From Bilabrum cf. latius (lineage: Eukaryota), in contig OZ237772.1 in assembly GCA_965178125.1 (NCBI GenBank), positions 372,001-436,000 on the forward strand: DNA of 64,000 bases. The letters are read 5' to 3'. Of the stretch, positions 1 through 64,000 are shown piece after piece. The position numbers and the translations under genes were made by a program. The notes under the pieces were generated by a model. That model did not search any database. It worked only from the letters and a program-made list of their open reading frames with translations, and was not told the origin of the DNA. Each line of letters begins with the position of its first letter. Position 1 is the stretch's first letter.

Positions 1-1425
1 GGTACTGGGACCGACACAATCCCTGCACGGCCCATTGAGCAAGCGCGGCGTCACTCGAGACCAACAGATGCCCACAGAGAGCACGAGGCGAGCATGGAAA
101 ACCATCCCGTAGTGATCGGATCCAGTGCTGACACGTCCAGCTAGTTCGAAACAGATGCAGCAGATGGGCGCATGGATTGGCCGCACGGTCCACGTCAGAC
201 GATGCAGCCCAGTGCAGCTCACGAATCGTATCCATCGACCCGCTAGGAATCGCACCTGCATCTGGGACTGTAGTCGTCGTCACAGTCCAACTCCCGGGTG
301 TCCCTGCCAACAAGGGGTGCTTCTGCTGGAGGCCCGCACTCAGTGCAAGGGGGCGACCTAGGGGCAAGCAGGGAATATCGGTCTAGGGGAGCCTCTTCTC
401 CTACGGGGGTGCATGAGCTGACCGCGGAATCCAGTGTGGATTCAAACGCGGTCAATGAGCTTGCTTTGCGAGCGGACAACGATGCCCAGCCGAGGCCCGA
501 GAGGCAATCAATTGCGGCCTTGTACGACCAGAGTTCAGCTCAGTACGGGGATGAAGATGCGAAGGGACGAACATGCACTCTCTTTGAAGCCCCTCATCTA
601 GCTTGCCTTTCGTGCCAGTGTTGCGTGAGAGATGCACGGGATGCGTCTTGCACTCGAGATGCACCATACCTCTGCAGGCTGCTTCCGTGCCGCAATGCAG
701 TGCAGCAGTCCTGGAGACTCCCTTGGCTCCCTCAAGTGGCACCATCCGCCCCTTACCCCCGCGCTGTCCACGGACTAGGGGCGGTGCTTGCTGTGCTGCA
801 GTGGGATGCACTCGAGGGAACGATGTATGCGTATACCGCGTGGTAGCATGATGCCATGGGAGCGATGGATACTGCCCGGCATCACGAGTTGAGAAGTGCG
901 CTGCTGGCAGCAGAAGTTGGCAACCGCAAGACTACGCTGGTGGGATCAGAGTTTGGCAACCGCAAGACCGCCTCTTTACCTTCTTCCGCTGCTCCATCGA
1001 GGAGCCCATCGGTCCTGTCTATAGAACCTACGGATCCACGTGGCATACACTTGGCATCCCGGTACCAGATCAACCGGCCCACGACGGCATGGGCCGACAC
1101 GAAGAAAAGCATGGATGTGTCACCCAACGCACCCAGCGCCGTGGACCAATCGAGCACAAAGGAGGGTCAAGGCAGTCGGTCTGCTGGGCCAGGGAACAGG
1201 GTAGGTCTGCTGTTCCGTCTGTTCGACGCAACGGCTGTGCTCGCGATCGTCACGTGGGCCGTTCTTTGTTCCCTGGGCCAGTGCCCCGTGGGTGCCTGCA
1301 TGCGTGACCCCGGCAGCGACCTCGCCCAGCTGCCCCCAGTGCTGCTGTTGTGGGATCGCGCGGCGGTGGCGGGGGTGGCGGTGGTGGCAAGTCTAGTTGG
1401 GAGTGTGGCTGTCCTGTACAGCTAA
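1..1425 (+). CDS. Paralog A (3' part only, 5' end outside window) of the unrecognised tandem multi-pass membrane protein family
   Basis: Frame 1 is open from base 1 to TAA 1423-1425 if TAG at 142, 244, 271 and 844 is read as sense. Near-identical to 11950-13407 (paralog C). Ends with the family C-terminal module AVLAIVTWAVLCSLGQCPVGACMRDPGSDLAQLPPVLLLWDRAAV. Confidence 0.75.
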
Positions 1426-4163
1426 ATTGGGAATAAAGGTGGCTGTATTGCTAAGGAAAGGGACGAGTTTGGCATCGGCTGGCTTTGGGTCTACTTGTTA
1501 TGACAAGAGGAACAAGCATGATTGCCAGCCTGGCTGCCAAGAGTGCCCGCAGAGGATGGCACTCGTCACGAACTGTAACCAACCCGTCGGTGGATCAAAA
1601 CAAAGCCTATCTGGAATGGTCTGAGCTTTCTTGCATGTTCTTTCTATCAACGATATTTGTTGTTATTATTGTCCATGCTTCTGGCGAAATAGGAGGTATT
1701 TTCAACAGCATACTGCACAATGCTCCACAGACTGCAGGCCTAGTTGCGAGCAACAGCACGTAGAATCATTTTCGCTGCAACGGTGAGCAACGTCATGCCT
1801 TCCGGCTTGTAGCAATAATTCAATTGTACGTATCTGCTCGCGTTGCGGATAAACTGTTCTTGTATCGCAGCAACTTGGCTAGCAAGTCCAGCAAGTGCAA
1901 GTCTTGGCGCAGGGCCTGGATATTTGCGTGCGCATCGAATCTTGGATTCGTCATTATAGAGACTTCGTAAAATAGCTGGTCAGTAGTCAGCGACGAATCA
2001 CCCGTGGCCAGGCGACCGGAGCAATGGATACCCAACTGGTTGGGCTCGCCTATCGTGGCCTGCGCTACCAGGGCGATCCCCGCCACGCAGACCGTTTCGC
2101 GGATCGTACGCCAATAATTCGTTTGTATCGATGATCGCCGTCCCTGCAGCGTCATCAGATCAACATCAGCGCCTATCGGCCGGACCGGGTCCAACGGAGT
2201 GGCCTGCATTTGCCCCTCCAGTGCGAGCAGCAGAACCGTACACTATCGAGCACTGGGTTCTGGAGACGCAGCCCAAGCACCAAGGGCTATCCCAGTACAC
2301 CAATCAGATGCAGCTGTGGTCTAGATCCAACAACGGAATCAAGTCAGGCACACAGCCAGAGTTTAGCGAGGTGGCTGCAGCGGGCTATCCCGAAACTGTG
2401 CAGCAGTCCTCCCAGCTCATGACGATGCGAAGACTTTCTCCAAGCATGGACGGTACGTGCACTGCTGTCTCGATCGTGGACTGCCCCCGCCGCACGTTTG
2501 ACCCGGACTGCACCCCCATGGACGAGCCCATCCCCCTCAACGACACGTGCCGGCAGACGGTGCTGTGGCCCAAGACGTTCGGACGAAGTAGTAGTAGTAT
2601 GCAGCGCCTTCCAAATAGAAGTACAAATGGGTCATGTCCCGCCCCAATCGTGCCTTTTGAAGGCAACATGGACGGGTACACTGCATTGCCGCCTGGAAGC
2701 AGGGGGGACCCCCGGGGCTGGGTGCATTCCACTGCAACGTGTTCCCCCAGGACCATGGATGGGAGCACTCGCGGAGAACTTGATGCACGCGGTCGAACGG
2801 CCGTGTGGACCCAGTCAGTCACGACAATCTGGCCCCCCGGCACCGTTGCCGTGCTGCCTGTGGGCCCGAATGCAACCGCTTCAGGGGATGTAGCTGACTA
2901 CCCGTGGAGGGTGAATAGAGGGCACGTGGTCACTGTGGTCAGCAATGTACCAGCTACCCACGTTTACACCCCTACTACGTCTGACAAGGCGTCATTTCAT
3001 CATAGCAATTATCATGGTACCACGTCATATGCCCCGATGTAGTGCGGGTCTGAAGTGCCGTACGTGCCAGCTGCACCAGATGCCCAGCTCGTGTTCCTGG
3101 ATGACGCCTCTTGCATCGCCTCCAGGTCGTGCAGGCCAGACGTTGGATCCTCCACCAACGCCAGCAGCCCGCAGTACAGGCAGGCCGTGGACGAGTACGC
3201 GGCATCGGACATCGCTCAGCTGTTCCCAACGAGCATGGTAGGGTGCGCGGTGTCGTATAACCTGAACCGAGAGGATTACAACTCTGACTTGCTTCCAGTA
3301 GACATGCCGATCGCGCAGAATGGGGCCGGGTTTTCCTTTGGGTCCATAGCTCGGAGCTACTTGCCAGGGCAAGTGTATTCCCCAGCACTTGCTGGACGGT
3401 GGAATGCGACTCTGTTCACCCCACGGGCACAAGGTGTCCAGCAAGGAAAAAGCAATTCTAGCAAATCGTTGCTTTATAGAGGAACCATGAGGGAATCGGC
3501 TGTTGATATCGGCTAGACATTAGGTCCTATCATGCCAAATGCTATTCTACACGGACCATACGCCGTGTACCGAGGACCGGTCCCACACCGCATGCTGCCC
3601 CCATCGCCCAATGCCACCCTGCCTCCCATCAGCAGAGGACGGTGGGCATGCGCCCGCACTGCCCCGCAAGGGTACTTCCAGGAGCGCCCCTACTGCCTGG
3701 CTATGTGCGACGATCCAAGCCACATCGCGGTGGATGTGGGTCTCGAGCGGGATGCGGGGCTGGCTGCGGCTGGTATCGGGGCAGGAATGAAGGGTGCATC
3801 ACGAGATGGGTGGGCTCTGGTGGCGAGCCAGGCGCGTCACTGGTACTCATACTGGCTTGGATATCCTGGTCTGGTGCAGGACGAGAGGCTGTACGGGAAC
3901 GATCGGCTGGCGCAGGTGCCTGCTCTGGGGTCTGTGCATCCGGTGGTGAATGGATTGTCTAGCCCTGTGTATCGAAATCTCACTGCGCCAGACGGCAGCT
4001 CAATAGGATTGCCGAGTCCGCAGATGGCATGCATGCCTGACGACGACGATGTGTGGCACCGGTCGTGGTCTCGATCGTCTCGATGGGCACAGCGCTTACC
4101 TGTAGGCAGGGGCTACGTTGAATTCAACCTGAGCTTCGATGCGGCTGCGTGGCCGGCCGCTGT
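1..4163 (+). repeat. Segmental duplication, copy 1 (3' part of A, intergenic region, 5' half of B)
   Basis: Near-identical to ~11950-16150 (offset 11949 at the start, 11987 at the end, with small in-frame indels). The match includes the intergenic spacer and the intron. Confidence 0.9.
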
Positions 4164-6705
4164 GCCTCTCCACGATGGCGCACAGGCTCCAGGTCTGAAC
4201 TGGCCAATACCGTCGACTGTGTAGTTGCAATGGCTCGAAGCAGACGTAGCGATGGATCTAAGCGATTGTGCTAGGAACACCGATGGGTGGGCCGTTCATG
4301 TTTCCGCGGTGCACGTCAAGCCAGCGATGCCGGCTCCCGCAAACTCATCGAGATGCGAGCCAGGACCCAGGAGCAAGGGCTGGTGCCAGATATTGCCGAT
4401 GACACTCGTTGTGGTCGCCTCGCCTGTCGTGTTTCCAAACGACACGCAGCATGGCGCGAGCGCGCCATCCTGGGCCAGTCATGAACCTGTCCACCAGACT
4501 ATGTCTAATTCCGCTCCCATGCAACGGATCCTGACCGCAGGCAGCGTGCTGCAGCGAGTGGTGAGGAGGATCAGGGGAGGACCAGATGCTGGGCTGGCCG
4601 GCGTGTGGATGCTGGCCGCAGAACCTGAATCAGTGCATATTACCGTGCAGTTGCCCTGCATTCCGCTCGCCCGTGACCTGGCAGGCTCTGCGTGTGGGTC
4701 GGTAGATGGGGCTATTTTTCTTCATTTTTTCGATGTTGGTTTGAACCGCGCTGTGGTAGTCTGCTGTACCGTCGCGGTCGCATTGCTGCTGTTTCTATGG
4801 TTTCGGTCTGCATGGCTCGATCATCCAATAAGTGTTGGGTTAATCCGGTTTGTGTTGGGGGCGCTATCGCAAGTGACAGCCTGGATCGCTGGGCTGGGCC
4901 TCTTGTAGGTTGAGCTGTTCGTGCCTGCCGCTGTGCTGCTGGCTTGGCTGACATTCGGGCTCCTTGCTAGGCTAGTAGGAGTACTCGTTAGGGGCGCGGC
5001 GGAGCGTGGTGCTTTGGATGCTAATACAGGACGACTTTCAACAGGGTGCAAGCGTGTAGCTTACGACAGTCCGATGCGGCCCGGCTTAAGGTCACCACAA
5101 GCAGGCGTGAATGAGTCTGATGGTGGTGACTCCGCTCGGCAAGCCTTCAATGGAGTCGAAGCATGCCGTCATTCCAATAATTCAGATTCGAGTATAAGAC
5201 CAGCTACCACTGCACTGCATGCGACCAAGTATTCTTCTGACCTTGGTGGTATCGTAATAGAAGCAGGAGAGGAGCTTGAGGTGGGACACAGCGAAAACGA
5301 TGATGGTGATGATGACACGGGTGAGCTAGCGCGGCGGGGTGACAGCAATGGCATGATGCATGGATCGGTTGCCACCTCAAGAGTAGCTGGTCGGGGGCGC
5401 GCCATCCATGGTCCTTCCGCGGACAGGTCGCAGCTACTACACATGGGAGCCTCGGCACGATCCACACCGGCATAGAGACACATGCGCGAAACGGGGGCAA
5501 TGGCACGGCAGGTCTACGGCGGTGTCCGGGTGCAGCTTGTGCTATCCGACATTCCCAGTGCAACCGAAGACGAGGAAGAGGAAGAGAACGTCAGTGAAGA
5601 CACTGCAGGGAGTTGCGACCAGCATGCATTAGAGCAGGCTCAGCATCCAAGTCAACTTGTTGGCGCGACCTCGGATGATTATGCAAATGACTAGGTCTGC
5701 CCTCCTAGCAGTAGCAATCAAGATGTTTCTCCCGGGGCCAGTTTTACGTCTCTCCCGTGCCCCTCCTCTTCCGTCTCCCGCATGGTCGAGCTACGGGACC
5801 AAGGCAGCAGGGCCCCAAGTGGGGACTAGTACGTCCTCGCCAGGAACGTGAGGCCAGAGGGCCACAATGCGCCCGCACAATGGCATGCCCGCACACGGCC
5901 TGTTGCAACTGAGGTGGACGGCCCCGTGCTTCTGCCAGTGGTCGACGATTGTGAAATAGGTTACGGTGGCTACTACCCCCAGCTCTCACCGGTTTGCTAG
6001 CACATGGCCGTTGCTGCCTCTGTGCTATACTGGGGGGCAGGGCAGGACATAGAGACGGCGATGGAAGAGTTGTCAAGGGAGCGACTAGCTGCAGTAGCTG
6101 CAGTAGGAATCGGTCGTTCTGGAGCATCCATGCCTTAGCTTGTCCCGTTCCTACCGTCTGCGGGAGGGCTAGGGAATGGTATGGATGAATCACAGGCCCT
6201 GCAGTGGAACGGTCTCGCTGTGCCAGGCCAGCCGATTCATGCAAGCACGAAACCGGCGGTCGAAGGGAATTCACGGTAGGTATAGGCACCGGTGCCAAAG
6301 CCCCATAGGTCCTCTGGTTCCTCTGGGTGGAACGTGCGCGCAAGAAGACCCAACTCAGGACAAGAGCAGCTGTCTAGCTCCGATTCAGAACGCGTGCGCA
6401 TGCCATTGGAACAAGGTCCCGCCATCTACACCTGCCGATGCCCCAGTACCACCATGTGCGCGGCGGATGTGCTTGCGATGCTCGCGATCGTCATGTGGGC
6501 CGTTCTTTGTTCCCTGGGCCAGTGCCCCGTGGGTGCCTGCATGCGTGACCCCGGCAGCGACCTCGCCCAGCTGCCCCCGGTGCTGCTGCTGTGGGATCGC
6601 GCGGCGGTGGTCGGGGTGGCGATAGCGTCTTGGGGGCTGGGCCATGTGGCTCGCGCCGTCGTTTGTACTGGATGTGCCGAGTCTTCCAGGCTAGCCTGTA
6701 GTTGA
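1635..6705 (+). CDS. Paralog B, ~1660 aa: signal peptide, Cys-containing ectodomain, ~3 TM, long low-complexity loop, C-terminal 2-TM hairpin; join(1635..1782,1871..6705)
   Basis: ATG 1635 MFFLSTIFVVIIVHASG is signal-peptide-like. Phase-1 intron GTGAGC 1783..CGCAG 1870. ORF-track pieces 2131, 3055, 3532, 4225, 4921, 5482 and 6292 share one frame and are separated only by TAG (~14). First TGA is at 6703-6705. Confidence 0.75.
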
Positions 6706-7897
6706 ACGCACATTGGGCATGGCGTAAGGGCTGCAAGCTGTCAAGTTGCAACCAGAATACCATAATAATACCAGAATAATTTGTAGGGTAAAGAAACCAC
6801 ACAAAATAATGTGCAACCACGAATTGCCGAGGAGGAGAAGAGGAGGGAGGACGCAGAGAGAGCGGAACAGCAACAGGAAGCAGCAGCAGTGGCAGCGGCA
6901 GGTGAGGCGGCAGAGGCCGCAGCACTCGCAGCAGTCGTTGAACAGACCGAAGCTGAAGCCGACCAGCAGCAGGAAGAATTGCCGGTCGCACTCAACCTGC
7001 AGGGCGGAATCCGGGGAGGAGCAGTCGCAGCTGCTGACCCTGGCGAAGCACCTCCTCAAGAGATCGAGCCCGAGGATCCAGGAGCTCCAGCTGCAGCACA
7101 ACCCCACCACGGCGGGGTATAGGTGCTTCTGGATCATCCTGAGTGAACTCGGGAGTCTCGATGAGTGCCACAGAGATTAAGTGTTGGACGAGGGTTCGGT
7201 GCGAGATCTCGAAGGTGATGATGATGATTGAATGTAACGATACGACTTTTCACGAATGGCTGTCACACCCCCAAGGTGTTACAGAACAACGCGATCAAAA
7301 GACCCGCAGCCCCCCCCTAAAGCAAAGGCCAAAGCCTCAAGAGAAAGCAAAAGAAAGAAAGAAGAACCCCTCGTCCCGAGGAGGATTTCCGAAATATCAT
7401 GGTGCTACACATACCGAGACGATCACCCTTAGACTCAGCCACTCATCCACCAAAGGACCAGAGGGAAGGAGAGTGAGCCCGTGCCATCCGCCACCAGCGG
7501 GACGTCCATGTACGACGTAGGTACCCCCTTTCACGCAAGACACAACGAAGCGAAGTCGCCATCTCACGCGCCCAGATCCTCTCAAGAGTGTGCATGAGCC
7601 CTCTAGGGCGAGCCACCCGATGTCCCCTCCGATCCTGAGCTCGCATAGCAGCATACAGGTCATCCGATGCGCTCGCAGTCCGGCCTCGCACCGAGGCCCC
7701 AGTCCACCACCTGCAGGCAGTCCAGGACGGAAACGTTCTGATCTTTACACTCAGCTCATCAATCACCCGTGTCGCAAGCCGTACCAATCCAACAGAGGCG
7801 CTAGAGCGGGCAACCTGCCCAATACTTTTGTGACGTGTGCTTCCGGTATGCCGGAGTGTAGCGCCGACACGTCGAGGCAGGGAGTAGCAACACCACT

Positions 7898-10800
7898 ATG
7901 ATGTATGCTAGTGTCATTATATTATGCATCACTTGTTTTGCTGAGGTAGTTTTAGTCAGCTCGCACAAGCCGGTAACATTAGGGATGGCTCGATCAATGC
8001 CTCAAACTACCAAGTTTTGGTCTGACGCGCCCGGAGATAGCAGTAATCGTTGTAACTGTGAGGAGCAGTTTTCCTTATTAAGCAAATGGTCGCGTGTGTA
8101 ATTATTCATCCTCAGGAGTTAACCTGTGCTCTGTCACTGATGACTTTCCTTGCAGCAACATGGCTGCTTCAAGATGACCTGTCGGCGCTCGGGCTCGCTC
8201 CCAATCACACTACCCGAACCCGTAGGATATTGCAGTACAATGGTACGAAATTATTGAAATACAGGTCAAGCTGCTAGATGGTGGATCACCCATGGCCTGG
8301 CATACCATACTCGGGGGTGCTGCAAGGTTGGCTACCGTTTTATTGGACAGCCAGTCCAAGACGACCGCCTAATCGTGCAAAAAATGTATCCCATAAAGTT
8401 TCATTTGCCGCGATGGCGACAGTACCTGCAGCATCATCGCCCTAGCGACCTGTCATAACGGCAAGATAGAGCACCCAGTGGCCGAGCATCGCTCCTCCGG
8501 TACGGGCGGCTGAGCCGTACACAATAGAGCACTGGGAGCTGTCAACCAGACCACGAGAGCAAGGATTATCATTACTTACAAACCAGATGAGGCTCTGGTC
8601 TAGGAGCAACACTAGCACTCCACCTGGCAAACCTGCCAAGCTAGAGGAGGTTGGAGCTGCTGGTATCACCGGCGATGTGCAGGCCTCCTCTCAATTGATG
8701 ATATTGAGGAGGGGAGGCGCAACAATGAACGGGATATGTGCCTCGGTCTCGATCGTGGACTGCCCCCGCCGCACGTTTGACCCGGACTGCACCCCCATGG
8801 ACGAGCCCATCCCCCTCAACGACACGTGCAGGCAGACGGTGCGGTGGCCCAAGACGTTCGGACGTGGTAGCAGTAGTACGCAGAGCCTTCTAAATAGAAG
8901 TACAAATGGGTCATGTCCCGCCCCAATCGTGCCTTTTGAAGGCAACATGGACGCGTACACTGCATTGCCGCCTGGAAGCAGGGGGGACCCCCGAGGCTGG
9001 GTACATTCCACTGCAACGTGTTCCCCCAGGACCATGGATGGCAGCACGCGCAACGGCTTATCTGCAGTCGCGAGAACGGCCGTGTGGACCCAGTCAGTCA
9101 CGACGATCTGGCCCCCCGGCACTGTAGCCGTGCTGCCAGTTGGCCCGAATACAACCGCTTCAGGTGATGCAGCTGACTACCCGTGGAGGGTAAATAGAGG
9201 ACACGTGGTGATGACAATCACGAACGTTCCTTCCACTGCGATATCTCCGAACGAGACGATCTCGTTGCAACAGAGACCACCAAGCCATTAGAATGGTAGG
9301 GGCTCCGGTCATGGGAAGCACGATGGAACTGCAAGCACGCCTGTGCTTGACGACGTTGACAAGCAGGACCTGCGGACGGTATCTTATGCTGCCATGACGT
9401 GTGGGCTGCCTATTTATTTTGTACCAGCTGCACCAGATGCCCAGCTCGTGTTCTTAGATGACGCCTCCTGCATCGCCTCCAGGTCATGCAGGCCAGACGT
9501 GGGATCCTCCACCAACGCCAGCAGCCCACAGTACAGGCAGGCCGTGGACGAGTACGTGGCATCGGACATCGCTCAGCTGTTTCCCGCGGGCATGGTGGGG
9601 TGTGCATTGTCATACGATCTGAACCGAGAAGATTACAACTCAGACTTGCTCCCAGTAGACATGCCGATCGCACAGAACGGGGCCGGTTTTTCTTTTGGGT
9701 CAGTCATGCACAGCTACTTGCCAAGCAATGGGTACCCGTATACACCTTCGACTAAAGGCCGATGGGCGCTCAACGAAATTTCAGGAACTGCAATGAGCCT
9801 GCCTGGTCTCAAAGCTGAGCCTGTAACTCAAAATAGCAGCCATGGGCCTACGAAGTCAGGGGGGTCCTCGTAGGCATATGTGCAACCATTGTTCCCTCAA
9901 GCAATGATCCACGGCCCATATGCCGTGTATCGAGGACCCGTCCCGCACCGCATGCTGCCCCCATCGCCCAATGCCACTCTGCCTCCCATCAGCAGAGGAC
10001 GATGGGCATGCGCCCGCACTGCCCCGCAAGGGTACTTCCAGGAGCGCCCCTACTGCCTGGCTATGTGCGACGATCCCAGCCACATCGCGGTGGATGTTGG
10101 TCTCGAGCGGGATGCGGAGCTGGCTGCAGCTGGCATTGGGGCAGGGGCAGAGGGTGCATCACGAGATGGGTGGGCTCTGGTGGCGAGCCAGGCGCGTCAC
10201 TGGTACTCGTACTGGCTTGGATATCCTGGTCTGATGCAGGACGAAAGGCTGTACGGGAACGATCGGCTGGCGCAGGTGCCTGCTCTTGGGTCTGTGCATC
10301 CGGTGGTGAATGGATTGTCTAGCCCTGTGTATCGAAATCTCACTGCGCCAGACGGCAGTTCAATTGGATTGCCTAGTCCGCAGATGGCATGCATGCCTGA
10401 CGACGACGATGTGTGGCACCGGTCGTGGTCTCGATCGTCCCGATGGGCACAGCGCTTACCTGTAGGCAGGGGCTACGTTGAATTCAACCTGAGCTTTGAT
10501 GCGGCTGCGTGGCCGGCAGCTGTGCCGCTAAGCACCCGGGGGGCAGCACCAGGTCTGGACTGGCCTATCCCTACGGCGGCCCAGCTGGAGTGGTTAGAGG
10601 ATGATATAGAAATGGATGTGGCTGACATGGTGACGGCAGAGGGTCGGGTGCCTGGCGCATCTTGCGCTGCTAGGATTATCTAGGTCAAGACGGGAGCATC
10701 TATTCCCGTCACTGCGGGTTGCTCACCAGGGGACAAAGAAGAGGGGTTTTGTTAGTCGCTTCCCACAAGTGTATCCGTCCGACTGTTGTGTGACCCCCCT

Positions 10801-13407
10801 CCCCCGGTAGTTCAGACGCACACGTTGCCACGTGTCAGGCAGCGGATCCTTTCCGCAGGCAGCGTGCTGCAGCGAGTGGCGAGGAGGATCAGCGGAGGAC
10901 CAGATGCTGGGCTGGCCGGCGTGTGGATGCTGGCCGCAGATCCGGAGTCCGTCCGGGTTTGTATTGAGCTGCCAAGGCTTGCAACGATACAGCGTGGGAA
11001 CGGCGGCTTGTCAAGTGCATTGCAGTGTGGTGCAGACCTTACGAGCTCTTAGCTCGTTGGTGCATCTTTTCGATCAATCTCAGCGGTTGCCGTGTGTGCC
11101 ATTCTGGCTATCCTGTTCGTCGGAATGATGGTCCTTTCGTGCTGGTGCGATGATGGTGGTCGCAACCATCTGTCCGTTAGTCAGCCTGCGGTACTGTTGT
11201 GCATTCAATTAGTTTGGTGGTGTGCTGTGATTGGATTGGGCGAAGCTGAGCTGTATCGGCCTGCGGTAGCTCTCGGAATCATGCTTGGTTTGACTGCAGT
11301 GGGCCGAGCAACCGCTGTAGTGTGCTTCGTGTATCCGTTCTGTCCCTCGTGCAGCCAAAGCCAACGGCGAACAAGACAGCACTCAGCCGTAGATAGTAGT
11401 GTTGAGCTGTATCAGATCAAGGAGGAGGACGACGAAGACTCAAGCGTATTCGGCACCACGGATTTCAACTAGGACTGGCAATCACGGATGCGGGAGGCCA
11501 ATCGATTGGGTGACAAGGCAGCACATGGCACGCTTCGTACAAAAGCGCTGGTGCCTGTACCGCGGGGTGTCGTTGGCATCCCCTCTCCTCAAAGTGTTGC
11601 AGCACGCTTTGACAAGCAAGCTGGCACTATGAACACAATAGCCTTAGACTAGCAGCGGCCCGGCCTCTAGAGCTCGGGCCACAGCGACAACTGCCTCGAC
11701 CTGCAACCTGGAAGACACGATAGCAATGATATATCGGAAGAGCATCAGCGACCCAGAGGCCTCAGTATGGACGAAGTCGATTCAGTGCGGCGCGGGCAGC
11801 TGCGTGTGCACGCAGTGCAGCCTCCGTCCTTACGGTCCATCGGTGGGATGCGAGGACACGCTCTTATGGGTACTCGGCACCTGTCGAAGATGCTAACCAT
11901 CCACAGTGATGAGACCTCCACCACTGATATAAGAACGGAATCAGGTACTGGTACTGGGACCGACGCAATCCCTGCACGGCCAATTGAGCAAGCGCGGCGT
12001 CACTCAAGACCAACAGATGCCCACAGAGAGCACGAGGCGAGCATGGAAAACCATCCCGTAGTGGTCGGATCCAGTGCTGACACGTCCAGCTTGTTCGATA
12101 CAGATGCAGCAGACGGGCGCATCGATTGGCCGCACGGTCCACGTCAGACGATGCAGCCCAGTGCAGCTCACGAATCGTATCCATCGACCCGCTAGGCATC
12201 GCACCTGCATCTGGGACTGTAGTCATCGTCAGAGTCCAACTCCCGGGTGTCCCTGCCAACAAGGGGTGGTTCCGCTAGAGGCCCGCACTCAGTGCAAGGG
12301 GGCGACCTAGGGGTCAGCAGGGAATATCGGTCTAGGGGAGCCTCTTCTCCTACGGGGGTGCATGAGCTGACCGCGGAATCCAGTGTGGATTCGAACGCGG
12401 TCAATTAGCTTGCTTTGCGAGCGGACAACGATGCCCAGCCGAGGTCCAAGAGGCAATCAATTGCGGCCTTGTACGACCAGAGTTCAGCTCAGTATGAGGA
12501 TGAAGATGCGAAGGGACGTACCGCGGAATTGGGCAAATGTGGGACATGCACTCTCTTTGAAGCCCATCATCTAACTTGCCTTTCGTGCCAGTGTCGCGCG
12601 AGAGATGTACGGGATGAGTCTAGCACTCGAGATGCACCATGCCTCTGCAGGCTGCTTCCGTGCCGCAATGCAGTGCAGCAGTCCTAGAGACTCCCGTGGC
12701 TCCCTCAAGTGGCACCATCCGCCCCTTACCCCCGCGCTGTCCACGGACTAGGGGCGGTGCTTGCTGTGCTGCAGTGGGATGCACTCGAGGGAACGATGTA
12801 TGCGTATACCGCGTGGTAGCATGATGCCATGGGAGCGATGGATACTGCCCGGCATCACGAGTTGAGAAGTGCGCTGCTGGCAGCAGAAGTTGGCAACCGC
12901 AAGACTACGCTGGTGGGATCAGAGTTTGGCAACCGCAAGACCGCCTCTTTACCTTCTTCCGCTGCTCCATCGAGGAGCCCATCGGTCCTGTCTATAGAAC
13001 CTACGGATCCACGTGGCATACACTTGGCATCCCGGTACCAGATCAACCGGCCCACGACGGCATGGGCCGACACGAAGAAAAGCATGGATGTGTCACCCAA
13101 CGCACCCAGCGCCGTGGACCAATCGAGCACAAAGGAGGGTCAAGGCAGTCGGTCTGCTGGGCCAGGGAACAGGGTAGGTCTGCTGTTCCGTCTGTTCGAC
13201 GCAACGGCTGCGCTCGCGATCGTCACGTGGGCCGTTCTTTGTTCCCTGGGCCAGTGCCCCGTGGGTGCCTGCATGCGTGACCCCGGCAGCGACCTCGCCC
13301 AGCTGCCCCCAGTGCTGCTGTTGTGGGATCGCGCGGCGGTGGCGGGGGTGGCGGGGGTGGCGGTGGTGGCAAGTCTAGTTGGGAGTGTGGCTGTCCTGTA
13401 CAGCTAA
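7898..13407 (+). CDS. Paralog C, ~1800 aa; join(7898..8057,8156..13407)
   Basis: MMYASVIILCITCFAEVVLVSS is signal-like. Phase-1 intron GTGAGG 8058..TGCAG 8155 lies at the same protein position (after RCN) as in B and D. ORF pieces 8587, 9343, 9880, 10786, 11092, 11767, 12415 and 12829 share one frame and are joined by TAG (~16). Ends TAA 13405-13407. Confidence 0.75.
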
Positions 13408-16150
13408 ATTGGGAATAAAGGTGGCTGTATTGCTAAGGAAAGGGACGAGTTTGGCATCGGCTGGCTTTGGGTCTACTTGTTATGACAAGAGGAACAAGCA
13501 TGATTGCCTGGCCAGCCTGGCTGCCAAGTGTGCCTGCAGAGGCTGGCACTCGTCACGAACTGTAACCAACCCGTCGGTGGATCAAAACGAAGCCTATCTG
13601 GAATGGTCTGAGCTGCCTTGCATGTTCTTTCTATCAACGATATTTGTTGTTAGTATTGTCCATGCTTCTGGCGAAATAGGAGGTATTTTCGACAGCATAC
13701 TGCACAATGCTCCGCAGACTGCAGGCCTAGTTGCGAGCAACAGCACGTAGAATCATTTTCGCTGCAACGGTGAGCAACGTCATGCCTTCCGGCTTGTAGC
13801 AATAATGTAATTATACGTATCTGCTCGCGTTGCGGATAAACTGTTCTTGTATTGCAGCAACGTGGCTAGCAAGTCCAGCAAGTGCAAGCCTTGGCGCAGG
13901 GCCTGGATATTTGCGTGCGCATCGTATCTTGAATTCGTCATTAGAGAGACTTCGTAAAATAGCTGGTCAGTAGTCAGCGACGAATCACCCGTGGCCAGGC
14001 GACCGGAGCAACGGATACCCAACTGGTTGGGCTCGCCTATCGTGGCCTGCGCTACCAGGGCGATCCCCGCCACGCAGACCGTTTCGCGGGTCGTACGCCA
14101 ATAATTCGTTTGTATCGATGATCGCCGTCCCTGCAGCGTCATCAGACCAACATCAGCGCCTATCGGCCGGACCGGGTCCAACGGAGTGGCCTGCCTTTGC
14201 CCCTCCAGTGCGAGCAGCAGAACCGTACACTATCGAGCACTGGGTTCTGGAGACGCAGCCCAAGCACCAAGGGCTATCCCAGTACACCAATCAGATGCAG
14301 CTGTGGTCTAGATCCAACAACGGAATCAAGTCAGGCACACAGCCAGAGTTTAGCGAGGTGGCTGCAGCGGGCTATCCCGAAACTGTGCAGCAGTCCTCCC
14401 AGCTCATGACGATGCGAAGACTTTCTCCAAGCATGGACGGTACGTGCACTTCTATCTCGATCGTGGACTGCCCCCGCCGCACGTTTGACCCGGACTGCAC
14501 CCCCATGGACGAGCCCATCCCCCTCAACGACACGTGCAGGCAGACGGTGCTGTGGCCCAAGACGTTCGGACGTGGTAGCAGTAGTACGCAGAGCCTTCCA
14601 AATAGAAGTACAAATGGGTCATGTCCCGCCCCAATCGTGCCTTTTGAAGGCAACATGGACGGGTACACTGCATTGCCGCCTGGAAGCATGGGGGACCCCC
14701 GGGGCTGGGTGCATTCCACTGCAACGTGTTCCCCCAGGACCATGGATGGGAGCACTCGCGGAGAACTTGATGCACGCGGTCGAACGGCCGTGTGGACCCA
14801 GTCAGTCACGACAATCTGGCCCCCCGGCACTGTAGCCGTGCTGCCAGTTGGCCCGAATGCAACCGCTTCAGGGGATGCAGCTGACTACCCGTGGAGGGTG
14901 AATAGAGGACACGTGGTCACTGTGGTCAGCAATGTACCAGCTACCCACGTTTACACCCCTACTACATCTGACAGGGCGTCATTTCATCATAGCAATACTC
15001 ATGGTACCACGTCATATGCCCCGATGTAGTGCGGGTCTGAAGTGCCGTACGTGCCAGCTGCACCAGATGCCCAGCTCGTGTTCCTTGATGACGCCTCCTG
15101 CATCGCCTCCAGGTCATGCAGGCCAGACGTGGGATCCTCCACCAACGCCAGCAGCCCACAGTACAGGCAGGCCGTGGATGATTACGTGACATCGGACATC
15201 GCTCAACTGTTTCCCATGGGCATAGTGGGGTGCGCGGTGTCGTATATCCTGAACCGAGAGGAGTACAACTCTGACTTGCTTCCGGTAGACATGCCGATCG
15301 CACAGAACGGGGCCGGTTTTTCCTTTGGGTCCATAGCTCGTAGCTATTTGCCAGGGCCAGAGTATTCCCCAGCACTTGCTGGACGGTGGAATGCGACTCT
15401 GTCCACTCCACGGGCACAAGGTGTCCAGCAAGGAAATACGAATTCTAGCAAATCGTTGCTTTATGAAGGAACCATGAGGAAATCGGCTATTGATGTCGGT
15501 TAGACATTAGGTCCTATCATGCCGAATGCTATTCTACACGGCCCATACGCCGTGTACCGAGGACCCGTCCCGCACCGCATGCTGCCCCCATCTCCAAATA
15601 CCACCCTGCCTCCCATCAGCAGAGGACGATGGGCATGTGCTCGCACTGCCCCGCAAGGGTACTTCCAGGAGCGCCCCTACTGCCTGGCTATGTGCGACGA
15701 TCCCAGCCACATCGCGGTGGATGTGGGTCTCGAGCGGGATGCGGGGCTGGCTGCGGCTGGCATCGGGGCAGGGGCAGCGGGTGCATCACGAGATGGGTGG
15801 GCTCTGGTGGCGAGCCAGGCGCGTCACTGGTACTCGTACTGGCTTGGGTATCCTGGTCTGGTGCAGGACGAGAGGGTGTACGGGAACGATCGGCTGGCGC
15901 AGGTGCCTGCACTGGGGTCTGTGCATCCGGTGGTGAATGGGTTGTCTAGCCCTGTGTATCGAAATCTCACTGCGCCAGACGGCAGTTCAATTGGATTGCC
16001 TGGTCCGCAGATGTCATGCATGCCTGACGACGACGATGTGTGGCACCGGTCGTGGTCTCGATCGTCCCGATGGGCACAGCGCTTACCTGTAGGCAGGGGC
16101 TACGTTGAATTCAACCTGAGCTTCGATGCGGCTGCGTGGCCGGCAGCTGT
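11950..16150 (+). repeat. Segmental duplication, copy 2 (3' part of C, intergenic region, 5' half of D)
   Basis: Direct sequence match to 1-~4163. Similarity to B drops after ...FDAAAWPAAVPL. Confidence 0.9.
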
Positions 16151-19100
16151 TCCTCTCGGAAATCGCGGCTCGCCGCCGGGTCTCAACTGGCCTGTCCCAA
16201 CAGCGGCCCAGCTGGAGTGGCTAGAGGATGACATAGAAATGGATGTGGCTGATATGAGCGGTGGGATGTAGTGCACTACGAATGCACTTGCACTCGGAAA
16301 TGGTCCTGCTGAGCCAGGCCAGTGGCCCTGTTCTGAGGCCGAGAGAGAGACGGGATGGTGTCAACGGCTGCCAACCAACGTATCAGTCCAGTTGGTCTGT
16401 GATGGAGACTAGCCGTCACCCACGGCTTCAACTGGCAAGGATGTCTCGAGACTTCCAGCAGACAAACTCAAACAGCGGGTCCTGACCGCAGGCAGCGTGC
16501 TGCATCGAGTGGCGAGGAGGATCAGCGGAGGACCAGATGCTGGGCTGGCCGGCGTGTGGATGCTGGCCGCAGATCCTGAATCCGTCCGGGTTTGTATTGA
16601 GCTGCCTGAGCTTCCTGCGTATGCCGGTATACGATATGGACTCGAGTGCAGTAGCACGACTCAGGACCTGAGCTCCCGCTTTGCGCACGGCGTAATCGCC
16701 GCTGGTGGTGGTCGCACTGCCCTAGTGCTATCGATGGTTTACCTGGCTGGACTCGTCACGATCGCCGCAATCGTGAGGTGCCCGCACTCGTCCTCGCTGT
16801 TCCTTCCATGGGTCGCGCTTTTGGGTCAGGGATTTGGATGGTGTGCGGTGGGTGCACTGCATAGCGCTGCGCTTGGCCTTCCTGCCATAGCGCTCGGGGC
16901 ATGCATGGCCGCTGGTATTGTGGTAAGGTCCGTTGTGCTGCTTGCCGGCGTGTACCCGCTGTCTGACTGCAGAGACATCAACTTGTACAGTCCGCGCGAA
17001 GCTACAGACAAGTACGATTGGTTGAGAACGTATGAGGACGGCGGAAATGATATCCAGCTGGCAGTTATCGCATCCGAGGACGTGTAGACTGGGGCTGGGG
17101 CAGGTGAGGTTGAAGGGGTCGACGAAATTGCAAGGGTCTAGTTTGGTCCCACTAGCAGGACCACGAGCAGGACAGGCGACAGGACTGGCCATACTCCACC
17201 GAGACAGCCATTGCGCGCTAGTAAAGCGGTCAGCAGGATCGGGTAGCCCCCACTCCCACGTAGCGGCAGGCACTCCCAGAGCGAACTCTCCGCACAGCTG
17301 CAGCCACTTCAAGAGTCAGAGGCTGGGTTGGATGGACCGAGCCACCGTGCAGCGCTCCGTAGGACGCACACAGTTTCACTGCAAACTGGCAAGTTGGTCA
17401 GGAAAAGGCAGCGCTCAACACCCTCAGCGGAATCTACGCCATCCAATCGAAGTAAGGGAACGACAGGTGGCAGCGGCAGCACCAGCAGCCAGGGCAGCTA
17501 GTCCGACATCGTGCACGACGTGCTATTCGGACCCCCGCCTGGCGGGTAGAATACGAAGGGGCATGGCACAACTGGAGACCTGCCAGGTGCTATGGTCTCC
17601 TTAGATACGCCAATGCCGGGCCTTTCCCCGCGGATTGTGGCTGCGCGAAGCACCCAGCCCCATATGCCGGGCCTCCATTCTGCCGGTCTGAGGAGGAAGG
17701 GATCCGACAGGCGACTCGAGAAAATGCTCACGATCACAAGCGTGGGGTCTTCGCAGGAGGAGGCGGTAGCTACTGGTACTGACACTGGCACTTCTCCGCC
17801 ATCCAATGACTCTTCATCTTCACTAGTGCGACAGAGCAGTGCCGGCGACACGCCCCAATTCCGGCTACAAAGTCGAGGTGGTAGTGTCCCGGGAGCACAG
17901 CGCGGCCCAAACCGATGGGCCGTGGACCTCAGTAGGGGCTCTGGTATGGGGACTGGCCTGGACGCCGTGCACGGGAAGTCGCAGCCCATCGTTCCGACAG
18001 AAGCGGGAAGCAACACGACCAATCCGAAGCTCACTCACGGTCTGTCCACAGCTCCTGGCAAACGGGGCAGCACCCCGCTGGCTGCATCGCTCGAAGCATC
18101 TAGCATGCCGGGCTCTTCCTCCCGCGATGGGTCTCATCCATCCTCTGACCCCCTGCTGCACCTCAACGCTCGCAGCCTCAGGCCTCAGCAGGAGGCGTCG
18201 TCTGGCTCTGGAAGCCACGGCCAGCAGTCGACGAGTACCTTGAATCGCGGGCTAGGACAGGGTGACGCAAATGGAACGAGCGAGGAAGTGACCGAGAGCC
18301 GAGATTTGGGTTCCAGCTTAGGACCCTCCGATGTAATTCGCAGGCAGCTGGCTGAGTTGAACATGAGCAAGCTGGACACTGCCCAATAGGCCCGTTGCAT
18401 GCCATGTTGGTGCGGCTGTGCTCATTTTCAGCTGCCTTGGGCTGGTCTCCCTTGGCTACCGCCGATGGCACACACTGGTGCATATCCTCGCGCTGTCCAC
18501 GGCCTGGGAGCGGCACTTGCTGTGCTGCAGTGGGATGCACTCGAGGGAACGATGCAGGCGTACGACATCTGGCGGCATAGGCAGTTGCGGTGCTGCAGCT
18601 AGCGACTCGAGTCGTAGGCCTTTGGCACGAGACAGTCTCTGCTGGATTCTGACAATGCAGCAGACATCGTAATGCCAGTTGGGGGTACTGCACTCCATAA
18701 TGATGATGCCACTAACCGGGAGGCGGCAGTCGCCACACCGCGGAGCGCAGAGGCCACAACAGAGGCTGGCATGGCACACGGAGGCCGTTTGCCTGGGAAG
18801 TCGGCAAATCAACAAAGCCGCGCTGCGCATACAACGACGACATCTAGAGAGGAACGCTCACCGCTGCGCGAAGGGATGAGAACTTTTTGGAGCATTCGGT
18901 CAATGCGGAGGGATTGCATAATCGCTAGGCTTTTTCGGCTGTTTGACGGCATTGCTGTGCTCGCGATCGTCACGTGGGCCGTTCTTTGTTCTCTGGGCCA
19001 GTGCCCCACGGGTGCCTGCATGCGTGACCCCGGCAGCGACCTCGCCCAGCTGCCCCCAGTGCTGCTGCTGTGGGATCGCGTGGCGGTGGCGGGGGTGGCC

Positions 19101-19175
19101 ATGGTGGCAAACACGCTATGTGCAGCGACAACTGTGGCGTGGTCGCTCGCTGCAAGGGAGATTTTGCTTGTTTGA
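13622..19175 (+). CDS. Paralog D, ~1820 aa; join(13622..13769,13858..19175)
   Basis: Same signal peptide and intron (GTGAGC 13770..TGCAG 13857) as B. ORF pieces 14118, 15042, 15519, 16497, 17592, 18399 and 18672 share one frame and are joined by TAG (~14). Ends TGA 19173-19175 after the family C-terminal TM module. Confidence 0.75.
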
Positions 19176-19846
19176 AGAAAAATGAGAGATTTCGGGCTCT
19201 GCATCCTATGTGTGAGCATGATACCTATGCAAGGGAAGCGCCGGGCAGCTCGCTCTGGAGAGCATGCACGCATCCAAACTTGAATTCCACTGCATGAGGC
19301 GGAAAGCGAAATAGCACAATGATCCTGCAAGCTTGGCCTGCCGGCATGCATTACCAATTTCAATGACAAGGTGCAGGATATCCAGATCGAGCCATACTGT
19401 GCGACTTTGGTGGAGATCAATCGGGGAGAGTTGGTTGACGCTTCGTATCCACACGCAGAGACGACATCCACGGCTCCTTTTGCGAGAGCCCCGTATGTGT
19501 CTGCATGCCAGTCCTAAACATTTGCCTCGCCTATAGAGCCTTCATGCTGCTGCTGCGGGTCCGTGCAGGGACAGCAGTGGGGGTCGCAAATACACATCAA
19601 TGATTGTACTCTTGACATGTACATACAAACTGTCTGGTACCGTAAGCTACAATTCTAATCAAATGCCGACCTGCCCCTGAGAGGAATCAGCAATATGGGC
19701 CATGCCAATCGAGCCGCCCCGGACGCCGGCAGCAGCCCACAGTGCGTTGCTAATTCCGGTTTCGCAGGAACCACAATTCTGGGGCCGAATTTTCATTGTC
19801 TCACCACCTCTAGCCGCCTTGAGGTATTCAGCTAGTCCGCAATAAG

Positions 19847-22800
19847 ATGGCCACGAAACCATGGCCCAGAGCTCGGTTCGCGATCGATCGGTGAGCAATG
19901 CCGCGTGCGTACTTTGCAGGTGCTAACAACATCTCTACACTACTTCGGCTCCACTCTGTGCCAGTGAATGCCTTGATTGGCATCAAAGCGATGTACGTAT
20001 CCTCTACATCCATGATTTTAACTTGTGCAGGGGCGGTACATTTACCGACGTGTATGCGGAGGTGCACGAGAAGGATGGATCAGTCAAGCCGATCGTAAAG
20101 AAGCTTTTGTCAGTGGATCCATCCAACTATAAAGACGCACCCAGGGAGGGAATCCGCAGAGTACTAGAAGAGATTACTGGTAAGCCGCATCCTCGGGACA
20201 CGCCACTGGACACTTCCCACGTGGATTCCATCAGAATGGGGACGACGGTGGCCACGAATGCTCTCTTGGAGCGACAAGGAGCACGCACCGCCCTGATCGT
20301 CACACGCGGGTTCGCTGACCTACTCGAGATTGGGACACAATCCCGCCCTGACATTTTTGACCTCAAGGTATCCACCCGGCCCCCGGTGTACTCTGTGATC
20401 GTGGAGGCCAGGGAGCGGGTGCTGCTCTCATCCGCTCCCCATGTGGACGAGGCAAACGACCCCGTGCTGATCACCCATAGCAAGTTGAATGATAGCACGG
20501 ATAGCGGAAGCGGAAGTGGGGAGGGTGGCAAGGCCGGTGGAACCGCCCGCCCTAGGATCAGGTGCCCCAACGGAGACGACGTCGTCGTGCTGGAGAAGCT
20601 TCACGAACCTTCGCTCAGGAGCCAGCTGCAGCGGGCGCGGGAAGCTGGCTGCACCAGTGCAGCCGTTGTGTTCCTGCACAGCTACGCCTATGGAGAACAC
20701 GAGAGGAGAGCCGGCGAGATATGCCGAGACATTGGATTCGAGCACGTCTCTTTGTCCCACGAGGCCATGCCTGCCGTGAGGGCAGTGCCGCGGGGTCACA
20801 CGGCCGCTGCCGATGCATACTTGACTCCGGTCATCCGGACGTACTTGCGGTCGTTTCTAGGGGGCTTTGATTTCGCATCTGGGGACCAGGCAGGGGAATC
20901 CGCTGGCGATGGGGTTGTGCGTCTGCCTCGGGGGGCGCCCGAGGTCCTCTTCATGCAATCGGACGGTGGATTGACGCACGTGGAGGGGTTCAGCGGGCAC
21001 AGGGCAGTGCTGAGCGGGCCTGCCGGTGGGGTGGTGGGGTATGCTCTGGCGACGTATGGGCAAGCAGAAGAAGAGGAAGAGGAGGAGGAGGAGGAGGAGG
21101 AGGAGCTCGGTCAGGTAGCTGGAGCGGCAGCAGAGTCCGTTGACTCCAAGAAGTTTCCGGGGAGGAAGTGCCGCCCGGTGGTTGGATTTGACATGGGCGG
21201 CACCAGCACTGACGTGTCCAGGTACGGCGGCGCCTTCGAGCAGACGCAGGAGTCCGAAACTGCGGGGGTGCAGATGCAGGTGCCCCAGCTGGATGTGCAC
21301 ACAGTGGCTGCTGGCGGGGGCAGCAGGCTCGTATTCAGGGACGGTCTATTCGCTGTGGGCCCCGAGTCTGCAGGGGCGCACCCGGGTCCAGTCTGCTACC
21401 GTAAACCCGGTGGACTGCTGGCCGTGACTGACGCGAATGTGGTGCTGGGTCGGCTGCAGCCATCCATGTTCCCAGCGATCTTCGGACCCTCAGAGGACGA
21501 GCCTTTGGATGCTGAGGCAGCCACGAGTGCCATGGAAGGTGTGACGAGTGAGGTGAACCGGCACCGGCGTGCTGCATGGGAGAGGTCGCAGGGCGGTACC
21601 GGCGCGGGGGCGATGGCAGCACCCGCTGACCTCACCACGGAGCAGGTGGCGTCGGGGTTCCTGAGGGTGGCCAATGAAGCCATGTGCAGGCCAATCCGGG
21701 CGCTGACTCAGATGCGGGGGCATGACGTGTCCACGCACGTGCTGGCCTGCTTCGGCGGTGCGGGGGGGCAGCACGCCTGTGCCGTCGCCCGCAACCTCGG
21801 CATCCGTACGATCTTCGTGCACCGGTACAGCGGTATCCTCAGCGCGTTTGGGATTGGGCTGGCACCGGAGGCAAGGGAGGCGCAGCGACCCACCACCAGC
21901 GTGCTGGCCGTGCCTGCTGGTAGTGTGACGGGTGAGGAGGGCGATGTCGTGCGCCCGACCAGCGAGTCGGATGTGCTTGAGGGGCTTTGCAAGGACCTGA
22001 TGTCGGTGGGCCAGCAGGCCGTGGAGCTGCTGGACTAGGGAAGAAAGGAGAAGTAGGCTGGGGATGGTGATGGTGGTTGTGGTAAAGAGGCAGGGTCAGG
22101 GACAGGGGCGGAGCGCGGGGCCTGCGTGACCATGTACGTGAACCTTCGATTCAAGGGCACAGACACCGCCAAGGCAGTTCCGCTTCGCCTCGGGCTGGGA
22201 AGTGGGGCTGGCAGCGGGTCTGCTTCCGGATCTAGCGAAGGTGTCGATTATGAGCAGCAGCAACAGGAAGAAATAGAAGAGGAAGAGACTCCTTGGGAGG
22301 CCCTGGCCGGTGCAGAGGGCTTGGGGGCAAACGAGGCAGGCAAGGCGCTCGTGGCGGCACTACAGGCCGCACCCGAGGCATTCACTCGGGCTTACGAGAG
22401 AGAGTACGGCTTCGTGCTGAGGGGCAGGGAGGTGATCGTGGACGATGTGAGGGCGAGGGCGGTGCGGAGGGGGAGGGGGCTGGTGCGGATGGAGCTGCCT
22501 GACGCTGGGAAGGACGCCCCGCTGCCCGCCCCCGAGGCGACTGTTTCGGTGTATTTCGACTCCGAATCCGGGGGTGCAGACGGTGGGGGTTCTGTGGGCG
22601 GGGCCCGCCTGCCAACCCCTGTCTACGCGCTCCGATCGATGCCTCACGGGCCGCGCCTCCCGGGCCCCGCCATCCTCCGCGATGACACCTCTACTGTCGT
22701 GGTGGAGCCCGGCTTCGTGGCGCAGGTCACGAAGCACGGCGACATTCGGATCGACGCCGCCAAGCCAGGCGCTGGCAAGCGCGATGTGACGACGGGAGGA

Positions 22801-25020
22801 GCTGCCGCATCCAATGCGGACCAGCATGCAGGAACCGGAGCAGGAACAGGAGCAGGAACAGGAGCAGCTGCTGGGCCTTCCACCGGGCCGGACCCGATCC
22901 TACTGAGCGTGTACGGGCACCGGTTCATGTCGATCGCGGAGCAGATGGGCCGCACCCTGCAGCGCACCTCGATCAGCGTCAACATCAAGGAAAGGCTCGA
23001 TTTCTCCTGCGCGCTGTTCGGGCCCAAGGGAGGTCTTGTGGCGAACGCCCCGCACATTCCCGTTCACCTGGGCGCCATGCAGGAAGCAGTGCGCTTCCAG
23101 CTGGAGTACTGGTGCGGCGGGTCACCATCGACGAGCAGCGGCGGGTCACCATCTGGTTCAGAGAGGGAGGGGCTGTCTGACGGAGATGTGCTGGTAAGCA
23201 ACCACCCTCAGCTGGCGGGGGGCAGCCACCTGCCGGACATCACCGTGATCACGCCGGTGTTCGAGAGGCCGGGCGCGTCCACCAGCAAGGGTGACATGCC
23301 CGCTTTCTTCGTGGCGTCCAGGGGCCACCACGCCGACATCGGCGGGATTACTCCCGGGTCCATGCCCCCGCTCAGCACGTCGCTGGTGTAGGAGGGCGCG
23401 GCTATCGTGGCCTTCAAGCTGGTCAGGGGGGGCAAATTCCAGGAGGGGGGTATCCTTAGGCTGTTGGCCGCCCCGGGGGAACAAGGGATCGAGGGGTGCG
23501 CCGGGTGCAGGAACACTCACGATGTGACGAGTGACCTCAAGGCGCAGGTAGCGGCGAACCATAAAGGGATCCAGCTCGTCCGCGGGCTGATGCAGGAGAG
23601 GGGGCACGGGGAGGTGGAGGCCTACATGGGGCACATCCAGGACGCTGCGGCTGCGGCGGTGCAGGGCGTGCTGGCGCGGCAGCTGGAACTCAGGGGGGAC
23701 GTGGTCGGTGCGGAGGACGGAGCGGTGGTGGGGGACGGGTCGGTTCCGCTGGAAGCTACCCTGCGCGGCGCCGATCAGCTGGACGACGGGACGCCCATCC
23801 GACTCACTGTGCGGATTCGCGGCCGTGGGCGCAGGCTTGCGTCACGAGCCAGTGCTGGGTCTGGGTCTGGTGACGCAGCCGGGGCAGCGGCAGTAGCAGC
23901 AGATGGAGGCAGCTTCAGGGTGGACGACCCTTCCAATGTAGCGTGCGAGTTCGATTTCTCGGGGACGGGCCCTCAGGTCCGGGGCAACCTGAACGCTCCC
24001 CCGGCCGTGTCCTATTCAGCGGCCATCTACGCACTCCGCTGCATGGTGGAGAGAGACGTGCCCCTGAACCAGGGCTGCCTCAGGCCAGTGCGGTTCATCA
24101 TACCAGAGGGCAGCGCGCTGAACCCCTCGGCGGATGCCGCGGTGGTCGGTGGAAACGTGCTGACGTCACAACGGGTGGTTGACGTGGTGCTCCGAGCGTT
24201 CGGAGCCGCCTCCGCCAGCCAGGGCTGCATGAACAACACCACCTTCGGGAACGAGTCCCTCGGGTACTACGAGACGGTCTGCGGGGGATGCGGGGCCGGT
24301 CCCACCTGGCAGGGAACAAGCGGGCGCCACTCTCACATGACCAACACTCGCATAACCGACCCCGAGACCCTGGAACTGAGATACCCCGCCATCCTGAGGC
24401 GGTTTCACCTCAGGCACGGGAGCGGCGGGACAGGGGCCAACCGAGGGGGTGATGGCGTGGTGCGCGAGCTGCAGTTCCGTGCACCTCTCGCGGTGTCTCT
24501 GCTGACGGAGCGGAGGGCGGTGCGGCCATGGGGCCTGCAGGGGGGTGGGGCAGGTCTTGCGGGTCTCAACCTCTTGTTCCGGTCTGACGGGGACGGCGGG
24601 TTGCGACCGGCTGTGAGTCTGGGATCCAAGGCCACGGTGCAGGTGAGGGCCGGGGATGTGATCCGTGTGTGCACCCCGGGGGCGGGTGGGTATGGCTATG
24701 CGGCGGGTGATGCTGCAGGTGCTGGTGCAGTTGCATGTGATCGAGTGTAGGAGGGTTAGGATGAGCAGAGGGGAGTGTCTCCCGAGTGGGCAGCCCCGCT
24801 ACCCCTGGGCGCGGCTTCCCATCGGAGTCCGGTGAGTGACGGGGGCGTTGATGCCGATGGGAATGGGGAAGGGGAGGGTGGGAGGAGCGCAGATGCGCCG
24901 GGGTCAGACCCATGGGTGCAGCGGTGGGCGTGGGGAGCGGGCCGCGGTGCACACGCAGGGAAATAGGGGGTACTGCGGGCGAGCGCGGAGCAGTTGCTCG
25001 GGGGCAGCGGCGGGAAGTGA
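19847..25020 (+). CDS. OPLAH: 5-oxoprolinase (ATP-hydrolysing), hydantoinase A + B fusion; join(19847..19890,20031..25020)
   Basis: Spliced N-terminus FAIDR|GGTFTD (intron GTGAGC 19891..TGCAG 20030). Motifs [99 protein letters not shown]. In-frame TAG at 22036, 22054, 23389, 24748, 24757 and 24964; first TGA 25018-25020. Confidence 0.95.
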
Positions 25021-25207
25021 GCAAGATACAGAGGGCCGGGCGAGCGCACAGGGACCGGAGAGCGATGAACTGTGATTCTCATCAACGCATGTGCGGCAAA
25101 TATGACAATAAGTTTGGGTATGAAAACGTGATAGACATTCCTCTGCCTAAATATATTGCTTGTGTTGGCTGTTCATCCAATACGGAAGGAAGTCCTTGCT
25201 CGCTCCA

Positions 25208-25754
25208 TCACACTCTGAGGCCCATCGCAGAGAAATCTGTCGAAGGATCCCAGGGGCCCTGCACGCTTTCTGTGACTGGCAACCTAACTCCAATCCTGGC
25301 TTTTCGCCTTGCTTCCTCGGACCCTTTCCGCGTGTACGTGTAGCCGCGACGTCCCATAACGAATCGCATCCTGTGGCTAACTTCCATGGCTGATAAGTTG
25401 TCCATCGGATGCTATCGTACCAACCCGTTTGCTGCGAAACTTAAACACTCAATTACACTTCTGGACGGACGTTAATCGCAGACGTCAATGCGTACAAGAG
25501 CAAAGCACTGGCTGCACCTCACCGTAGATTGCTTGCACCAAGGCCCGAGTCTACCCTGCCTACTTCACATCAAACTATACTTCAGGAAACTATTTTGCCA
25601 GAGGCACAATGTCATGCCGGATGTACTCTCGCATCCCTGCGCTAGCGTCGCTGCTTCTGCAGTACCTCATCAAGACCTTGCTAATGCCATACTTTGCCCT
25701 TCTTGAAGCCATAGTTGCAGCAACATCTAGTGCTTTTGAACCGGCCGCTGCCAT
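25208..25754 (-). CDS. MRPL43: Mitochondrial ribosomal protein mL43-like (L51/S25/CI-B8 fold), ~151 aa; complement(join(25208..25431,25523..25754)); alternative ATG at 25712
   Basis: Translation ISKVLMRYCRSSDASAGMREYIRHDIVPLAK*FPEV*FDVK*AG*TRALVQAIY|ANGLVR*HPMDNLS...ESVQGPWDP matches the mL43 pattern (YC..S.SS.GMREFI...P.V.F; Y.NG..R; SIQG.W.P). Intron GTGAGG 25522..CGCAG 25432. Five TAGs; ends TGA. Confidence 0.75.
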
Positions 25755-25960
25755 AGCGATTGGGTGCCACTAAGATAGTGTCTGAAGCAATATATCTCCT
25801 GTGTTGCGCTTTCGTGTTTTTCACACTGCACGTTACAATGTACATATTTCGGAGCCAAAAAGCCACGTCAGGGATCTTCTTTCTCCTTTCACATACTGGT
25901 ATAGAGATGCAGACGGTATTTACATATGCATAATTGATTCTTACCTTATATACTGGTAGG

Positions 25961-26236
25961 ATGCCTCGAGGCGTGAAAAAGCAGCATCTACCCTCCAAAA
26001 TCTGCGTGGTGTGCAGCCGGCCGTTCACTTGGCGGAAGAAGTGGCAGTCGTGTTGGGAAGAGGTGCAGACTTGCTCAAAGAGATGCCAAGGAGAGAGACG
26101 TAGGATGCGAGCGCAGTCCAGAAAAGAAGCGCGCCCCACAATCGCACTGACGCTAGGATAGGAACTTGCCGTTGCTGTTGATAAAGACCCTGCCAAGGCC
26201 GAAGCAGCAGCAGAGCGGGATCCCGAGCGCTCTTGA
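25961..26236 (+). CDS. DUF2256-like small Cys/Trp (putative zinc-binding) protein, ~91 aa
   Basis: MPRGVKKQHLPSKICVVCSRPFTWRKKWQSCWEEVQTCSKRC is the DUF2256 signature (LP.K.C..C.RPF.WRKKW...WDEV..CS.RC). One TAG at 26159; TGA 26234-26236. Confidence 0.85.
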
Positions 26237-26592
26237 GTCGATTGTATAATCATGTGATATCGTAACTAAGTGTCGGTGAGGGTGATACACTGGCGATGTT
26301 CATCCAAGTAGCACGCAGCAATGCCATAGACGCAGCTGAGTTCCAACAATGATTGGCGGGCCCCATCGCGCTTAACGGTTAAGAGCATGGTTGACACAGG
26401 ATGCAGCGCTTCAAAGCCTGTGAGAGTGTAAGAGTGTGCATGCGAGAGGTGCCACGTGTTTCGTTAGTGTGCGGTGCATTTTGCCTGCTAAACACCTACA
26501 TGCAGTGGAATCTACAACACGCTGCCGCTGCCAATCAATCGCACATCATGCACGTGCCGTCCGTGCGACATTTCCCCAGCCAACTTGACACA

Positions 26593-29500
26593 TCACAATT
26601 CCTCCTTGCCCCCACCCTCCTCGTCCTCCTTGTCGTTTCCCCTGGCCGCCTTCTTCCCAGAGCTAGCCACCAGGGGACCGCCGAACACACCCGCTCTCAG
26701 CTGCTTGCCCACGTCCTCAAGCCTCCACCCCAGACCCCAGTGCTCACCCACAGTCCGGAGAGCCTGCTTCTGGGACAGACGGAACTGCACAGCGAGCCGC
26801 CGCCTCTCATGTCCCCGGGGCGTCGCCCCCGCGCTGGCAGGCGGATCCGCCACACCGGCAAGCTCGGCCTCGTCCTCGCCGATCGAGGCCCCGCGCGCCC
26901 CCGCACCCGCCTACATCCTCTAGAGGGCAGCAACGGCCCCCCATGCTAGCACCGCCCGAGCCCGCTAGCCGTCCTTGTCGCCCTCGCCCAGCCCAAGCAC
27001 CGCGCGCACGAACCTCTGAGCCTGCAGCGAGCCGTCGTGTCCTTGCACAACAGACCCCCCATCCACCCCGATGCACCCGCTGTGCAAGTAGCTCCGGAAG
27101 CCAGCCCGCTGCAGCCTCCCCTTCAGAGCCGATTCGCTCCAGAAATCCGCCACTTCCTCAAGGGTGACCCCGCTGCCCACGATCTCGCTCGCACCCGCCA
27201 CCAGCTGCCTGTCTTCTGGACTCAGTGAATCGAGCCCATTGGCCTGCGCCTGCGCCACCATGCGCTGCACCCGCGCCACGGCCCCCTGCTCCCCCAGGAC
27301 GGGCCCAAGCCGCCTTGCGTCCACATCAACCCTCGCGCAGTCGTGCCTGTTCCCCCCTTGCCCCTCCCCCTCGGCCCCCGTCCCAAGGCTGAACCCGTGG
27401 TACATGAAATACACGTGGTTCGGCTGCCCGTAGTCCTCGAAGACTTGTTCCCCGGCCAACACGCCGGCTGGTGAAAGGGTCTCTGCCCATCGGCGGCCCC
27501 TATGCCCCGGCCCCTCGGGACTGTCCTCCACCTCTCTGGTGGCGTGCACGGGAGCCCCCTCGGGCCCCTGCCTGCAGTTGACGAGGTCCAGCAGAGGCAC
27601 GAGGTGCCTCTGGCCCTTCCACCATATGGACCGCGAGTCCAGGATGGCGTAGGCCCAGCGGTACCAGTGCCAGGAGAATGCCTCCGCGTCGGGGCCCCCT
27701 CGTTCCCCAGGGTCTTCCGCGGGGAACATTCCGGGAAATTCCCGGAACACCACCCTGCGCAGGCCGCTGTACCTGCTCGCCGCCTGCCTCCTGTACTGCA
27801 AGATCTCCCCGTGAACGGGGGAACCTGCGAGCCATTCCAGCTCCGAGTCCTCCCACACCAAGGGATTGGTCTGCTCCTCGGGCCGGGGGAGAGTGGCCAA
27901 ATAGGGCGCGAACTCGGAGTCATTACCCCTGACCCTTGACTCGTGCAGCAGGTGCAGCAGCAGCTCATGAAAGTGGTCACCGCCCGGGAACTTTTTCCGG
28001 AGCTGCCGGAACACCGGGCCGAGAACCGTGCACCCGTGGGCAGAGTCGTGGCCCATGATCGCACTCGTGGGGATCCGAAGGTAGGGGGCGCCTTTGGACA
28101 CCTCCTGTTTGGCCACCACGCCCACTCGCATGCCACCCCCGACCCACTCGGCTTCAACCGGCATGTCTGCCTTCCCGGCGCCGTGCCTCCGCAAGAAGGC
28201 GTGGAGGCGGTCCAGCACACCAACCCACTCCTCCTGTGTGACAGGGGCATCCAAAGGTGAGGCTGGGCCCGCAATGCCGGCCTCCACTTCTTCGGTTGTG
28301 TGAGTCTGCTAGCCCCTGCCTCCATCTCGTGCAGTGGTACTGGGACTACTGGCCTGCTTACCACCAGAATCCTAACCGTCATCCTGCTGCTTGAGACCCC
28401 GATGCCTCCTCCTGCGCCTCCCTTGGCTCCCAGACGCCTTGCCAACCCGTCCTCGCGCACTATCGCCGGATCCTGCGAATGTGCCCTCTCCCTGGCCATG
28501 GCTATCAGCCCCCGAGATACCAGCAGCCAGTGCAAGCCGCTCGCCCAGCCGAAGTAGCAGAGTGTGCTGCTGCACATCAAGCTCGGCAAGAAGCGCTGCA
28601 GCTTCTGCTTCAGGCACGACGGCCCTGATCGCGGCACCAGATGCCCCAGTTTCCCCCTCTCCCTCCCTCTCCTTGCTTTGTTCTTTACCTGCCCCAGCGC
28701 GCTCCCACAGCAGCCTCGACCTCTCCTTCAGGCTGGTACCCGCCTCCTTGGCGTTCTTGGACTTTCGCACGCCGGCAGCCTCCTCTAGCACCCTAATTTG
28801 TTCCCTGACAGCCCCCAGAAGCACCCTGCTTCCCTCCTGCCCTGCCCCCCTCGGAGACCCGCCCAGGCACCTGGCCCAGCCCTCCTGACCGACTTTCTAG
28901 CCGTCACCAGCCTCCAGAATTCCACGGCAGCCCGCGTGGTGCTCGCCCCCGTCGTAGAGGTGCATTGCATGCACGCGCAGATAGCTCCACACCCACCTCT
29001 GAGGCTCCCCCGCGGGGGGGATGCACACGTGTCCCGGCCCCTGGCGGGTGCTGCCCACCGGCATGCCCAGCTTGCGGAGCAGCCTCTTCTTTCTATCCAT
29101 GCCTTGCTGCCGCTTGCGATGGGACAGCAGGGGCGGCGGCAGGGCGAGCCCATCGGGCCCCGGTACCGGGATGCGGCTCTCCAGTCCGGGCAGCTGCACG
29201 CGCGCGCAGTCTCCTGCGCCCCCGATCGGGGCCACGAACCCGTGGTGCACGAAGAACAGGATCGGATCAGAGTCGCCGTAGTCCTCAAACACTTGTTCCC
29301 TCGGGGCAGTTGCCCTGTCCGCCTTCACAACGAACCGATCTTTCCGCAGGGAATGAAAGGCCAGGAACCGGTCCCCGTTGCCCGAGTCCCTCTTGTCTGG
29401 ATGAGGCGCGTGGTTGTGGAAATCGGCCACGGGCACCATGTACTTGTTCCCTTTGATGGTCATGGCGCGGCTGCTCACCACGGAGGAGGCCCACAGGTAC

Positions 29501-30708
29501 AAGCCCAGGGAACAAGCGCGGGGCACACCCGCCCGGAGTCGCTGCCCCGCCTTGCCCGAGGCCTTGGCGACTCGGAGCCATTTAGAGGGCAGAGAGGAGG
29601 CGTCCACGGGGCAGGAGGGGGCCATGGACGACCCCAGCTCGGGGCCTCCGTTTTGGCTCCGGATCCCCTCGGCCAGTCGGGCGATGGCGGCGTGCAGGGG
29701 CTTCTTGCGGAACGTCCTCAGCTGCTGCAGGATCTCTGATTCTGCGCTCGCTGCCACGCCCGGAACGCTCGTGTCGGACATGGCTCCGTCGGGGAACAAG
29801 AATCCCGCGGGCACCGAACGGGGGAGCACGTCAATGTAGGGTGCGAAATCTGAGTATTCGCCGGCGAGCGCATGTGCGGCCACGAGTGCTGCCACGATGG
29901 CCTCGTCCTGCATCTGGGAGAGCATGGGCGCTATGGGCTTCCTGGCCCGCGGCTTGGAGGCACCATCGTCCGCTGTAGTATGCTGCTTCTCGTGCTTGTC
30001 GCACTGCATTGCGGTGCGAAGGGCGAGGTCGCGCGACCTGCGCGGCGGGGCGCGTTGGGGCGAGGCTCATTTGAGGTGAGGTGAGGTGAGGTGAGGTGAG
30101 GTGAGGCATGATAGCCAAAGGACATAGCAGGCAAGCGATAGCCATGTTCCGGGTTCATGGGGTCGTGAAACTTGCGATGGCACAACCTCCGCCTGAAACA
30201 ATCCCCGATACTACAGGACGGATTCACAACCAAACAGCGGCCGAGCCGGTCGCAATTGGCGCCACGAAATCGTGAAAATAGTGGCATGCGTACACCAAAC
30301 GAAACATCTTACATGACAGACTACAGGGGGATGTCAATTACCGCGGTCCCTTCAGAGAGCGATCCATTCGCAAGCAGCCCCAGCCCGAATGGTGCCGGAA
30401 AAGAATGCATAGTGACATTGGTTAGCTTCCCTGCAAGCTCGCATCAGAACGATAATAAATCAGATAGCATGGTACTCCTGTAGCAATTGGCGTAATTGCG
30501 CACGATTTCGACAAAATGAAGCTACGCGATGAAGGGAGCACCTGCTCTGCAGGCATGCAGCTGGTTCGCTTTCTATGACGCGAGTGGTTTGCTTACCCTG
30601 TCTACTTGAAAGCCAATCTAAAAACCTATCAATTTGTTGCTCTGGTGGCAGACTGGCCGTGCAACAGGATGCGCTTACCAGCACCGCAATCCACACGGTC
30701 CTTAGCAT
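26593..30708 (-). CDS. Tandem double-SET-domain lysine methyltransferase-like protein (SETD3/Rubisco-LSMT class) with signal peptide and C-terminal KEEL, ~1224 aa; complement(join(26593..30037,30313..30430,30597..30708))
   Basis: N-terminus MLRTVWIAVLVSASCCTAS. SET 1: FAPYIDVLP, WASSVVSSR, MVPVADFHNH, EQVFEDYG. SET 2: FAPYLATLP, WAYAILDSR, LVPLLDLVNC, EQVFEDYGQPN. Two GTAAG..YGCAG introns keep the frame. Seven TAGs; ends GGGKEEL-TGA. Confidence 0.85.
30073..30105. repeat. (GAGGT)n pentanucleotide microsatellite in predicted intron 2 of the SET gene
   Basis: gaggtgaggtgaggtgaggtgaggtgaggtgagg is visible directly. Confidence 0.9.
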
Positions 30709-30934
30709 GGTGAATTTCCGATAGACCTGCGGACCAATGTTGGGCCGGAAGATGGATCGTACTTTCACTTCCCCGTATCGCACCTTTAAATGTCCTTTGG
30801 TTGTTGGCTTGATGTGTTCAGAAGAAGCACAATGCAACCAATAGCTGCGTTGGGAATCGTCGTCACAGGTTCAAAGACTAGACACGGCCCGACGGCCATA
30901 CTGGTGCACTGAAAAGCAAAGGGATGGCACAGTA

Positions 30935-33613
30935 ATGGAAGAACTGGCAAGACTGAAGGCTCGGGCCGATGCTGAGTTCAAGGCCAAGCGGTATGTCTCC
31001 GCTTGCAGGCAGTACTCCGACTGCGCCAGGCAGGGAGACACCACGAATGGAGTCGCCCAGCTTTAGTCGGCGGATACAGCGTTCATTAAGCATGTTTCGG
31101 CTACTGAGCCCGGAATGGTTGGGATCGTTCGCGCATGCCACGCGAACGCATGCCTCTCGGCCCTTCGGGCCAGCGAAGCAAGCTGCTCCAGTTCCGAGGT
31201 CACAATACTTCTCGCGGAGATCGGCTCCTAGCCGGGTGCAGCATCCTTTGAGCACCAAGACCCTAGACACAGCTTGCACGAGGTCGCAATGTGGCACGCT
31301 GCCCGAAGCGTGGCATGGGATAGCAAATGGCACCGCGGCCATCTGCGCCTCTCCCAGGCAGCACTTTCAGCCGGAGATGCGACGCTGGCCCTTCAATCTG
31401 CCCGGCGAGCACTCGCGCTGAAACCAGACGATGTTCACTCCAAGGGCGCCTTGGCAGCAGCGCAGGCAGCCCTGGCTCAAAGCGAGCACAAGGCGAGCAC
31501 AGAGAAACATGCACCGATCGCCCAGCCGCCAGCAGCTGCCCGCGAGCCACCCAGGACCGCAGATGGCTGGAGGGAGGAAGGCAACCGTCTGCTCCGATCG
31601 AAGGACCCTGAGGCATCCATCCGGGCATACGATCGGAGCCTGGAGCTGGATGCCTCGGACGCACGCACCCACAGCAACCGGTGCCACGCGCTCCTCCAGC
31701 TCGCCGCGGCGGAGGCACCATTTCTTCGGCCCCACGGAGCGGCGGGCGGCGCTGACACGCACGCTTCGGCATCAGCAGCGGATTCAAGCGCTCCAAGCCG
31801 CGCGGAGCATGCTCGATCAAACCGGAACAAGCGCCTCACCTCCGCCCTGGAGGCGGCCTCGCGGGCGGCTGCCCTGCGGCCCGACTGGGCGAGGGCGAGA
31901 CTGCGCAAGGGGACCGTGCTGCTGAGGCTGGGGAGGATCGGCGCCGCGCAATCTGAGTTCCGCAAGGCCAAGCAGCTGTGCGCGGGCGTCATGACGCCGG
32001 AGGCGATGCGGGACAGCGGAGCCGCCGACCGGGGTCTGCAGGAGGCGGGTGCACTGCACGGTGGTGCGCCCGACTGGGTGGGTCCCACGGAGCTGACCCA
32101 GGGCTTGCAGGTGCGTGCGGCGATTGATGCGTTGCGGACTAGTGGCGGAGCAGGTGCTGGGACTTCGGGCGCAGACCAGAGCGCTACAAGTGGCCCACTG
32201 GGGGCAAGCACTAACAGCAGCAGCAGCAGCAGCAGCACCAGTCCAGCAGGCGTGAGTGCGTTGCAGTCCAATGCACCCAACAGGTCATCCAGCGAGGCCG
32301 AAGTTGAAGTTGACCCGATGGCCGCATTCCTCGCTGAAACGGACCAGGCAAGCCGCGCCGCCGAGGAACAGGCCCGCGATGCCAGGCGCGCGGCCGCCGC
32401 AGCAGCCTCTGCCGATGCCGAGGCTGCCAGTAGTGGGGGCGCAGGGTGGGACGGGACAGACAGCACTGGGGTCGCTGGATCCACCGCTGGATCAGCCACG
32501 TCGTCATCATCATCATCATCGAGCGGTGGATCCAGCGGAGCCCTCACGGCGTACATGGAGCCCGGTGCTGCCGTGCGGGCCGCGGGGAGCGCTGCCGCTG
32601 ACCTTGTGCTGGCCGCGGCCCAGGGGAGGAGGGAGCCGGACGAGGAGGAAGACGAGGCGAAGAGGATCGTGGAGGCGTGGGTGCCCAAGGGCGCCGCACA
32701 TTACGTGCGGAACCTCGGTGGTTCCGGCTCCGAGTGGCGCAATTTGAACCCATTCGCTGCCCTTGAGCTTCCCCTCGGGGCCGATGACGAAGCCGTTGGC
32801 AAACGCCTGAAATCGATCCAGACCATGGTGCATCCTGACCGGCACAGCACCACAGGGCTGGGCAAGCTGGCAGCTTCCGCCTTCCAGGCCATCAAGGCGA
32901 TCAAGGAGAAACTGGCAGACCCGGTGAAAAGGGAGCTGTCCGTTGCCCTGGTGCGAGAGGGGAGGAAGGAGGGGCGGGCGCTCGTGAAGGAAGAGGAGGA
33001 GAAGCGCCGAACCAGGGCAATCGAGCAGCAGCGGGTGCGCGCGCGCTCCAGCTCCTCCGCGGCAGGATTGCTGCCCGGTGCCTCGAAGTCTTCATCCTCC
33101 TCCTGGAAGATGAGCGAGGAGGAGAAGCAGGCCATGATCGACTCAGCGGTGGCCCGCACGTTTGCCAGGCTGGAGCACAGGCGGCGCACGGCCGAATCCA
33201 GGCGAGCCACGCAGGCCAGGGACGCTGCAGACGACGAGGCGGCGGAGAAAGCCGCCAAAGATGCCGAGGCGGCCTTTCAGAAGGAGTGGGAGGAGGGGGT
33301 GGAGGCGAGGGTGAAGCAGTGGAGACAGCACCAGGACGGGGTCAAGCCACAGGCAGCGAGTGGTAGGGTTGAGCCAGGGGAGGAACCCGACGGCCCCGGC
33401 CCTGGGAGCAAGCGACGGAGGGTGGAAGTAGCAGCAGCTGGTCCGGGCGGTCTGCTAGTGGTTGGGGGCGATGATGATGCAGAGGACGATGTGAGCGTGC
33501 TGCGGACAGTGAGGCCTTCACAAGCGGCTGCAAAGGCGGTGTCATCGCAGGCTGGTCGTGGGATTGGGGACAATGCCCACGGACCTATCGGCAAGCGGAG
33601 GAGACTGGCCTGA
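30935..33613 (+). CDS. TPR-repeat plus DNAJC8/Spf31-like J-domain protein, ~892 aa
   Basis: ATG 30935 MEELARLKARADAEFKAKRY begins a TPR. Further TPRs: WREEGNRLL..A...YDRSLELD..SNR; LRPDWARARLRKG. J-domain NLNPFAALEL...VHPDRH and C-terminal KEWEEGVEARVKQWR resemble DNAJC8. TAG at 31064 and 31229; ends TGA. Confidence 0.85.
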
Positions 33614-33822
33614 GCTCTGGGGGCGGCTATTTGGCGTGAGGGTAGTGAATTGATCGGATGGTAGTGAATTGAATGCAGGACTGCGCGTTATTCCAAATCA
33701 AGGGCTCCTATAATTTACGTGGATTTCCCCTTGAAAAGCCCTTGGTGGGCTTAACCCAACGCAAGTAAAGACTTGGATAGATCTATGGGTAGACTAGTGT
33801 ATGCGAATCCAGATGCCCAGTG

Positions 33823-36021
33823 TCAATTTCCATCAAATAATTTTGGGCCGGATCTAGGCATGACGTCATCCATCAAAGACTACCAGGCAGCCCGCTCCCT
33901 CTCGCGCGAGAATTGCTCTGCAACCATCGTCTTGCCGGCGCTGCCCATTCTCGAGCGAAGCTCGGCATACCCTGCTATACGCGTGATGTGGCCGACCGCC
34001 TCATCTGCAGCATCGAAGAGCAACCCAGTCTAGCCGTTCCGGACCACCTTGCAATTCCCGGGAATCCGCCTCGCCACCACAGGCACCCCGAGAGCGGCCG
34101 CCTCCAGCAGAGCGTTCGGCATCCCCTCCGATATCGACGAGTTCACCACCACGTCGGCCTCCAGCATCCATCGCAGGAGTGTGGGCCGAGGCACCGGCGG
34201 CAAGAGGACGGTACCACCATGCTTGGCGAAACCAGTAAGCCCGTCCGCAATGGCCTCTACTCCCTTCCCATATCCCATGGCCAACGCTCCAGTCGTCTTG
34301 ATATCTTCGTTGCCCGACTCGACAACAGGGTTTCTGTCACTAGCCGGCAGGGGATCGAGATCGCCAGTCGCACCACCAGAGACTGTCGACTCGGCAACAG
34401 GGTTTCTGTCACTAGCCGGCAGGGGATCGAGATCGCCAGTCGCACCACCAGAGACTGTCAACTGCTCGGGGGCCCGGAGCAGTTCGCAGATGTCCTCCAC
34501 GACCCAATCGCACCGTTCAGCCAAACCATCTGCGAAGTCACGGTCCAATCGAGGGCCCGCCATGACTAGCACAATTGGGCGGGCCGTCCCCGAGGCACCA
34601 TAATCCGCCTCAGCCGTTGCTTCCGTCGAACCTACACCGGCGGCAGCAGCCTTGCCGCTGACGCTGCTGGTGCTGCCGAGTGCGCTGTCAGCCGCTGTGC
34701 CACCCCCCATTGCAATTGACGACGCGCCTTTAACGTGCTCCCGGCCCGCGACCATTGCGTTATGCCGTCTCACTGCATCGAGCAGGAACCCAGGATCCTT
34801 CACTGGTCGTATCCCAGCGGGAAGCAGGCAGACAATCGGAGCCCGCGACACGGAAATCGTCCGGGCATGAGCATGCCCCGCGCGAGCCGGCGGGTATGTG
34901 CCATCCTTGCAATCAGAGTCATAGCGTCTTCCCGTCACCGAGTCACCACTTAGGCCGATTGCCCGCTCCCCGTCAGTCGTGGGCACCGACGCACTGGGGC
35001 TGCAGCAACTCTCAGCATCTATACGCAGGGGGTTTAGACGAAGCAGGGAGCGGAGAGATACGTGCCCGTAAGCTCCTAAGGTGGGGATAGCTGCAAGCGC
35101 GACCATTGGCCCAGATTCAGTGCTGGGCGTGCGTCTGCTGGCATCAGGGAAGTCACGATCGGAGCGACTCGATGGCTCGCTGTCGCCAGCACCACTGTCA
35201 GTGCTCCCAGCACTCGCCTTTTCCATACTTGGCCCGGACCCGAGGCAAGATACGTCAACAGCTTGCGGTATGGTGACTGCCTTGGTCAACACCCTGGCTG
35301 CCAATGCCTCTAACCCATCCGAAATTCCACCGCTTGGTGAAGAGCCTGCAACTGGCCTCGACCTCCGGGTAGCCCCAGAAGAGGCATGCTCTTGAGCACT
35401 CTCGTGCCCTTTGACCAAGCCCACAATCGATAGCCCTGCATGACTCCACCTTTCCTATGGCCCAGCGCTTTCCTTTTCTTCTTTCAATCGTGCCAGGTAG
35501 CACCCCGCCACGGATTCCCTAAGCAGAGCTGATCGGAGCGCATCGAGCATGCCAGAGGAGAATGCGACTACCCTAGCAGCGTTGTCGAGGGCTCGAATGC
35601 AAGCCAGCCGTCGGCTTTCATCGGTGGACGGCTTGAGGTACTCGTTCACGTCAGTGCCTCCGAGAACAAGCACCCACGGTGGCGAGCGTGAAGCGGCGGC
35701 CACGGCGGCACCGGCTCTACCACCGACTGCTGCAACTGTCCCCGCGGTTCGGGCAAGCGTATTGCCACCTAAGTCATCATATGCTACGTGCATACTTTGT
35801 GCTCGGTGAGACTGGTTTGGCATCAGGCGGCCAGACCTGTAGGCGTGGACTGCAACAACAACATCCACGCCGTCGAAAGTTGCGGTTTCGTTGTCAATAC
35901 GTGATGCATCTGTGATAGAGCATTCCCATCCTTTATGTTTGAAGTATGAAGAAATTCGTTTTATTGTGACACAGTTACCGGTGCACGGCGTAAGCGAAGA
36001 AATGAAGCGAACAGTGGGCAT
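33823..36021 (-). CDS. GLT1D1: Glycosyltransferase family 4 (GT-B) protein, GLT1D1-like, ~732 aa with large low-complexity insertions
   Basis: TGNCVTIKRI, AVHAYRSGR, VLGGTDVNE, LLPAGIRPVKDP, VVNSSISEGMPNALLEAAALGVPVVARRIPGN..VV..G*TGLLF, ERERAAW*SL. TAG at 35455, 34030 and 33880; TGA at 33823-33825. Confidence 0.85.
34316..34459. repeat. 2 x 72-nt in-frame tandem duplication (TVSGGATGDLDPLPASDRNPV[A/V]ES) inside the glycosyltransferase
   Basis: Two nearly identical 72-nt units start at 34316 and 34388. Confidence 0.9.
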
Positions 36022-36255
36022 CGTACCAGTCCATCACACTGCAGCCGCGATCCTGGGGCCATTAGGCCATTTAGCCATCCTAAGAGCCATATACGGTAAA
36101 ATAACGTCAAAACAGAGATTCCAAATGAAAGTATGGTTAGGATAGGGGTTGTAAGCTGCGTGCAAAACGCTTTTAGTTGTTGCTTTAATCACACTGTACT
36201 ATTTGGAAATATCTGGTTATTGGAGGAGCAAGAGACCCACTCGAGCCCCGACAAC

Positions 36256-39200
36256 ATGTCGGAAGCAATGCACATCGAGCCACAGAAGTCTGGTTCTGAA
36301 GGTGGTAGTGCGAAAGAGCCGCTGGCAAAGTCGCCATCCAAGGAAGAGAACGGTGATGGGCGCCCGCACTACGACGATCGCGAGCCGCCTGCAGCTTGCT
36401 CGTGTTTCGCAAACATATGCACGTGCTGTGCTGAATCTGGTGATGAAGTGAGTTGTATTTTCACGCGTATGTGTCTCGTTGGAATTTACAGCCTCTATTA
36501 GCGAGCATGGGCTTCCACCCAAATTTTGCTAGACATGATCCACCGGTAGAACCCGGTAGAACCATGAATTTGTAGCGTCAGGCGGGCACACAATTCATCG
36601 TGAATGTTGCGTATAATCTTAAATGACGTATCATCACTATAGCGATGGTACATGGCTTCCATGCAGCAGGAGAAGGGAGCTATGCAGCGTGCTACCTTTC
36701 TCGTAATCTCGGTTCCCCTCTGATTCGCGAGGCGGTACGGGCTTACAGCCACTGGAATTGATAGTCAAACAAAAAAGTAGAAATTGAGGTTGCTTTAGCC
36801 AGCACGGCCATCTTCATTTGAGTCCAATTATCACTTCGCAGCCCCTTGGATTCATCCCCGATGACAAGAGGAAGATGACCGACATGTGCTGCTGTATCGC
36901 GTTCATCATGTTTTGGGTCGGAATGGTGGGCGTGGCGTCCACTGGATTTGCCCTCGGCAACCCAAGGAGGCTGTTTTACGGCACCGACTACGAAGGCAAC
37001 ACGTGCAGCGTCACGGAGGGGTTCGACAACAAGCCGGTGATCGTGTACCCGCGCATCAACGAGGACTACGTGTTCAACGTGAGGCTGGCGCTGCAGGGCG
37101 ATTCGAATGCGTTCAGATTCTATGGGGTGTGCGCCAACCGGTGCCCGAGCGCTCTTGATGTAGTGTGCAATTATGAAATATCGGACGCGGAGAAGCCAGC
37201 CGCGGAGGCCTGCGTCAAGAGCGCGGCATACGGCAGCAGCCAGAGTCCCACGGGCCGCCGACTCCGATTCGAGGCCATGGGCGCCTCCGCCGAGGCGGCG
37301 GCCGAGTTCGAGGAGGGGCTACAGGCTGACTTTGGTGGACTGGGGGATGGGAACGGTGCTGTGTGGTGGGGGGACGGCGAAGACGAGGACGAGGAGGAGC
37401 CGGAGATGGCCGCGGGCCCTTGGCTGGACGACGAGGGGGTGCATCACATTGCGGCGCAATCGCTCGCGCGCCGCGGGCGCCGCCTGGACGTGTCGTGCAA
37501 GAAGGCCCGTGCCAACTGCTGGCTGATACCCACGGAGAGCACACCCGTGCTGAACCGGTGCGTGCCCAGCTACAACGTGTCGGAGGGGGGGAGCAGGACA
37601 TGTGTGCTGCCCGTGGACGTGTCCAACGCATTCGACCCCAGGTGCGTGCTCATGCGGGATCAGCGTGCGGCCGATATCTTCAGGCCGCCGTCTCCCTCGC
37701 TGGTTGTGGAGCAGCTGCAGAACGCCCAGTCCACGTGGTCTCGCAACTTTGGTGACCTGCAGCGGGCGTGGTGGGTGATCTTTCTGTGCGCGGTGGTGTT
37801 CGGGTGCCTGTTCGGGTTCGCCTTCGTCAAGCTCACCCAGATGTTCGTCGGGATTGTGGTGTGGACCATCGTGGTCCTGGCCGTGCTGACTTCAATCCTG
37901 TTCACCTTCTTCTGCTACTTCAGGGCCGGCATTCTCAGCGCCCAGAGCGTGCAGAGCTCTACTGAGTCGCTGATCAACAGGGACTTTGACGGGGTGTCTC
38001 AGTACACAGAGAGCCTGGACTCCACCTCGCAGTACCAGACTGCATTCAAGGTGGGTGCGTACACGATGACCGTCGTGTCCATCCTGCTCATCGGGATCAT
38101 CATTGCCGTGCGGCAGCAGATCAAGAACGCCATCGCGATCATCAAGCTGGGAGCCATGTCCATGTTCCAGATGCCGCTGCTCATCTTCCTGCCATTCGCC
38201 GGTGCCGCTCTCATGCTCGCCTTTTTGGCCTGGTGGGCCTACGCCGCTGCGGCCCTTGCCAGCGCCGGTGAAATCACCCCCACTGACATGGCCAAGGCGT
38301 TCGACAGCAGCACCGTGCAGGAGTACTTCCCCGGAGCCAACGTTACTGCCGTGCTGGAGGAGTTGAGGCGAGGGAACAGCACGGTTGCAACCTATGAGAC
38401 CGTGGACACGCTCAAGTACCTGCTGCTGTACCACTTCTTTGGCCTGCTGTGGACCAACCAGTTCATCCTGGGCATTGGCATCACCACCATCGGAGGCGCC
38501 GTGGGTGCGTACTACTTCTCCTTGGACGGCAGGGAGTCCTCCCCCGTGTACGGAGAGAGGCTCAAGCGGTGGAAGATCAGGGAGAACTGGCGCACCACGG
38601 GGGCGGCGCTGGAGATGAATCCCGCCACGGAGCACGAGCACGAGGAGGGCAAGAAGGGCGGCGGGGCCATGAGCCTGTTCGGCATGTTCGGGCAGCACCA
38701 GTCCCACCACTCGTCACACGCCGACGACAAGGCGGCCCATGACCCCACGAAGGAGCTCAAGGACGAGAAGAGCCTCGCTAACGTCCCTTAGTATCTCATG
38801 CCCGATGGGACCGTGGGCTCGCCCGAGAACCCCGCCGCCGAGGAGCTTCCCGACTTCACCTTGTACCACAAACACGGCCCGTGGGGCAACTATGAGATCG
38901 TGGCGAGCCTCTGGAGGGCGGTGCGGTATCATCTGGGCACGATCTCCTTCGGCAGTTTCCTGATCGCCTTTGTGCAGCTGGTCCGGTTCGTCTTTCAGTA
39001 CATGTCCGCACGGCTTGAGAAGCTGGAGCACCGGAACGCCATGGCCCATTACATCAAGTGCTGCATCACGAGCTGCCTGTACGTCCTGGAGCAGCTGGTG
39101 CGCTTCGTGTCTGCCAACGCCCTCTACTTCACGGCAATCAAGGGGTACAGCTTCTGCAGATCGGCACGGAATGTGTTCCTCCTGCTGTTCCGGTACACTG

Positions 39201-40531
39201 CCCTTCTTGCCATCGTGAACGCGGTTACCGAGGTGATCATGTTCCTAGGCAAGATTAGCGTGACTTTGCTATGCGGCTACCTGGCCTACCTGTTCCTTGA
39301 CAACCTGGCGGAGTTCCAGCCCGGGGGCAAGCGAGAGCTGACGGGCATCTGGGTGCCTATCCTAGTGACGATGCTGTTCGCATACGGCGTGTCGAGCGCC
39401 TTCTTCACTGTCTGGGAGGTGGCGATCGACACGGTGCTGGTGTGCTTCACGCTGGATATGGACGAGTCGCTCATGTACCCGAGGAATAAGGGCAAGATGG
39501 GGCGGTACGGCATCCCCCTGCACTACCGCTCCCCCGACATGAGGGGCGGATGCCCGTCCTGCTGCTACCGCTCTCCCCCTTTCTCATGGTGCTGCTTCGA
39601 CCTGAGCTCCTGCTGCTGCGGCCTCTTTGCGTGCTGCGCGGGCTGCTGTGGAGCCGTCCGCGAGCACAGCAAGAAGACTGACGACCACCACAGGGACCCG
39701 ATTCTGGAGGCGCGCACCGCCGCCTATGTGGCCCCTGCCGCCGCCGCTGCCGCCGCTGCAGGTGGAGGCGTCGCGGCGAAGAAGGCAGCTTACGCCAACG
39801 GACAGTCCGGAAATGGTGTGGCTGCGGCTGCGACTGCTGCAGGAGCAGTCGGCGCTCTTGCAGCTGGCGGGGCCGCGGGTGCTTCTGGTGCTGGTTAGCC
39901 CGCGGCATCGCCAGGCGCCGGTGCTGCTGCAGGTGCCACAGGCGCTGGCATCCTGATGGGCGGTGCCGGCGCTGCCTTCGTCTCGAAGTTCGACCAGCAG
40001 TACGTGCACCAGCCGTCCCTGGATTGCCTCCACAAGGTGTATCGCATGACCAGCAGCTTTCCCCACGAGTACCATGCCCTCCAGGAGCTGGAGAGGAGAG
40101 ATGACCTTGACTCGTGGGAGAAGACCAACTTGAAGAGCATCCGGCACGAGATCAATGCCATGATGAGCAGGGACAGGGACAGGCTGAACGACCTGTCAAA
40201 GCGACCCACGGTCACAAGGAAGGCCTACCTGGCGAGGCACGTGATGCTGCAGCGGGGCATGCAGCTCTCCGAGCGAGCCGAGCTCAACCTCGAGCTGGAC
40301 CATCAGGAGGAAGGTAAGTGGCTCATGGTGGTGGAGCAGGCCAGGGTGCAGATCGAGAGGGAGGAGGGCAAGACACTCTTCGGGACCACCAGGGCGGGAC
40401 CCAGGCCTGCGCAGAAAGCCTCGGCTTCCGGAGCGGCGACACCTGGATTCGGGACTGCGAACCCAGTGGCAGGGCAAGCCAGGGAGGTTAGGGTGGGGCA
40501 GATGACGGTGCCGCCCGGTACTGGCCGCTGA
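36256..40531 (+). CDS. Choline transporter-like (CTL/SLC44) protein, ~1293 aa; join(36256..36447,36842..40531)
   Basis: RKMTDMCCCIAF, GNPRRLFYGTDYEGNTC, YHFFGLLWT, RYHLGTISFGSFLIA, AIKGYSFCRSARNVF, VAIDTVLVCF..D. Intron GTGAGT 36448..CGCAG 36841. TAG at 38789 (inside the transporter domain) and 39896; ends TGA. Confidence 0.9.
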
Positions 40532-40548
40532 GCGCAGCGGATCCCTTT

Positions 40549-40568
40549 GGGGGGGGGGGGGGGGGGGG
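40549..40568. repeat. Poly-G run (~20 nt) just downstream of the CTL stop, followed by a second G run
   Basis: Seen directly in the sequence. Confidence 0.85.
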
Positions 40569-40732
40569 ATGCAGCGGGTCACTTGGGGGGGGGTGCCGCA
40601 AGTGGCGGCTTGTGGCAACTTTGAAACCGCGTCGCTGGCCTTTCTCAGGTATATCGGATGGTTTCTCGCTCATTGTGTAAAATAAGTCAAAACTCGCCAC
40701 GGATTGATCCGCACTGCAATGCGATGCACCGC

Positions 40733-41536
40733 TCACTTGAACCTCGTGGATCTGCCGAGCTGCGATGCGCCCACCCTCCCCCCTCCCCTCCCACCTCCCC
40801 TCCCCCCTCCCCTGCTCTTTCGCCTGTTCCCCACCGCCACTCGCCGCGCCCCCGTCACTCTCCTGGCCCCGCCCACCGCTGGCCCATCGTCACCCGCGGG
40901 GGCATCACTGGCAGCAGCGTCCGCTTTGCTGCTGCTGCTGGCCGCAGTGGACGGTCCCTGGCTGGACGCGAGATCAGCCATTGTCATACCACGGCCAGAC
41001 TATTTGCCGCCACCTGACCCTGCCTCCATCGGAGCGGCTCCAGCATGAGGCCCTGCATCCCCCTGTCCTGCCGTTCGCTGCAAATGAGACAGGCCAGCTG
41101 TGGATACAACAGATGCGCCTGCTTCCTGAGTAGCCCAGGTGGAACCGGCAGCTGCAGACGCATGCGCACTCGAATCTAGGTCCGTTCCAGCTGCACCTGC
41201 ACCGATGGCATCCCCACTTCGTTCGGCCAGTGCTTCCGTTGCGGCATCCACAGCGGCTGCCAGAGGACTGCTGATAGCCTTCAGCAGGTGCTCATGCTCC
41301 TCCGCCACCGCCACGCCATCTCTAACCTCTGCAACAAGCATACCCAGTGCTGTATTCACCTGCAAACCATAGCAATCATGTACCCGTGCACAGGAACTTG
41401 GCGGGTACTGCAACTGCAGTAATCATCGTTGACTTGGTGCAAGGACAGGATGGTACTTGCTTACTCGTTGAAAATTGCTGCGAATCTACGTAAGTTCGTC
41501 CAAAATAGAGGCATTGATTGCGTCTGTAGATACCAT
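40733..41536 (-). CDS. Hypothetical protein, ~232 aa: N-terminal short coiled coil, C-terminal RGG-like basic tail; complement(join(40733..41359,41465..41536))
   Basis: MVSTDAINASILDELT*IRSNFQR|VNTALGMLVAEV. Intron GTAAGC 41464..TGCAG 41360. ORF pieces 41000-41413 and 40733-40987 share a frame across TAG 41000-41002. Ends TGA. Confidence 0.6.
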
Positions 41537-41733
41537 CGGTGGCGGGAGTGGCCGGGCAATCTATATTTGAACCTGGGCAACTGGTTGCGACCGCCGCCGG
41601 CGATCCCAGATGCCTGCACGGTGTGGTCTTGCGACCAAAACCATCAATCTAGTGTGGCTAGAGTCCTAGGCACTATCGCCTGTGGCTGGGATTCCCAGGC
41701 AAAATTCAAAGCGATTTATCCAATGGGTACTAA

Positions 41734-44700
41734 ATGAGCGTGTCGAATCCGGAAGCGAAAGCCCAGCTGGGGGGCCAAGGTGCCACCGGCAGGTCGTTCA
41801 GTGCGGCCGTCACCCAAGCAAACAAGGCTAAGCGCCAATCTTTCCTGCGAGACCGAGCGATGAGCCGTGGAACGGTTTAGAGCGATGGACCTTCAACTCC
41901 TGGCTAGGGCGGAAGTGCGACCTTCTCCAAAAAGAAGCCGCGCCGGGGTTCCGAAGTTACCAGCAAGACATCCAAGGCGGTGACTGGACTGTAGACCGCC
42001 GGAAAACGCTATCGTGTCCGAATTCTCAAGGCCGGTGACTAGGCCGCAGAGAAAGCACTCGCAGACGAGAAGTCCAGGCAAGATAGCCTGTTTGGCAGGT
42101 TTCTGCCTGCAAGGCGGTGAGTTTCGTTGGCAAAGTGACCGTTGCTACCTCGACCCCAAGCTACCCCGGCAGCCTACAAATTGGCGTAAACTAGAGATCA
42201 ATATATGCTCATCAATATTTTCTTAGATGTGATGCGCGAGTGGCGCTGAGCGGGCAACTCGGCGAGCCTCACCTTAGATACGCTGCATCGATGTGTCGCT
42301 CGACGTTCGCAGGCAAAGTATCGTAGCGTCCAAAGACACAGTGGTTCTCATCGAGGAGCATTAGGAATGCGTGATTCCACTGAATAGCCACTGGCTGAAA
42401 TGGTGAGATATGCGGCTGAGCGCAGAACGACCCACTCAGCAAGCGTTTTGCGCATGCGTTGCGGTGATGCCGCGCTTATGTGTGAAATTTATAATTGATG
42501 CGCAATTCGTTCACAATAATATTGCAGGTGGGACGTACTGCTGGTATTTCTGCTGGCATTCACGGCTATTGCGCTCCCGTACGAGATAGCTTTCATAGCG
42601 AGGCAGAAATGGATTGCCCTTTTCTGGTTCAATCGGTTGGTGGACCTAGTGTTTCTGGCCGACATGGGCGTCTAGTTTTTCCTCCCGTACCTGGACGAGA
42701 ACGGACAGGCAGTGACCAGCAACGCCGCCATAGCATAGAACTACTTGTCGAGCTGGTTCTGGATCGACCTGATCTCGGTGATCCCGTACGATATTTTCAC
42801 GCTCGGGACGGAACTTGAAAAGCTGAGCCTGCTCCGAATGCTGCGACTGTTCAAGCTGATCAAACTTCTGCGGGTCGTGCGAGCCAGCCGCATCGTCAGC
42901 CGCTGGCGCAACCGGTTCGGTCTCTCCAACGCTGTGATGCAGCTGGGCCGATTCATGCTCACCATCCTCCTGCTCGCACACTGGTCCGCCTGCATGTGGT
43001 TTATGCTAGCGGACGTGGCCCCTGGAAACGTCACGACCTGGCTGGATGTGGAGGACTTGGTGGATGCCTATCCCGCCATACAGTACCTGGCTTCACTATA
43101 CTTTGTGGTGGCCACGCTGGCGACTATCGGGTGTGAGTGCAGCGAACTGTGGCGCCACTTCATCGGGGGGTATGACCCTTCCCCTGCTGGTGCGCTCGCC
43201 ACGCCCGCCTCACGACACCCCCTCCTCCCCCTCTGCCCAACCTCACCCACACACACCCTGCCTCTTTTTTATCCATTCTCCATGGCTCACCCCCTCCCCT
43301 CCCCTCAACCACAATCCCGCAGACGGTGACATCGTGCCCGCCTCCTGGTACGAGCAGGCATTCGCACTGGTCCTCATGCTGGCGGGCGGTGCTATATACG
43401 CCTTCCTCGTTGGCGCCGTGTCAAGCATCGTTAGCGGGTTCGACCGAGCCACGCAGCAGTTCAGGCAGGATCTGGACGCGATCAACACGTACATGGACAG
43501 CATCAATTTGCCCTATGCACAGAGGATCAAGGTGCGGGAGTTCTACGAGCTCTCCCTCGATCTATACCGGAACAAGCACTACCAGCACCTGCTTCGGTTC
43601 CTGTCCCCGGCCCTCAGGGGCATGGTGGCGGCGCACATGCACGAGTCCTGGATCACGCAGATATCGTTCTTTTAGGCCCCCACGGACGAGGAGATGTCCG
43701 AGTTCGTCACTGCCATCAGCATGGCCCTGCAGCCGGTAGCATTCAGCCCCATGGAAGTAGTCCTCAAGGTGGGATACAGGAACAATCGCATGTTCATCAT
43801 CCAGAAGGGCATCGCGGGGTCGGGCAAGGCGGGTCGGGTGCTCGGCGCGGGTTAGATATTCGGCGAGGAGATGATCTTGCAGGAAGCACGGGTGCAGGAC
43901 AAGACGACGGCCATCACCTTTTTGCTGTGCATGACGCTCAGCAAGCAAGACCTGGAGAAGACCCTGCACAGCGGCTCCTTCGACGAGACGAGGAGGCTCA
44001 TCCGCAGGGCAGCCGCGAGGATCGCGCTCCGAAGGGAATTCATCCGTTGCGCTGCGCTGTATCGTCTGCAGGAGTCGGCTCTCCTGGAGATCGCGGATCG
44101 GACGAGGCGGCTGTACGGGCGTGCCGACGGGTACACGATGGAAGACGTGACACGGTCGAAGCTGGCCACCATCGGCGTGGTGCAGTCAGGCACAGAGTCG
44201 GAGGGCGCCACAGACGACCGCGGCAGCAAGCGAAAGAAGAGGAAGAGCAAGCCGAGCCACCGCGGAAGGAATAAGTCAAGCAGGGAGAGAAGTGCGGCGG
44301 GGAGCAGCCACTACAGCGAGGCGCGACCAGCTGTGGGCACTGAGGGTCCCACTGGCGACGTGGTGCGGGCCTTTGCCAGCAGTGATCTGACGGACCCCGC
44401 GCACGGCTCGTACTTTAGCCTGAAAGCCGCGCGGGAGAGAGCCAGGGCCAGGGAACAATCTGAAGAACAGTCCAGGGAACATGCAACTGCCCTTGCGAAA
44501 CCTCCGAGGCGACCGGCCCCACCCGCGCGGCATGCCAGAGGCAGCACGGCATCGGGTGCGCCGACGACTGGCCGGAGCACCGACCCATCAGCAGCAGCAG
44601 CAGCAGGTGAACTGGCCTCCTCATCTGGTGCTCCCCGCCGGCCCCCTCCTCCTCGGGTGAGCGTGAGTCTTGCCGAGCTGGCACAGGCCGCCGATGACTT

Positions 44701-47700
44701 GGAGGAAGAGAACAAGGCCGGCAACGAACGCAGGGGGAAAGACGACGACGAGGAAGGTCAGCTGGGGCGCAGCTTGCAAGGGGGGGTGGGTCAGCTGGTG
44801 GCAGGCTTATCGTCCCAGTCGGATGGAGAGCGTGAGGGGTAGGGTGGAGGTGGGAATATGGACGGCAAGCAAACGACCGCCTCCAGTGCTCTCGATACCA
44901 CTGCCCGTGAGTCCCATTCTTCCGGTTTGGACGGGGGCCAGGAGACGGAGGTGGGCAAAGTCGGGGAGGGCGGTGACCCCGCCGCTGCGAGAGGTGCAGG
45001 GGCAGGCAAGGGGACTGCAGCGAGCAAGGTGGGTCGTCGTCGAAAGAGTACTTTGGATCGGTTGCTCGAGCGCATGCCGGAGCCCGATGCGGCGGAAATC
45101 AGCGCGGTGTCATCGCGTGGGGGGGCGGCCTACGGGGGGCAGGACGGTGGCGCTGGGGGTGGTCATGTAGGGGGATCCAGCAGCCGTCACGACGATGTCA
45201 ATATCGGTGCGATGCTGGACTCGATCGGGGACAGCAGCGACACCGGAAACGAAGATGAAGAGAGGAAGCAGGGCGGGTACGAGGAGGTGCGTAACGTGGG
45301 TGTCCCCCGCCCTGGGGTCAACCCGGGGGATATCCCCCCGGGCGACGGCTCCCCCATCAAACACCTTGCAGACCTGGGTATCTCTGCCAGGAGCGGTTGG
45401 GACGACACCAACGACGAAGATGAAGATGAGGGCGGGAATGCAGGAAGCGGGGGAGTCAGGCGCAGGCCAAGGGGATCGGCTGCAGGTCTCAGGGCTCGCG
45501 CCACGATCGAGGTGACTCCAGGCAGCGGGGGAGAGGGCGCCACACCACGTGTCCCCGTGGCGGGGGGTAGCGGGGGGGAGGGGTCATCGTCACACAGGGC
45601 CAGGCCCAGGTCAGCAGCTCACACCACGAGTGGTAGAAGGAACTCGGGTGGCACCAGCACACGCTCTAGCAGACCCAGGAGGAACTCGGCTGCTGCCAGG
45701 TCAGTGCATGTGGGCGGGTCGGGGGCCTCCCCTCCACAGAGCACTCGCTCCGGGCTCGGTGTTCCCCGGAGGTCCGCAACCGAGGGGCTGACCCCAGCAG
45801 GGGGGGTGGCGGTTCAGGGGCCCTGGGGGGTCCCCGGAGTGGCCACCTCGCCCACTCGTCACACGAGCGCGCCGTTCCCGGCCGCCCCTACTTCACCCCC
45901 TGGACGGGGCCAGCCTGTCTTCCCCCCCCGTGCAGCGGACCCCCAGGGTGCCCCCCGTGGTGGTGGGGGCAAGCGTGACCAAGCCCGTATGGCGGTGAAG
46001 TAGGCCAGTGACGCAGTCAAGGGGTCGCTGATGTACCTCAAGAAAGCGGGGGTGGATGCGGCCAGGCGCAGGCTGAGGGAGAGGATCAAGCAGAAGATGA
46101 GGGGGGTGGGCATGATGCGAGCCATGGGCTACAAGGCGAGGGGGGGCGCCGCTGCTGCCCTGGACAAGGCGCTCTCCAGACGGCCCTTCGCTGCCCCCGC
46201 CATGGGGAACAGCCGCGGAGGGGTAGGCGCAGAGGCAGTGGACACCGACGACTCGGAATCGAAAGTGCGCCGGAGGGCACCTACATCGTCCCAGCCAGAG
46301 AACCTTCTTTCCCCGCAGCAGAGCGGTAGCAAGGCCGTCATGGCGGCGGGTGTTCCCGGGAGGCCCTCCATCGGTGGAGGCGAGGGCAATCCATGGGCAA
46401 ACATGAGGCAGAGCAGCCGCCGTGCCAAGATGGTCGCAGAGCAGGTTCTTAACGAAGAGGTGTACCTCTATACGGAGAACGGTGGCTTCGCGGTGCTGAC
46501 CCAGGAAGACAGGCAGGAATACGTGCAGCAGCTGAGGGGCAGGAGGGAGCTTCTGGCCGCACTGGGATTCGCCCTGACGGCGGGGCAAGGGCAGGGGGCG
46601 GGGACAGCGGATGGGCCGGGGGGCCGGAGGGGGAGGCACGGCTCCGAATCCAAGGCGGCGCGCCAGCGGCGGGAATCGATCGAGGGTGGTCGCAAGCGTG
46701 CAGGCGCAGGTGCTGGCCCGCGCCACCAGAGCTCGTCTCTGGAGGAAGCAGCCGCCGCCGTGAGAAAGGAAGTGGCGGAAGGCAAGCTGGCTGGACGCGC
46801 TGCCTCGGAGGATGGCTCTTCCGGTGTGACGAGTAGGAGCACGATGCGCAGCGGGGCCGGCAGCCGCCTGGACTACAAGACGGGCAGTGGCAGAGCCGCC
46901 CGCACCCGCACTCGTCACAGCAAAGAGGACGCCGAGCTCCTGGAATCCACCCAGGGGCTGCGATCGCTGACCAAGAACCGGAAGAGCAGGCGGGCGGGGG
47001 CCTACGGCACGGGGGGCGAGGGAACAGCCAAGAGCCTGGATGGGCGATCCGATGACCTGTCGGACGGGAGCGGCACGGAGTCTTGGAGGTCGGGTTTCGA
47101 TTCCGATTCCTCGGAGGAGGCGGGGCAGCACCAGGCGGTCGGTGACCTGATCGTGGGACCCGCGTCCTACATGTCACCTGCGGGAGCAGAGGCGGCGCAT
47201 GCGGCGGAGAGAAGAGCCACCAGGTTTCTGTCAGGGGATGATGAGGACCAAGGGGGTGCGATGGTGGTGGGAGGCAGCGCGCTTGTGGGTGGTCCGTCTG
47301 CCGCTGCTGTCCCCGGTGTGGCGCAGGGGTCCATGGGGGTCATGCCTCCCGGGGTGCAGATGACCCTTGGGGGTGCATGGGGACTCCAAGGTGGGGGCGG
47401 GGGGGGGATGATCGAGGCGCAGTCGTCTATGAGATCCGCGGCGGGCGCAGGGGCCGGCATGGTGGCGAGTGGCAGCCAGGCCTCTACGGTGAGGCAGAGG
47501 AGGGCTAGCTCGTCTTCAGCGGCAGGGAACAACGGACGGGTCATGGTCAAGCGGAGCTCCATGCGTGTGCAGCGGCGCCGCAATTCAATGCACCGGCGCA
47601 ACTCGCATTCCCGCTCCACCCGGGGTGGCGGGGCGGGCGGCGGTGCGATTGGGGACGACTCCGAGGTGTCCCGCCGCAGCAGCAGGAGGAGCCACAGGCG

Positions 47701-50700
47701 CAGGTCCAATAGAGAGAACCAAGGCGCAGCTATAACTAGGGGCGTCTCCAGAAGGAGGCCAGCAGCCGAAAGGGGATCGGCATCCGGTTCCGAGACCAAC
47801 CGCAGCCACGCCTCCAGCACGGGCGGGAACTCGGTGCATTCCATGGCTGGCATGGGCCCCACGGCTCCGTCCTCCCGCTCCCTCATGGGCCGGCATGATG
47901 GTACGACCCGCACGCCCGGGCCTCTGCTGCAGCCGTCTCCTTCCCCCGCCCAGATGGCTCAATCGGCGGAGGCCATGCCGTCTGCCAGGAGCAGCAAGCC
48001 GGGGGGAGGGGGAGGGGGAGGGGACATGCTGCCCACCGCGCAGGATGCCAGGGAACAAAATGCTAGGGAACACAAGGCCAGAGAACACGGTCGGAACAGG
48101 CGATAGCCTGGGAGTAACGAATCCAAGGGTGCAGCCGGCGTGCAGGTGCAGGTGCAGGTGGGCGATGCCAGGAGGGTGGTCAAGTCCCGCGCTGCATCCA
48201 GGTTTCGCCTCATGACGGCGCCTGAGTCAGCCAGGTCTGGCGCGGGTCCCCACCAAGATGGTCACTTCCGGTACGGCGGCGCGGCGAGCGGGCGGCAGAC
48301 CCCGGGGGCTCAGGGTGGTTCAGCGGAGCTGCTGGAGGAGAACAAGGGCTCCCGCAAGGTGCTCGAGAGGCTCAGGAGGGAGTACCTGAAGCTTCACGCG
48401 GGCCTGCCTCTGCTCGCCCGGATCATGGCTAGATCGAGGGTGACCGCCGGTTTGGCCAGGGGCTTGGATCTTCGGAGGGAGGAGGGGTGGGCCATCCATG
48501 AGAGCACGAGGCAGGCAGCCAGCGTGGCGCTTGGGATCCCATCCGAGGGACAGCTTGAGGTGCTGGCCCCGACAGCCGCAGCCAAGAGGGCGATGAGGAG
48601 CAGAGCAAGGGCGGAGATGAAGCAGAGTAAAAGGCAGGCCGCGGGGAACAGCGCCGCGGCATTGGCCGCCATGGCTGGGGGCGCAGGTGCTGTGCCCGCG
48701 GCGGTGCCCCGGCCGCCCCTGTCGGTCGGTGGCGGGTCCGTGGTCGGCGGCGGGCCCGAGTTCCCTGGCGGAGGTGCCTTTGCTGCTCCGCAGCAGATGT
48801 TCGTGGGCAGGCCTGGATTCGGAGCCGGAATGTTCGCGGGGCAGCAGTCGATGCTGCAGGGAATGACCGACAACAACCCGTATCTCATGGGCATGGGCGG
48901 CGGGCCGGGATCCAGGAACGGTGGCATCTCTGGTCCAGGCAGCGTGGGCGCACCCTCGGTGAACGAGCAGAACTACGTCAGGATCCGAGGGAGGGTTGGG
49001 GGTGGAGGGGATCTCTACGACACTGCCTCGGTGGGTGGCGACGGCTCCTCTGTGCGATTCAACCTCAGCCTGCATCAGCAGCAGCAACAAGCGCAGTACG
49101 GGCTCATGTCTCCACCAAGGACGGGCATGCCTGTGCTGATGCACGGGGGAGGTGGTCGCAGGGCTGGGCCGGCGGGCGCGGGGCAGCCCTCCCTGGGACC
49201 CGACCCCGCGGTGACACCTGGTGCGCAGGGGCAGCAGCAGGCGGGTCGTGAGAATCGATCGGAGCAGGACGTGAGGCATGCACAGATGCAGCAGTGGCAG
49301 CAGTGGGCGGCCATGTAGCAGCATGCCATGCAGCAACAGTGGGTGGCTTGGTATTAGCAACAGCAGCAGCAGCCAGCGACCGCTGCCGGGACAGGAGCCG
49401 CCCCACCGAGCCAGGAGGAGCAGCAGAAGAAAATGCAGGAATGGCTGCAGGCACAGCGGGCCATGGCCCAGGGAACAACGCAGGGAACATACACCGGGAA
49501 GGCACCGGGGAACAACAACCGGCCTGGATCGATGGGTCGAAGGGGCTCCATCACGCCCACTGGCAGGGGCAAGGCCCCGCCTGCCCCTGGGTCCAAGTCA
49601 AAGTCGGGCAGCAGCGGCATGCACGTGGGAGGCGGGCCGGGGGCGGGGGGGTCCAGGATATCCTCGGAGCGGCCCCGGGGCAGGGGCTTCCATTTCTCCT
49701 CGCGTAGCCAGGACAAGATGCTGGACACGAGCACATCGCCAAGGCCAGCGGATGGGTCCCAGCACTCGTCACACGAAGAGCACACGGCGCCGGGCCAGCC
49801 CCAGTCCCTGCAGCCCCCGCCATCGTCAGCGGGAGAGGGCTAGAAGGGCCAAGGCAACAGTCCCGGGGCGGGTGCAAGCGGGCAGCAACAGCAGCATCAG
49901 CAACAGCATCAGCAGTACTATCAGCATCAGCAACAGGGGCACCCAATGTCCATGCAGCAGCCACTCGGTGCCGCCAACATGCCGCCGTGGATGCTGGGGC
50001 CGTACGGGATGCAGGGCACTGCAGTGTCCCCGCCCTGGTTCGGCCCAAGCCCCCCCCCTCCTCCGGGCGTTGCCTGGGGCACGACCCCCTATGGAGGACC
50101 TATCCCGCCGTTTGCCCCCTGGTTGGGGTATGCTGGGCAGCAGCCCGGTTCACCCGGGCAGCAGGGGCGGCAGCAGGCATCGAATGCAGGCGCCGGAGAA
50201 CGCCCGTCAAGCAGCGGCTCTTCGAGCAGCGAACCGTACGACGGCACGATCGATGCGTCTAACGAGGGCGCCATCCTGGTGATGTTGGAGATGGAGCCGG
50301 TGGACGGTGGCGTGTGCCTCGGTGTCATCGAGCGGGTGTTGAGTCTGGAGGACGCTGCCACCATACCCGCCACCACTCACCAGATGAGCAAAGACCTTAC
50401 TTTGCTGGCGGAGAAAGCTGCGCTTGTGGAGAGGACGATGCGGCTGGCACTCAAACAGATGGGCGGCGGCAGCACCCGCAGGCTAGCCCTCGCCCAGCGG
50501 GGAGAGAGTGACGAGGACAAGGATGAGCTTGCCTTCTTCAGGGGGCGGGTGAAGGAGGGGCATGGGGGCGTGGTGCTATCAAAGGAAGGTGGGTTCCTCG
50601 TGTCGGGCAACGAGATGGCCATCAAGCAAACCAGAGGGGGGGGAGTGCTGCGGCCCGTAGGATCCAAGACAAAGATGAAGATGAAGATGCGGGCGGCCCC

Positions 50701-53700
50701 AGAGGAGACCACGTCAGAGCAGCGGTTCCCCTCCTCTGCCACCGGGTACGGTCCCAGCAGCATGAACAAGCAGGGCCAGGGCCAGGGCCAGCACGAGGCC
50801 AGGCGCAGGCCCGTGCTGACCATCCGGTAGTCCCCTTGGGAGGTCAAGACTGAGGACCTGGTGAGTCCTGCGTTCAGGGGGCGAATCCCGCAGGCGCTGG
50901 GGCACCACCATGCAATGCAGTCAGGAGGCACGAGCTCGTCGCAAGAGGGAAGCCGGGGGGGGCGCGCCGGCTCTGCGCCTGGGAATGGTCACCTGCGTGG
51001 CGTGGGGCCGAGCTCAAGCTCAGGCGAGGGCGGTGGCGGTGGATGTGGATATGCTGGGGCACACCATCCAGCGGTGGGCAAAGAAAGGGACTCTAGCTTT
51101 GATGGGGTCCCGTCGTGGACTGTGACGAGTGAGCGGCAGAACAGCGACTTGGACTAGGCGGAGCCGCTGCTAGGGGGGCATTCCAGTGCTCGTGCGGGGC
51201 CCGGGGCAGGCGTGGGCATTCTGGTGGCGGATGCTCGTGTGATGAGTGCGGGGTCAGACCGTGCGGGTGCGCCGCAGGGGCACAGCACAGACAGCAGCGG
51301 CAGCGGGAGCATGAAGGGAGCAGGAGCAGCGGCGCTAAAGGGGATGCCTCCTTCCCACCGGCGTGCAGGCGCCAGTGGCTCTGGGGATACAAGCACTGCA
51401 GGGTCTCTGCAGGGCGGAATTGGGGCCAATGCTGAGAGGAGGAGAAGGGGGTCGGGGACTGGCAGCATCGCTGTGAATGCCGGGAATGGGGCGAGCTAGG
51501 GCAAGCAGCGGGCGGGTTCGAGTTCGAGCGCGGCTGTCGTGCCTGCCGATAGCAGCGCGGCGGGTGCTGGGGTGATCGAAGGGGGCGGGCTGGCGGGCCA
51601 CTCGTCACACCAGTTGCGGGGTGCGGGAAGCTCGTTGGATCGCTCCCACAGCACCGAGAAGCAGCACACGCCGAGCGGGGACTAGACTGGGACGCAGTCG
51701 TCCGAGTCTGGACATGGACTGGGCGACGAGGCGGCGGCGGTGGCAGCTGCAGCCAGGAGTGTGGAAGAGGCAGAGGCAGAAGGAGTCATGCTCGCCAAAC
51801 CAGGGCCCAGCTCGAGTCGTGCCCGTCTGCTGCCGGCCCGTGGCTCGCACCGGTCAACCGGGTCCAGCTGTTCCGCGAACGACCTGGGTTTCTTCTCCGG
51901 TGAGGAGCCCAAGACGCTGGGCAGCGTGACCCGGGGTGGGGGCTATGCCAGCAGCAGCGAGACAGATATGGATGTGAGTGCAATGGCACTCATTGACGTG
52001 CGGCCTGCCATGCAGGAGGGCGGCTCCAAGAAAGGCTCCAAGTCTGCCAGCCCGAGGCACGGGCCCGGGACAGGAAAGTCCCTCCGTAGAACCCCGGGCC
52101 CGTCCTCCGCTGCTTCGGGGGCGTTCAGGGACAATGGCACGAGGCACAGTCCACGGAGAGTGGGGCGAGGGAACAACCAGGGAACAACAGGGAGGATGGC
52201 GCCCATCCATGAGGCGAGCAGCAGCAGGGGCAGCGGGGAGAAGGGCAGTGCCATGGGGGGGGTGTATGTGGCTGTCAATGCAGGGAACAGCAACGCGCAG
52301 CGACTGGCAGACAGCGCAAGTGCCAGCGAGCACACGACTTCGGCTTCTGGGGGGGCGGATCACGGCAGACTGAGCCCAGCCATCGGTGCACGGGCATCGG
52401 CTGGCAAGCGTGAGCAGGACCAGGACATGGGCGATACAGCGTACACGGGTTCGTCCGAGCAGGAGGGGGAGGAGGCCGCCGTGAGTTCTCTGGGGGAACA
52501 CAATGGCAGCAGGGTTGATGAAGGTGTGCTCAGGAAGAGGCTGGAGTCGGCTGGGTCCACCAAGCTTCTCGATATGACTGAGGCTGGAGATGGGAAGGGG
52601 GTGGGGCAGGTGGGGCAGCAGGGTGGAGAGGGGGGGGGAGAAGAGGAGGAGCGGGCCGCGGGGCAGGAAACCTCTGCCAAGTCCGCTTCCAAACCAGGCG
52701 TATCGCGCCCTAGGTGGAATCGGATGGGAGGCAAGGTCACCAGCTATGAAGGCACAGGGGCGGGGAGGGTGCACCAAGGCAAGCATGATGATGAAGATGA
52801 AGATGAAGACGAGGCGCGAGATGACTCGGAGCTGATGCGATCCGATGCGACCAAGCTGGGAGGCAGCATTGGCCAAAGCCAGGGGGCCCACGGGGTGAGG
52901 CAGGCCAGAGCCGAGCCGAAGGACCAGCTGGGATCCGACGTGGACCGAAGCCTGACAGACGATGAGGGTGAAGGGGAGGGAGAGGAGGAGCGGAGGGTCG
53001 TCGGGAGAACAGAGGAGGAGCCCAGGGGGGCTGGGTTCCTTGGTCCTAGATCGAGCGGGGGGATGGAATAGAGCAGGCAGCAATCTATCAGGCCCTCGAT
53101 GCAGCCCCGCGCGTTCGGTGGGATCATCGCGAGGGGCAAGAAACCGTCAGGGAACAAGGGCAGGCAGCACCACGTGGTGCACTCCCACTATGAAGGTCAC
53201 TCACACGGCGAGGGCAATGGCGAAGATGACGAGGAAGGCTATGGGGCGCTGGGTGCAGGGCACGGTACCGCCACCTCACTCACCATGAACGTCAGCAAGG
53301 CGGACACGGCCAGTCTGGTGCCCTACAACGACAACTCCACCATCAGCAGCCTGGCAGACGGAAGCAGCAGGGGGGTGGGGATGGGGGAGAGCGGGTACAC
53401 GGGCGCATCGCGCGGAGGCACACTACCTTCGCCGGATGCTCACGATCACATGCTCGCCCAGGGGAGGGAACATGAGCTGGACATCGCCACGGGGCACGGG
53501 GCGCCCGAGCCAGATTTTGTCCGTCATGATCTAGCTCTTGTTTCTGCGGCAGTGGGTGGGGATCGGGGATCTGTGGGATCTTCCACTATCAATGCACCGG
53601 GCGGGTCCATCGTGATTGAGCCAGCGGGGGGGTACAAGGCCCGGGGCAAGGGCGGTGCTGGAAGGGACCAGCAGCTGAAAGGGGGTATGTATCTCGCTGA

Positions 53701-54046
53701 TGACCGGTCCGGAGCGGCAGGCAGGGGTCAGAAGAAGCAGCAGCAGGGCATGAAAACCACTGCCAGCCGCATGCGACCGCAGGCCTCGTCCAGCTTTGAG
53801 GTGGGGGCCGTGAACTTTGCGGACATGACGGAGGGGCAGCTGCAGGCGCACGTCGAGGCGCAAGGGGCGGTGAAGGAACTCCGATCGGATCTGGCATGTC
53901 TCACGAAGCTGGTGGTTGTGCTCGCGATTCTGCTCGTGCTCGCTCTCGCTGCCGTGTTCGCCGTGCTCGCCCTTGTGGTTGGGCAGGGACGCGAGCTGGA
54001 TCAGGTGCAGAGCGATGTGGGAAGCCTGGCAGCGAGCAGTGGGTGA
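41734..54046 (+). CDS. Voltage-gated K+-type channel with cyclic-nucleotide-binding domain (EAG/HCN/CNG superfamily) and very long low-complexity C-terminus, ~3933 aa; join(41734..42116,42313..42402,42528..43132,43323..54046)
   Basis: S1-S3: WDVLL..FTAIALPYEIAF, DLVFLADM, YLSSWFWIDLISVIPYD. S4: LRMLRLFKLIKLLRVVRASR. Filter TIG-Y-GD is rebuilt across intron 43133..43322. C-linker and CNBD: MFIIQKG...G*IFGEEMIL. The last exon has 13 TAGs and no TAA/TGA over 10.7 kb. The channel core is secure; the full-length tail is less certain. Confidence 0.85.
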
Positions 54047-54192
54047 TTCAGACCAAATATATTTGTTTAGTACGAACCACTGCACTTGTACGTCAATCGG
54101 TGACTGCAGCCACCACTGGCACCGATGACTGTGATGAAGCCCGCCGGCAGCCGTCGCGGCTGCCCGGCGGTCATTGTTTCGATCGTGGCACA

Positions 54193-55452
54193 ATGATTGG
54201 GCGGCTCCCAGATAGACTAGACGTACGGCGCATCTAGAAGGCTGAGTAGTCCAGTTGGTCCCGAATAGATGCGCTGGCGTCGTCTTCGTATCAGCAAGAC
54301 GCTGCCGCAGAGGTGCAACGCGCCGTAGCAGCGGATACTGCAGCCCTACACGATTCAACTAGCGTACAACTAGTCGTCAGTGACATGCTTATTGATGCAA
54401 GTGTTCCTAAATCAGCGGAATCGTGTCGGTAGGATGTCATTCGGCAGTGCAGCGTGTCGTTCGAGCGTGCCTGCACAGTCTCCGAATCGCTGCGGTCGCC
54501 TGATGCACTTTTGCGAATCTTACCAGGTGGATCTGGGCACAAACTGCAGCACGTGCATTGGAAAGATGGCACAGATGCGATAGCTGGCGCAGATCAAGGC
54601 CAATTAGCCAAGCTCAAAGCTGCCCATATTCGGGCAGTCGTGTCCACTGTAAGCACTGTTGTATTCTAGCCCTTGCTCCGAAGTGCAATGGCCCTTGGTC
54701 ACAGTTAATGAATTGCTTTACTTGTGTCATCGCAGATTGTCGCACGTGGCCTGGTTGCCCCACCAGAGGCGCCGGACACGCCGCTGCACGGCCCGTCAAG
54801 CGCTGGATTCGCCTGGGCCTCGCTGCGTGAGGCGGCTTTGCTGCAGGGAATCAGCGATGCGCCGCGCGAGCTCCCTGACTCGCTTCATATGTCTCTATTC
54901 CCTGGTTTTGCGCTGGCGTGCTCGTGCCTGCGTCTGGCTACGTCCGTATCTGAGGGCGAGCACGAGGGGCCGCGCGAGCAGGTGCCCAAGGGCGAGCAAG
55001 GCATCGACGGGAGCGAGCAGTGGCAGGGACTGCAGCTACTCGGCGCACTTCCCCCGAGCACGCACCCCTCTCACTCGTCACACGGTACCACGCCGCTGCG
55101 GGGGGGCCTGGCAGCATGTCTCCTGGGGGAGTCCATCCACAGGGCCGGCCGTGGCAAACTGGAGGACGAGCCTATGCCGGGGCGGGGACACGGGCCGATG
55201 CACGATGGGCGCACTGAGGGTGCTGCAGCACTGCTGCGGTCGTGCGGTGCGTGGCTGGGCGTGCTCGGTGCGCTCGTCACACCATCGAGGCAGGAAGTGC
55301 TTGGGCTGGGGCTGGGTGGGCTGTCGATGGCCGTGGACGTTGGCTTGCATGATGCGGGTGCTGACATCCGTGTGGGTGCGGGGTCGGCTTAGCTATCTCT
55401 CCCTCAGACTGGGACTGGGGCAGGCCCATAGATGGAGGGGTTGCGGGCTGTA

Positions 55453-55485
<33 letters not shown>

Positions 55486-58400
55486 CGCGTGCTGTCGCAG
55501 TCAGAAGCAGACGAGGATGCCCCGCTGGAAGATGCAGATCTGTAGGGCAGTGCCTCAGGGAACAACGCATCAGGGAACAGTGTCTCAGGCATGGGCATGT
55601 TGCCCTGGCGGTGTGCGGCTGCGGTTGCAACCGGATGCATGCCGGCCCGTGAGGCAGCGAGGGCCCTCGGCTGGCCCGTGGCTGCGGGTGGATTCGGGGC
55701 AGGTGTGACGAGTGATGAGCAGCAAAAACACGCGGGAGGGGCTGGTTGGTAGCTTGGGTAGTTGGCAGGGTCTGGCCCAAGCCATGGACCAGCGGCCCGC
55801 AGCTAGAGCCGTGCAACCGTGGGTACCGTGGTAGCTGCAGGGGCAGGGGCAGGGGCAGGGGCGGGAGGAGGCCCCACCTCTGGCGCTGGAGGGGATGACG
55901 ATCCGGAGTTAGAAAGGAGGGGAAGCGTGGGCCGGCTCGTGCGTGCGGCTGCTGGCACCCCCTTGGCGCGGTTTGGGAGCAGCGGGTCCGTCTGGAAGGA
56001 GGGAGGTAATAGAGAAGGGGGGATTGGGGGGAGCAGCAGAGTGGCCCCTGGCAGCAGGGGGGGCACCCCGAGCGGCAGCCCTGTCCCCCTCCCCATCATG
56101 GGGACATCTGGTACAGATGGCGAGTATGCTGGTGTGACGAGTGTGCCCAGCGTGCGTACGAGTCTCCGAGCAGCACTCGAGGCCTGCCAGGCCGGGGCAG
56201 AGGGTGGATCTTTAGAGGGGGAGAAGGCACCTGGCACTGAGGGCGGCACCGGCGGCAGCGGTTCAGGTGCCGGCGGCAGCGCCGTGTCAGAGTCGGATGT
56301 GCTGGACAGTGACACCAAAGCGGTGGACACAGCATGTCGGGTCATGCTGGTTGCTTCGTGCCTGGAGCATGCTTCGTTTGCCAGCCTCGCAGATGTGCAA
56401 GTCCAACAAGTCCAACGGGCCGGGAGTCAGGTGGACAAGGGGGGCGGTAGCGGAGCCCAGGGGGAGTTGGATCAGCGATTTTCGCTCGACTGGCGGTGCG
56501 TTGCTTCGTGTGCGGATGCGTTGGTGCACTGCACTGCACTGCGGCTAGAGGCCGGCTGGGAGGAGGGAGCCGCTCGGCTTGCAGAACAGGCGCTTGAGGT
56601 CGTCGGTGACGCGCAAGCTGTCTTGCGTGATGGGAGTGCTGCAGGCGCGGATGGTGGTAGCTGGATGCAGCAGGAGGCGATGGATCGGATCGAGGGCTCC
56701 CTGTCCTAGCTGCGGGGCACGATCGGGATGGGCGAGGAGCTGGGGAGGGCGCTGGCGATGGTGGGGGGAGTGGTGGATGCGAGGACTGGCGGAGTGGTGG
56801 CAGGGGGAGGTGCCATCGTCGGTGGGGCGCCGTTCGTGAGGCAAGACACCGCCGAGACGCTGCAGCCCGGAAGCAAGCAGGGTTATGTGTCCGTTGAGCG
56901 CGTGGACTCGTCATCCACCCCTGTGACCGAGCTAGCCCGCGGCAGCACTGTGTCTTCTGGTGAAGCCAGGGAGGGTAACCAGGGAACACAGGTCCAGGGA
57001 ACACGTGGCCTATACGGCACAGTCGAAGATAATGACGACTCGCAGCCGAGCAGCAAGCGCAGGCGTGTTGGTGGCCCCAATTTGGCCGCGTCCGCCCGAA
57101 TCTCGGTGCCACCCGAAGCAAGCGACGCAGTGGGAGGGTCTCGAGGCAGGGAGGCAGCCTTTGCAGCGGCCCGAGTGCTGGCTGCCTTGAGACCTCGCCC
57201 AGGGGCGGGTGATCCCGCCGCGGTAACTGACGGCTTGCCTGTTTCCGACGTGGGTGGGATTACAACGGGTGCCACAGCAGAGATTGGTATAGGGTCAGCT
57301 TGGTCTGACTGGACTGTGGCAGACGAGATGGAAGTGCTCGTCGCGGCATCGGCCGGGGAACAAAGCAAGCTGGCCAACGTGGCGCTGGGGGCGCTGCAGT
57401 ACGCTGCAGTTGCACTTGCGCGGGACGAGGCCGATGTGCGACAACAAGCCGGCGCCCCCTTGGACGCTAGGGATGCGAGAATGGGCGGTGCTGGATATCC
57501 CAACACTCGGTCTGTGATACAGGGCGCGCTGCTTGACCCTTTGACGAATTCTAGCGGGAGCGGTAGTAGTCAGTCTGCCGGTGCGTACAGCATTTCATTC
57601 GGGCACCTGCGGGATGGTGCTCTGGGCCATGCGATGCGTGGGCTCAGGGAACAAGTGGGCGCCATGCTGGACCAGACGCGGGCGGCCGCGTTGAAGAGGC
57701 GCGCTGCCACTGTGCGGGCCAAGAAGAAGATGAAGATCAGCCAGCAGAGTAAGAGCCAACAGTAGGACGGGGGCATGGGAGGAGGAAGGCAGCAACGGCC
57801 GAAGGACAGCTCGTCTGCCCAGGCTGGGGAACACACGAGCGGGGATGGGTCGGGATCATCTGGTGATGCGGGTGCTCATGAAGCGAGCGGGACCAAAGCG
57901 AGCAGCAGCAGTAGTGGCAGTAGCGGTGCAGATTGCACCTCGTATGGTAGGTCAAGGCGCAACCGCCAGCTGACAACTCGGGCGGCGCAAGCCCGTATGG
58001 CGGTGGGCAGCGAGAGCGAGAGCGAGGGGGATGGGGATGGGGAGGGGGAGGGCTCATCTGGCGGCTCCGAGTTCGGGGGCGGGGGGTAGGGCGGTGGCGA
58101 TGTGGAGGACGACGAGGAGTTCGATGAGGAGGACAGCGACTCGGATGATGAGTATGGCAGTCGCAGGAACAGGGGCAGCAAGCGGGGAGGGGGTGGCAGA
58201 AAGAAGGAGGGCGGCAGGGGCAGGCTGGTGCCTGTCGCTGGCCCCCTAAGTGGGGGCGAGGCAGACCCCCACTTTGCCCTGGGGGCTGGTGGGGGGGGTC
58301 GGGCTCGGCGGGAGGCGCAAGCTGGTCCCGCAGACTGGCTGGGGAGCAGCAGTGCGATGCACGCAGAAGCAGCTACAGGTGTAGGCGTCGAAGACGGCCC

Positions 58401-60378
58401 ACGTCCCAACCGCGACACCTAGCCGGAGCAGGAGGAGGCGGCGCTGATGGACATGGCCGCGAGGGTGCAGCGGGGACTGGAGCTTGCCGTGGAGGAGGCG
58501 GTTGACAGGTAGGGCGGGGCCGCTCGCCTGCTGATGGGGGAGGAGGGGAGGGCGGTGAGGGTGCTGCTGGCGGGGATGGGCGGCGGATCAGACAGAGGGG
58601 AGGAGGAGAAGGTGAAGGTGGTGGGTATGGTGCAGCTGCTAGTGGGAGATATACAGAGGACAGCAGTGCGGCTGCGAGCGTTAGCGGCTCGTTGCGGCGC
58701 TGGCACATCTGAAAGCTCTGGCAAGGGACGTGCCAGGGAACAAGCCGGACCCAGCTGGGGAACAGCTCTCGGTGATATGGCAGCGGTCATGATGGGGCTG
58801 TGCAGAGACGTGTAGCCCGCGTGTGGAGGTGCCAGTGGGGCTGGCGGGCCTTGGTCTGGGACGCAGGGCGGTGGCAAGGCTGGAGGAGATCCGCCTGTAG
58901 AGTCGCTGCATGGCGCTGCAGGGGCTGCTCGTCGTGCCGTGTGGGCGATGCGGCTCCTTGCCGGTGTGACGAGTGCAGCGGGACCGGGCCCTAGTGCCGT
59001 TGTCAAGAGCAGCGATGAAGGCTGGCAGGAGCAGCTGGAGGCATAGAAGAAACCGCCGGGTCCAACTACCCTCACCCTCACCCTCACGTGCGAGCGAGTG
59101 TCCCGGTTAGCCGTTCGCGCCCTTGCGTCCATGTGCTGCCTGTGTCAGGCGGCGCTGAGTATTGCTCCGATCGACGGTGAGGCATCATCGCACGGGCTGC
59201 TGGATGGGTGGGCTGAGATGCTGCAGGCCGGCGCGGCTGCCTGTGGAGTGCATTCCATTGCAGCGCAGGTTGTGTCCCCTGATGACGTGGCGGGTTTGGT
59301 GGGCGTGTCATGTATTGCCACGGGTGCATCGCTGATGCTCGCGGGAGTGGGCGATCAGGAGGTGCCGGGCCTTCAAGTTGGTAGTGCCAGCTCCGGTGCT
59401 GCTGCCTCTGGAGTTGCGATTGCGGGGAGCAGCAGCAGTGGAGCAGCACCCCACCGTAACGGCAGCAGCAGCAGCAGTCAGCACCTCATGGCTCGATGCA
59501 TGGGAGTCGCAGCGGAGAGTCTGGGCGACCGCATCCGCAGTGCACTGCAGGCCAGCGTGACGGGAGGGGCTGCAGCGGGCAAGAGGCCCGGCAAGGGACT
59601 CGGAGCCAGATATGTCCGCCGAGAGCTCGTGCTGTGCGCGGAGCAGTGGAGCGGTCTGGCTCGTGGAGCTGCCGCCGCGCTCGCATGGCTGGGTGATGGT
59701 GAGGATGTGCATGGTGAGGATGTGGATGGTCAGGAGGACGAGGGTGAGGGAGAGGGAGAGGGAGAGGGTGAGGGGGGTGCGGGAGGTAGTAGCAGCGGTG
59801 GGAAGGTGGGCGCAATGACCGGCGATGGTGACCTAGGGAACACAAGATCGGATCAAAGAATTCCCGGGGTGCTTCAGCTGCGTCGGGCGGGTCTGCTTTC
59901 TTTGACCGGGGACTTGGCGGGGGCTTCGCTTGCTGTGGATGCGTGGCTGGTGGCTGCGGCGGGTGCAGCGCATGAAGGTGCAGTTGATATGGACTGGAGC
60001 TCGGGCATGGACTTGTGGTTGCATGTGCGAGGGATCGGGGAGAGGCTGGTGGCTGCGGCGGTGTGGGCAGGGGGGGGGCGTGTCGGCCGGGTACGTGAGG
60101 CGCTGGATCAAGGGGGCGGAGGCAGGGGTGCATCTGTTGGTGAGCTGATCGATGGGCTGATGTGCCCTAGACTGCGGGTGGTGGCGGCAGAGTCGGCTGC
60201 TGACTTGTTCCAGTGCCGGGCCTCGAGTGATTCCAGTGGTGCGGTGGCTGGTGGAGTTGCTGCCGGTGGTGGTGCGGGCGGCGGGGTGGGCGGGGGCACT
60301 GAGTTGACACAGCCTGTGGCAAATGCGCTGCTTCTTGCTGCGGCTGCTGAGGGCTCCGTCACCGCGGGAGACGGGTGA
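54193..60378 (+). CDS. Hypothetical Ala/Gly-rich, probably alpha-helical protein, ~2030 aa; join(54193..54648,54736..60378)
   Basis: ORF pieces 54454, 54724, 55819, 56728, 57775, 58102, 58534 and 59098 share one frame and are separated only by TAG (~16). The single in-frame TAA falls inside a GTAAGC 54649..CGCAG 54735 intron. Ends TGA. No family recognised and the start codon is uncertain. Confidence 0.7.
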
Positions 60379-60392
60379 GGTCTCGCGGTCGA

Positions 60393-60393
<1 letters not shown>

Positions 60394-60428
<35 letters not shown>
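60394..60428. repeat. (CTG)n trinucleotide microsatellite, ~11 units, downstream of the 54193-60378 stop
   Basis: Seen directly in the sequence. Confidence 0.9.
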
Positions 60429-60429
<1 letters not shown>

Positions 60430-60575
60430 ATAATTCCGGATAGAAATTTGTCTCTGCTGTTGCGGTGCTCCACGGCCTGCATTGGTGGAAAAATTAAGTG
60501 GTGGTATTATAACTGTCGAATTTAACGGGTATGTTTGATTAACTGGCTAAGTGACCAGAGCGAAGTAGTCGCAGC

Positions 60576-61431
60576 ATGGCTGCAGCATCCAGATCAAGTG
60601 GAACTGTTTTGACAACGGATCAAGTGGAAGCAGTGAGTGGCCTCCCTTCTGTCAAGTTGGCACATTCACCCGAGAAATATTCAATGTGGCATGTCCGTTT
60701 GCTTCGATTAGCCCTTACTTTGATGTCTAGTGGAAATAATCTTGCAACTAAAGATTCTTGATCGGCGCCGAACCACACTCGAGAGACAACGCTGTTACAG
60801 TTTGGCGACGTCTCTCCAAGCCCAACCTTCACAGGCAGCTGAGCGCGCACTCACAGGATTAGCAAAGGGGGGCGAACTGAGGTCCGCGCTGGCCTCGACG
60901 CCGTTCCGATCAGAGGAGCTTGAGGCGCTGGTGGACGACCTGGGCGCGCCTTCCTGCCGCCGCATCATGGTGCTATCATTTGTGCGCTTCTACGGACCCA
61001 CAGCGCTTTCCAAGGCATTCGTCGCGGCAGATGCGGATGGCAATGGAGCGCTGGACGAGGACGAAATCGGCAGCACGCTCGTCGCAGTGATGCGCGAGTC
61101 CGTGGGCGCGCTGAGGAGCGTGCTCCTCACGGCACCGGCGGAATTTGCAGCTCTGTGCGAGGAGGTGGGCCGCGAGACGGAGGACCCTGCGCCCGCGGCT
61201 TTGCAGAACCTGGGCTTCCTGCAGAGGGTGGGGGGTGACCTTCCTGACTTCACCAGGATCAGCCTGCCTGTGCCTCCAAGAAGCGTCACGAGCGCGTTTC
61301 TGAGCGTGTTTGACGCGGATAGCAACAATACGGTCGATGCAGAAGAGTTCGCATGCATGGCATGCGCTTTTTTCTACGCTGCCTTTGCTGTAGCAGTAGA
61401 TGCCGCGCTGGAGAGGTGCGTAGCCTCCTGA
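60576..61431 (+). CDS. EF-hand calcium-binding protein, ~217 aa; join(60576..60632,60835..61431)
   Basis: Two EF loops, DADGNGALDEDE and DADSNNTVDAEE. Candidate intron GTGAGT 60633..CACAG 60834. Ends TGA; no TAG. Confidence 0.7.
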
Positions 61432-62221
61432 CTTAAACTCCCGCATGAATTTCGATACAACAACGTCCTTGGTGACTGTATGAGCACTCGTACTCTAGGT
61501 GTCTGAGCAATCAATAGGCTCGTCAAGATAGAATCGTGCAACAATAAGCTCCAAAATTTGATCGTATCGTAATAAACTCTGGTAGCACAATGTTGATTTT
61601 ATTTTTGAAATCTAATTTGAAGAAAATGACATCCGATGGGGGGCTTCTCGGAGGCACCAACTCTGCCAACGGTTAGAAAAAAATTGAGGTTCTGGAACGT
61701 TCCCTTCGTTTCGTTATCGATCATCCTGCGAGACAATTAATTAAATATACCGTGGGGTTACTGAGAAAATGTGGTTTAATTCTAGCTCAAGCAAGTGTTG
61801 GCCCTCCAGATACAACACCAAAACACGTGAGAACGTGTATGTTACCGCCGCCAAATGATTTTTGTATGCATGTTATAAGTGTTGGCTGTAGTTGGTAATT
61901 TTATACGTGGATGCGTCTAGCAAATGGCCGAGCAGAGTGCGGATCCAGCCTGTGAAGCCGTTCTCGGGCCATTGTGCTCGGCAGATCGTAACCGCAAAGA
62001 CCAATATGATCAAATACATCAAATTGGTTTGTCTGGGGTGCAGTGGTAGTGCTTGCAGGTACTTTGGGCAATGGACCTTTGTTTGAAGTTTCGTGCGACC
62101 TCGATTTGCCCAGTGTGGACGGAATTTGAATTGGTCCTAGTCGCTCCACTTCGACCATTTAATGTATACCCTTCTCAATTTGTTGATCGATTTCGGCTTG
62201 CACAATTGCGCAGCTGCAAAT

Positions 62222-62537
62222 ATGTCTGGAGCTGCTGCTGGAGGCGCTGGTGATTCTGCACCCAAGGCTGGTGACAAGGCTGATGCCGCGAGCACTTACC
62301 CCGCCCCCAAGCTTGGCGAGGGAGGTGATAAGATCATGAGCGAGCGAATGGCGGAGGTCCACGCGGTGAGAAATAGAATATTGCGTGGCTCCTCCGAAGC
62401 AGAGGAACGTGGCAATGCCTTCGGCAGAGTATCTCCTCGCTGAAATTGAAGCATCGTGGTACATTATTTGAGATTTGTTTAATGTTTTCTTCCGTGCCCT
62501 GCAGGATCTGTTCAAGAGAATCGTTAGGTTCTTGTGA
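62222..62537 (+). CDS. Small hypothetical protein, ~58 aa; join(62222..62365,62505..62537)
   Basis: Codon-biased ORF MSGAAAGGAGDSAPK...MAEVHA, then GTGAGA..TGCAG intron, then DLFKRIVRFL-TGA. Confidence 0.5.
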
Positions 62538-62780
62538 TGTGGCCATTGCCTGAAGTCGATACATCTGTGATTCTGCAATTCTGCTTCAAATCCAGTTCAT
62601 GCAAACGAATTCGTCGGGCATGAGTTTTCCTACTATCGGAAATGAAACGCATAGGCCAGTGGGAATGACCAGCACTGGTGCTACTCGATAAACTGCAGCA
62701 CATTCTCGCGAAATATACTCCACGAGCAGCGTATCAAAGTGTCCACATGCGAAAATGTAAGAATTATCATCATGAGCATG

Positions 62781-63877
62781 TCACTCAGGTTCCCCTGAGC
62801 CTCCGGCTCGCTCCTCTTCCTCGTGGGCCGGCACGCCCTCTTGGTCTAGATCTGCCCCACTCCTGGAAGTCCCTGCCAGCCTGAGTGCCCTGCTTGCAGC
62901 TTCCAGTCGCTGCTGCCTGCGATGCATTGCAGCGGCAGCAGAAGGGGACATCGCATCTCCTCCATCCTCATCCCCGTCCCCTTGTCGCTATGCACTGCCT
63001 CCGAGTCTGTCCCCACTGGCAGTAGTACCGCCCCTCCCCTCTCCGCTGTGGATTCGCCTTGCGGGGCCTTCGAACCCCCCCTGTACCGCCCGCCCCGCGG
63101 TACCCGCAGAGGCGCCGCTATCGCCCAATTGAGCCTCGTGCAGTAGTCTAGCGCGCTCCGCGGCTGCCTGTTCCTCCACTGAGAGGGAGCCGTCCCCCGC
63201 GCCTCCCTGGCGAAATCCTCGAAAGTGGGAATCTATGTCAGATGCCTTGAGCGCCCCGATCATGTTGCGCCGCTGCTCGTCCGTCAGCTTTGAGTCGGCT
63301 TGATTTTCGGAATAGTCTAGCGTCATGAAAATAAACACGATGATTCCGACTAGCACAAGAGGAATTCGGAACATGCCTCCATAGTATGGGCCCAACAGCC
63401 ACCACGCAGCCCCGAATGCCCCAAGTACCAACGCGTTCTGCGAGTCAAAACAAGAAAAGGCAAGCTTTGAGTTCTAGCTGAGTGGCAAGCGTCTGTCCCT
63501 TTACCTCTGCGCAGTTGCACTTCGTACTGTGTTTCAGTTGAACAGGCACAGCTCACCAGCACGTTTATCCTGTTCCACAGAAAAGATTGTATAGCCTTCC
63601 AGTGCTGACCAAGATCGGACCACGCTCTGGACAGCTTCCTTTGCTTCTTCGCTTGCTTCTTGGCGGCTCTCGCAGATGCAACCGCTTCAATGCGTTCTTG
63701 CACCAGTGCCTACCTTTGCTCCTGCTCGCTTGGAGCATGCTATACGTTTCCCTCGATTTCAGCCTATCTTTTGGCAGCTTTCTCTTGCTACCTTCTTTTT
63801 CTAAGCTAAGCTAGCTCGCGCTTCAAGTTGCTATCTTTGTTCCGGACCGGCACGCCGTTCACGATTCTGGGAAACAT
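62781..63877 (-). CDS. Hypothetical 2-TM membrane protein with N-terminal coiled coil; complement(join(62781..63437,63557..63877)); may have an upstream exon
   Basis: MFPRIV...ELA*LRKRR*QEKAAKR*AEIEGNV*HAPSEQEQR*ALVQERIE. Intron GTGAGC 63556..CGCAG 63438. Hydrophobic hairpin NALVLGAFGAAWWLL...IPLVLVGIIVFIFM. Six TAGs; ends TGA 62781-62783. Confidence 0.65.
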
Positions 63878-64000
63878 CTGCACCAAACAAGTCACAGCCC
63901 AGAAGTACAATCGCGTACTATATCGTATACTTGCTTAGCTTGCTGAAAATGAGCCTGACAACCATATTGTCAGGGCTTGGTTCTATCCGGATCCCCTTGC

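Follow-up and report, generated by a model that had tools for sequence, protein, structure and literature searches.

UAG is well supported as a sense codon, and UAA and UGA as stops, in the genes of the window, the 64,000-nt stretch of DNA analysed here. We think it likely that the organism, a probable bicosoecid sister to Cafeteria, reads nuclear UAG as Gln throughout and terminates at UGA (mostly) and UAA. A duplicated tRNA-Gln(CUG) would have mutated to anticodon CUA, which would read UAG but not UAA, and recognition of UAG by eRF1 would have been largely lost. Within the 64-kb window no tRNA or rRNA was found by ARAGORN and Rfam, and no eRF1 gene.

In-frame TAG codons in the window

As shown in Table 1, the window carries a tandem family and a series of other genes, most of which are interrupted by TAG. 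The 16 gene models comprise 17,507 codons; 15 of them carry in-frame TAGs, 108 in all, close to the 110-120 in 15 of 17 models given by the initial annotation. All five TAGs quoted there were found, the glycosyltransferase one on the minus strand at 34030-34032. A few extra TAGs precede the first ATG of two paralogues or belong to a questionable short frame at about 6.8-7.1 kb.

The same 16 models held no internal TAA or TGA, and the 14 visible gene ends comprised 12 TGA and 2 TAA, as had been claimed without counts. The two TAA ends count as one independent TAA end, because they belong to near-identical paralogues. Since the models were built free of TAA and TGA by definition, the zero is partly circular, and the comparison of ORF cover serves as its control. 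The share of the window under ORFs of at least 700 aa was 0.103 with the standard code and 0.781 with TAG open, against 0.107 with TAA open, 0.233 with TGA open and 0.795 with both TAA and TAG open; opening TAA thus adds almost nothing. Off-frame and antisense frames of these genes contained 30-45 TAA and 140-327 TGA each. The earlier proposal of sense UAG with UAA and UGA as stops agrees with the counts, with this control and with the unchanged TAGs in run contigs described below.

TAG was used 105 times against 535 for CAG, a ratio paralleled by the minor and major pair TTG (158) and CTG (581), in a window of 61% GC. The longest ORFs reach 3,900 codons, no frameshifts were seen, and housekeeping genes are among the TAG carriers. 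TAGs were found 18, 19 and 25 codons ahead of a stop. No model needs a TAG as its end, and the DUF2256 gene could end at one, in a 64-kb window with few conserved C-termini.

Table 1. Gene models, selected TAG sites and a matched contig stretch in the window
Feature	Position	Strand	Remarks
Tandem-family copy 1, 3' part, membrane-type protein of no known function	94..1425	+	4 TAG, ends TAA
Tandem-family copy 2	1819..6705	+	11 TAG after first ATG (whole frame 13), ends TGA
Tandem-family copy 3	8086..13407	+	16 TAG, ends TAA; no NCBIfam match
Tandem-family copy 4	13806..19175	+	12 TAG after first ATG, ends TGA; no Pfam match
5-oxoprolinase, 5' end upstream of inferred intron	19927..25020	+	6 TAG; tree marker
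Oxoprolinase-core TAG	23389..23391	+	Column E72/Q24/D24 in 120 homologues (60% E); flanks invariant L-x-[TAG]-E-G-A
Complex I B8 / mL43-like protein, first exon	25518..25754	-	4 TAG in 79 codons
DUF2256 protein	25961..26236	+	1 TAG (26159), after domain: sense, stop or splice acceptor
SETD3/LSMT-like methyltransferase	26593..30009	-	6 TAG, ends TGA
TPR + DnaJ protein, start uncertain	30575..33613	+	4 TAG, ends TGA
Family 1 glycosyltransferase	33823..36021	-	TAG at 35455, 34030, 33880
Choline-transporter-like (CTL) protein	36875..40531	+	2 TAG, ends TGA
Cyclic-nucleotide-binding-domain channel	41734..54046	+	20 TAG, ends TGA
Channel exons	41734-42116, 42313-42402, 42528-43132, 43323-54046	+	Three GT-AG introns
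Channel amide-column TAG	42673..42675	+	N9/Q5/S/D/T in 17 homologues; E in 0/17
Stretch matched by X5 record 10	43323..44784	+	0 changed letters; TAG 43673 and 43853 kept
Channel CNBD TAG	43853..43855	+	Q in five PDB alignments shown (four SthK variants and 5v4s)
Low-complexity protein, 1,829 aa, no family	54889..60378	+	13 TAG, ends TGA
EF-hand protein	60967..61431	+	Sole model without TAG, ends TGA
Last exon, gene of no assigned function	62781..63389	-	1 TAG, ends TGA
Charged coiled-coil exon	63620..63877	-	5 TAG in 86 codons

TAG codons in public sequencing runs

Twenty-five TAGs in 33850-53800 were compared with contigs from 9 runs, none of them on record as RNA. Among the matches listed, contig pieces with no changed letters and no gaps span 24 of the 25. 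By run, 20 TAGs were spanned unchanged in X3, 13 in X5, 10 in X6 and 3 in X8, four runs from four studies; the window sequence itself may derive from runs X1-X4. Pieces from X5 and X6, taken here as RNA but labelled 'RNA? (probably DNA)' and 'RNA?' respectively, together span 16 of the 25 unchanged.

One X5 contig, record 10, bears on the transcript. Among the rows shown, its match to the window begins exactly at the 3' end of an intron (first base 43323), and for this reason it looks spliced; X3 DNA contigs cross the intron uninterrupted. The record has 1,126 letters ahead of 43323 and the spliced channel model has 1,078 from its ATG, which leaves a 48-nt leader. This apparently spliced contig, if RNA as inferred, strongly suggests that UAG is kept in the mature mRNA.

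It is unlikely that the TAGs stem from assembly error, pseudogenes, mini-introns or bulk editing. That they are sequencing errors or mark a decaying region is very improbable: the tandem family does evolve fast (copies 1 and 3 differ by 15 non-synonymous against 8 synonymous single changes), but 108 TAGs stand against no TAA or TGA, without frameshifts and with housekeeping genes included, identical TAGs recur in runs of four studies, and 6 of 14 comparable TAG sites are common to paralogues. Just as improbable is a UAG that is a stop in the genome and is removed in RNA, whether by U-to-C editing (giving CAG), by A-to-I editing (giving Trp) or as tiny in-frame introns ending in TAG. TAG can serve as a splice acceptor, the RNA status of X5 and X6 is inferred, and X5 holds 5 changed places outside the rows shown, two of them T>C. 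Yet record 10 begins at an exon start and runs gapless and unchanged over two TAGs, the other X5 and X6 pieces leave theirs unchanged as well, and Trp is excluded by the columns. Homologue alignments are gapless across 23389, 42673, 42736, 43853 and 34030.

Residue read at UAG

Three genes with homologue sets contain 18 TAGs, 7 of which fall in usable columns, defined as filled by half of the homologues. The initial annotation had placed the TAGs inside conserved cores, and this was overstated: those 7 do align, but none of their columns is invariant and most of the TAGs lie outside cores. The oxoprolinase TAG at 22036 lies in a variable column (A43, K18, D13, S12, E11, Q6; MAFFT) below the 50% fill cut and was not counted. 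The CTL TAG at 38789 (residue 668) is outside the best Pfam stretch, 702-891, in what looks like an insertion. TPR and SET alignments reach none of the TAG sites. In the B8/mL43 exon, whose PDB alignments are too distant for assigning a residue, those at the four TAGs are A, P/K, E and V/V-type in B8, and a homologue search gave 2 candidates, none of which scored. Searching metagenomes with the glycosyltransferase turned up a single locus at 27% (L001), which was left out of the analysis. Nothing was found for the CTL protein among prokaryote genomes or for family copy 4 among viral sequences.

The TAGs sit at polar surface positions. The posterior over the 7 columns was 0.50 for Gln, 0.21 for Lys, 0.15 for Glu and 0.06 for Asn. 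In entropy-matched controls, Q was called in 94% of true Q sets and also in 31% of E, 32% of K, 21% of R and 19% of G sets, compared with 0-1% of L, W and Y sets. A top emission of at least 0.30 was reached in none of the 7 TAG columns, against 15 of 58 Gln columns, and no TAG stood in an invariant Gln column. A neighbour-context test of TAG against each residue, which is uncalibrated, gave no stable winner over four window sizes, with Q and E often near the bottom, and was left out of the estimate. Columns and paralogues combined gave Gln 0.71, Glu 0.24 and Lys 0.04. Gln is thus the likeliest residue, as first suggested, but less surely so than claimed.

Leu, Trp and Tyr are excluded as the predicted residue on these alignments; Leu lay outside the top 8 of the column posterior and reached 0.001 in the combined one, and the hydrophobic control sets were almost never called Q. 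A code in which UAA as well as UAG means Gln was rejected, as in-frame TAA is zero and TAA ends genes. Pyrrolysine, which is not known from eukaryotes, was rejected on that ground and because of the frequent use of TAG as a codon.

The foremost alternative, though a rather unlikely one, is that UAG is Glu, read by a tRNA-Glu whose CUC anticodon became CUA, while UAA and UGA still terminate. The paralogues alone are close to a tie with a slight lean this way (E 0.44, Q 0.39): of the 8 sites that changed, 3 exchange TAG for GAG or GAA, and the context of two of these is 95-100% identical; the closest swaps are to GAG (twice), TTG and TGG, never CAG. The 60% Glu at 23389 and the true-E sets called Q also suit Glu, as does the precedent of UAG as Glu in peritrichs and PL0344 (PMC10553269). 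Against it, in the channel column at 42673, 14 of the 17 homologues carry N or Q and none carries E, with N in the KCNH1, KCNH5 and HCN1 structures; Q stands at 43853 in the PDB alignments shown, a site where 11 closer homologues have mixed small or polar residues (S3, H2, T2, K, A, G, E); CAG or CAA stands opposite TAG at three paralogue sites; and the combined posterior favours Gln. The glycosyltransferase orthologue (P0142/P0292, 84% identical) divides between the two, with E at 34030 and Q at 33880. Distinctly less probable again is another polar residue, above all Lys, or an ambiguous UAG that is sense inside genes and a stop for some. Lys ranks second on columns alone, and leaving out a single column can bring it level with Gln or reverse the two, but it drops to the 0.04 above once paralogues are added. 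The DUF2256 TAG follows the domain and could be that gene's end; on the other side, TAGs occur within 18-25 codons of true stops, and long genes hold 13-20 of them, so UAG can terminate translation inside genes only very rarely, if at all.

Placement, known codes and significance

If Gln at UAG is right, as we prefer, the code belongs to what is probably a bicosoecid stramenopile. Its long branch is sister to Cafeteria in a placement drawn from one gene, whose named matches include no ciliate or fornicate orthologues. The oxoprolinase trees place the organism sister to the Cafeteria clade with support 96/96 (LG+G4, 27 rows) and 98/96 (C20 PMSF, 17 rows), on an end branch of 0.76-1.03. Oxoprolinases of the Cafeteria clade are full length in the database; that of C. 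roenbergensis/burkhardae (P0022), the nearest named one, has 1,471 aa. This grouping, with full-length Cafeteria-clade proteins, favours the independent origin that had been guessed. Cafeteria (Bicosoecida) has a GC-rich, intron-poor genome, with about 70% GC and 1.67-1.89 introns per gene, and a non-standard code is named for its mitochondrion only, UGA as Trp (PMC6972860); the window organism differs in its long separate branch and its lower GC.

Few codes treat UAG differently from UAA. A 2024 review lists a few ciliates, a single rhizarian and a single fornicate, with UAG alone as Gln in Iotanema, Protocruzia, Hartmannula and Trochilia (PMC11687900). Iotanema spirale (Fornicata) has UAG as Gln with UAA and UGA as stops, the same code if the residue here is Gln, with a predicted tRNA-Gln(CUA) and an altered eRF1 carrying a T32G change; it belongs to another supergroup and its dominant stop is UAA, whereas the window uses UGA at 12 of 14 ends (PMC5304391). 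The ciliates Hartmannula sinica, Trochilia petrani and Protocruzia tuzeti likewise use UAG alone as widespread Gln, but phyllopharyngeans have fixed UAA as preferred stop, unlike the UGA-dominant window with its Cafeteria-like gene and 61% GC (PMC11687900). In the rhizarian exLh and TARA phyllopharyngean MAGs UAG is sense (Leu) and UAA and UGA are stops (PMC5304391, PMC11687900), and Leu is excluded here. Oligohymenophorea sp. PL0344 has UAG as Glu but UAA as Lys (PMC10553269), and peritrichs and Blastocrithidia read both UAR codons as Glu; in the window no UAA stands in frame, and the codon terminates genes. The Blastocrithidia change is tied to falling GC (PMC12153298).

Unlike the known cases, this one is GC-rich and terminates mainly at UGA, which speaks against AT-driven codon capture. 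A route via an ambiguous suppressor stage may be likelier, because GC pressure alone would not empty a genome of UAG stops, and the organism would offer a test of it. With a stramenopile case, nuclear reassignments would extend to a major eukaryote group in which the open-access literature searched showed none; within that literature the suggestion of a possibly undescribed case stands. Should the doubtful Glu reading of UAG alone in this bicosoecid prove true, it would be the first nuclear reassignment in stramenopiles and also an unreported code table, since in the literature consulted UAG alone is Gln or Leu, and Glu occurs only where UAA is reassigned as well. Such a code might be common to a sister species, whose orthologue fragments P0141 and P0291 both end abruptly at one residue.

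Standard annotation splits these genes (an exact look-up of 10 standard-code window fragments in the protein collection found 0, and a relative appears as fragments only), which hides the lineage from protein databases. Cafeteria, its close relative, is in culture, has been sequenced and apparently uses the standard code. Deep data sets from several studies contain the window organism, so it may be feasible to compare tRNAs, eRF1 and proteomes, unlike in uncultured cases. Viruses infecting such a host may use the same code.

Reading frames and genes of the window

The window has a GC content of 61% and long, densely packed genes. With the standard code its longest frame has 793 codons. When TAG was left open, there were ten frames of 736 to 3,702 codons, and the share of the window in frames of at least 700 codons was 78% instead of 10%. 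The same cover was 11% with TAA open, 23% with TGA open and 80% with both TAG and TAA open. Sixteen gene models (17,507 codons) contained 108 in-frame TAGs, spread over 15 of them, and no internal TAA or TGA; this zero is partly circular because the models were drawn free of TAA and TGA, a circularity of which the frame-cover controls are free. Gene ends were visible in 14 models, 12 at TGA and 2 at TAA, the latter two being near-identical paralogues.

In a near-equal set of 17,017 codons, TAG occurred 105 times, about half of the base-composition expectation and similar to TAT (92), while TAA and TGA were observed 0 times against 78 and 87 expected. The bases before and after TAG matched background in this set. 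The TAG:CAG ratio (105:535) was close to that of TTG to CTG (158:581), the pattern of a codon that serves as the minor partner of its synonym. Single genes tolerated 2 to 20 UAGs, and the TAGs nearest to a true stop were 18-25 codons away. The initial annotation had read UAG as sense and UAA and UGA as stops; the 108 in-frame TAGs, the frame-cover controls and the TGA and TAA gene ends bear this out, and UAG is almost certainly a nuclear sense codon, real and well supported.

The genes are ordinary. Besides those with a family assignment, there are the tandem family with its four copies and further genes to which no family was assigned. The tandem family had no Pfam match (copy 4 searched) and no NCBIfam match (copy 3 searched). 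Its N-terminal 1,000 residues are conserved and Cys-rich, it has hydrophobic stretches, and its middle is low-complexity and divergent; its members are candidate surface proteins. Identity within the family is mosaic, with the tail common to copies 1 and 3 and the head to copies 2 and 4, which suggests gene conversion among the copies.

Features of the window (positions are those of the window)
Feature	Position	Observation
Tandem family, four gene copies of 1,600-1,800 residues	1-19175	(+) strand
Short E/Q/A-rich frame	6770-7150	Lies between copies 2 and 3 of the family; contains TAGs and no ATG; gene or remnant
Oxoprolinase		
B8/mL43-like protein and DUF2256 protein	25485-26236	Head to head, 207 bases between starts; B8-like exon with 4 TAGs in 79 codons, one of the two highest densities
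SETD3-like methyltransferase		
TPR-DnaJ protein		
Family 1 glycosyltransferase	34300-34430 (duplication)	Internal tandem duplication of ~21 codons, at which every contig breaks
Choline-transporter-like protein	36869-39313	Second, diverged copy in contigs of public run X3 (depth ~160), weakly in run X5
CNBD channel	41734-54046	Three GT-AG introns restore a single frame of 3,933 codons with 20 TAGs; a single exon of 10.7 kb encodes the low-complexity cytoplasmic tail of ~3,300 residues together with the hydrophobic helix at its end
EF-hand protein		
Small intron-containing gene	62213-62600	Start near 62225; no family found; excluded from TAG counts
Exon	63620-63877	5 TAGs in 86 codons, the other highest density

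UAG in public sequencing runs

Nine runs were listed; the stretch was present in eight, from four studies, and none was recorded as RNA. One run per study (X3, X5, X6 and X8) was compared with 33850-53800, and a TAG was counted as bridged when a contig piece crossed it without other letter or gap and with at least 31 bases on each side. Among the pieces listed, 24 of 25 TAGs were bridged (20 in X3, 13 in X5, 10 in X6 and 3 in X8), and the remaining one, at 42736 in the channel, was one base below the margin. X3 may come from the window's own source; X5, X6 and X8 belong to separate studies with other organism labels.

Error, decay, splicing and editing are unlikely origins of the UAGs, given the 24 TAGs bridged unchanged and one X5 contig, record 10, which is unchanged over two TAGs past an intron. 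The X3 contigs continue through the third channel intron, and the match of record 10 begins exactly at 43323, the first base 3' of that intron. Record 10 has 1,126 letters before this point, of which the spliced model from ATG needs 1,078, leaving 48, and it is unchanged up to 44784, across the TAGs at 43673 and 43853. Because it starts at an exon start, has a fitting leader length and is unchanged over two TAGs, we infer that it is a spliced transcript with UAG kept. Three points weigh against this: the tool labelled X5 'RNA? (probably DNA)', the row with the splice joint was outside those displayed, and so were five changed places in X5, two of them T>C.

Contigs of X5 and of X6 end at 36141-36142, a short way upstream of where the glycosyltransferase starts; an X8 contig continues past this point. 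The shared end hints weakly at the end of a transcript. Window-identical sequence occurs in X5-X8, which come from three further studies, each with a different organism label; this is as expected for a co-cultured prey or contaminant flagellate.

The residue encoded by UAG

Homologues were collected for three genes (120 oxoprolinases, 19 channels and 148 glycosyltransferases); in the glycosyltransferase search query, 3 of the 732 residues were TAGs translated as Q, and X was used in the column alignment. Seven of the 18 TAGs of these genes lie in columns where half of the homologues have a residue. For the oxoprolinase TAG, the column is E72/Q24/D24. At 42673 in the channel it is N9/Q5/S/D/T, with N in KCNH and HCN structures, and at 43853 Q stands in all five PDB alignments displayed, with mixed residues in closer homologues. 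The other TAG columns are variable and polar. A Codetta-like sum over the 7 columns gave Q 0.50, K 0.21, E 0.15 and N 0.06. In looseness-matched controls of seven columns, Q was called in 94% of true-Q draws, in ~31% of E and K draws and in 0-1% for L, W and Y columns; leaving out single columns can bring Q and K level. The neighbour-context test of TAG was uninformative on the residue.

Fourteen TAG sites of the tandem family have a comparable paralogue, with TAG at 6, Glu at 3, Gln at 3, Leu at 1 and Trp at 1. The codon model of these paralogues (E 0.44, Q 0.39) speaks for Glu, as do E72 at the oxoprolinase column and the E at 34030 in an 84%-identical glycosyltransferase orthologue (P0142 and P0292, excluded from the column set). 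The same orthologue has Q at 33880, E is absent from the 42673 column, and the product of columns and paralogues gives Q 0.71, E 0.24 and K 0.04, so that Glu is rather unlikely. Judged from columns, paralogues and orthologue, UAG very probably encodes a polar residue such as Gln or Glu, with Gln ahead. The initial preference for Gln thus stands as a probable assignment, with a minor share left to Glu.

Placement, known codes and possible mechanism

In the gene trees, the window oxoprolinase branches next to a clade that unites the Cafeteria roenbergensis protein (P0022) with two others, as its sister. Support for this grouping was 0.946 in FastTree (104 of 121 rows, 17 vertebrates dropped), 96/96 in IQ-TREE with LG+G4 (27 rows) and 98/96 with C20 PMSF (17 rows); the rows were drawn from the top matches alone, none of them a named ciliate or fornicate, and the window's end branch is long. 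Cafeteria genes are, like those of the window, GC-rich with few introns (excerpts of PMC6972860), and the lineage probably belongs to Bicosoecida. The oxoprolinases of the Cafeteria clade are whole records of 1,325-1,471 residues. Their whole length suggests that the clade uses the standard code and that the reassignment arose on the branch leading to the window, although the search was one that could return only long proteins. The sister position and the whole-length proteins agree with the independent reassignment proposed at the outset.

Four fragments (P0141, P0142, P0291 and P0292) of an 82-85% identical glycosyltransferase come from a closer relative and are split as if by in-frame stops. 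P0141 and P0291, at ~82% identity, represent two alleles, and their contigs measure 1.4 and 4.8 kb. The two end at one and the same residue, opposite a Leu codon of the window; a stop codon in frame that was taken as a stop could account for the break. The relative is possibly a second species with the same code.

Codes in which UAG alone is read as Gln carry the label 'table 15'. Excerpts of PMC11687900 give UAG-only Gln for Iotanema, Protocruzia, Hartmannula and Trochilia, and UAG-only Leu for the rhizarian exLh and three TARA ciliates; in excerpts of PMC10553269, UAG as Glu is reported only together with UAA as sense. The main stop is UAA in Iotanema, exLh and the phyllopharyngeans, whereas it is UGA in the window. 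In Blastocrithidia reassignment is tied to falling GC (excerpts of PMC12153298), whereas window GC is high. The initial annotation had raised whether the code was already reported. A nuclear reassignment in a stramenopile was not found in searches of an open-access library, with subscription papers, theses and supplements (e.g. phylogenomic taxon tables, which can list codes) outside this scope, and the bicosoecid code literature found concerned mitochondrial UGA as Trp (excerpts of PMC6723347 and PMC6972860). Since the data date from 2025, the sequencing group may already know of the code.

No CUA-anticodon tRNA or eRF1 gene lies within the 64-kb window. By analogy, a tRNA with anticodon CUA would read UAG and not UAA, and eRF1 would mostly have lost UAG recognition (excerpts of PMC5304391 and PMC11687900). 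Such a tRNA would be one base from tRNA-Gln(CUG) or from tRNA-Glu(CUC). The high GC content of the window and its preference for UGA stops would favour an ambiguous-suppressor route.

The window adds a new, probably independent instance of a rare known kind of code, in probable Bicosoecida; if the residue were Glu, it would be a new code table. The X5-X8 data sets may contain mis-translated genes.

Follow-up and report, generated by a model that had tools for sequence, protein, structure and literature searches.

Eleven long genes lie in the 64,000-nucleotide stretch of DNA analyzed here (the window), and their reading frames stay open only when TAG counts as a sense codon. The window is contiguous over at least 64 kb, has 54 to 68% GC, and carries spliceosomal introns; it is eukaryotic nuclear DNA, from a GC-rich microbe (protist) with few introns and, very probably, a variant genetic code. 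Its genes are as follows.

1..1425, plus strand: partial paralog A, of which the window start leaves only the 3′ portion; 4 TAG; ends in TAA; almost identical to the tail of paralog C.
1843..6705, plus strand: paralog B, 1620 codons; 13 TAG; ends in TGA; no Pfam family.
8086..13407, plus strand: paralog C, 1773 codons; 16 TAG, the most in any one gene; ends in TAA.
13830..19175, plus strand: paralog D, 1781 codons; 13 TAG; ends in TGA.
20023..25020, plus strand: 5-oxoprolinase gene; 6 TAG; 5′ intron at 19890-20029; ends in TGA.
26593..30009, minus strand: gene without a Pfam match; 6 TAG.
30575..33613, plus strand: TPR/DnaJ gene; 4 TAG, all in the poorly conserved 5′ part.
33823..36021, minus strand: group-1 glycosyltransferase gene; 3 TAG, at 35455, 34030, and 33880.
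36818..40531, plus strand: choline-transporter-like gene; 2 TAG, at 38789 and 39896; 5′ intron at 36448-36841.
42520..54046, plus strand: cyclic-nucleotide-binding channel-like gene; ion-transport-domain exon at 42520-43329 with 2 TAG.
43046-54046, plus strand: long open reading frame of the same channel-like gene; 13 TAG.
54724..60378, plus strand: long low-complexity open reading frame; 13 TAG; ends in TGA; no Pfam match.

Across the 11 long open reading frames, 16,982 codons hold 93 in-frame TAG and neither a TAA nor a TGA. Nine of the frames end in TGA and two (paralogs A and C) in TAA, and no gene of the window ends at TAG where its homologues end. In the oxoprolinase and choline-transporter-like genes, Pfam domains and homology extend past TAG, and at the oxoprolinase C terminus 86 of 120 homologues end 7 residues before the TGA, behind three TAGs. 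A code in which both UAR codons specify glutamine (table 6) is rejected, since the CAA:CAG ratio predicts about 24 in-frame TAA codons and not one was observed, and since TAA is the terminator of paralogs A and C.

The first-pass annotation had read TAG as glutamine from three sites at which paralogs of the window carry TAG in one copy and CAG or CAA in another. All eight codons that it cited are where it placed them, in the peptide contexts that it gave. These sites, and a fourth TAG column, are listed here.

4222..4224, plus strand: TAG in paralog B (NWPIPSTV*LQWLE; motif WPxPxxx[Q]L), with CAG in C (10582) and D (16209).
8443..8445, plus strand: TAG in paralog C (VPAASSP*; motif VPAASSx[Q]), with CAA in B (2161) and a further CAA in D (14148).
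10753..10755, plus strand: TAG in paralog C (GFC*SLPT; motif G(W/F)C[Q]), with CAG in B (4387) and CAA in D (16362).
3040..3042, plus strand: TAG in paralog B, and at 15027 in D (motif SYxPM[Q]CG), with ACG in C.

The three cited sites were selected from 40 columns that hold at least one TAG in a MAFFT alignment of paralogs A (partial), B, C, and D. Over all 40, TAG faces Gln in 6 columns (10 cells) and Glu in 10 columns (10 cells); a count restricted to sites whose 20 flanking columns show at least 35% identity leaves 3 columns (6 cells) for Gln versus 3 columns (3 cells) for Glu. Within the window alone, the glutamine signal is not above chance against the glutamate alternative, and the contention that glutamine was supported without any database fails, because Gln and Glu come out even in the four paralogs by themselves. 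It is the wide family alignment that decides for glutamine.

That alignment comprises 65 divergent family fragments, two earlier ones included, following a profile search with 63 matches, and the reading of TAG as glutamine holds in it. At the column of TAG 4222, all 11 other members carry Gln and none carries Glu, and four database fragments stop exactly there; at that of TAG 8443, Gln is found in four of four (paralogs B and D counted once, and three further members). The third cited column did not fare as well, as Gln occurs at TAG 10753 in paralogs B and D only and the three other members, all distant, show S, S, and H. The column of TAG 3040 shows Gln in fragments P0126, P0254, and P0262 and is otherwise variable. 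Over 10 TAG columns, the 81 residues opposite TAG include 22 Gln, 3 Leu, and 1 Glu; given a background of 4.1% Gln, the binomial probability is 9e-13 for cells that are not independent of each other. Dominance of GAR codons opposite TAG in a larger alignment, which the first-pass annotation had named as an outcome that would speak against glutamine, is not seen, and the result goes against Glu. Column log-odds (in nats, with the oxoprolinase site included) are +6.7 for Gln, -5.0 for Lys, -9.9 for Glu, -13.5 for Leu, -16.9 for Tyr, and -19.7 for Trp.

The ends of the database fragments point the same way. Nine of the 36 evaluable ends fall on Gln-majority columns, which make up 8 of 763 columns (P = 1e-10; P = 2e-5 when counted by the five distinct Gln-majority columns); the stop codon behind the end was read for fragment P0259, where it is TAG, and the other ends were counted as ends. 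Taken together, TAG or fragment ends account for 12/(100 + 12), or 10.7%, of the entries at Gln-majority columns, compared with the share of 12.2% (93/764) expected if TAG specifies glutamine. The corresponding figures at other majority columns are 1/57 for Glu, 0/211 for Trp, 0/248 for Leu, and 0/154 for Tyr, and columns without a majority show 32/8343. Mutation alone, through the CAG-to-TAG transition, would produce some excess of TAG at glutamine columns, whatever TAG encodes. The change from TGG to TAG is likewise a transition, and no event is seen at the 211 Trp entries; Trp is, however, less replaceable. On these data it is very probable that, in the nuclear code of the window, TAG specifies glutamine with TAA and TGA as stops, the pattern of NCBI table 15. 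The family that carries this signal, whose members are putative surface proteins, is large and fast evolving, and TAG makes up as much as 19% of its Gln codons.

An independent metagenome contig, L001, shows the same TAG usage as the window. The TAG that ends fragment P0259 lies at 8255-8257 of this contig, and the frame continues behind it with homology to the family (NTRGLGIGG versus NGAGFSFGS); a second TAG, at 9029, falls on a column with Gln in 14 of 21 members. The contig also carries a cullin gene that ends in TGA, 8 residues behind a full C-terminal Cullin_Nedd8 match, and in which a TAG is aligned to Glu in the segment "PAELIAK" of human CUL4A, a Glu that we take to be conserved in other cullins. 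This alignment counts against glutamine.

The cullin belongs to a set of observations that would fit glutamate instead, in which case the TAGs at Gln columns would reflect Gln-to-Glu replacements that are tolerated and that CAG-to-TAG transitions readily create. TAG in conserved housekeeping proteins leans toward Glu or Asp. The oxoprolinase TAG at 23389 lies in a conserved Hydantoinase_B motif, SMPPxSxxLx[x]EGAAI, in a column with E in 71, D in 28, and Q in 21 of 120 homologues and with Leu, Lys, Tyr, and Trp absent. Of the 18 named homologues listed, only Gorilla, Nk52, and EukProt m53371 have Gln, and all the stramenopile and green-algal homologues among those listed, the nearest ones included, have E or D. 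Opposite the glycosyltransferase TAG at 34030, solved structures have D, D, Y, Y, and E, and opposite that at 33880 they have E. Only the TAG at 43853, in the cyclic-nucleotide-binding domain, aligns with Gln, in four of five solved chains, three of which are one protein. Three or four single housekeeping sites are compatible with Glu, and the 10 Glu versus 6 Gln columns of the window alignment can be added to them.

Two of the four TAG changes in a recent duplicate also fit glutamate.

1..4205, plus strand: one copy from a recent tandem duplication (period about 11.95 kb).

This segment is 95.4% identical to 11950-16192 over 4243 nt, and the two copies disagree at 4 of the 10 TAG sites. TAG is paired with GAG at two of the four (1957/13944 and 12406/457), with TTG at one (142/12091), and with TGG at one (12685/712); an exchange with CAG or CAA occurs at none of the 10 sites. 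The expectation of the first-pass annotation that TAG and CAG would be exchanged at a synonymous-like rate is therefore not borne out in the duplicate.

We nevertheless regard glutamate as an unlikely reading, as the wide family speaks against it. Opposite TAG, Glu accounts for 1 residue in 81 and Gln for 22, and none of the 11 other members has Glu at TAG 4222. Glu-majority columns carry 1 event in 57, whereas a TAG share of 9.5% among Glu codons (93/974) would predict about 5.4. Gln-majority columns carry 12 in 112, and the column log-odds for Glu are negative, versus positive ones for Gln.

Rather less likely still is that UAG has not been cleanly reassigned at all, being passed by near-cognate read-through, decoded ambiguously (mostly as Gln, as Glu at some sites), or kept as a stop in certain contexts. 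The split between Gln in a fast-evolving family and Glu or Asp at a few housekeeping sites would agree with this, as would the failure to find a tRNA(CUA), for which only 74 kb were searched. With as many as 16 TAGs in a gene and 93 in 11 genes, however, inefficient read-through would leave the cell without full-length proteins. The ends of the window genes, none of which is a TAG where the homologues end, speak against this reading, as does the oxoprolinase C-terminal motif behind three TAGs, and the TAG share at Gln columns equals the expected codon share.

That UAG specifies some other amino acid (Leu, Lys, Tyr, or Trp) is highly improbable. The pairings of TAG with TTG and TGG in the recent duplicate could be cited in its favor; a TAG in the oxoprolinase tail (residue 1648) falls on a column with V in 58 and L in 28 homologues, at a place where the alignment is doubtful, and Lys ranks second in the column log-odds. 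All four residues have negative log-odds, versus +6.7 for Gln, and all four are absent from the E/D/Q column of the oxoprolinase; Leu, Tyr, and Trp also have no event at their majority columns. Leucine in particular is rejected, with 3 of 81 residues, no event among 248 entries at its majority columns, and log-odds of -13.5.

Finally, transcripts bear on whether the TAGs are translated at all. Three sequencing runs (X6, X7, and X8) yield contigs with GT..AG or CT..AC joints that are absent from the DNA run X1, and they are taken as RNA on the strength of these joints and not of the run records; the evidence consists of contigs, not raw reads. In these contigs TAG is unchanged at eight sites (23389, 28897, 28372, 28309, 35455, 31064, 31229, and 38789), and a spliced contig, record 23 of run X8, lacks the introns at 30036-30310 and 30430-30595 and covers TAG 28897 unchanged. 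Run X1 agrees on the TAG sites, and no joint that skips a TAG was found in these data. At these sites TAG is kept in the mature mRNA and is neither edited nor spliced out. That the TAGs go untranslated, whether the genes are pseudogenes or the TAGs lie in unrecognized introns, are edited to CAG in the RNA, or are sequencing errors, is favored only by their being in-frame stops under the standard code and can practically be dismissed, given that the frames are broken by TAG alone (93 versus no TAA and no TGA), that the eight sites are unchanged, that conserved domains run on across TAG, and that an independent metagenome contig has the same usage.

How glutamine would be inserted at UAG can be proposed from known codes (PMC5304391, PMC11687900). 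A tRNA-Gln with the anticodon CUA, one mutation from tRNA-Gln(CUG), would pair with UAG and not with UAA, and would be charged by the glutaminyl-tRNA synthetase, and the N-terminal domain of eRF1 would have lost efficient recognition of UAG. Neither a tRNA gene, tRNA(CUA) included, nor an eRF1 gene was found in the 64-kb window or contig L001, which amount to 74 kb in all, and an Rfam search of the window gave no match. The residue composition around the TAG sites did not single out Gln.

Among nuclear codes, the closest counterpart is that of the fornicate Iotanema spirale, in which UAG alone has passed to glutamine, UAA and UGA are stops, and a T32G change in eRF1 is reported (PMC5304391). 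A tRNA-Gln(CUA) is predicted in both cases. I. spirale is an anaerobic metamonad known from its transcriptome (PMC5304391), whereas the oxoprolinase of the window groups, weakly, with Cafeteria, outside the green algae and the opisthokonts. The phyllopharyngean ciliates Hartmannula sinica and Trochilia petrani also read UAG alone as glutamine and keep UAA as a stop; they are reported to prefer UAA (PMC11687900), whereas 9 of the 11 window genes end in TGA. The window differs from their data, too, in being contiguous DNA of at least 64 kb, with 54 to 68% GC and spliceosomal introns. Ciliate genomes are generally AT-rich.

Both UAR codons specify glutamine in many ciliates, hexamitin diplomonads, and dasycladalean and other ulvophyte green algae, by way of a tRNA-Gln one anticodon mutation from a standard one (PMC2984419, PMC5304391). 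TAA is a glutamine codon there as well, unlike in the window, where no in-frame TAA occurs and two genes end in it. The rhizarian exLh and an uncultivated phyllopharyngean lineage changed UAG alone and kept UAA and UGA as stops, and exLh was first found as an unnoticed organism within another organism's data (PMC5304391, PMC11687900); UAG is leucine there, a residue that in the window has log-odds of -13.5 nats and no event at its majority columns. Peritrich ciliates and Blastocrithidia nonstop resemble the window in having in-frame amber codons in nuclear genes, and the few housekeeping TAGs opposite Glu recall their code. These read UAR as glutamate, with UAA reassigned too (PMC12153298, PMC11687900); here the family-wide tally rejects Glu. 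Code 15, with TAG as glutamine, is reported for crAss-like and other gut phages (PMC9523058), but these are phage genomes with bacterial hosts, and the window genes are eukaryotic, with spliceosomal introns.

Members of the paralog family occur in assemblies from Logan, ENA, and JGI, and runs under four organism labels contain the oxoprolinase stretch. A search limited to one library of papers found no report of nuclear UAG reassignment in stramenopiles. TAG is most likely read as glutamine here, which is a rare variant among nuclear genetic codes. This code may, at what we judge to be slightly under even chances, represent an independent origin of the UAG-only type (UAG as glutamine, UAA and UGA still stops) in a protist lineage that is GC-rich, has few introns, and belongs neither to the ciliates nor to the fornicates; it could be a heterotrophic stramenopile close to the bicosoecids.

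Comparative evidence drawn from the databases at large, rather than from the window alone, supports the first-pass annotation's interpretation of TAG as glutamine. Judged from sequence, TAG most likely encodes Gln in nuclear genes of this organism in the pattern of translation table 15 (UAG as Gln, UAA and UGA as stops). Under the standard code, the region holding the paralogs contains only ORFs of 100 to 350 codons; with TAG as sense, ORFs of 1620, 1773 and 1781 codons appear there, and eight more, the longest of 3666 codons, open across the whole window. Reading TAA as sense brings almost no gain in open frame in the window, and with TGA as sense, frames open indiscriminately on both strands. 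The 11 ORFs (16,982 codons) terminate in TGA (9/11) or TAA (2/11) and contain no in-frame TAA, no in-frame TGA and 93 in-frame TAGs, the last being an upper count because some ORF 5' parts may be untranslated. The window has a GC content of 54 to 68%, and its genes are eukaryotic in type.

Window genes identified outside the paralog family
fused 5-oxoprolinase (20023-25020)
choline-transporter-like protein
TPR/DnaJ protein
group-1 glycosyltransferase
channel with a cyclic-nucleotide-binding domain (42520-54046)

At 60400-64000, GC falls to 54% and neither code opens a long ORF; a 235-codon ORF at 60724-61431 is EF-hand-like in appearance. An Rfam scan of the window gave zero matches, scans of the window and of L001, a metagenome contig carrying a family member, found no tRNA genes, and no internal repeats pairing TAG with another codon were found in the non-family window genes.

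Assembled contigs from four public runs, compared with window 19801-39800, allowed us to follow TAG into mature mRNA. The contigs of three runs (X6, X7 and X8) show joints with GT..AG ends (CT..AC for minus-strand genes) at 19889/20030, 25431/25523, 30035/30311, 30429/30596 and 36447/36842, and the deep DNA run X1 contains none of the five. X6 to X8 therefore hold spliced, RNA-derived sequence, a status that rests on these joints, as the run records list no RNA.

GT-AG introns (91-394 nt) defined by spliced contigs
19890-20029
25432-25522
30036-30310
30430-30595
36448-36841

All five introns lie near gene 5' ends, and the long downstream exons have none. A small minus-strand gene at about 25151-25790 is seen solely through the spliced contigs. 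Eight TAGs (23389, 28897, 28372, 28309, 35455, 31064, 31229 and 38789) occur in the X6 to X8 contigs with no alternative letter, and a single contig both skips two introns and spans TAG 28897. Editing, removal by splicing and assembly error can therefore be excluded at these eight sites, as far as contigs show, since contigs rather than reads could mask rare variants.

Paralogs in the window, which holds four (A to D), were the original basis for assigning Gln. The first-pass annotation had reported TAG exchanging with CAG or CAA at three aligned sites (TAG 4222 in B; 10753 and 8443 in C). All eight codons involved are as it described, and the three sites are real; they are, however, a selection from the 40 TAG columns of the four-paralog alignment, in which the opposite residue is Gln in 6 and Glu in 10, or Gln in 3 and Glu in 3 where flank identity is at least 35%. 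The array also contains a tandem segmental duplicate (1-4205 versus 11950-16192, 95.4% identical over 4243 nt, period about 11.95 kb) that spans one paralog's tail, the intergenic spacer and the next paralog's first 2.4 kb. Downstream of this unit paralogs B and D are strongly diverged, so the array is a mosaic, produced by duplication or gene conversion. Between the duplicate copies TAG differs at 4/10 sites, with TTG, GAG, TGG and GAG as partners and CAR at none; the synonymous-like TAG-CAG exchange that had been expected is not visible. An apparent excess of TAG turnover in the duplicate (Fisher p = 0.009) was discarded as inflated by site choice: with equal ascertainment per codon, TAG differs at 4/10 sites, GTT at 5/11 and GTA at 4/10, against 19% overall, and TAG is no outlier. 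Given the near balance of Gln and Glu and the lack of CAR exchange in the duplicate, the window alone cannot discriminate between the two residues, and the claim that its paralogs support Gln without any database does not hold.

The wider protein family carries the assignment. A word-index search of shorter proteins returned only four matches, two of which terminate exactly at the TAG 4222 column and one of which has Gln at the TAG 3040 column. With a profile built from the conserved N-terminal domain, a search of 1.84 billion representative proteins gave 63 matches, every one a fragment of 61 to 546 residues; these and two word-search fragments absent from them were aligned to the profile (65 in all). 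Gln occupies the TAG 4222 column in 11/11 other members and the TAG 8443 column in 4/4 (B and D counted once). At the TAG 3040 and 3514 columns it is found in the closest relatives, amid variable residues, and at TAG 10753 it is confined to B and D. The 10 TAG columns falling on profile positions hold 81 residues, with Gln 22, Leu 3 and Glu 1 against a Gln background of 4.1%, although these residues are not independent, 15 of the 22 Gln stemming from two columns. GAR dominance opposite TAG in a larger alignment, which the first-pass annotation had named as refuting Gln, is thus absent. Column-frequency log-odds that include an oxoprolinase site favor Gln (+6.7 nats) over Lys (-5.0), Glu (-9.9) and Leu (-13.5).

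The paralogs (window 1843-19175; database fragments P0126-P0129 and P0250-P0310) are members of a large family that evolves fast and has no match in Pfam. Its proteins combine a domain of about 800 residues, rich in Cys and NxS/T, with hydrophobic segments, a long disordered tail and a C terminus that is hydrophobic and conserved. Protein collections contain the family solely as fragments, drawn from Logan, ENA and JGI assemblies and with no names on record. AlphaFold2 modeling of the family domain from 26 rows reached a mean pLDDT of 41.9, insufficient for searching by fold; an ESM Atlas search with a gene piece that table 11 leaves open yielded nothing usable, and L001 was the sole family contig in the JGI metagenome, GTDB genome and viral collections.

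Since the fragments are standard-code ORF calls, each C terminus that falls within the domain indicates a stop in frame. Among 36 placed ends (unaligned tail no longer than 8 residues, gap-free extension), 9 fall exactly on Gln-majority columns, even though only 8/763 columns are at least 60% Gln (P = 1e-10, or 2e-5 counting the 5 distinct columns); a Glu-majority column accounts for 1 end and Asn-majority columns for 1 or 2. Several end-bearing fragments sit on contigs far longer than their ORF. Among the nine Gln-column ends the stop codon was read directly for P0259, on L001 (9790 nt, 59% GC): it is TAG (8255-8257), in a column that is Gln in 15/19, and past it the frame keeps recognizable homology. 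A second L001 TAG, at 9029, lies in a column that is Gln in 14/21. A cullin gene, also on L001, needs TAG as sense to be open and terminates in TGA; its last 60 residues match the entire Cullin_Nedd8 domain, which ends 8 residues before the TGA. The in-frame TAG with continuing homology and the cullin gene together indicate that this relative uses the same code.

Because a CAG-to-TAG change is a transition, mutation could account for part of the Gln-column enrichment regardless of the meaning of TAG. We therefore turned to usage, counted as TAG-or-end events per cell by majority class of the column.

TAG-or-end events per cell by column class
Gln-majority columns: 12/112 (10.7%)
Glu-majority columns: 1/57
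Trp-majority columns: 0/211
Leu-majority columns: 0/248
Tyr-majority columns: 0/154
columns without a majority: 32/8343 (0.4%)

If TAG is Gln, it makes up 93/764 (12.2%) of the Gln codons of the window, which agrees with the 10.7% observed. Residue composition around TAG was also tried as a classifier (20-way likelihood, self-adjacency); it singles out no residue, Gln included, with Glu scoring worse than Gln, and was dropped as uninformative because low-complexity runs consist of one codon. Overall, TAG enrichment beside Gln was not found. In the channel-like gene, two TAGs at 49286-49380 lie in a Gln-rich stretch, AAMxQHAMQQQWVAWYxQQQQQ, beside CAG/CAA runs, a context suggestive of Gln.

The few conserved-site TAGs in housekeeping proteins lean instead to acidic residues. 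Across 120 oxoprolinase homologues, the TAG 23389 column holds E 71, D 28 and Q 21; the stramenopile and green-algal homologues among the matches listed are all E or D, and in the 18 named homologues listed Gln is limited to Gorilla, Nk52 and one unnamed EukProt sequence. The clearest single site fitting Glu over Gln is the cullin TAG (L001 1022-1900, minus strand), opposite the Glu of human CUL4A 'PAELIAK', with 5/5 alignments being to CUL4A constructs; we take this Glu to be conserved in other cullins. Against solved structures, with columns that vary or very few sequences, one glycosyltransferase TAG stands opposite D, D, Y, Y and E and another opposite E, and the channel TAGs stand opposite N and M, or in further alignments V/K and S/Q. 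A reading of UAG as Glu would accommodate the oxoprolinase, cullin and glycosyltransferase sites. These are, however, single and mostly variable columns, Glu-to-Gln is a conservative change, and the family-wide counts outweigh them; moreover, a Glu meaning of TAG predicts about 5.4 events in the 57 cells at Glu columns, where 1 is observed. Because the housekeeping sites lean acidic, we keep a slim chance for Glu and a slightly slimmer one for ambiguous decoding of UAG.

As to the organism, the oxoprolinase gene adjoins Cafeteria in a tree (SH-aLRT 96), outside a fully supported green-algal clade, a placement that is only a lead because both branches are long and GC-rich. The homologues listed include no close relative (identity at most 60%), and among the shorter proteins the best 120 of 1287 matches are all distant, and those listed include no piece of the gene from the window itself. 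A literature search, with subscription journals mostly outside its coverage, found no report of nuclear UAG reassignment in stramenopiles. The oxoprolinase stretch (20023-25020) occurs in eight runs with four organism labels from four studies, at 0.25 to 1.00 of words present; it is therefore possible that the organism lives with, or contaminates, several samples carrying different labels.

Glutamine thus being the supported meaning of TAG, this case adds to the known UAG-Gln code type of the table 15 pattern. In the parts of the literature surveyed, nuclear codes that split UAG from UAA are rare, comprising Iotanema, the rhizarian exLh, a few phyllopharyngean ciliates and one oligohymenophorean ciliate, and the described cases indicate that a UAG-only reading requires a tRNA(CUA) and a change in eRF1 (PMC5304391, PMC11687900). 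By analogy, a tRNA-Gln with anticodon CUA, one mutation from CUG, would read UAG but not pair with UAA, and an eRF1 with weakened UAG recognition would be needed as the second component. Each new case tests whether tRNA(CUA) and an eRF1 blind to third-position G suffice to split UAG from UAA.

The accumulation of fragment ends on Gln columns can expose a recoded stop where protein data are all there is, and may be a useful method. Standard-code annotation of this organism breaks genes at every TAG, and the fragments of its relatives in protein collections look exactly so; until table 15 is applied, this lineage will therefore have wrong gene calls, protein database entries and bins.
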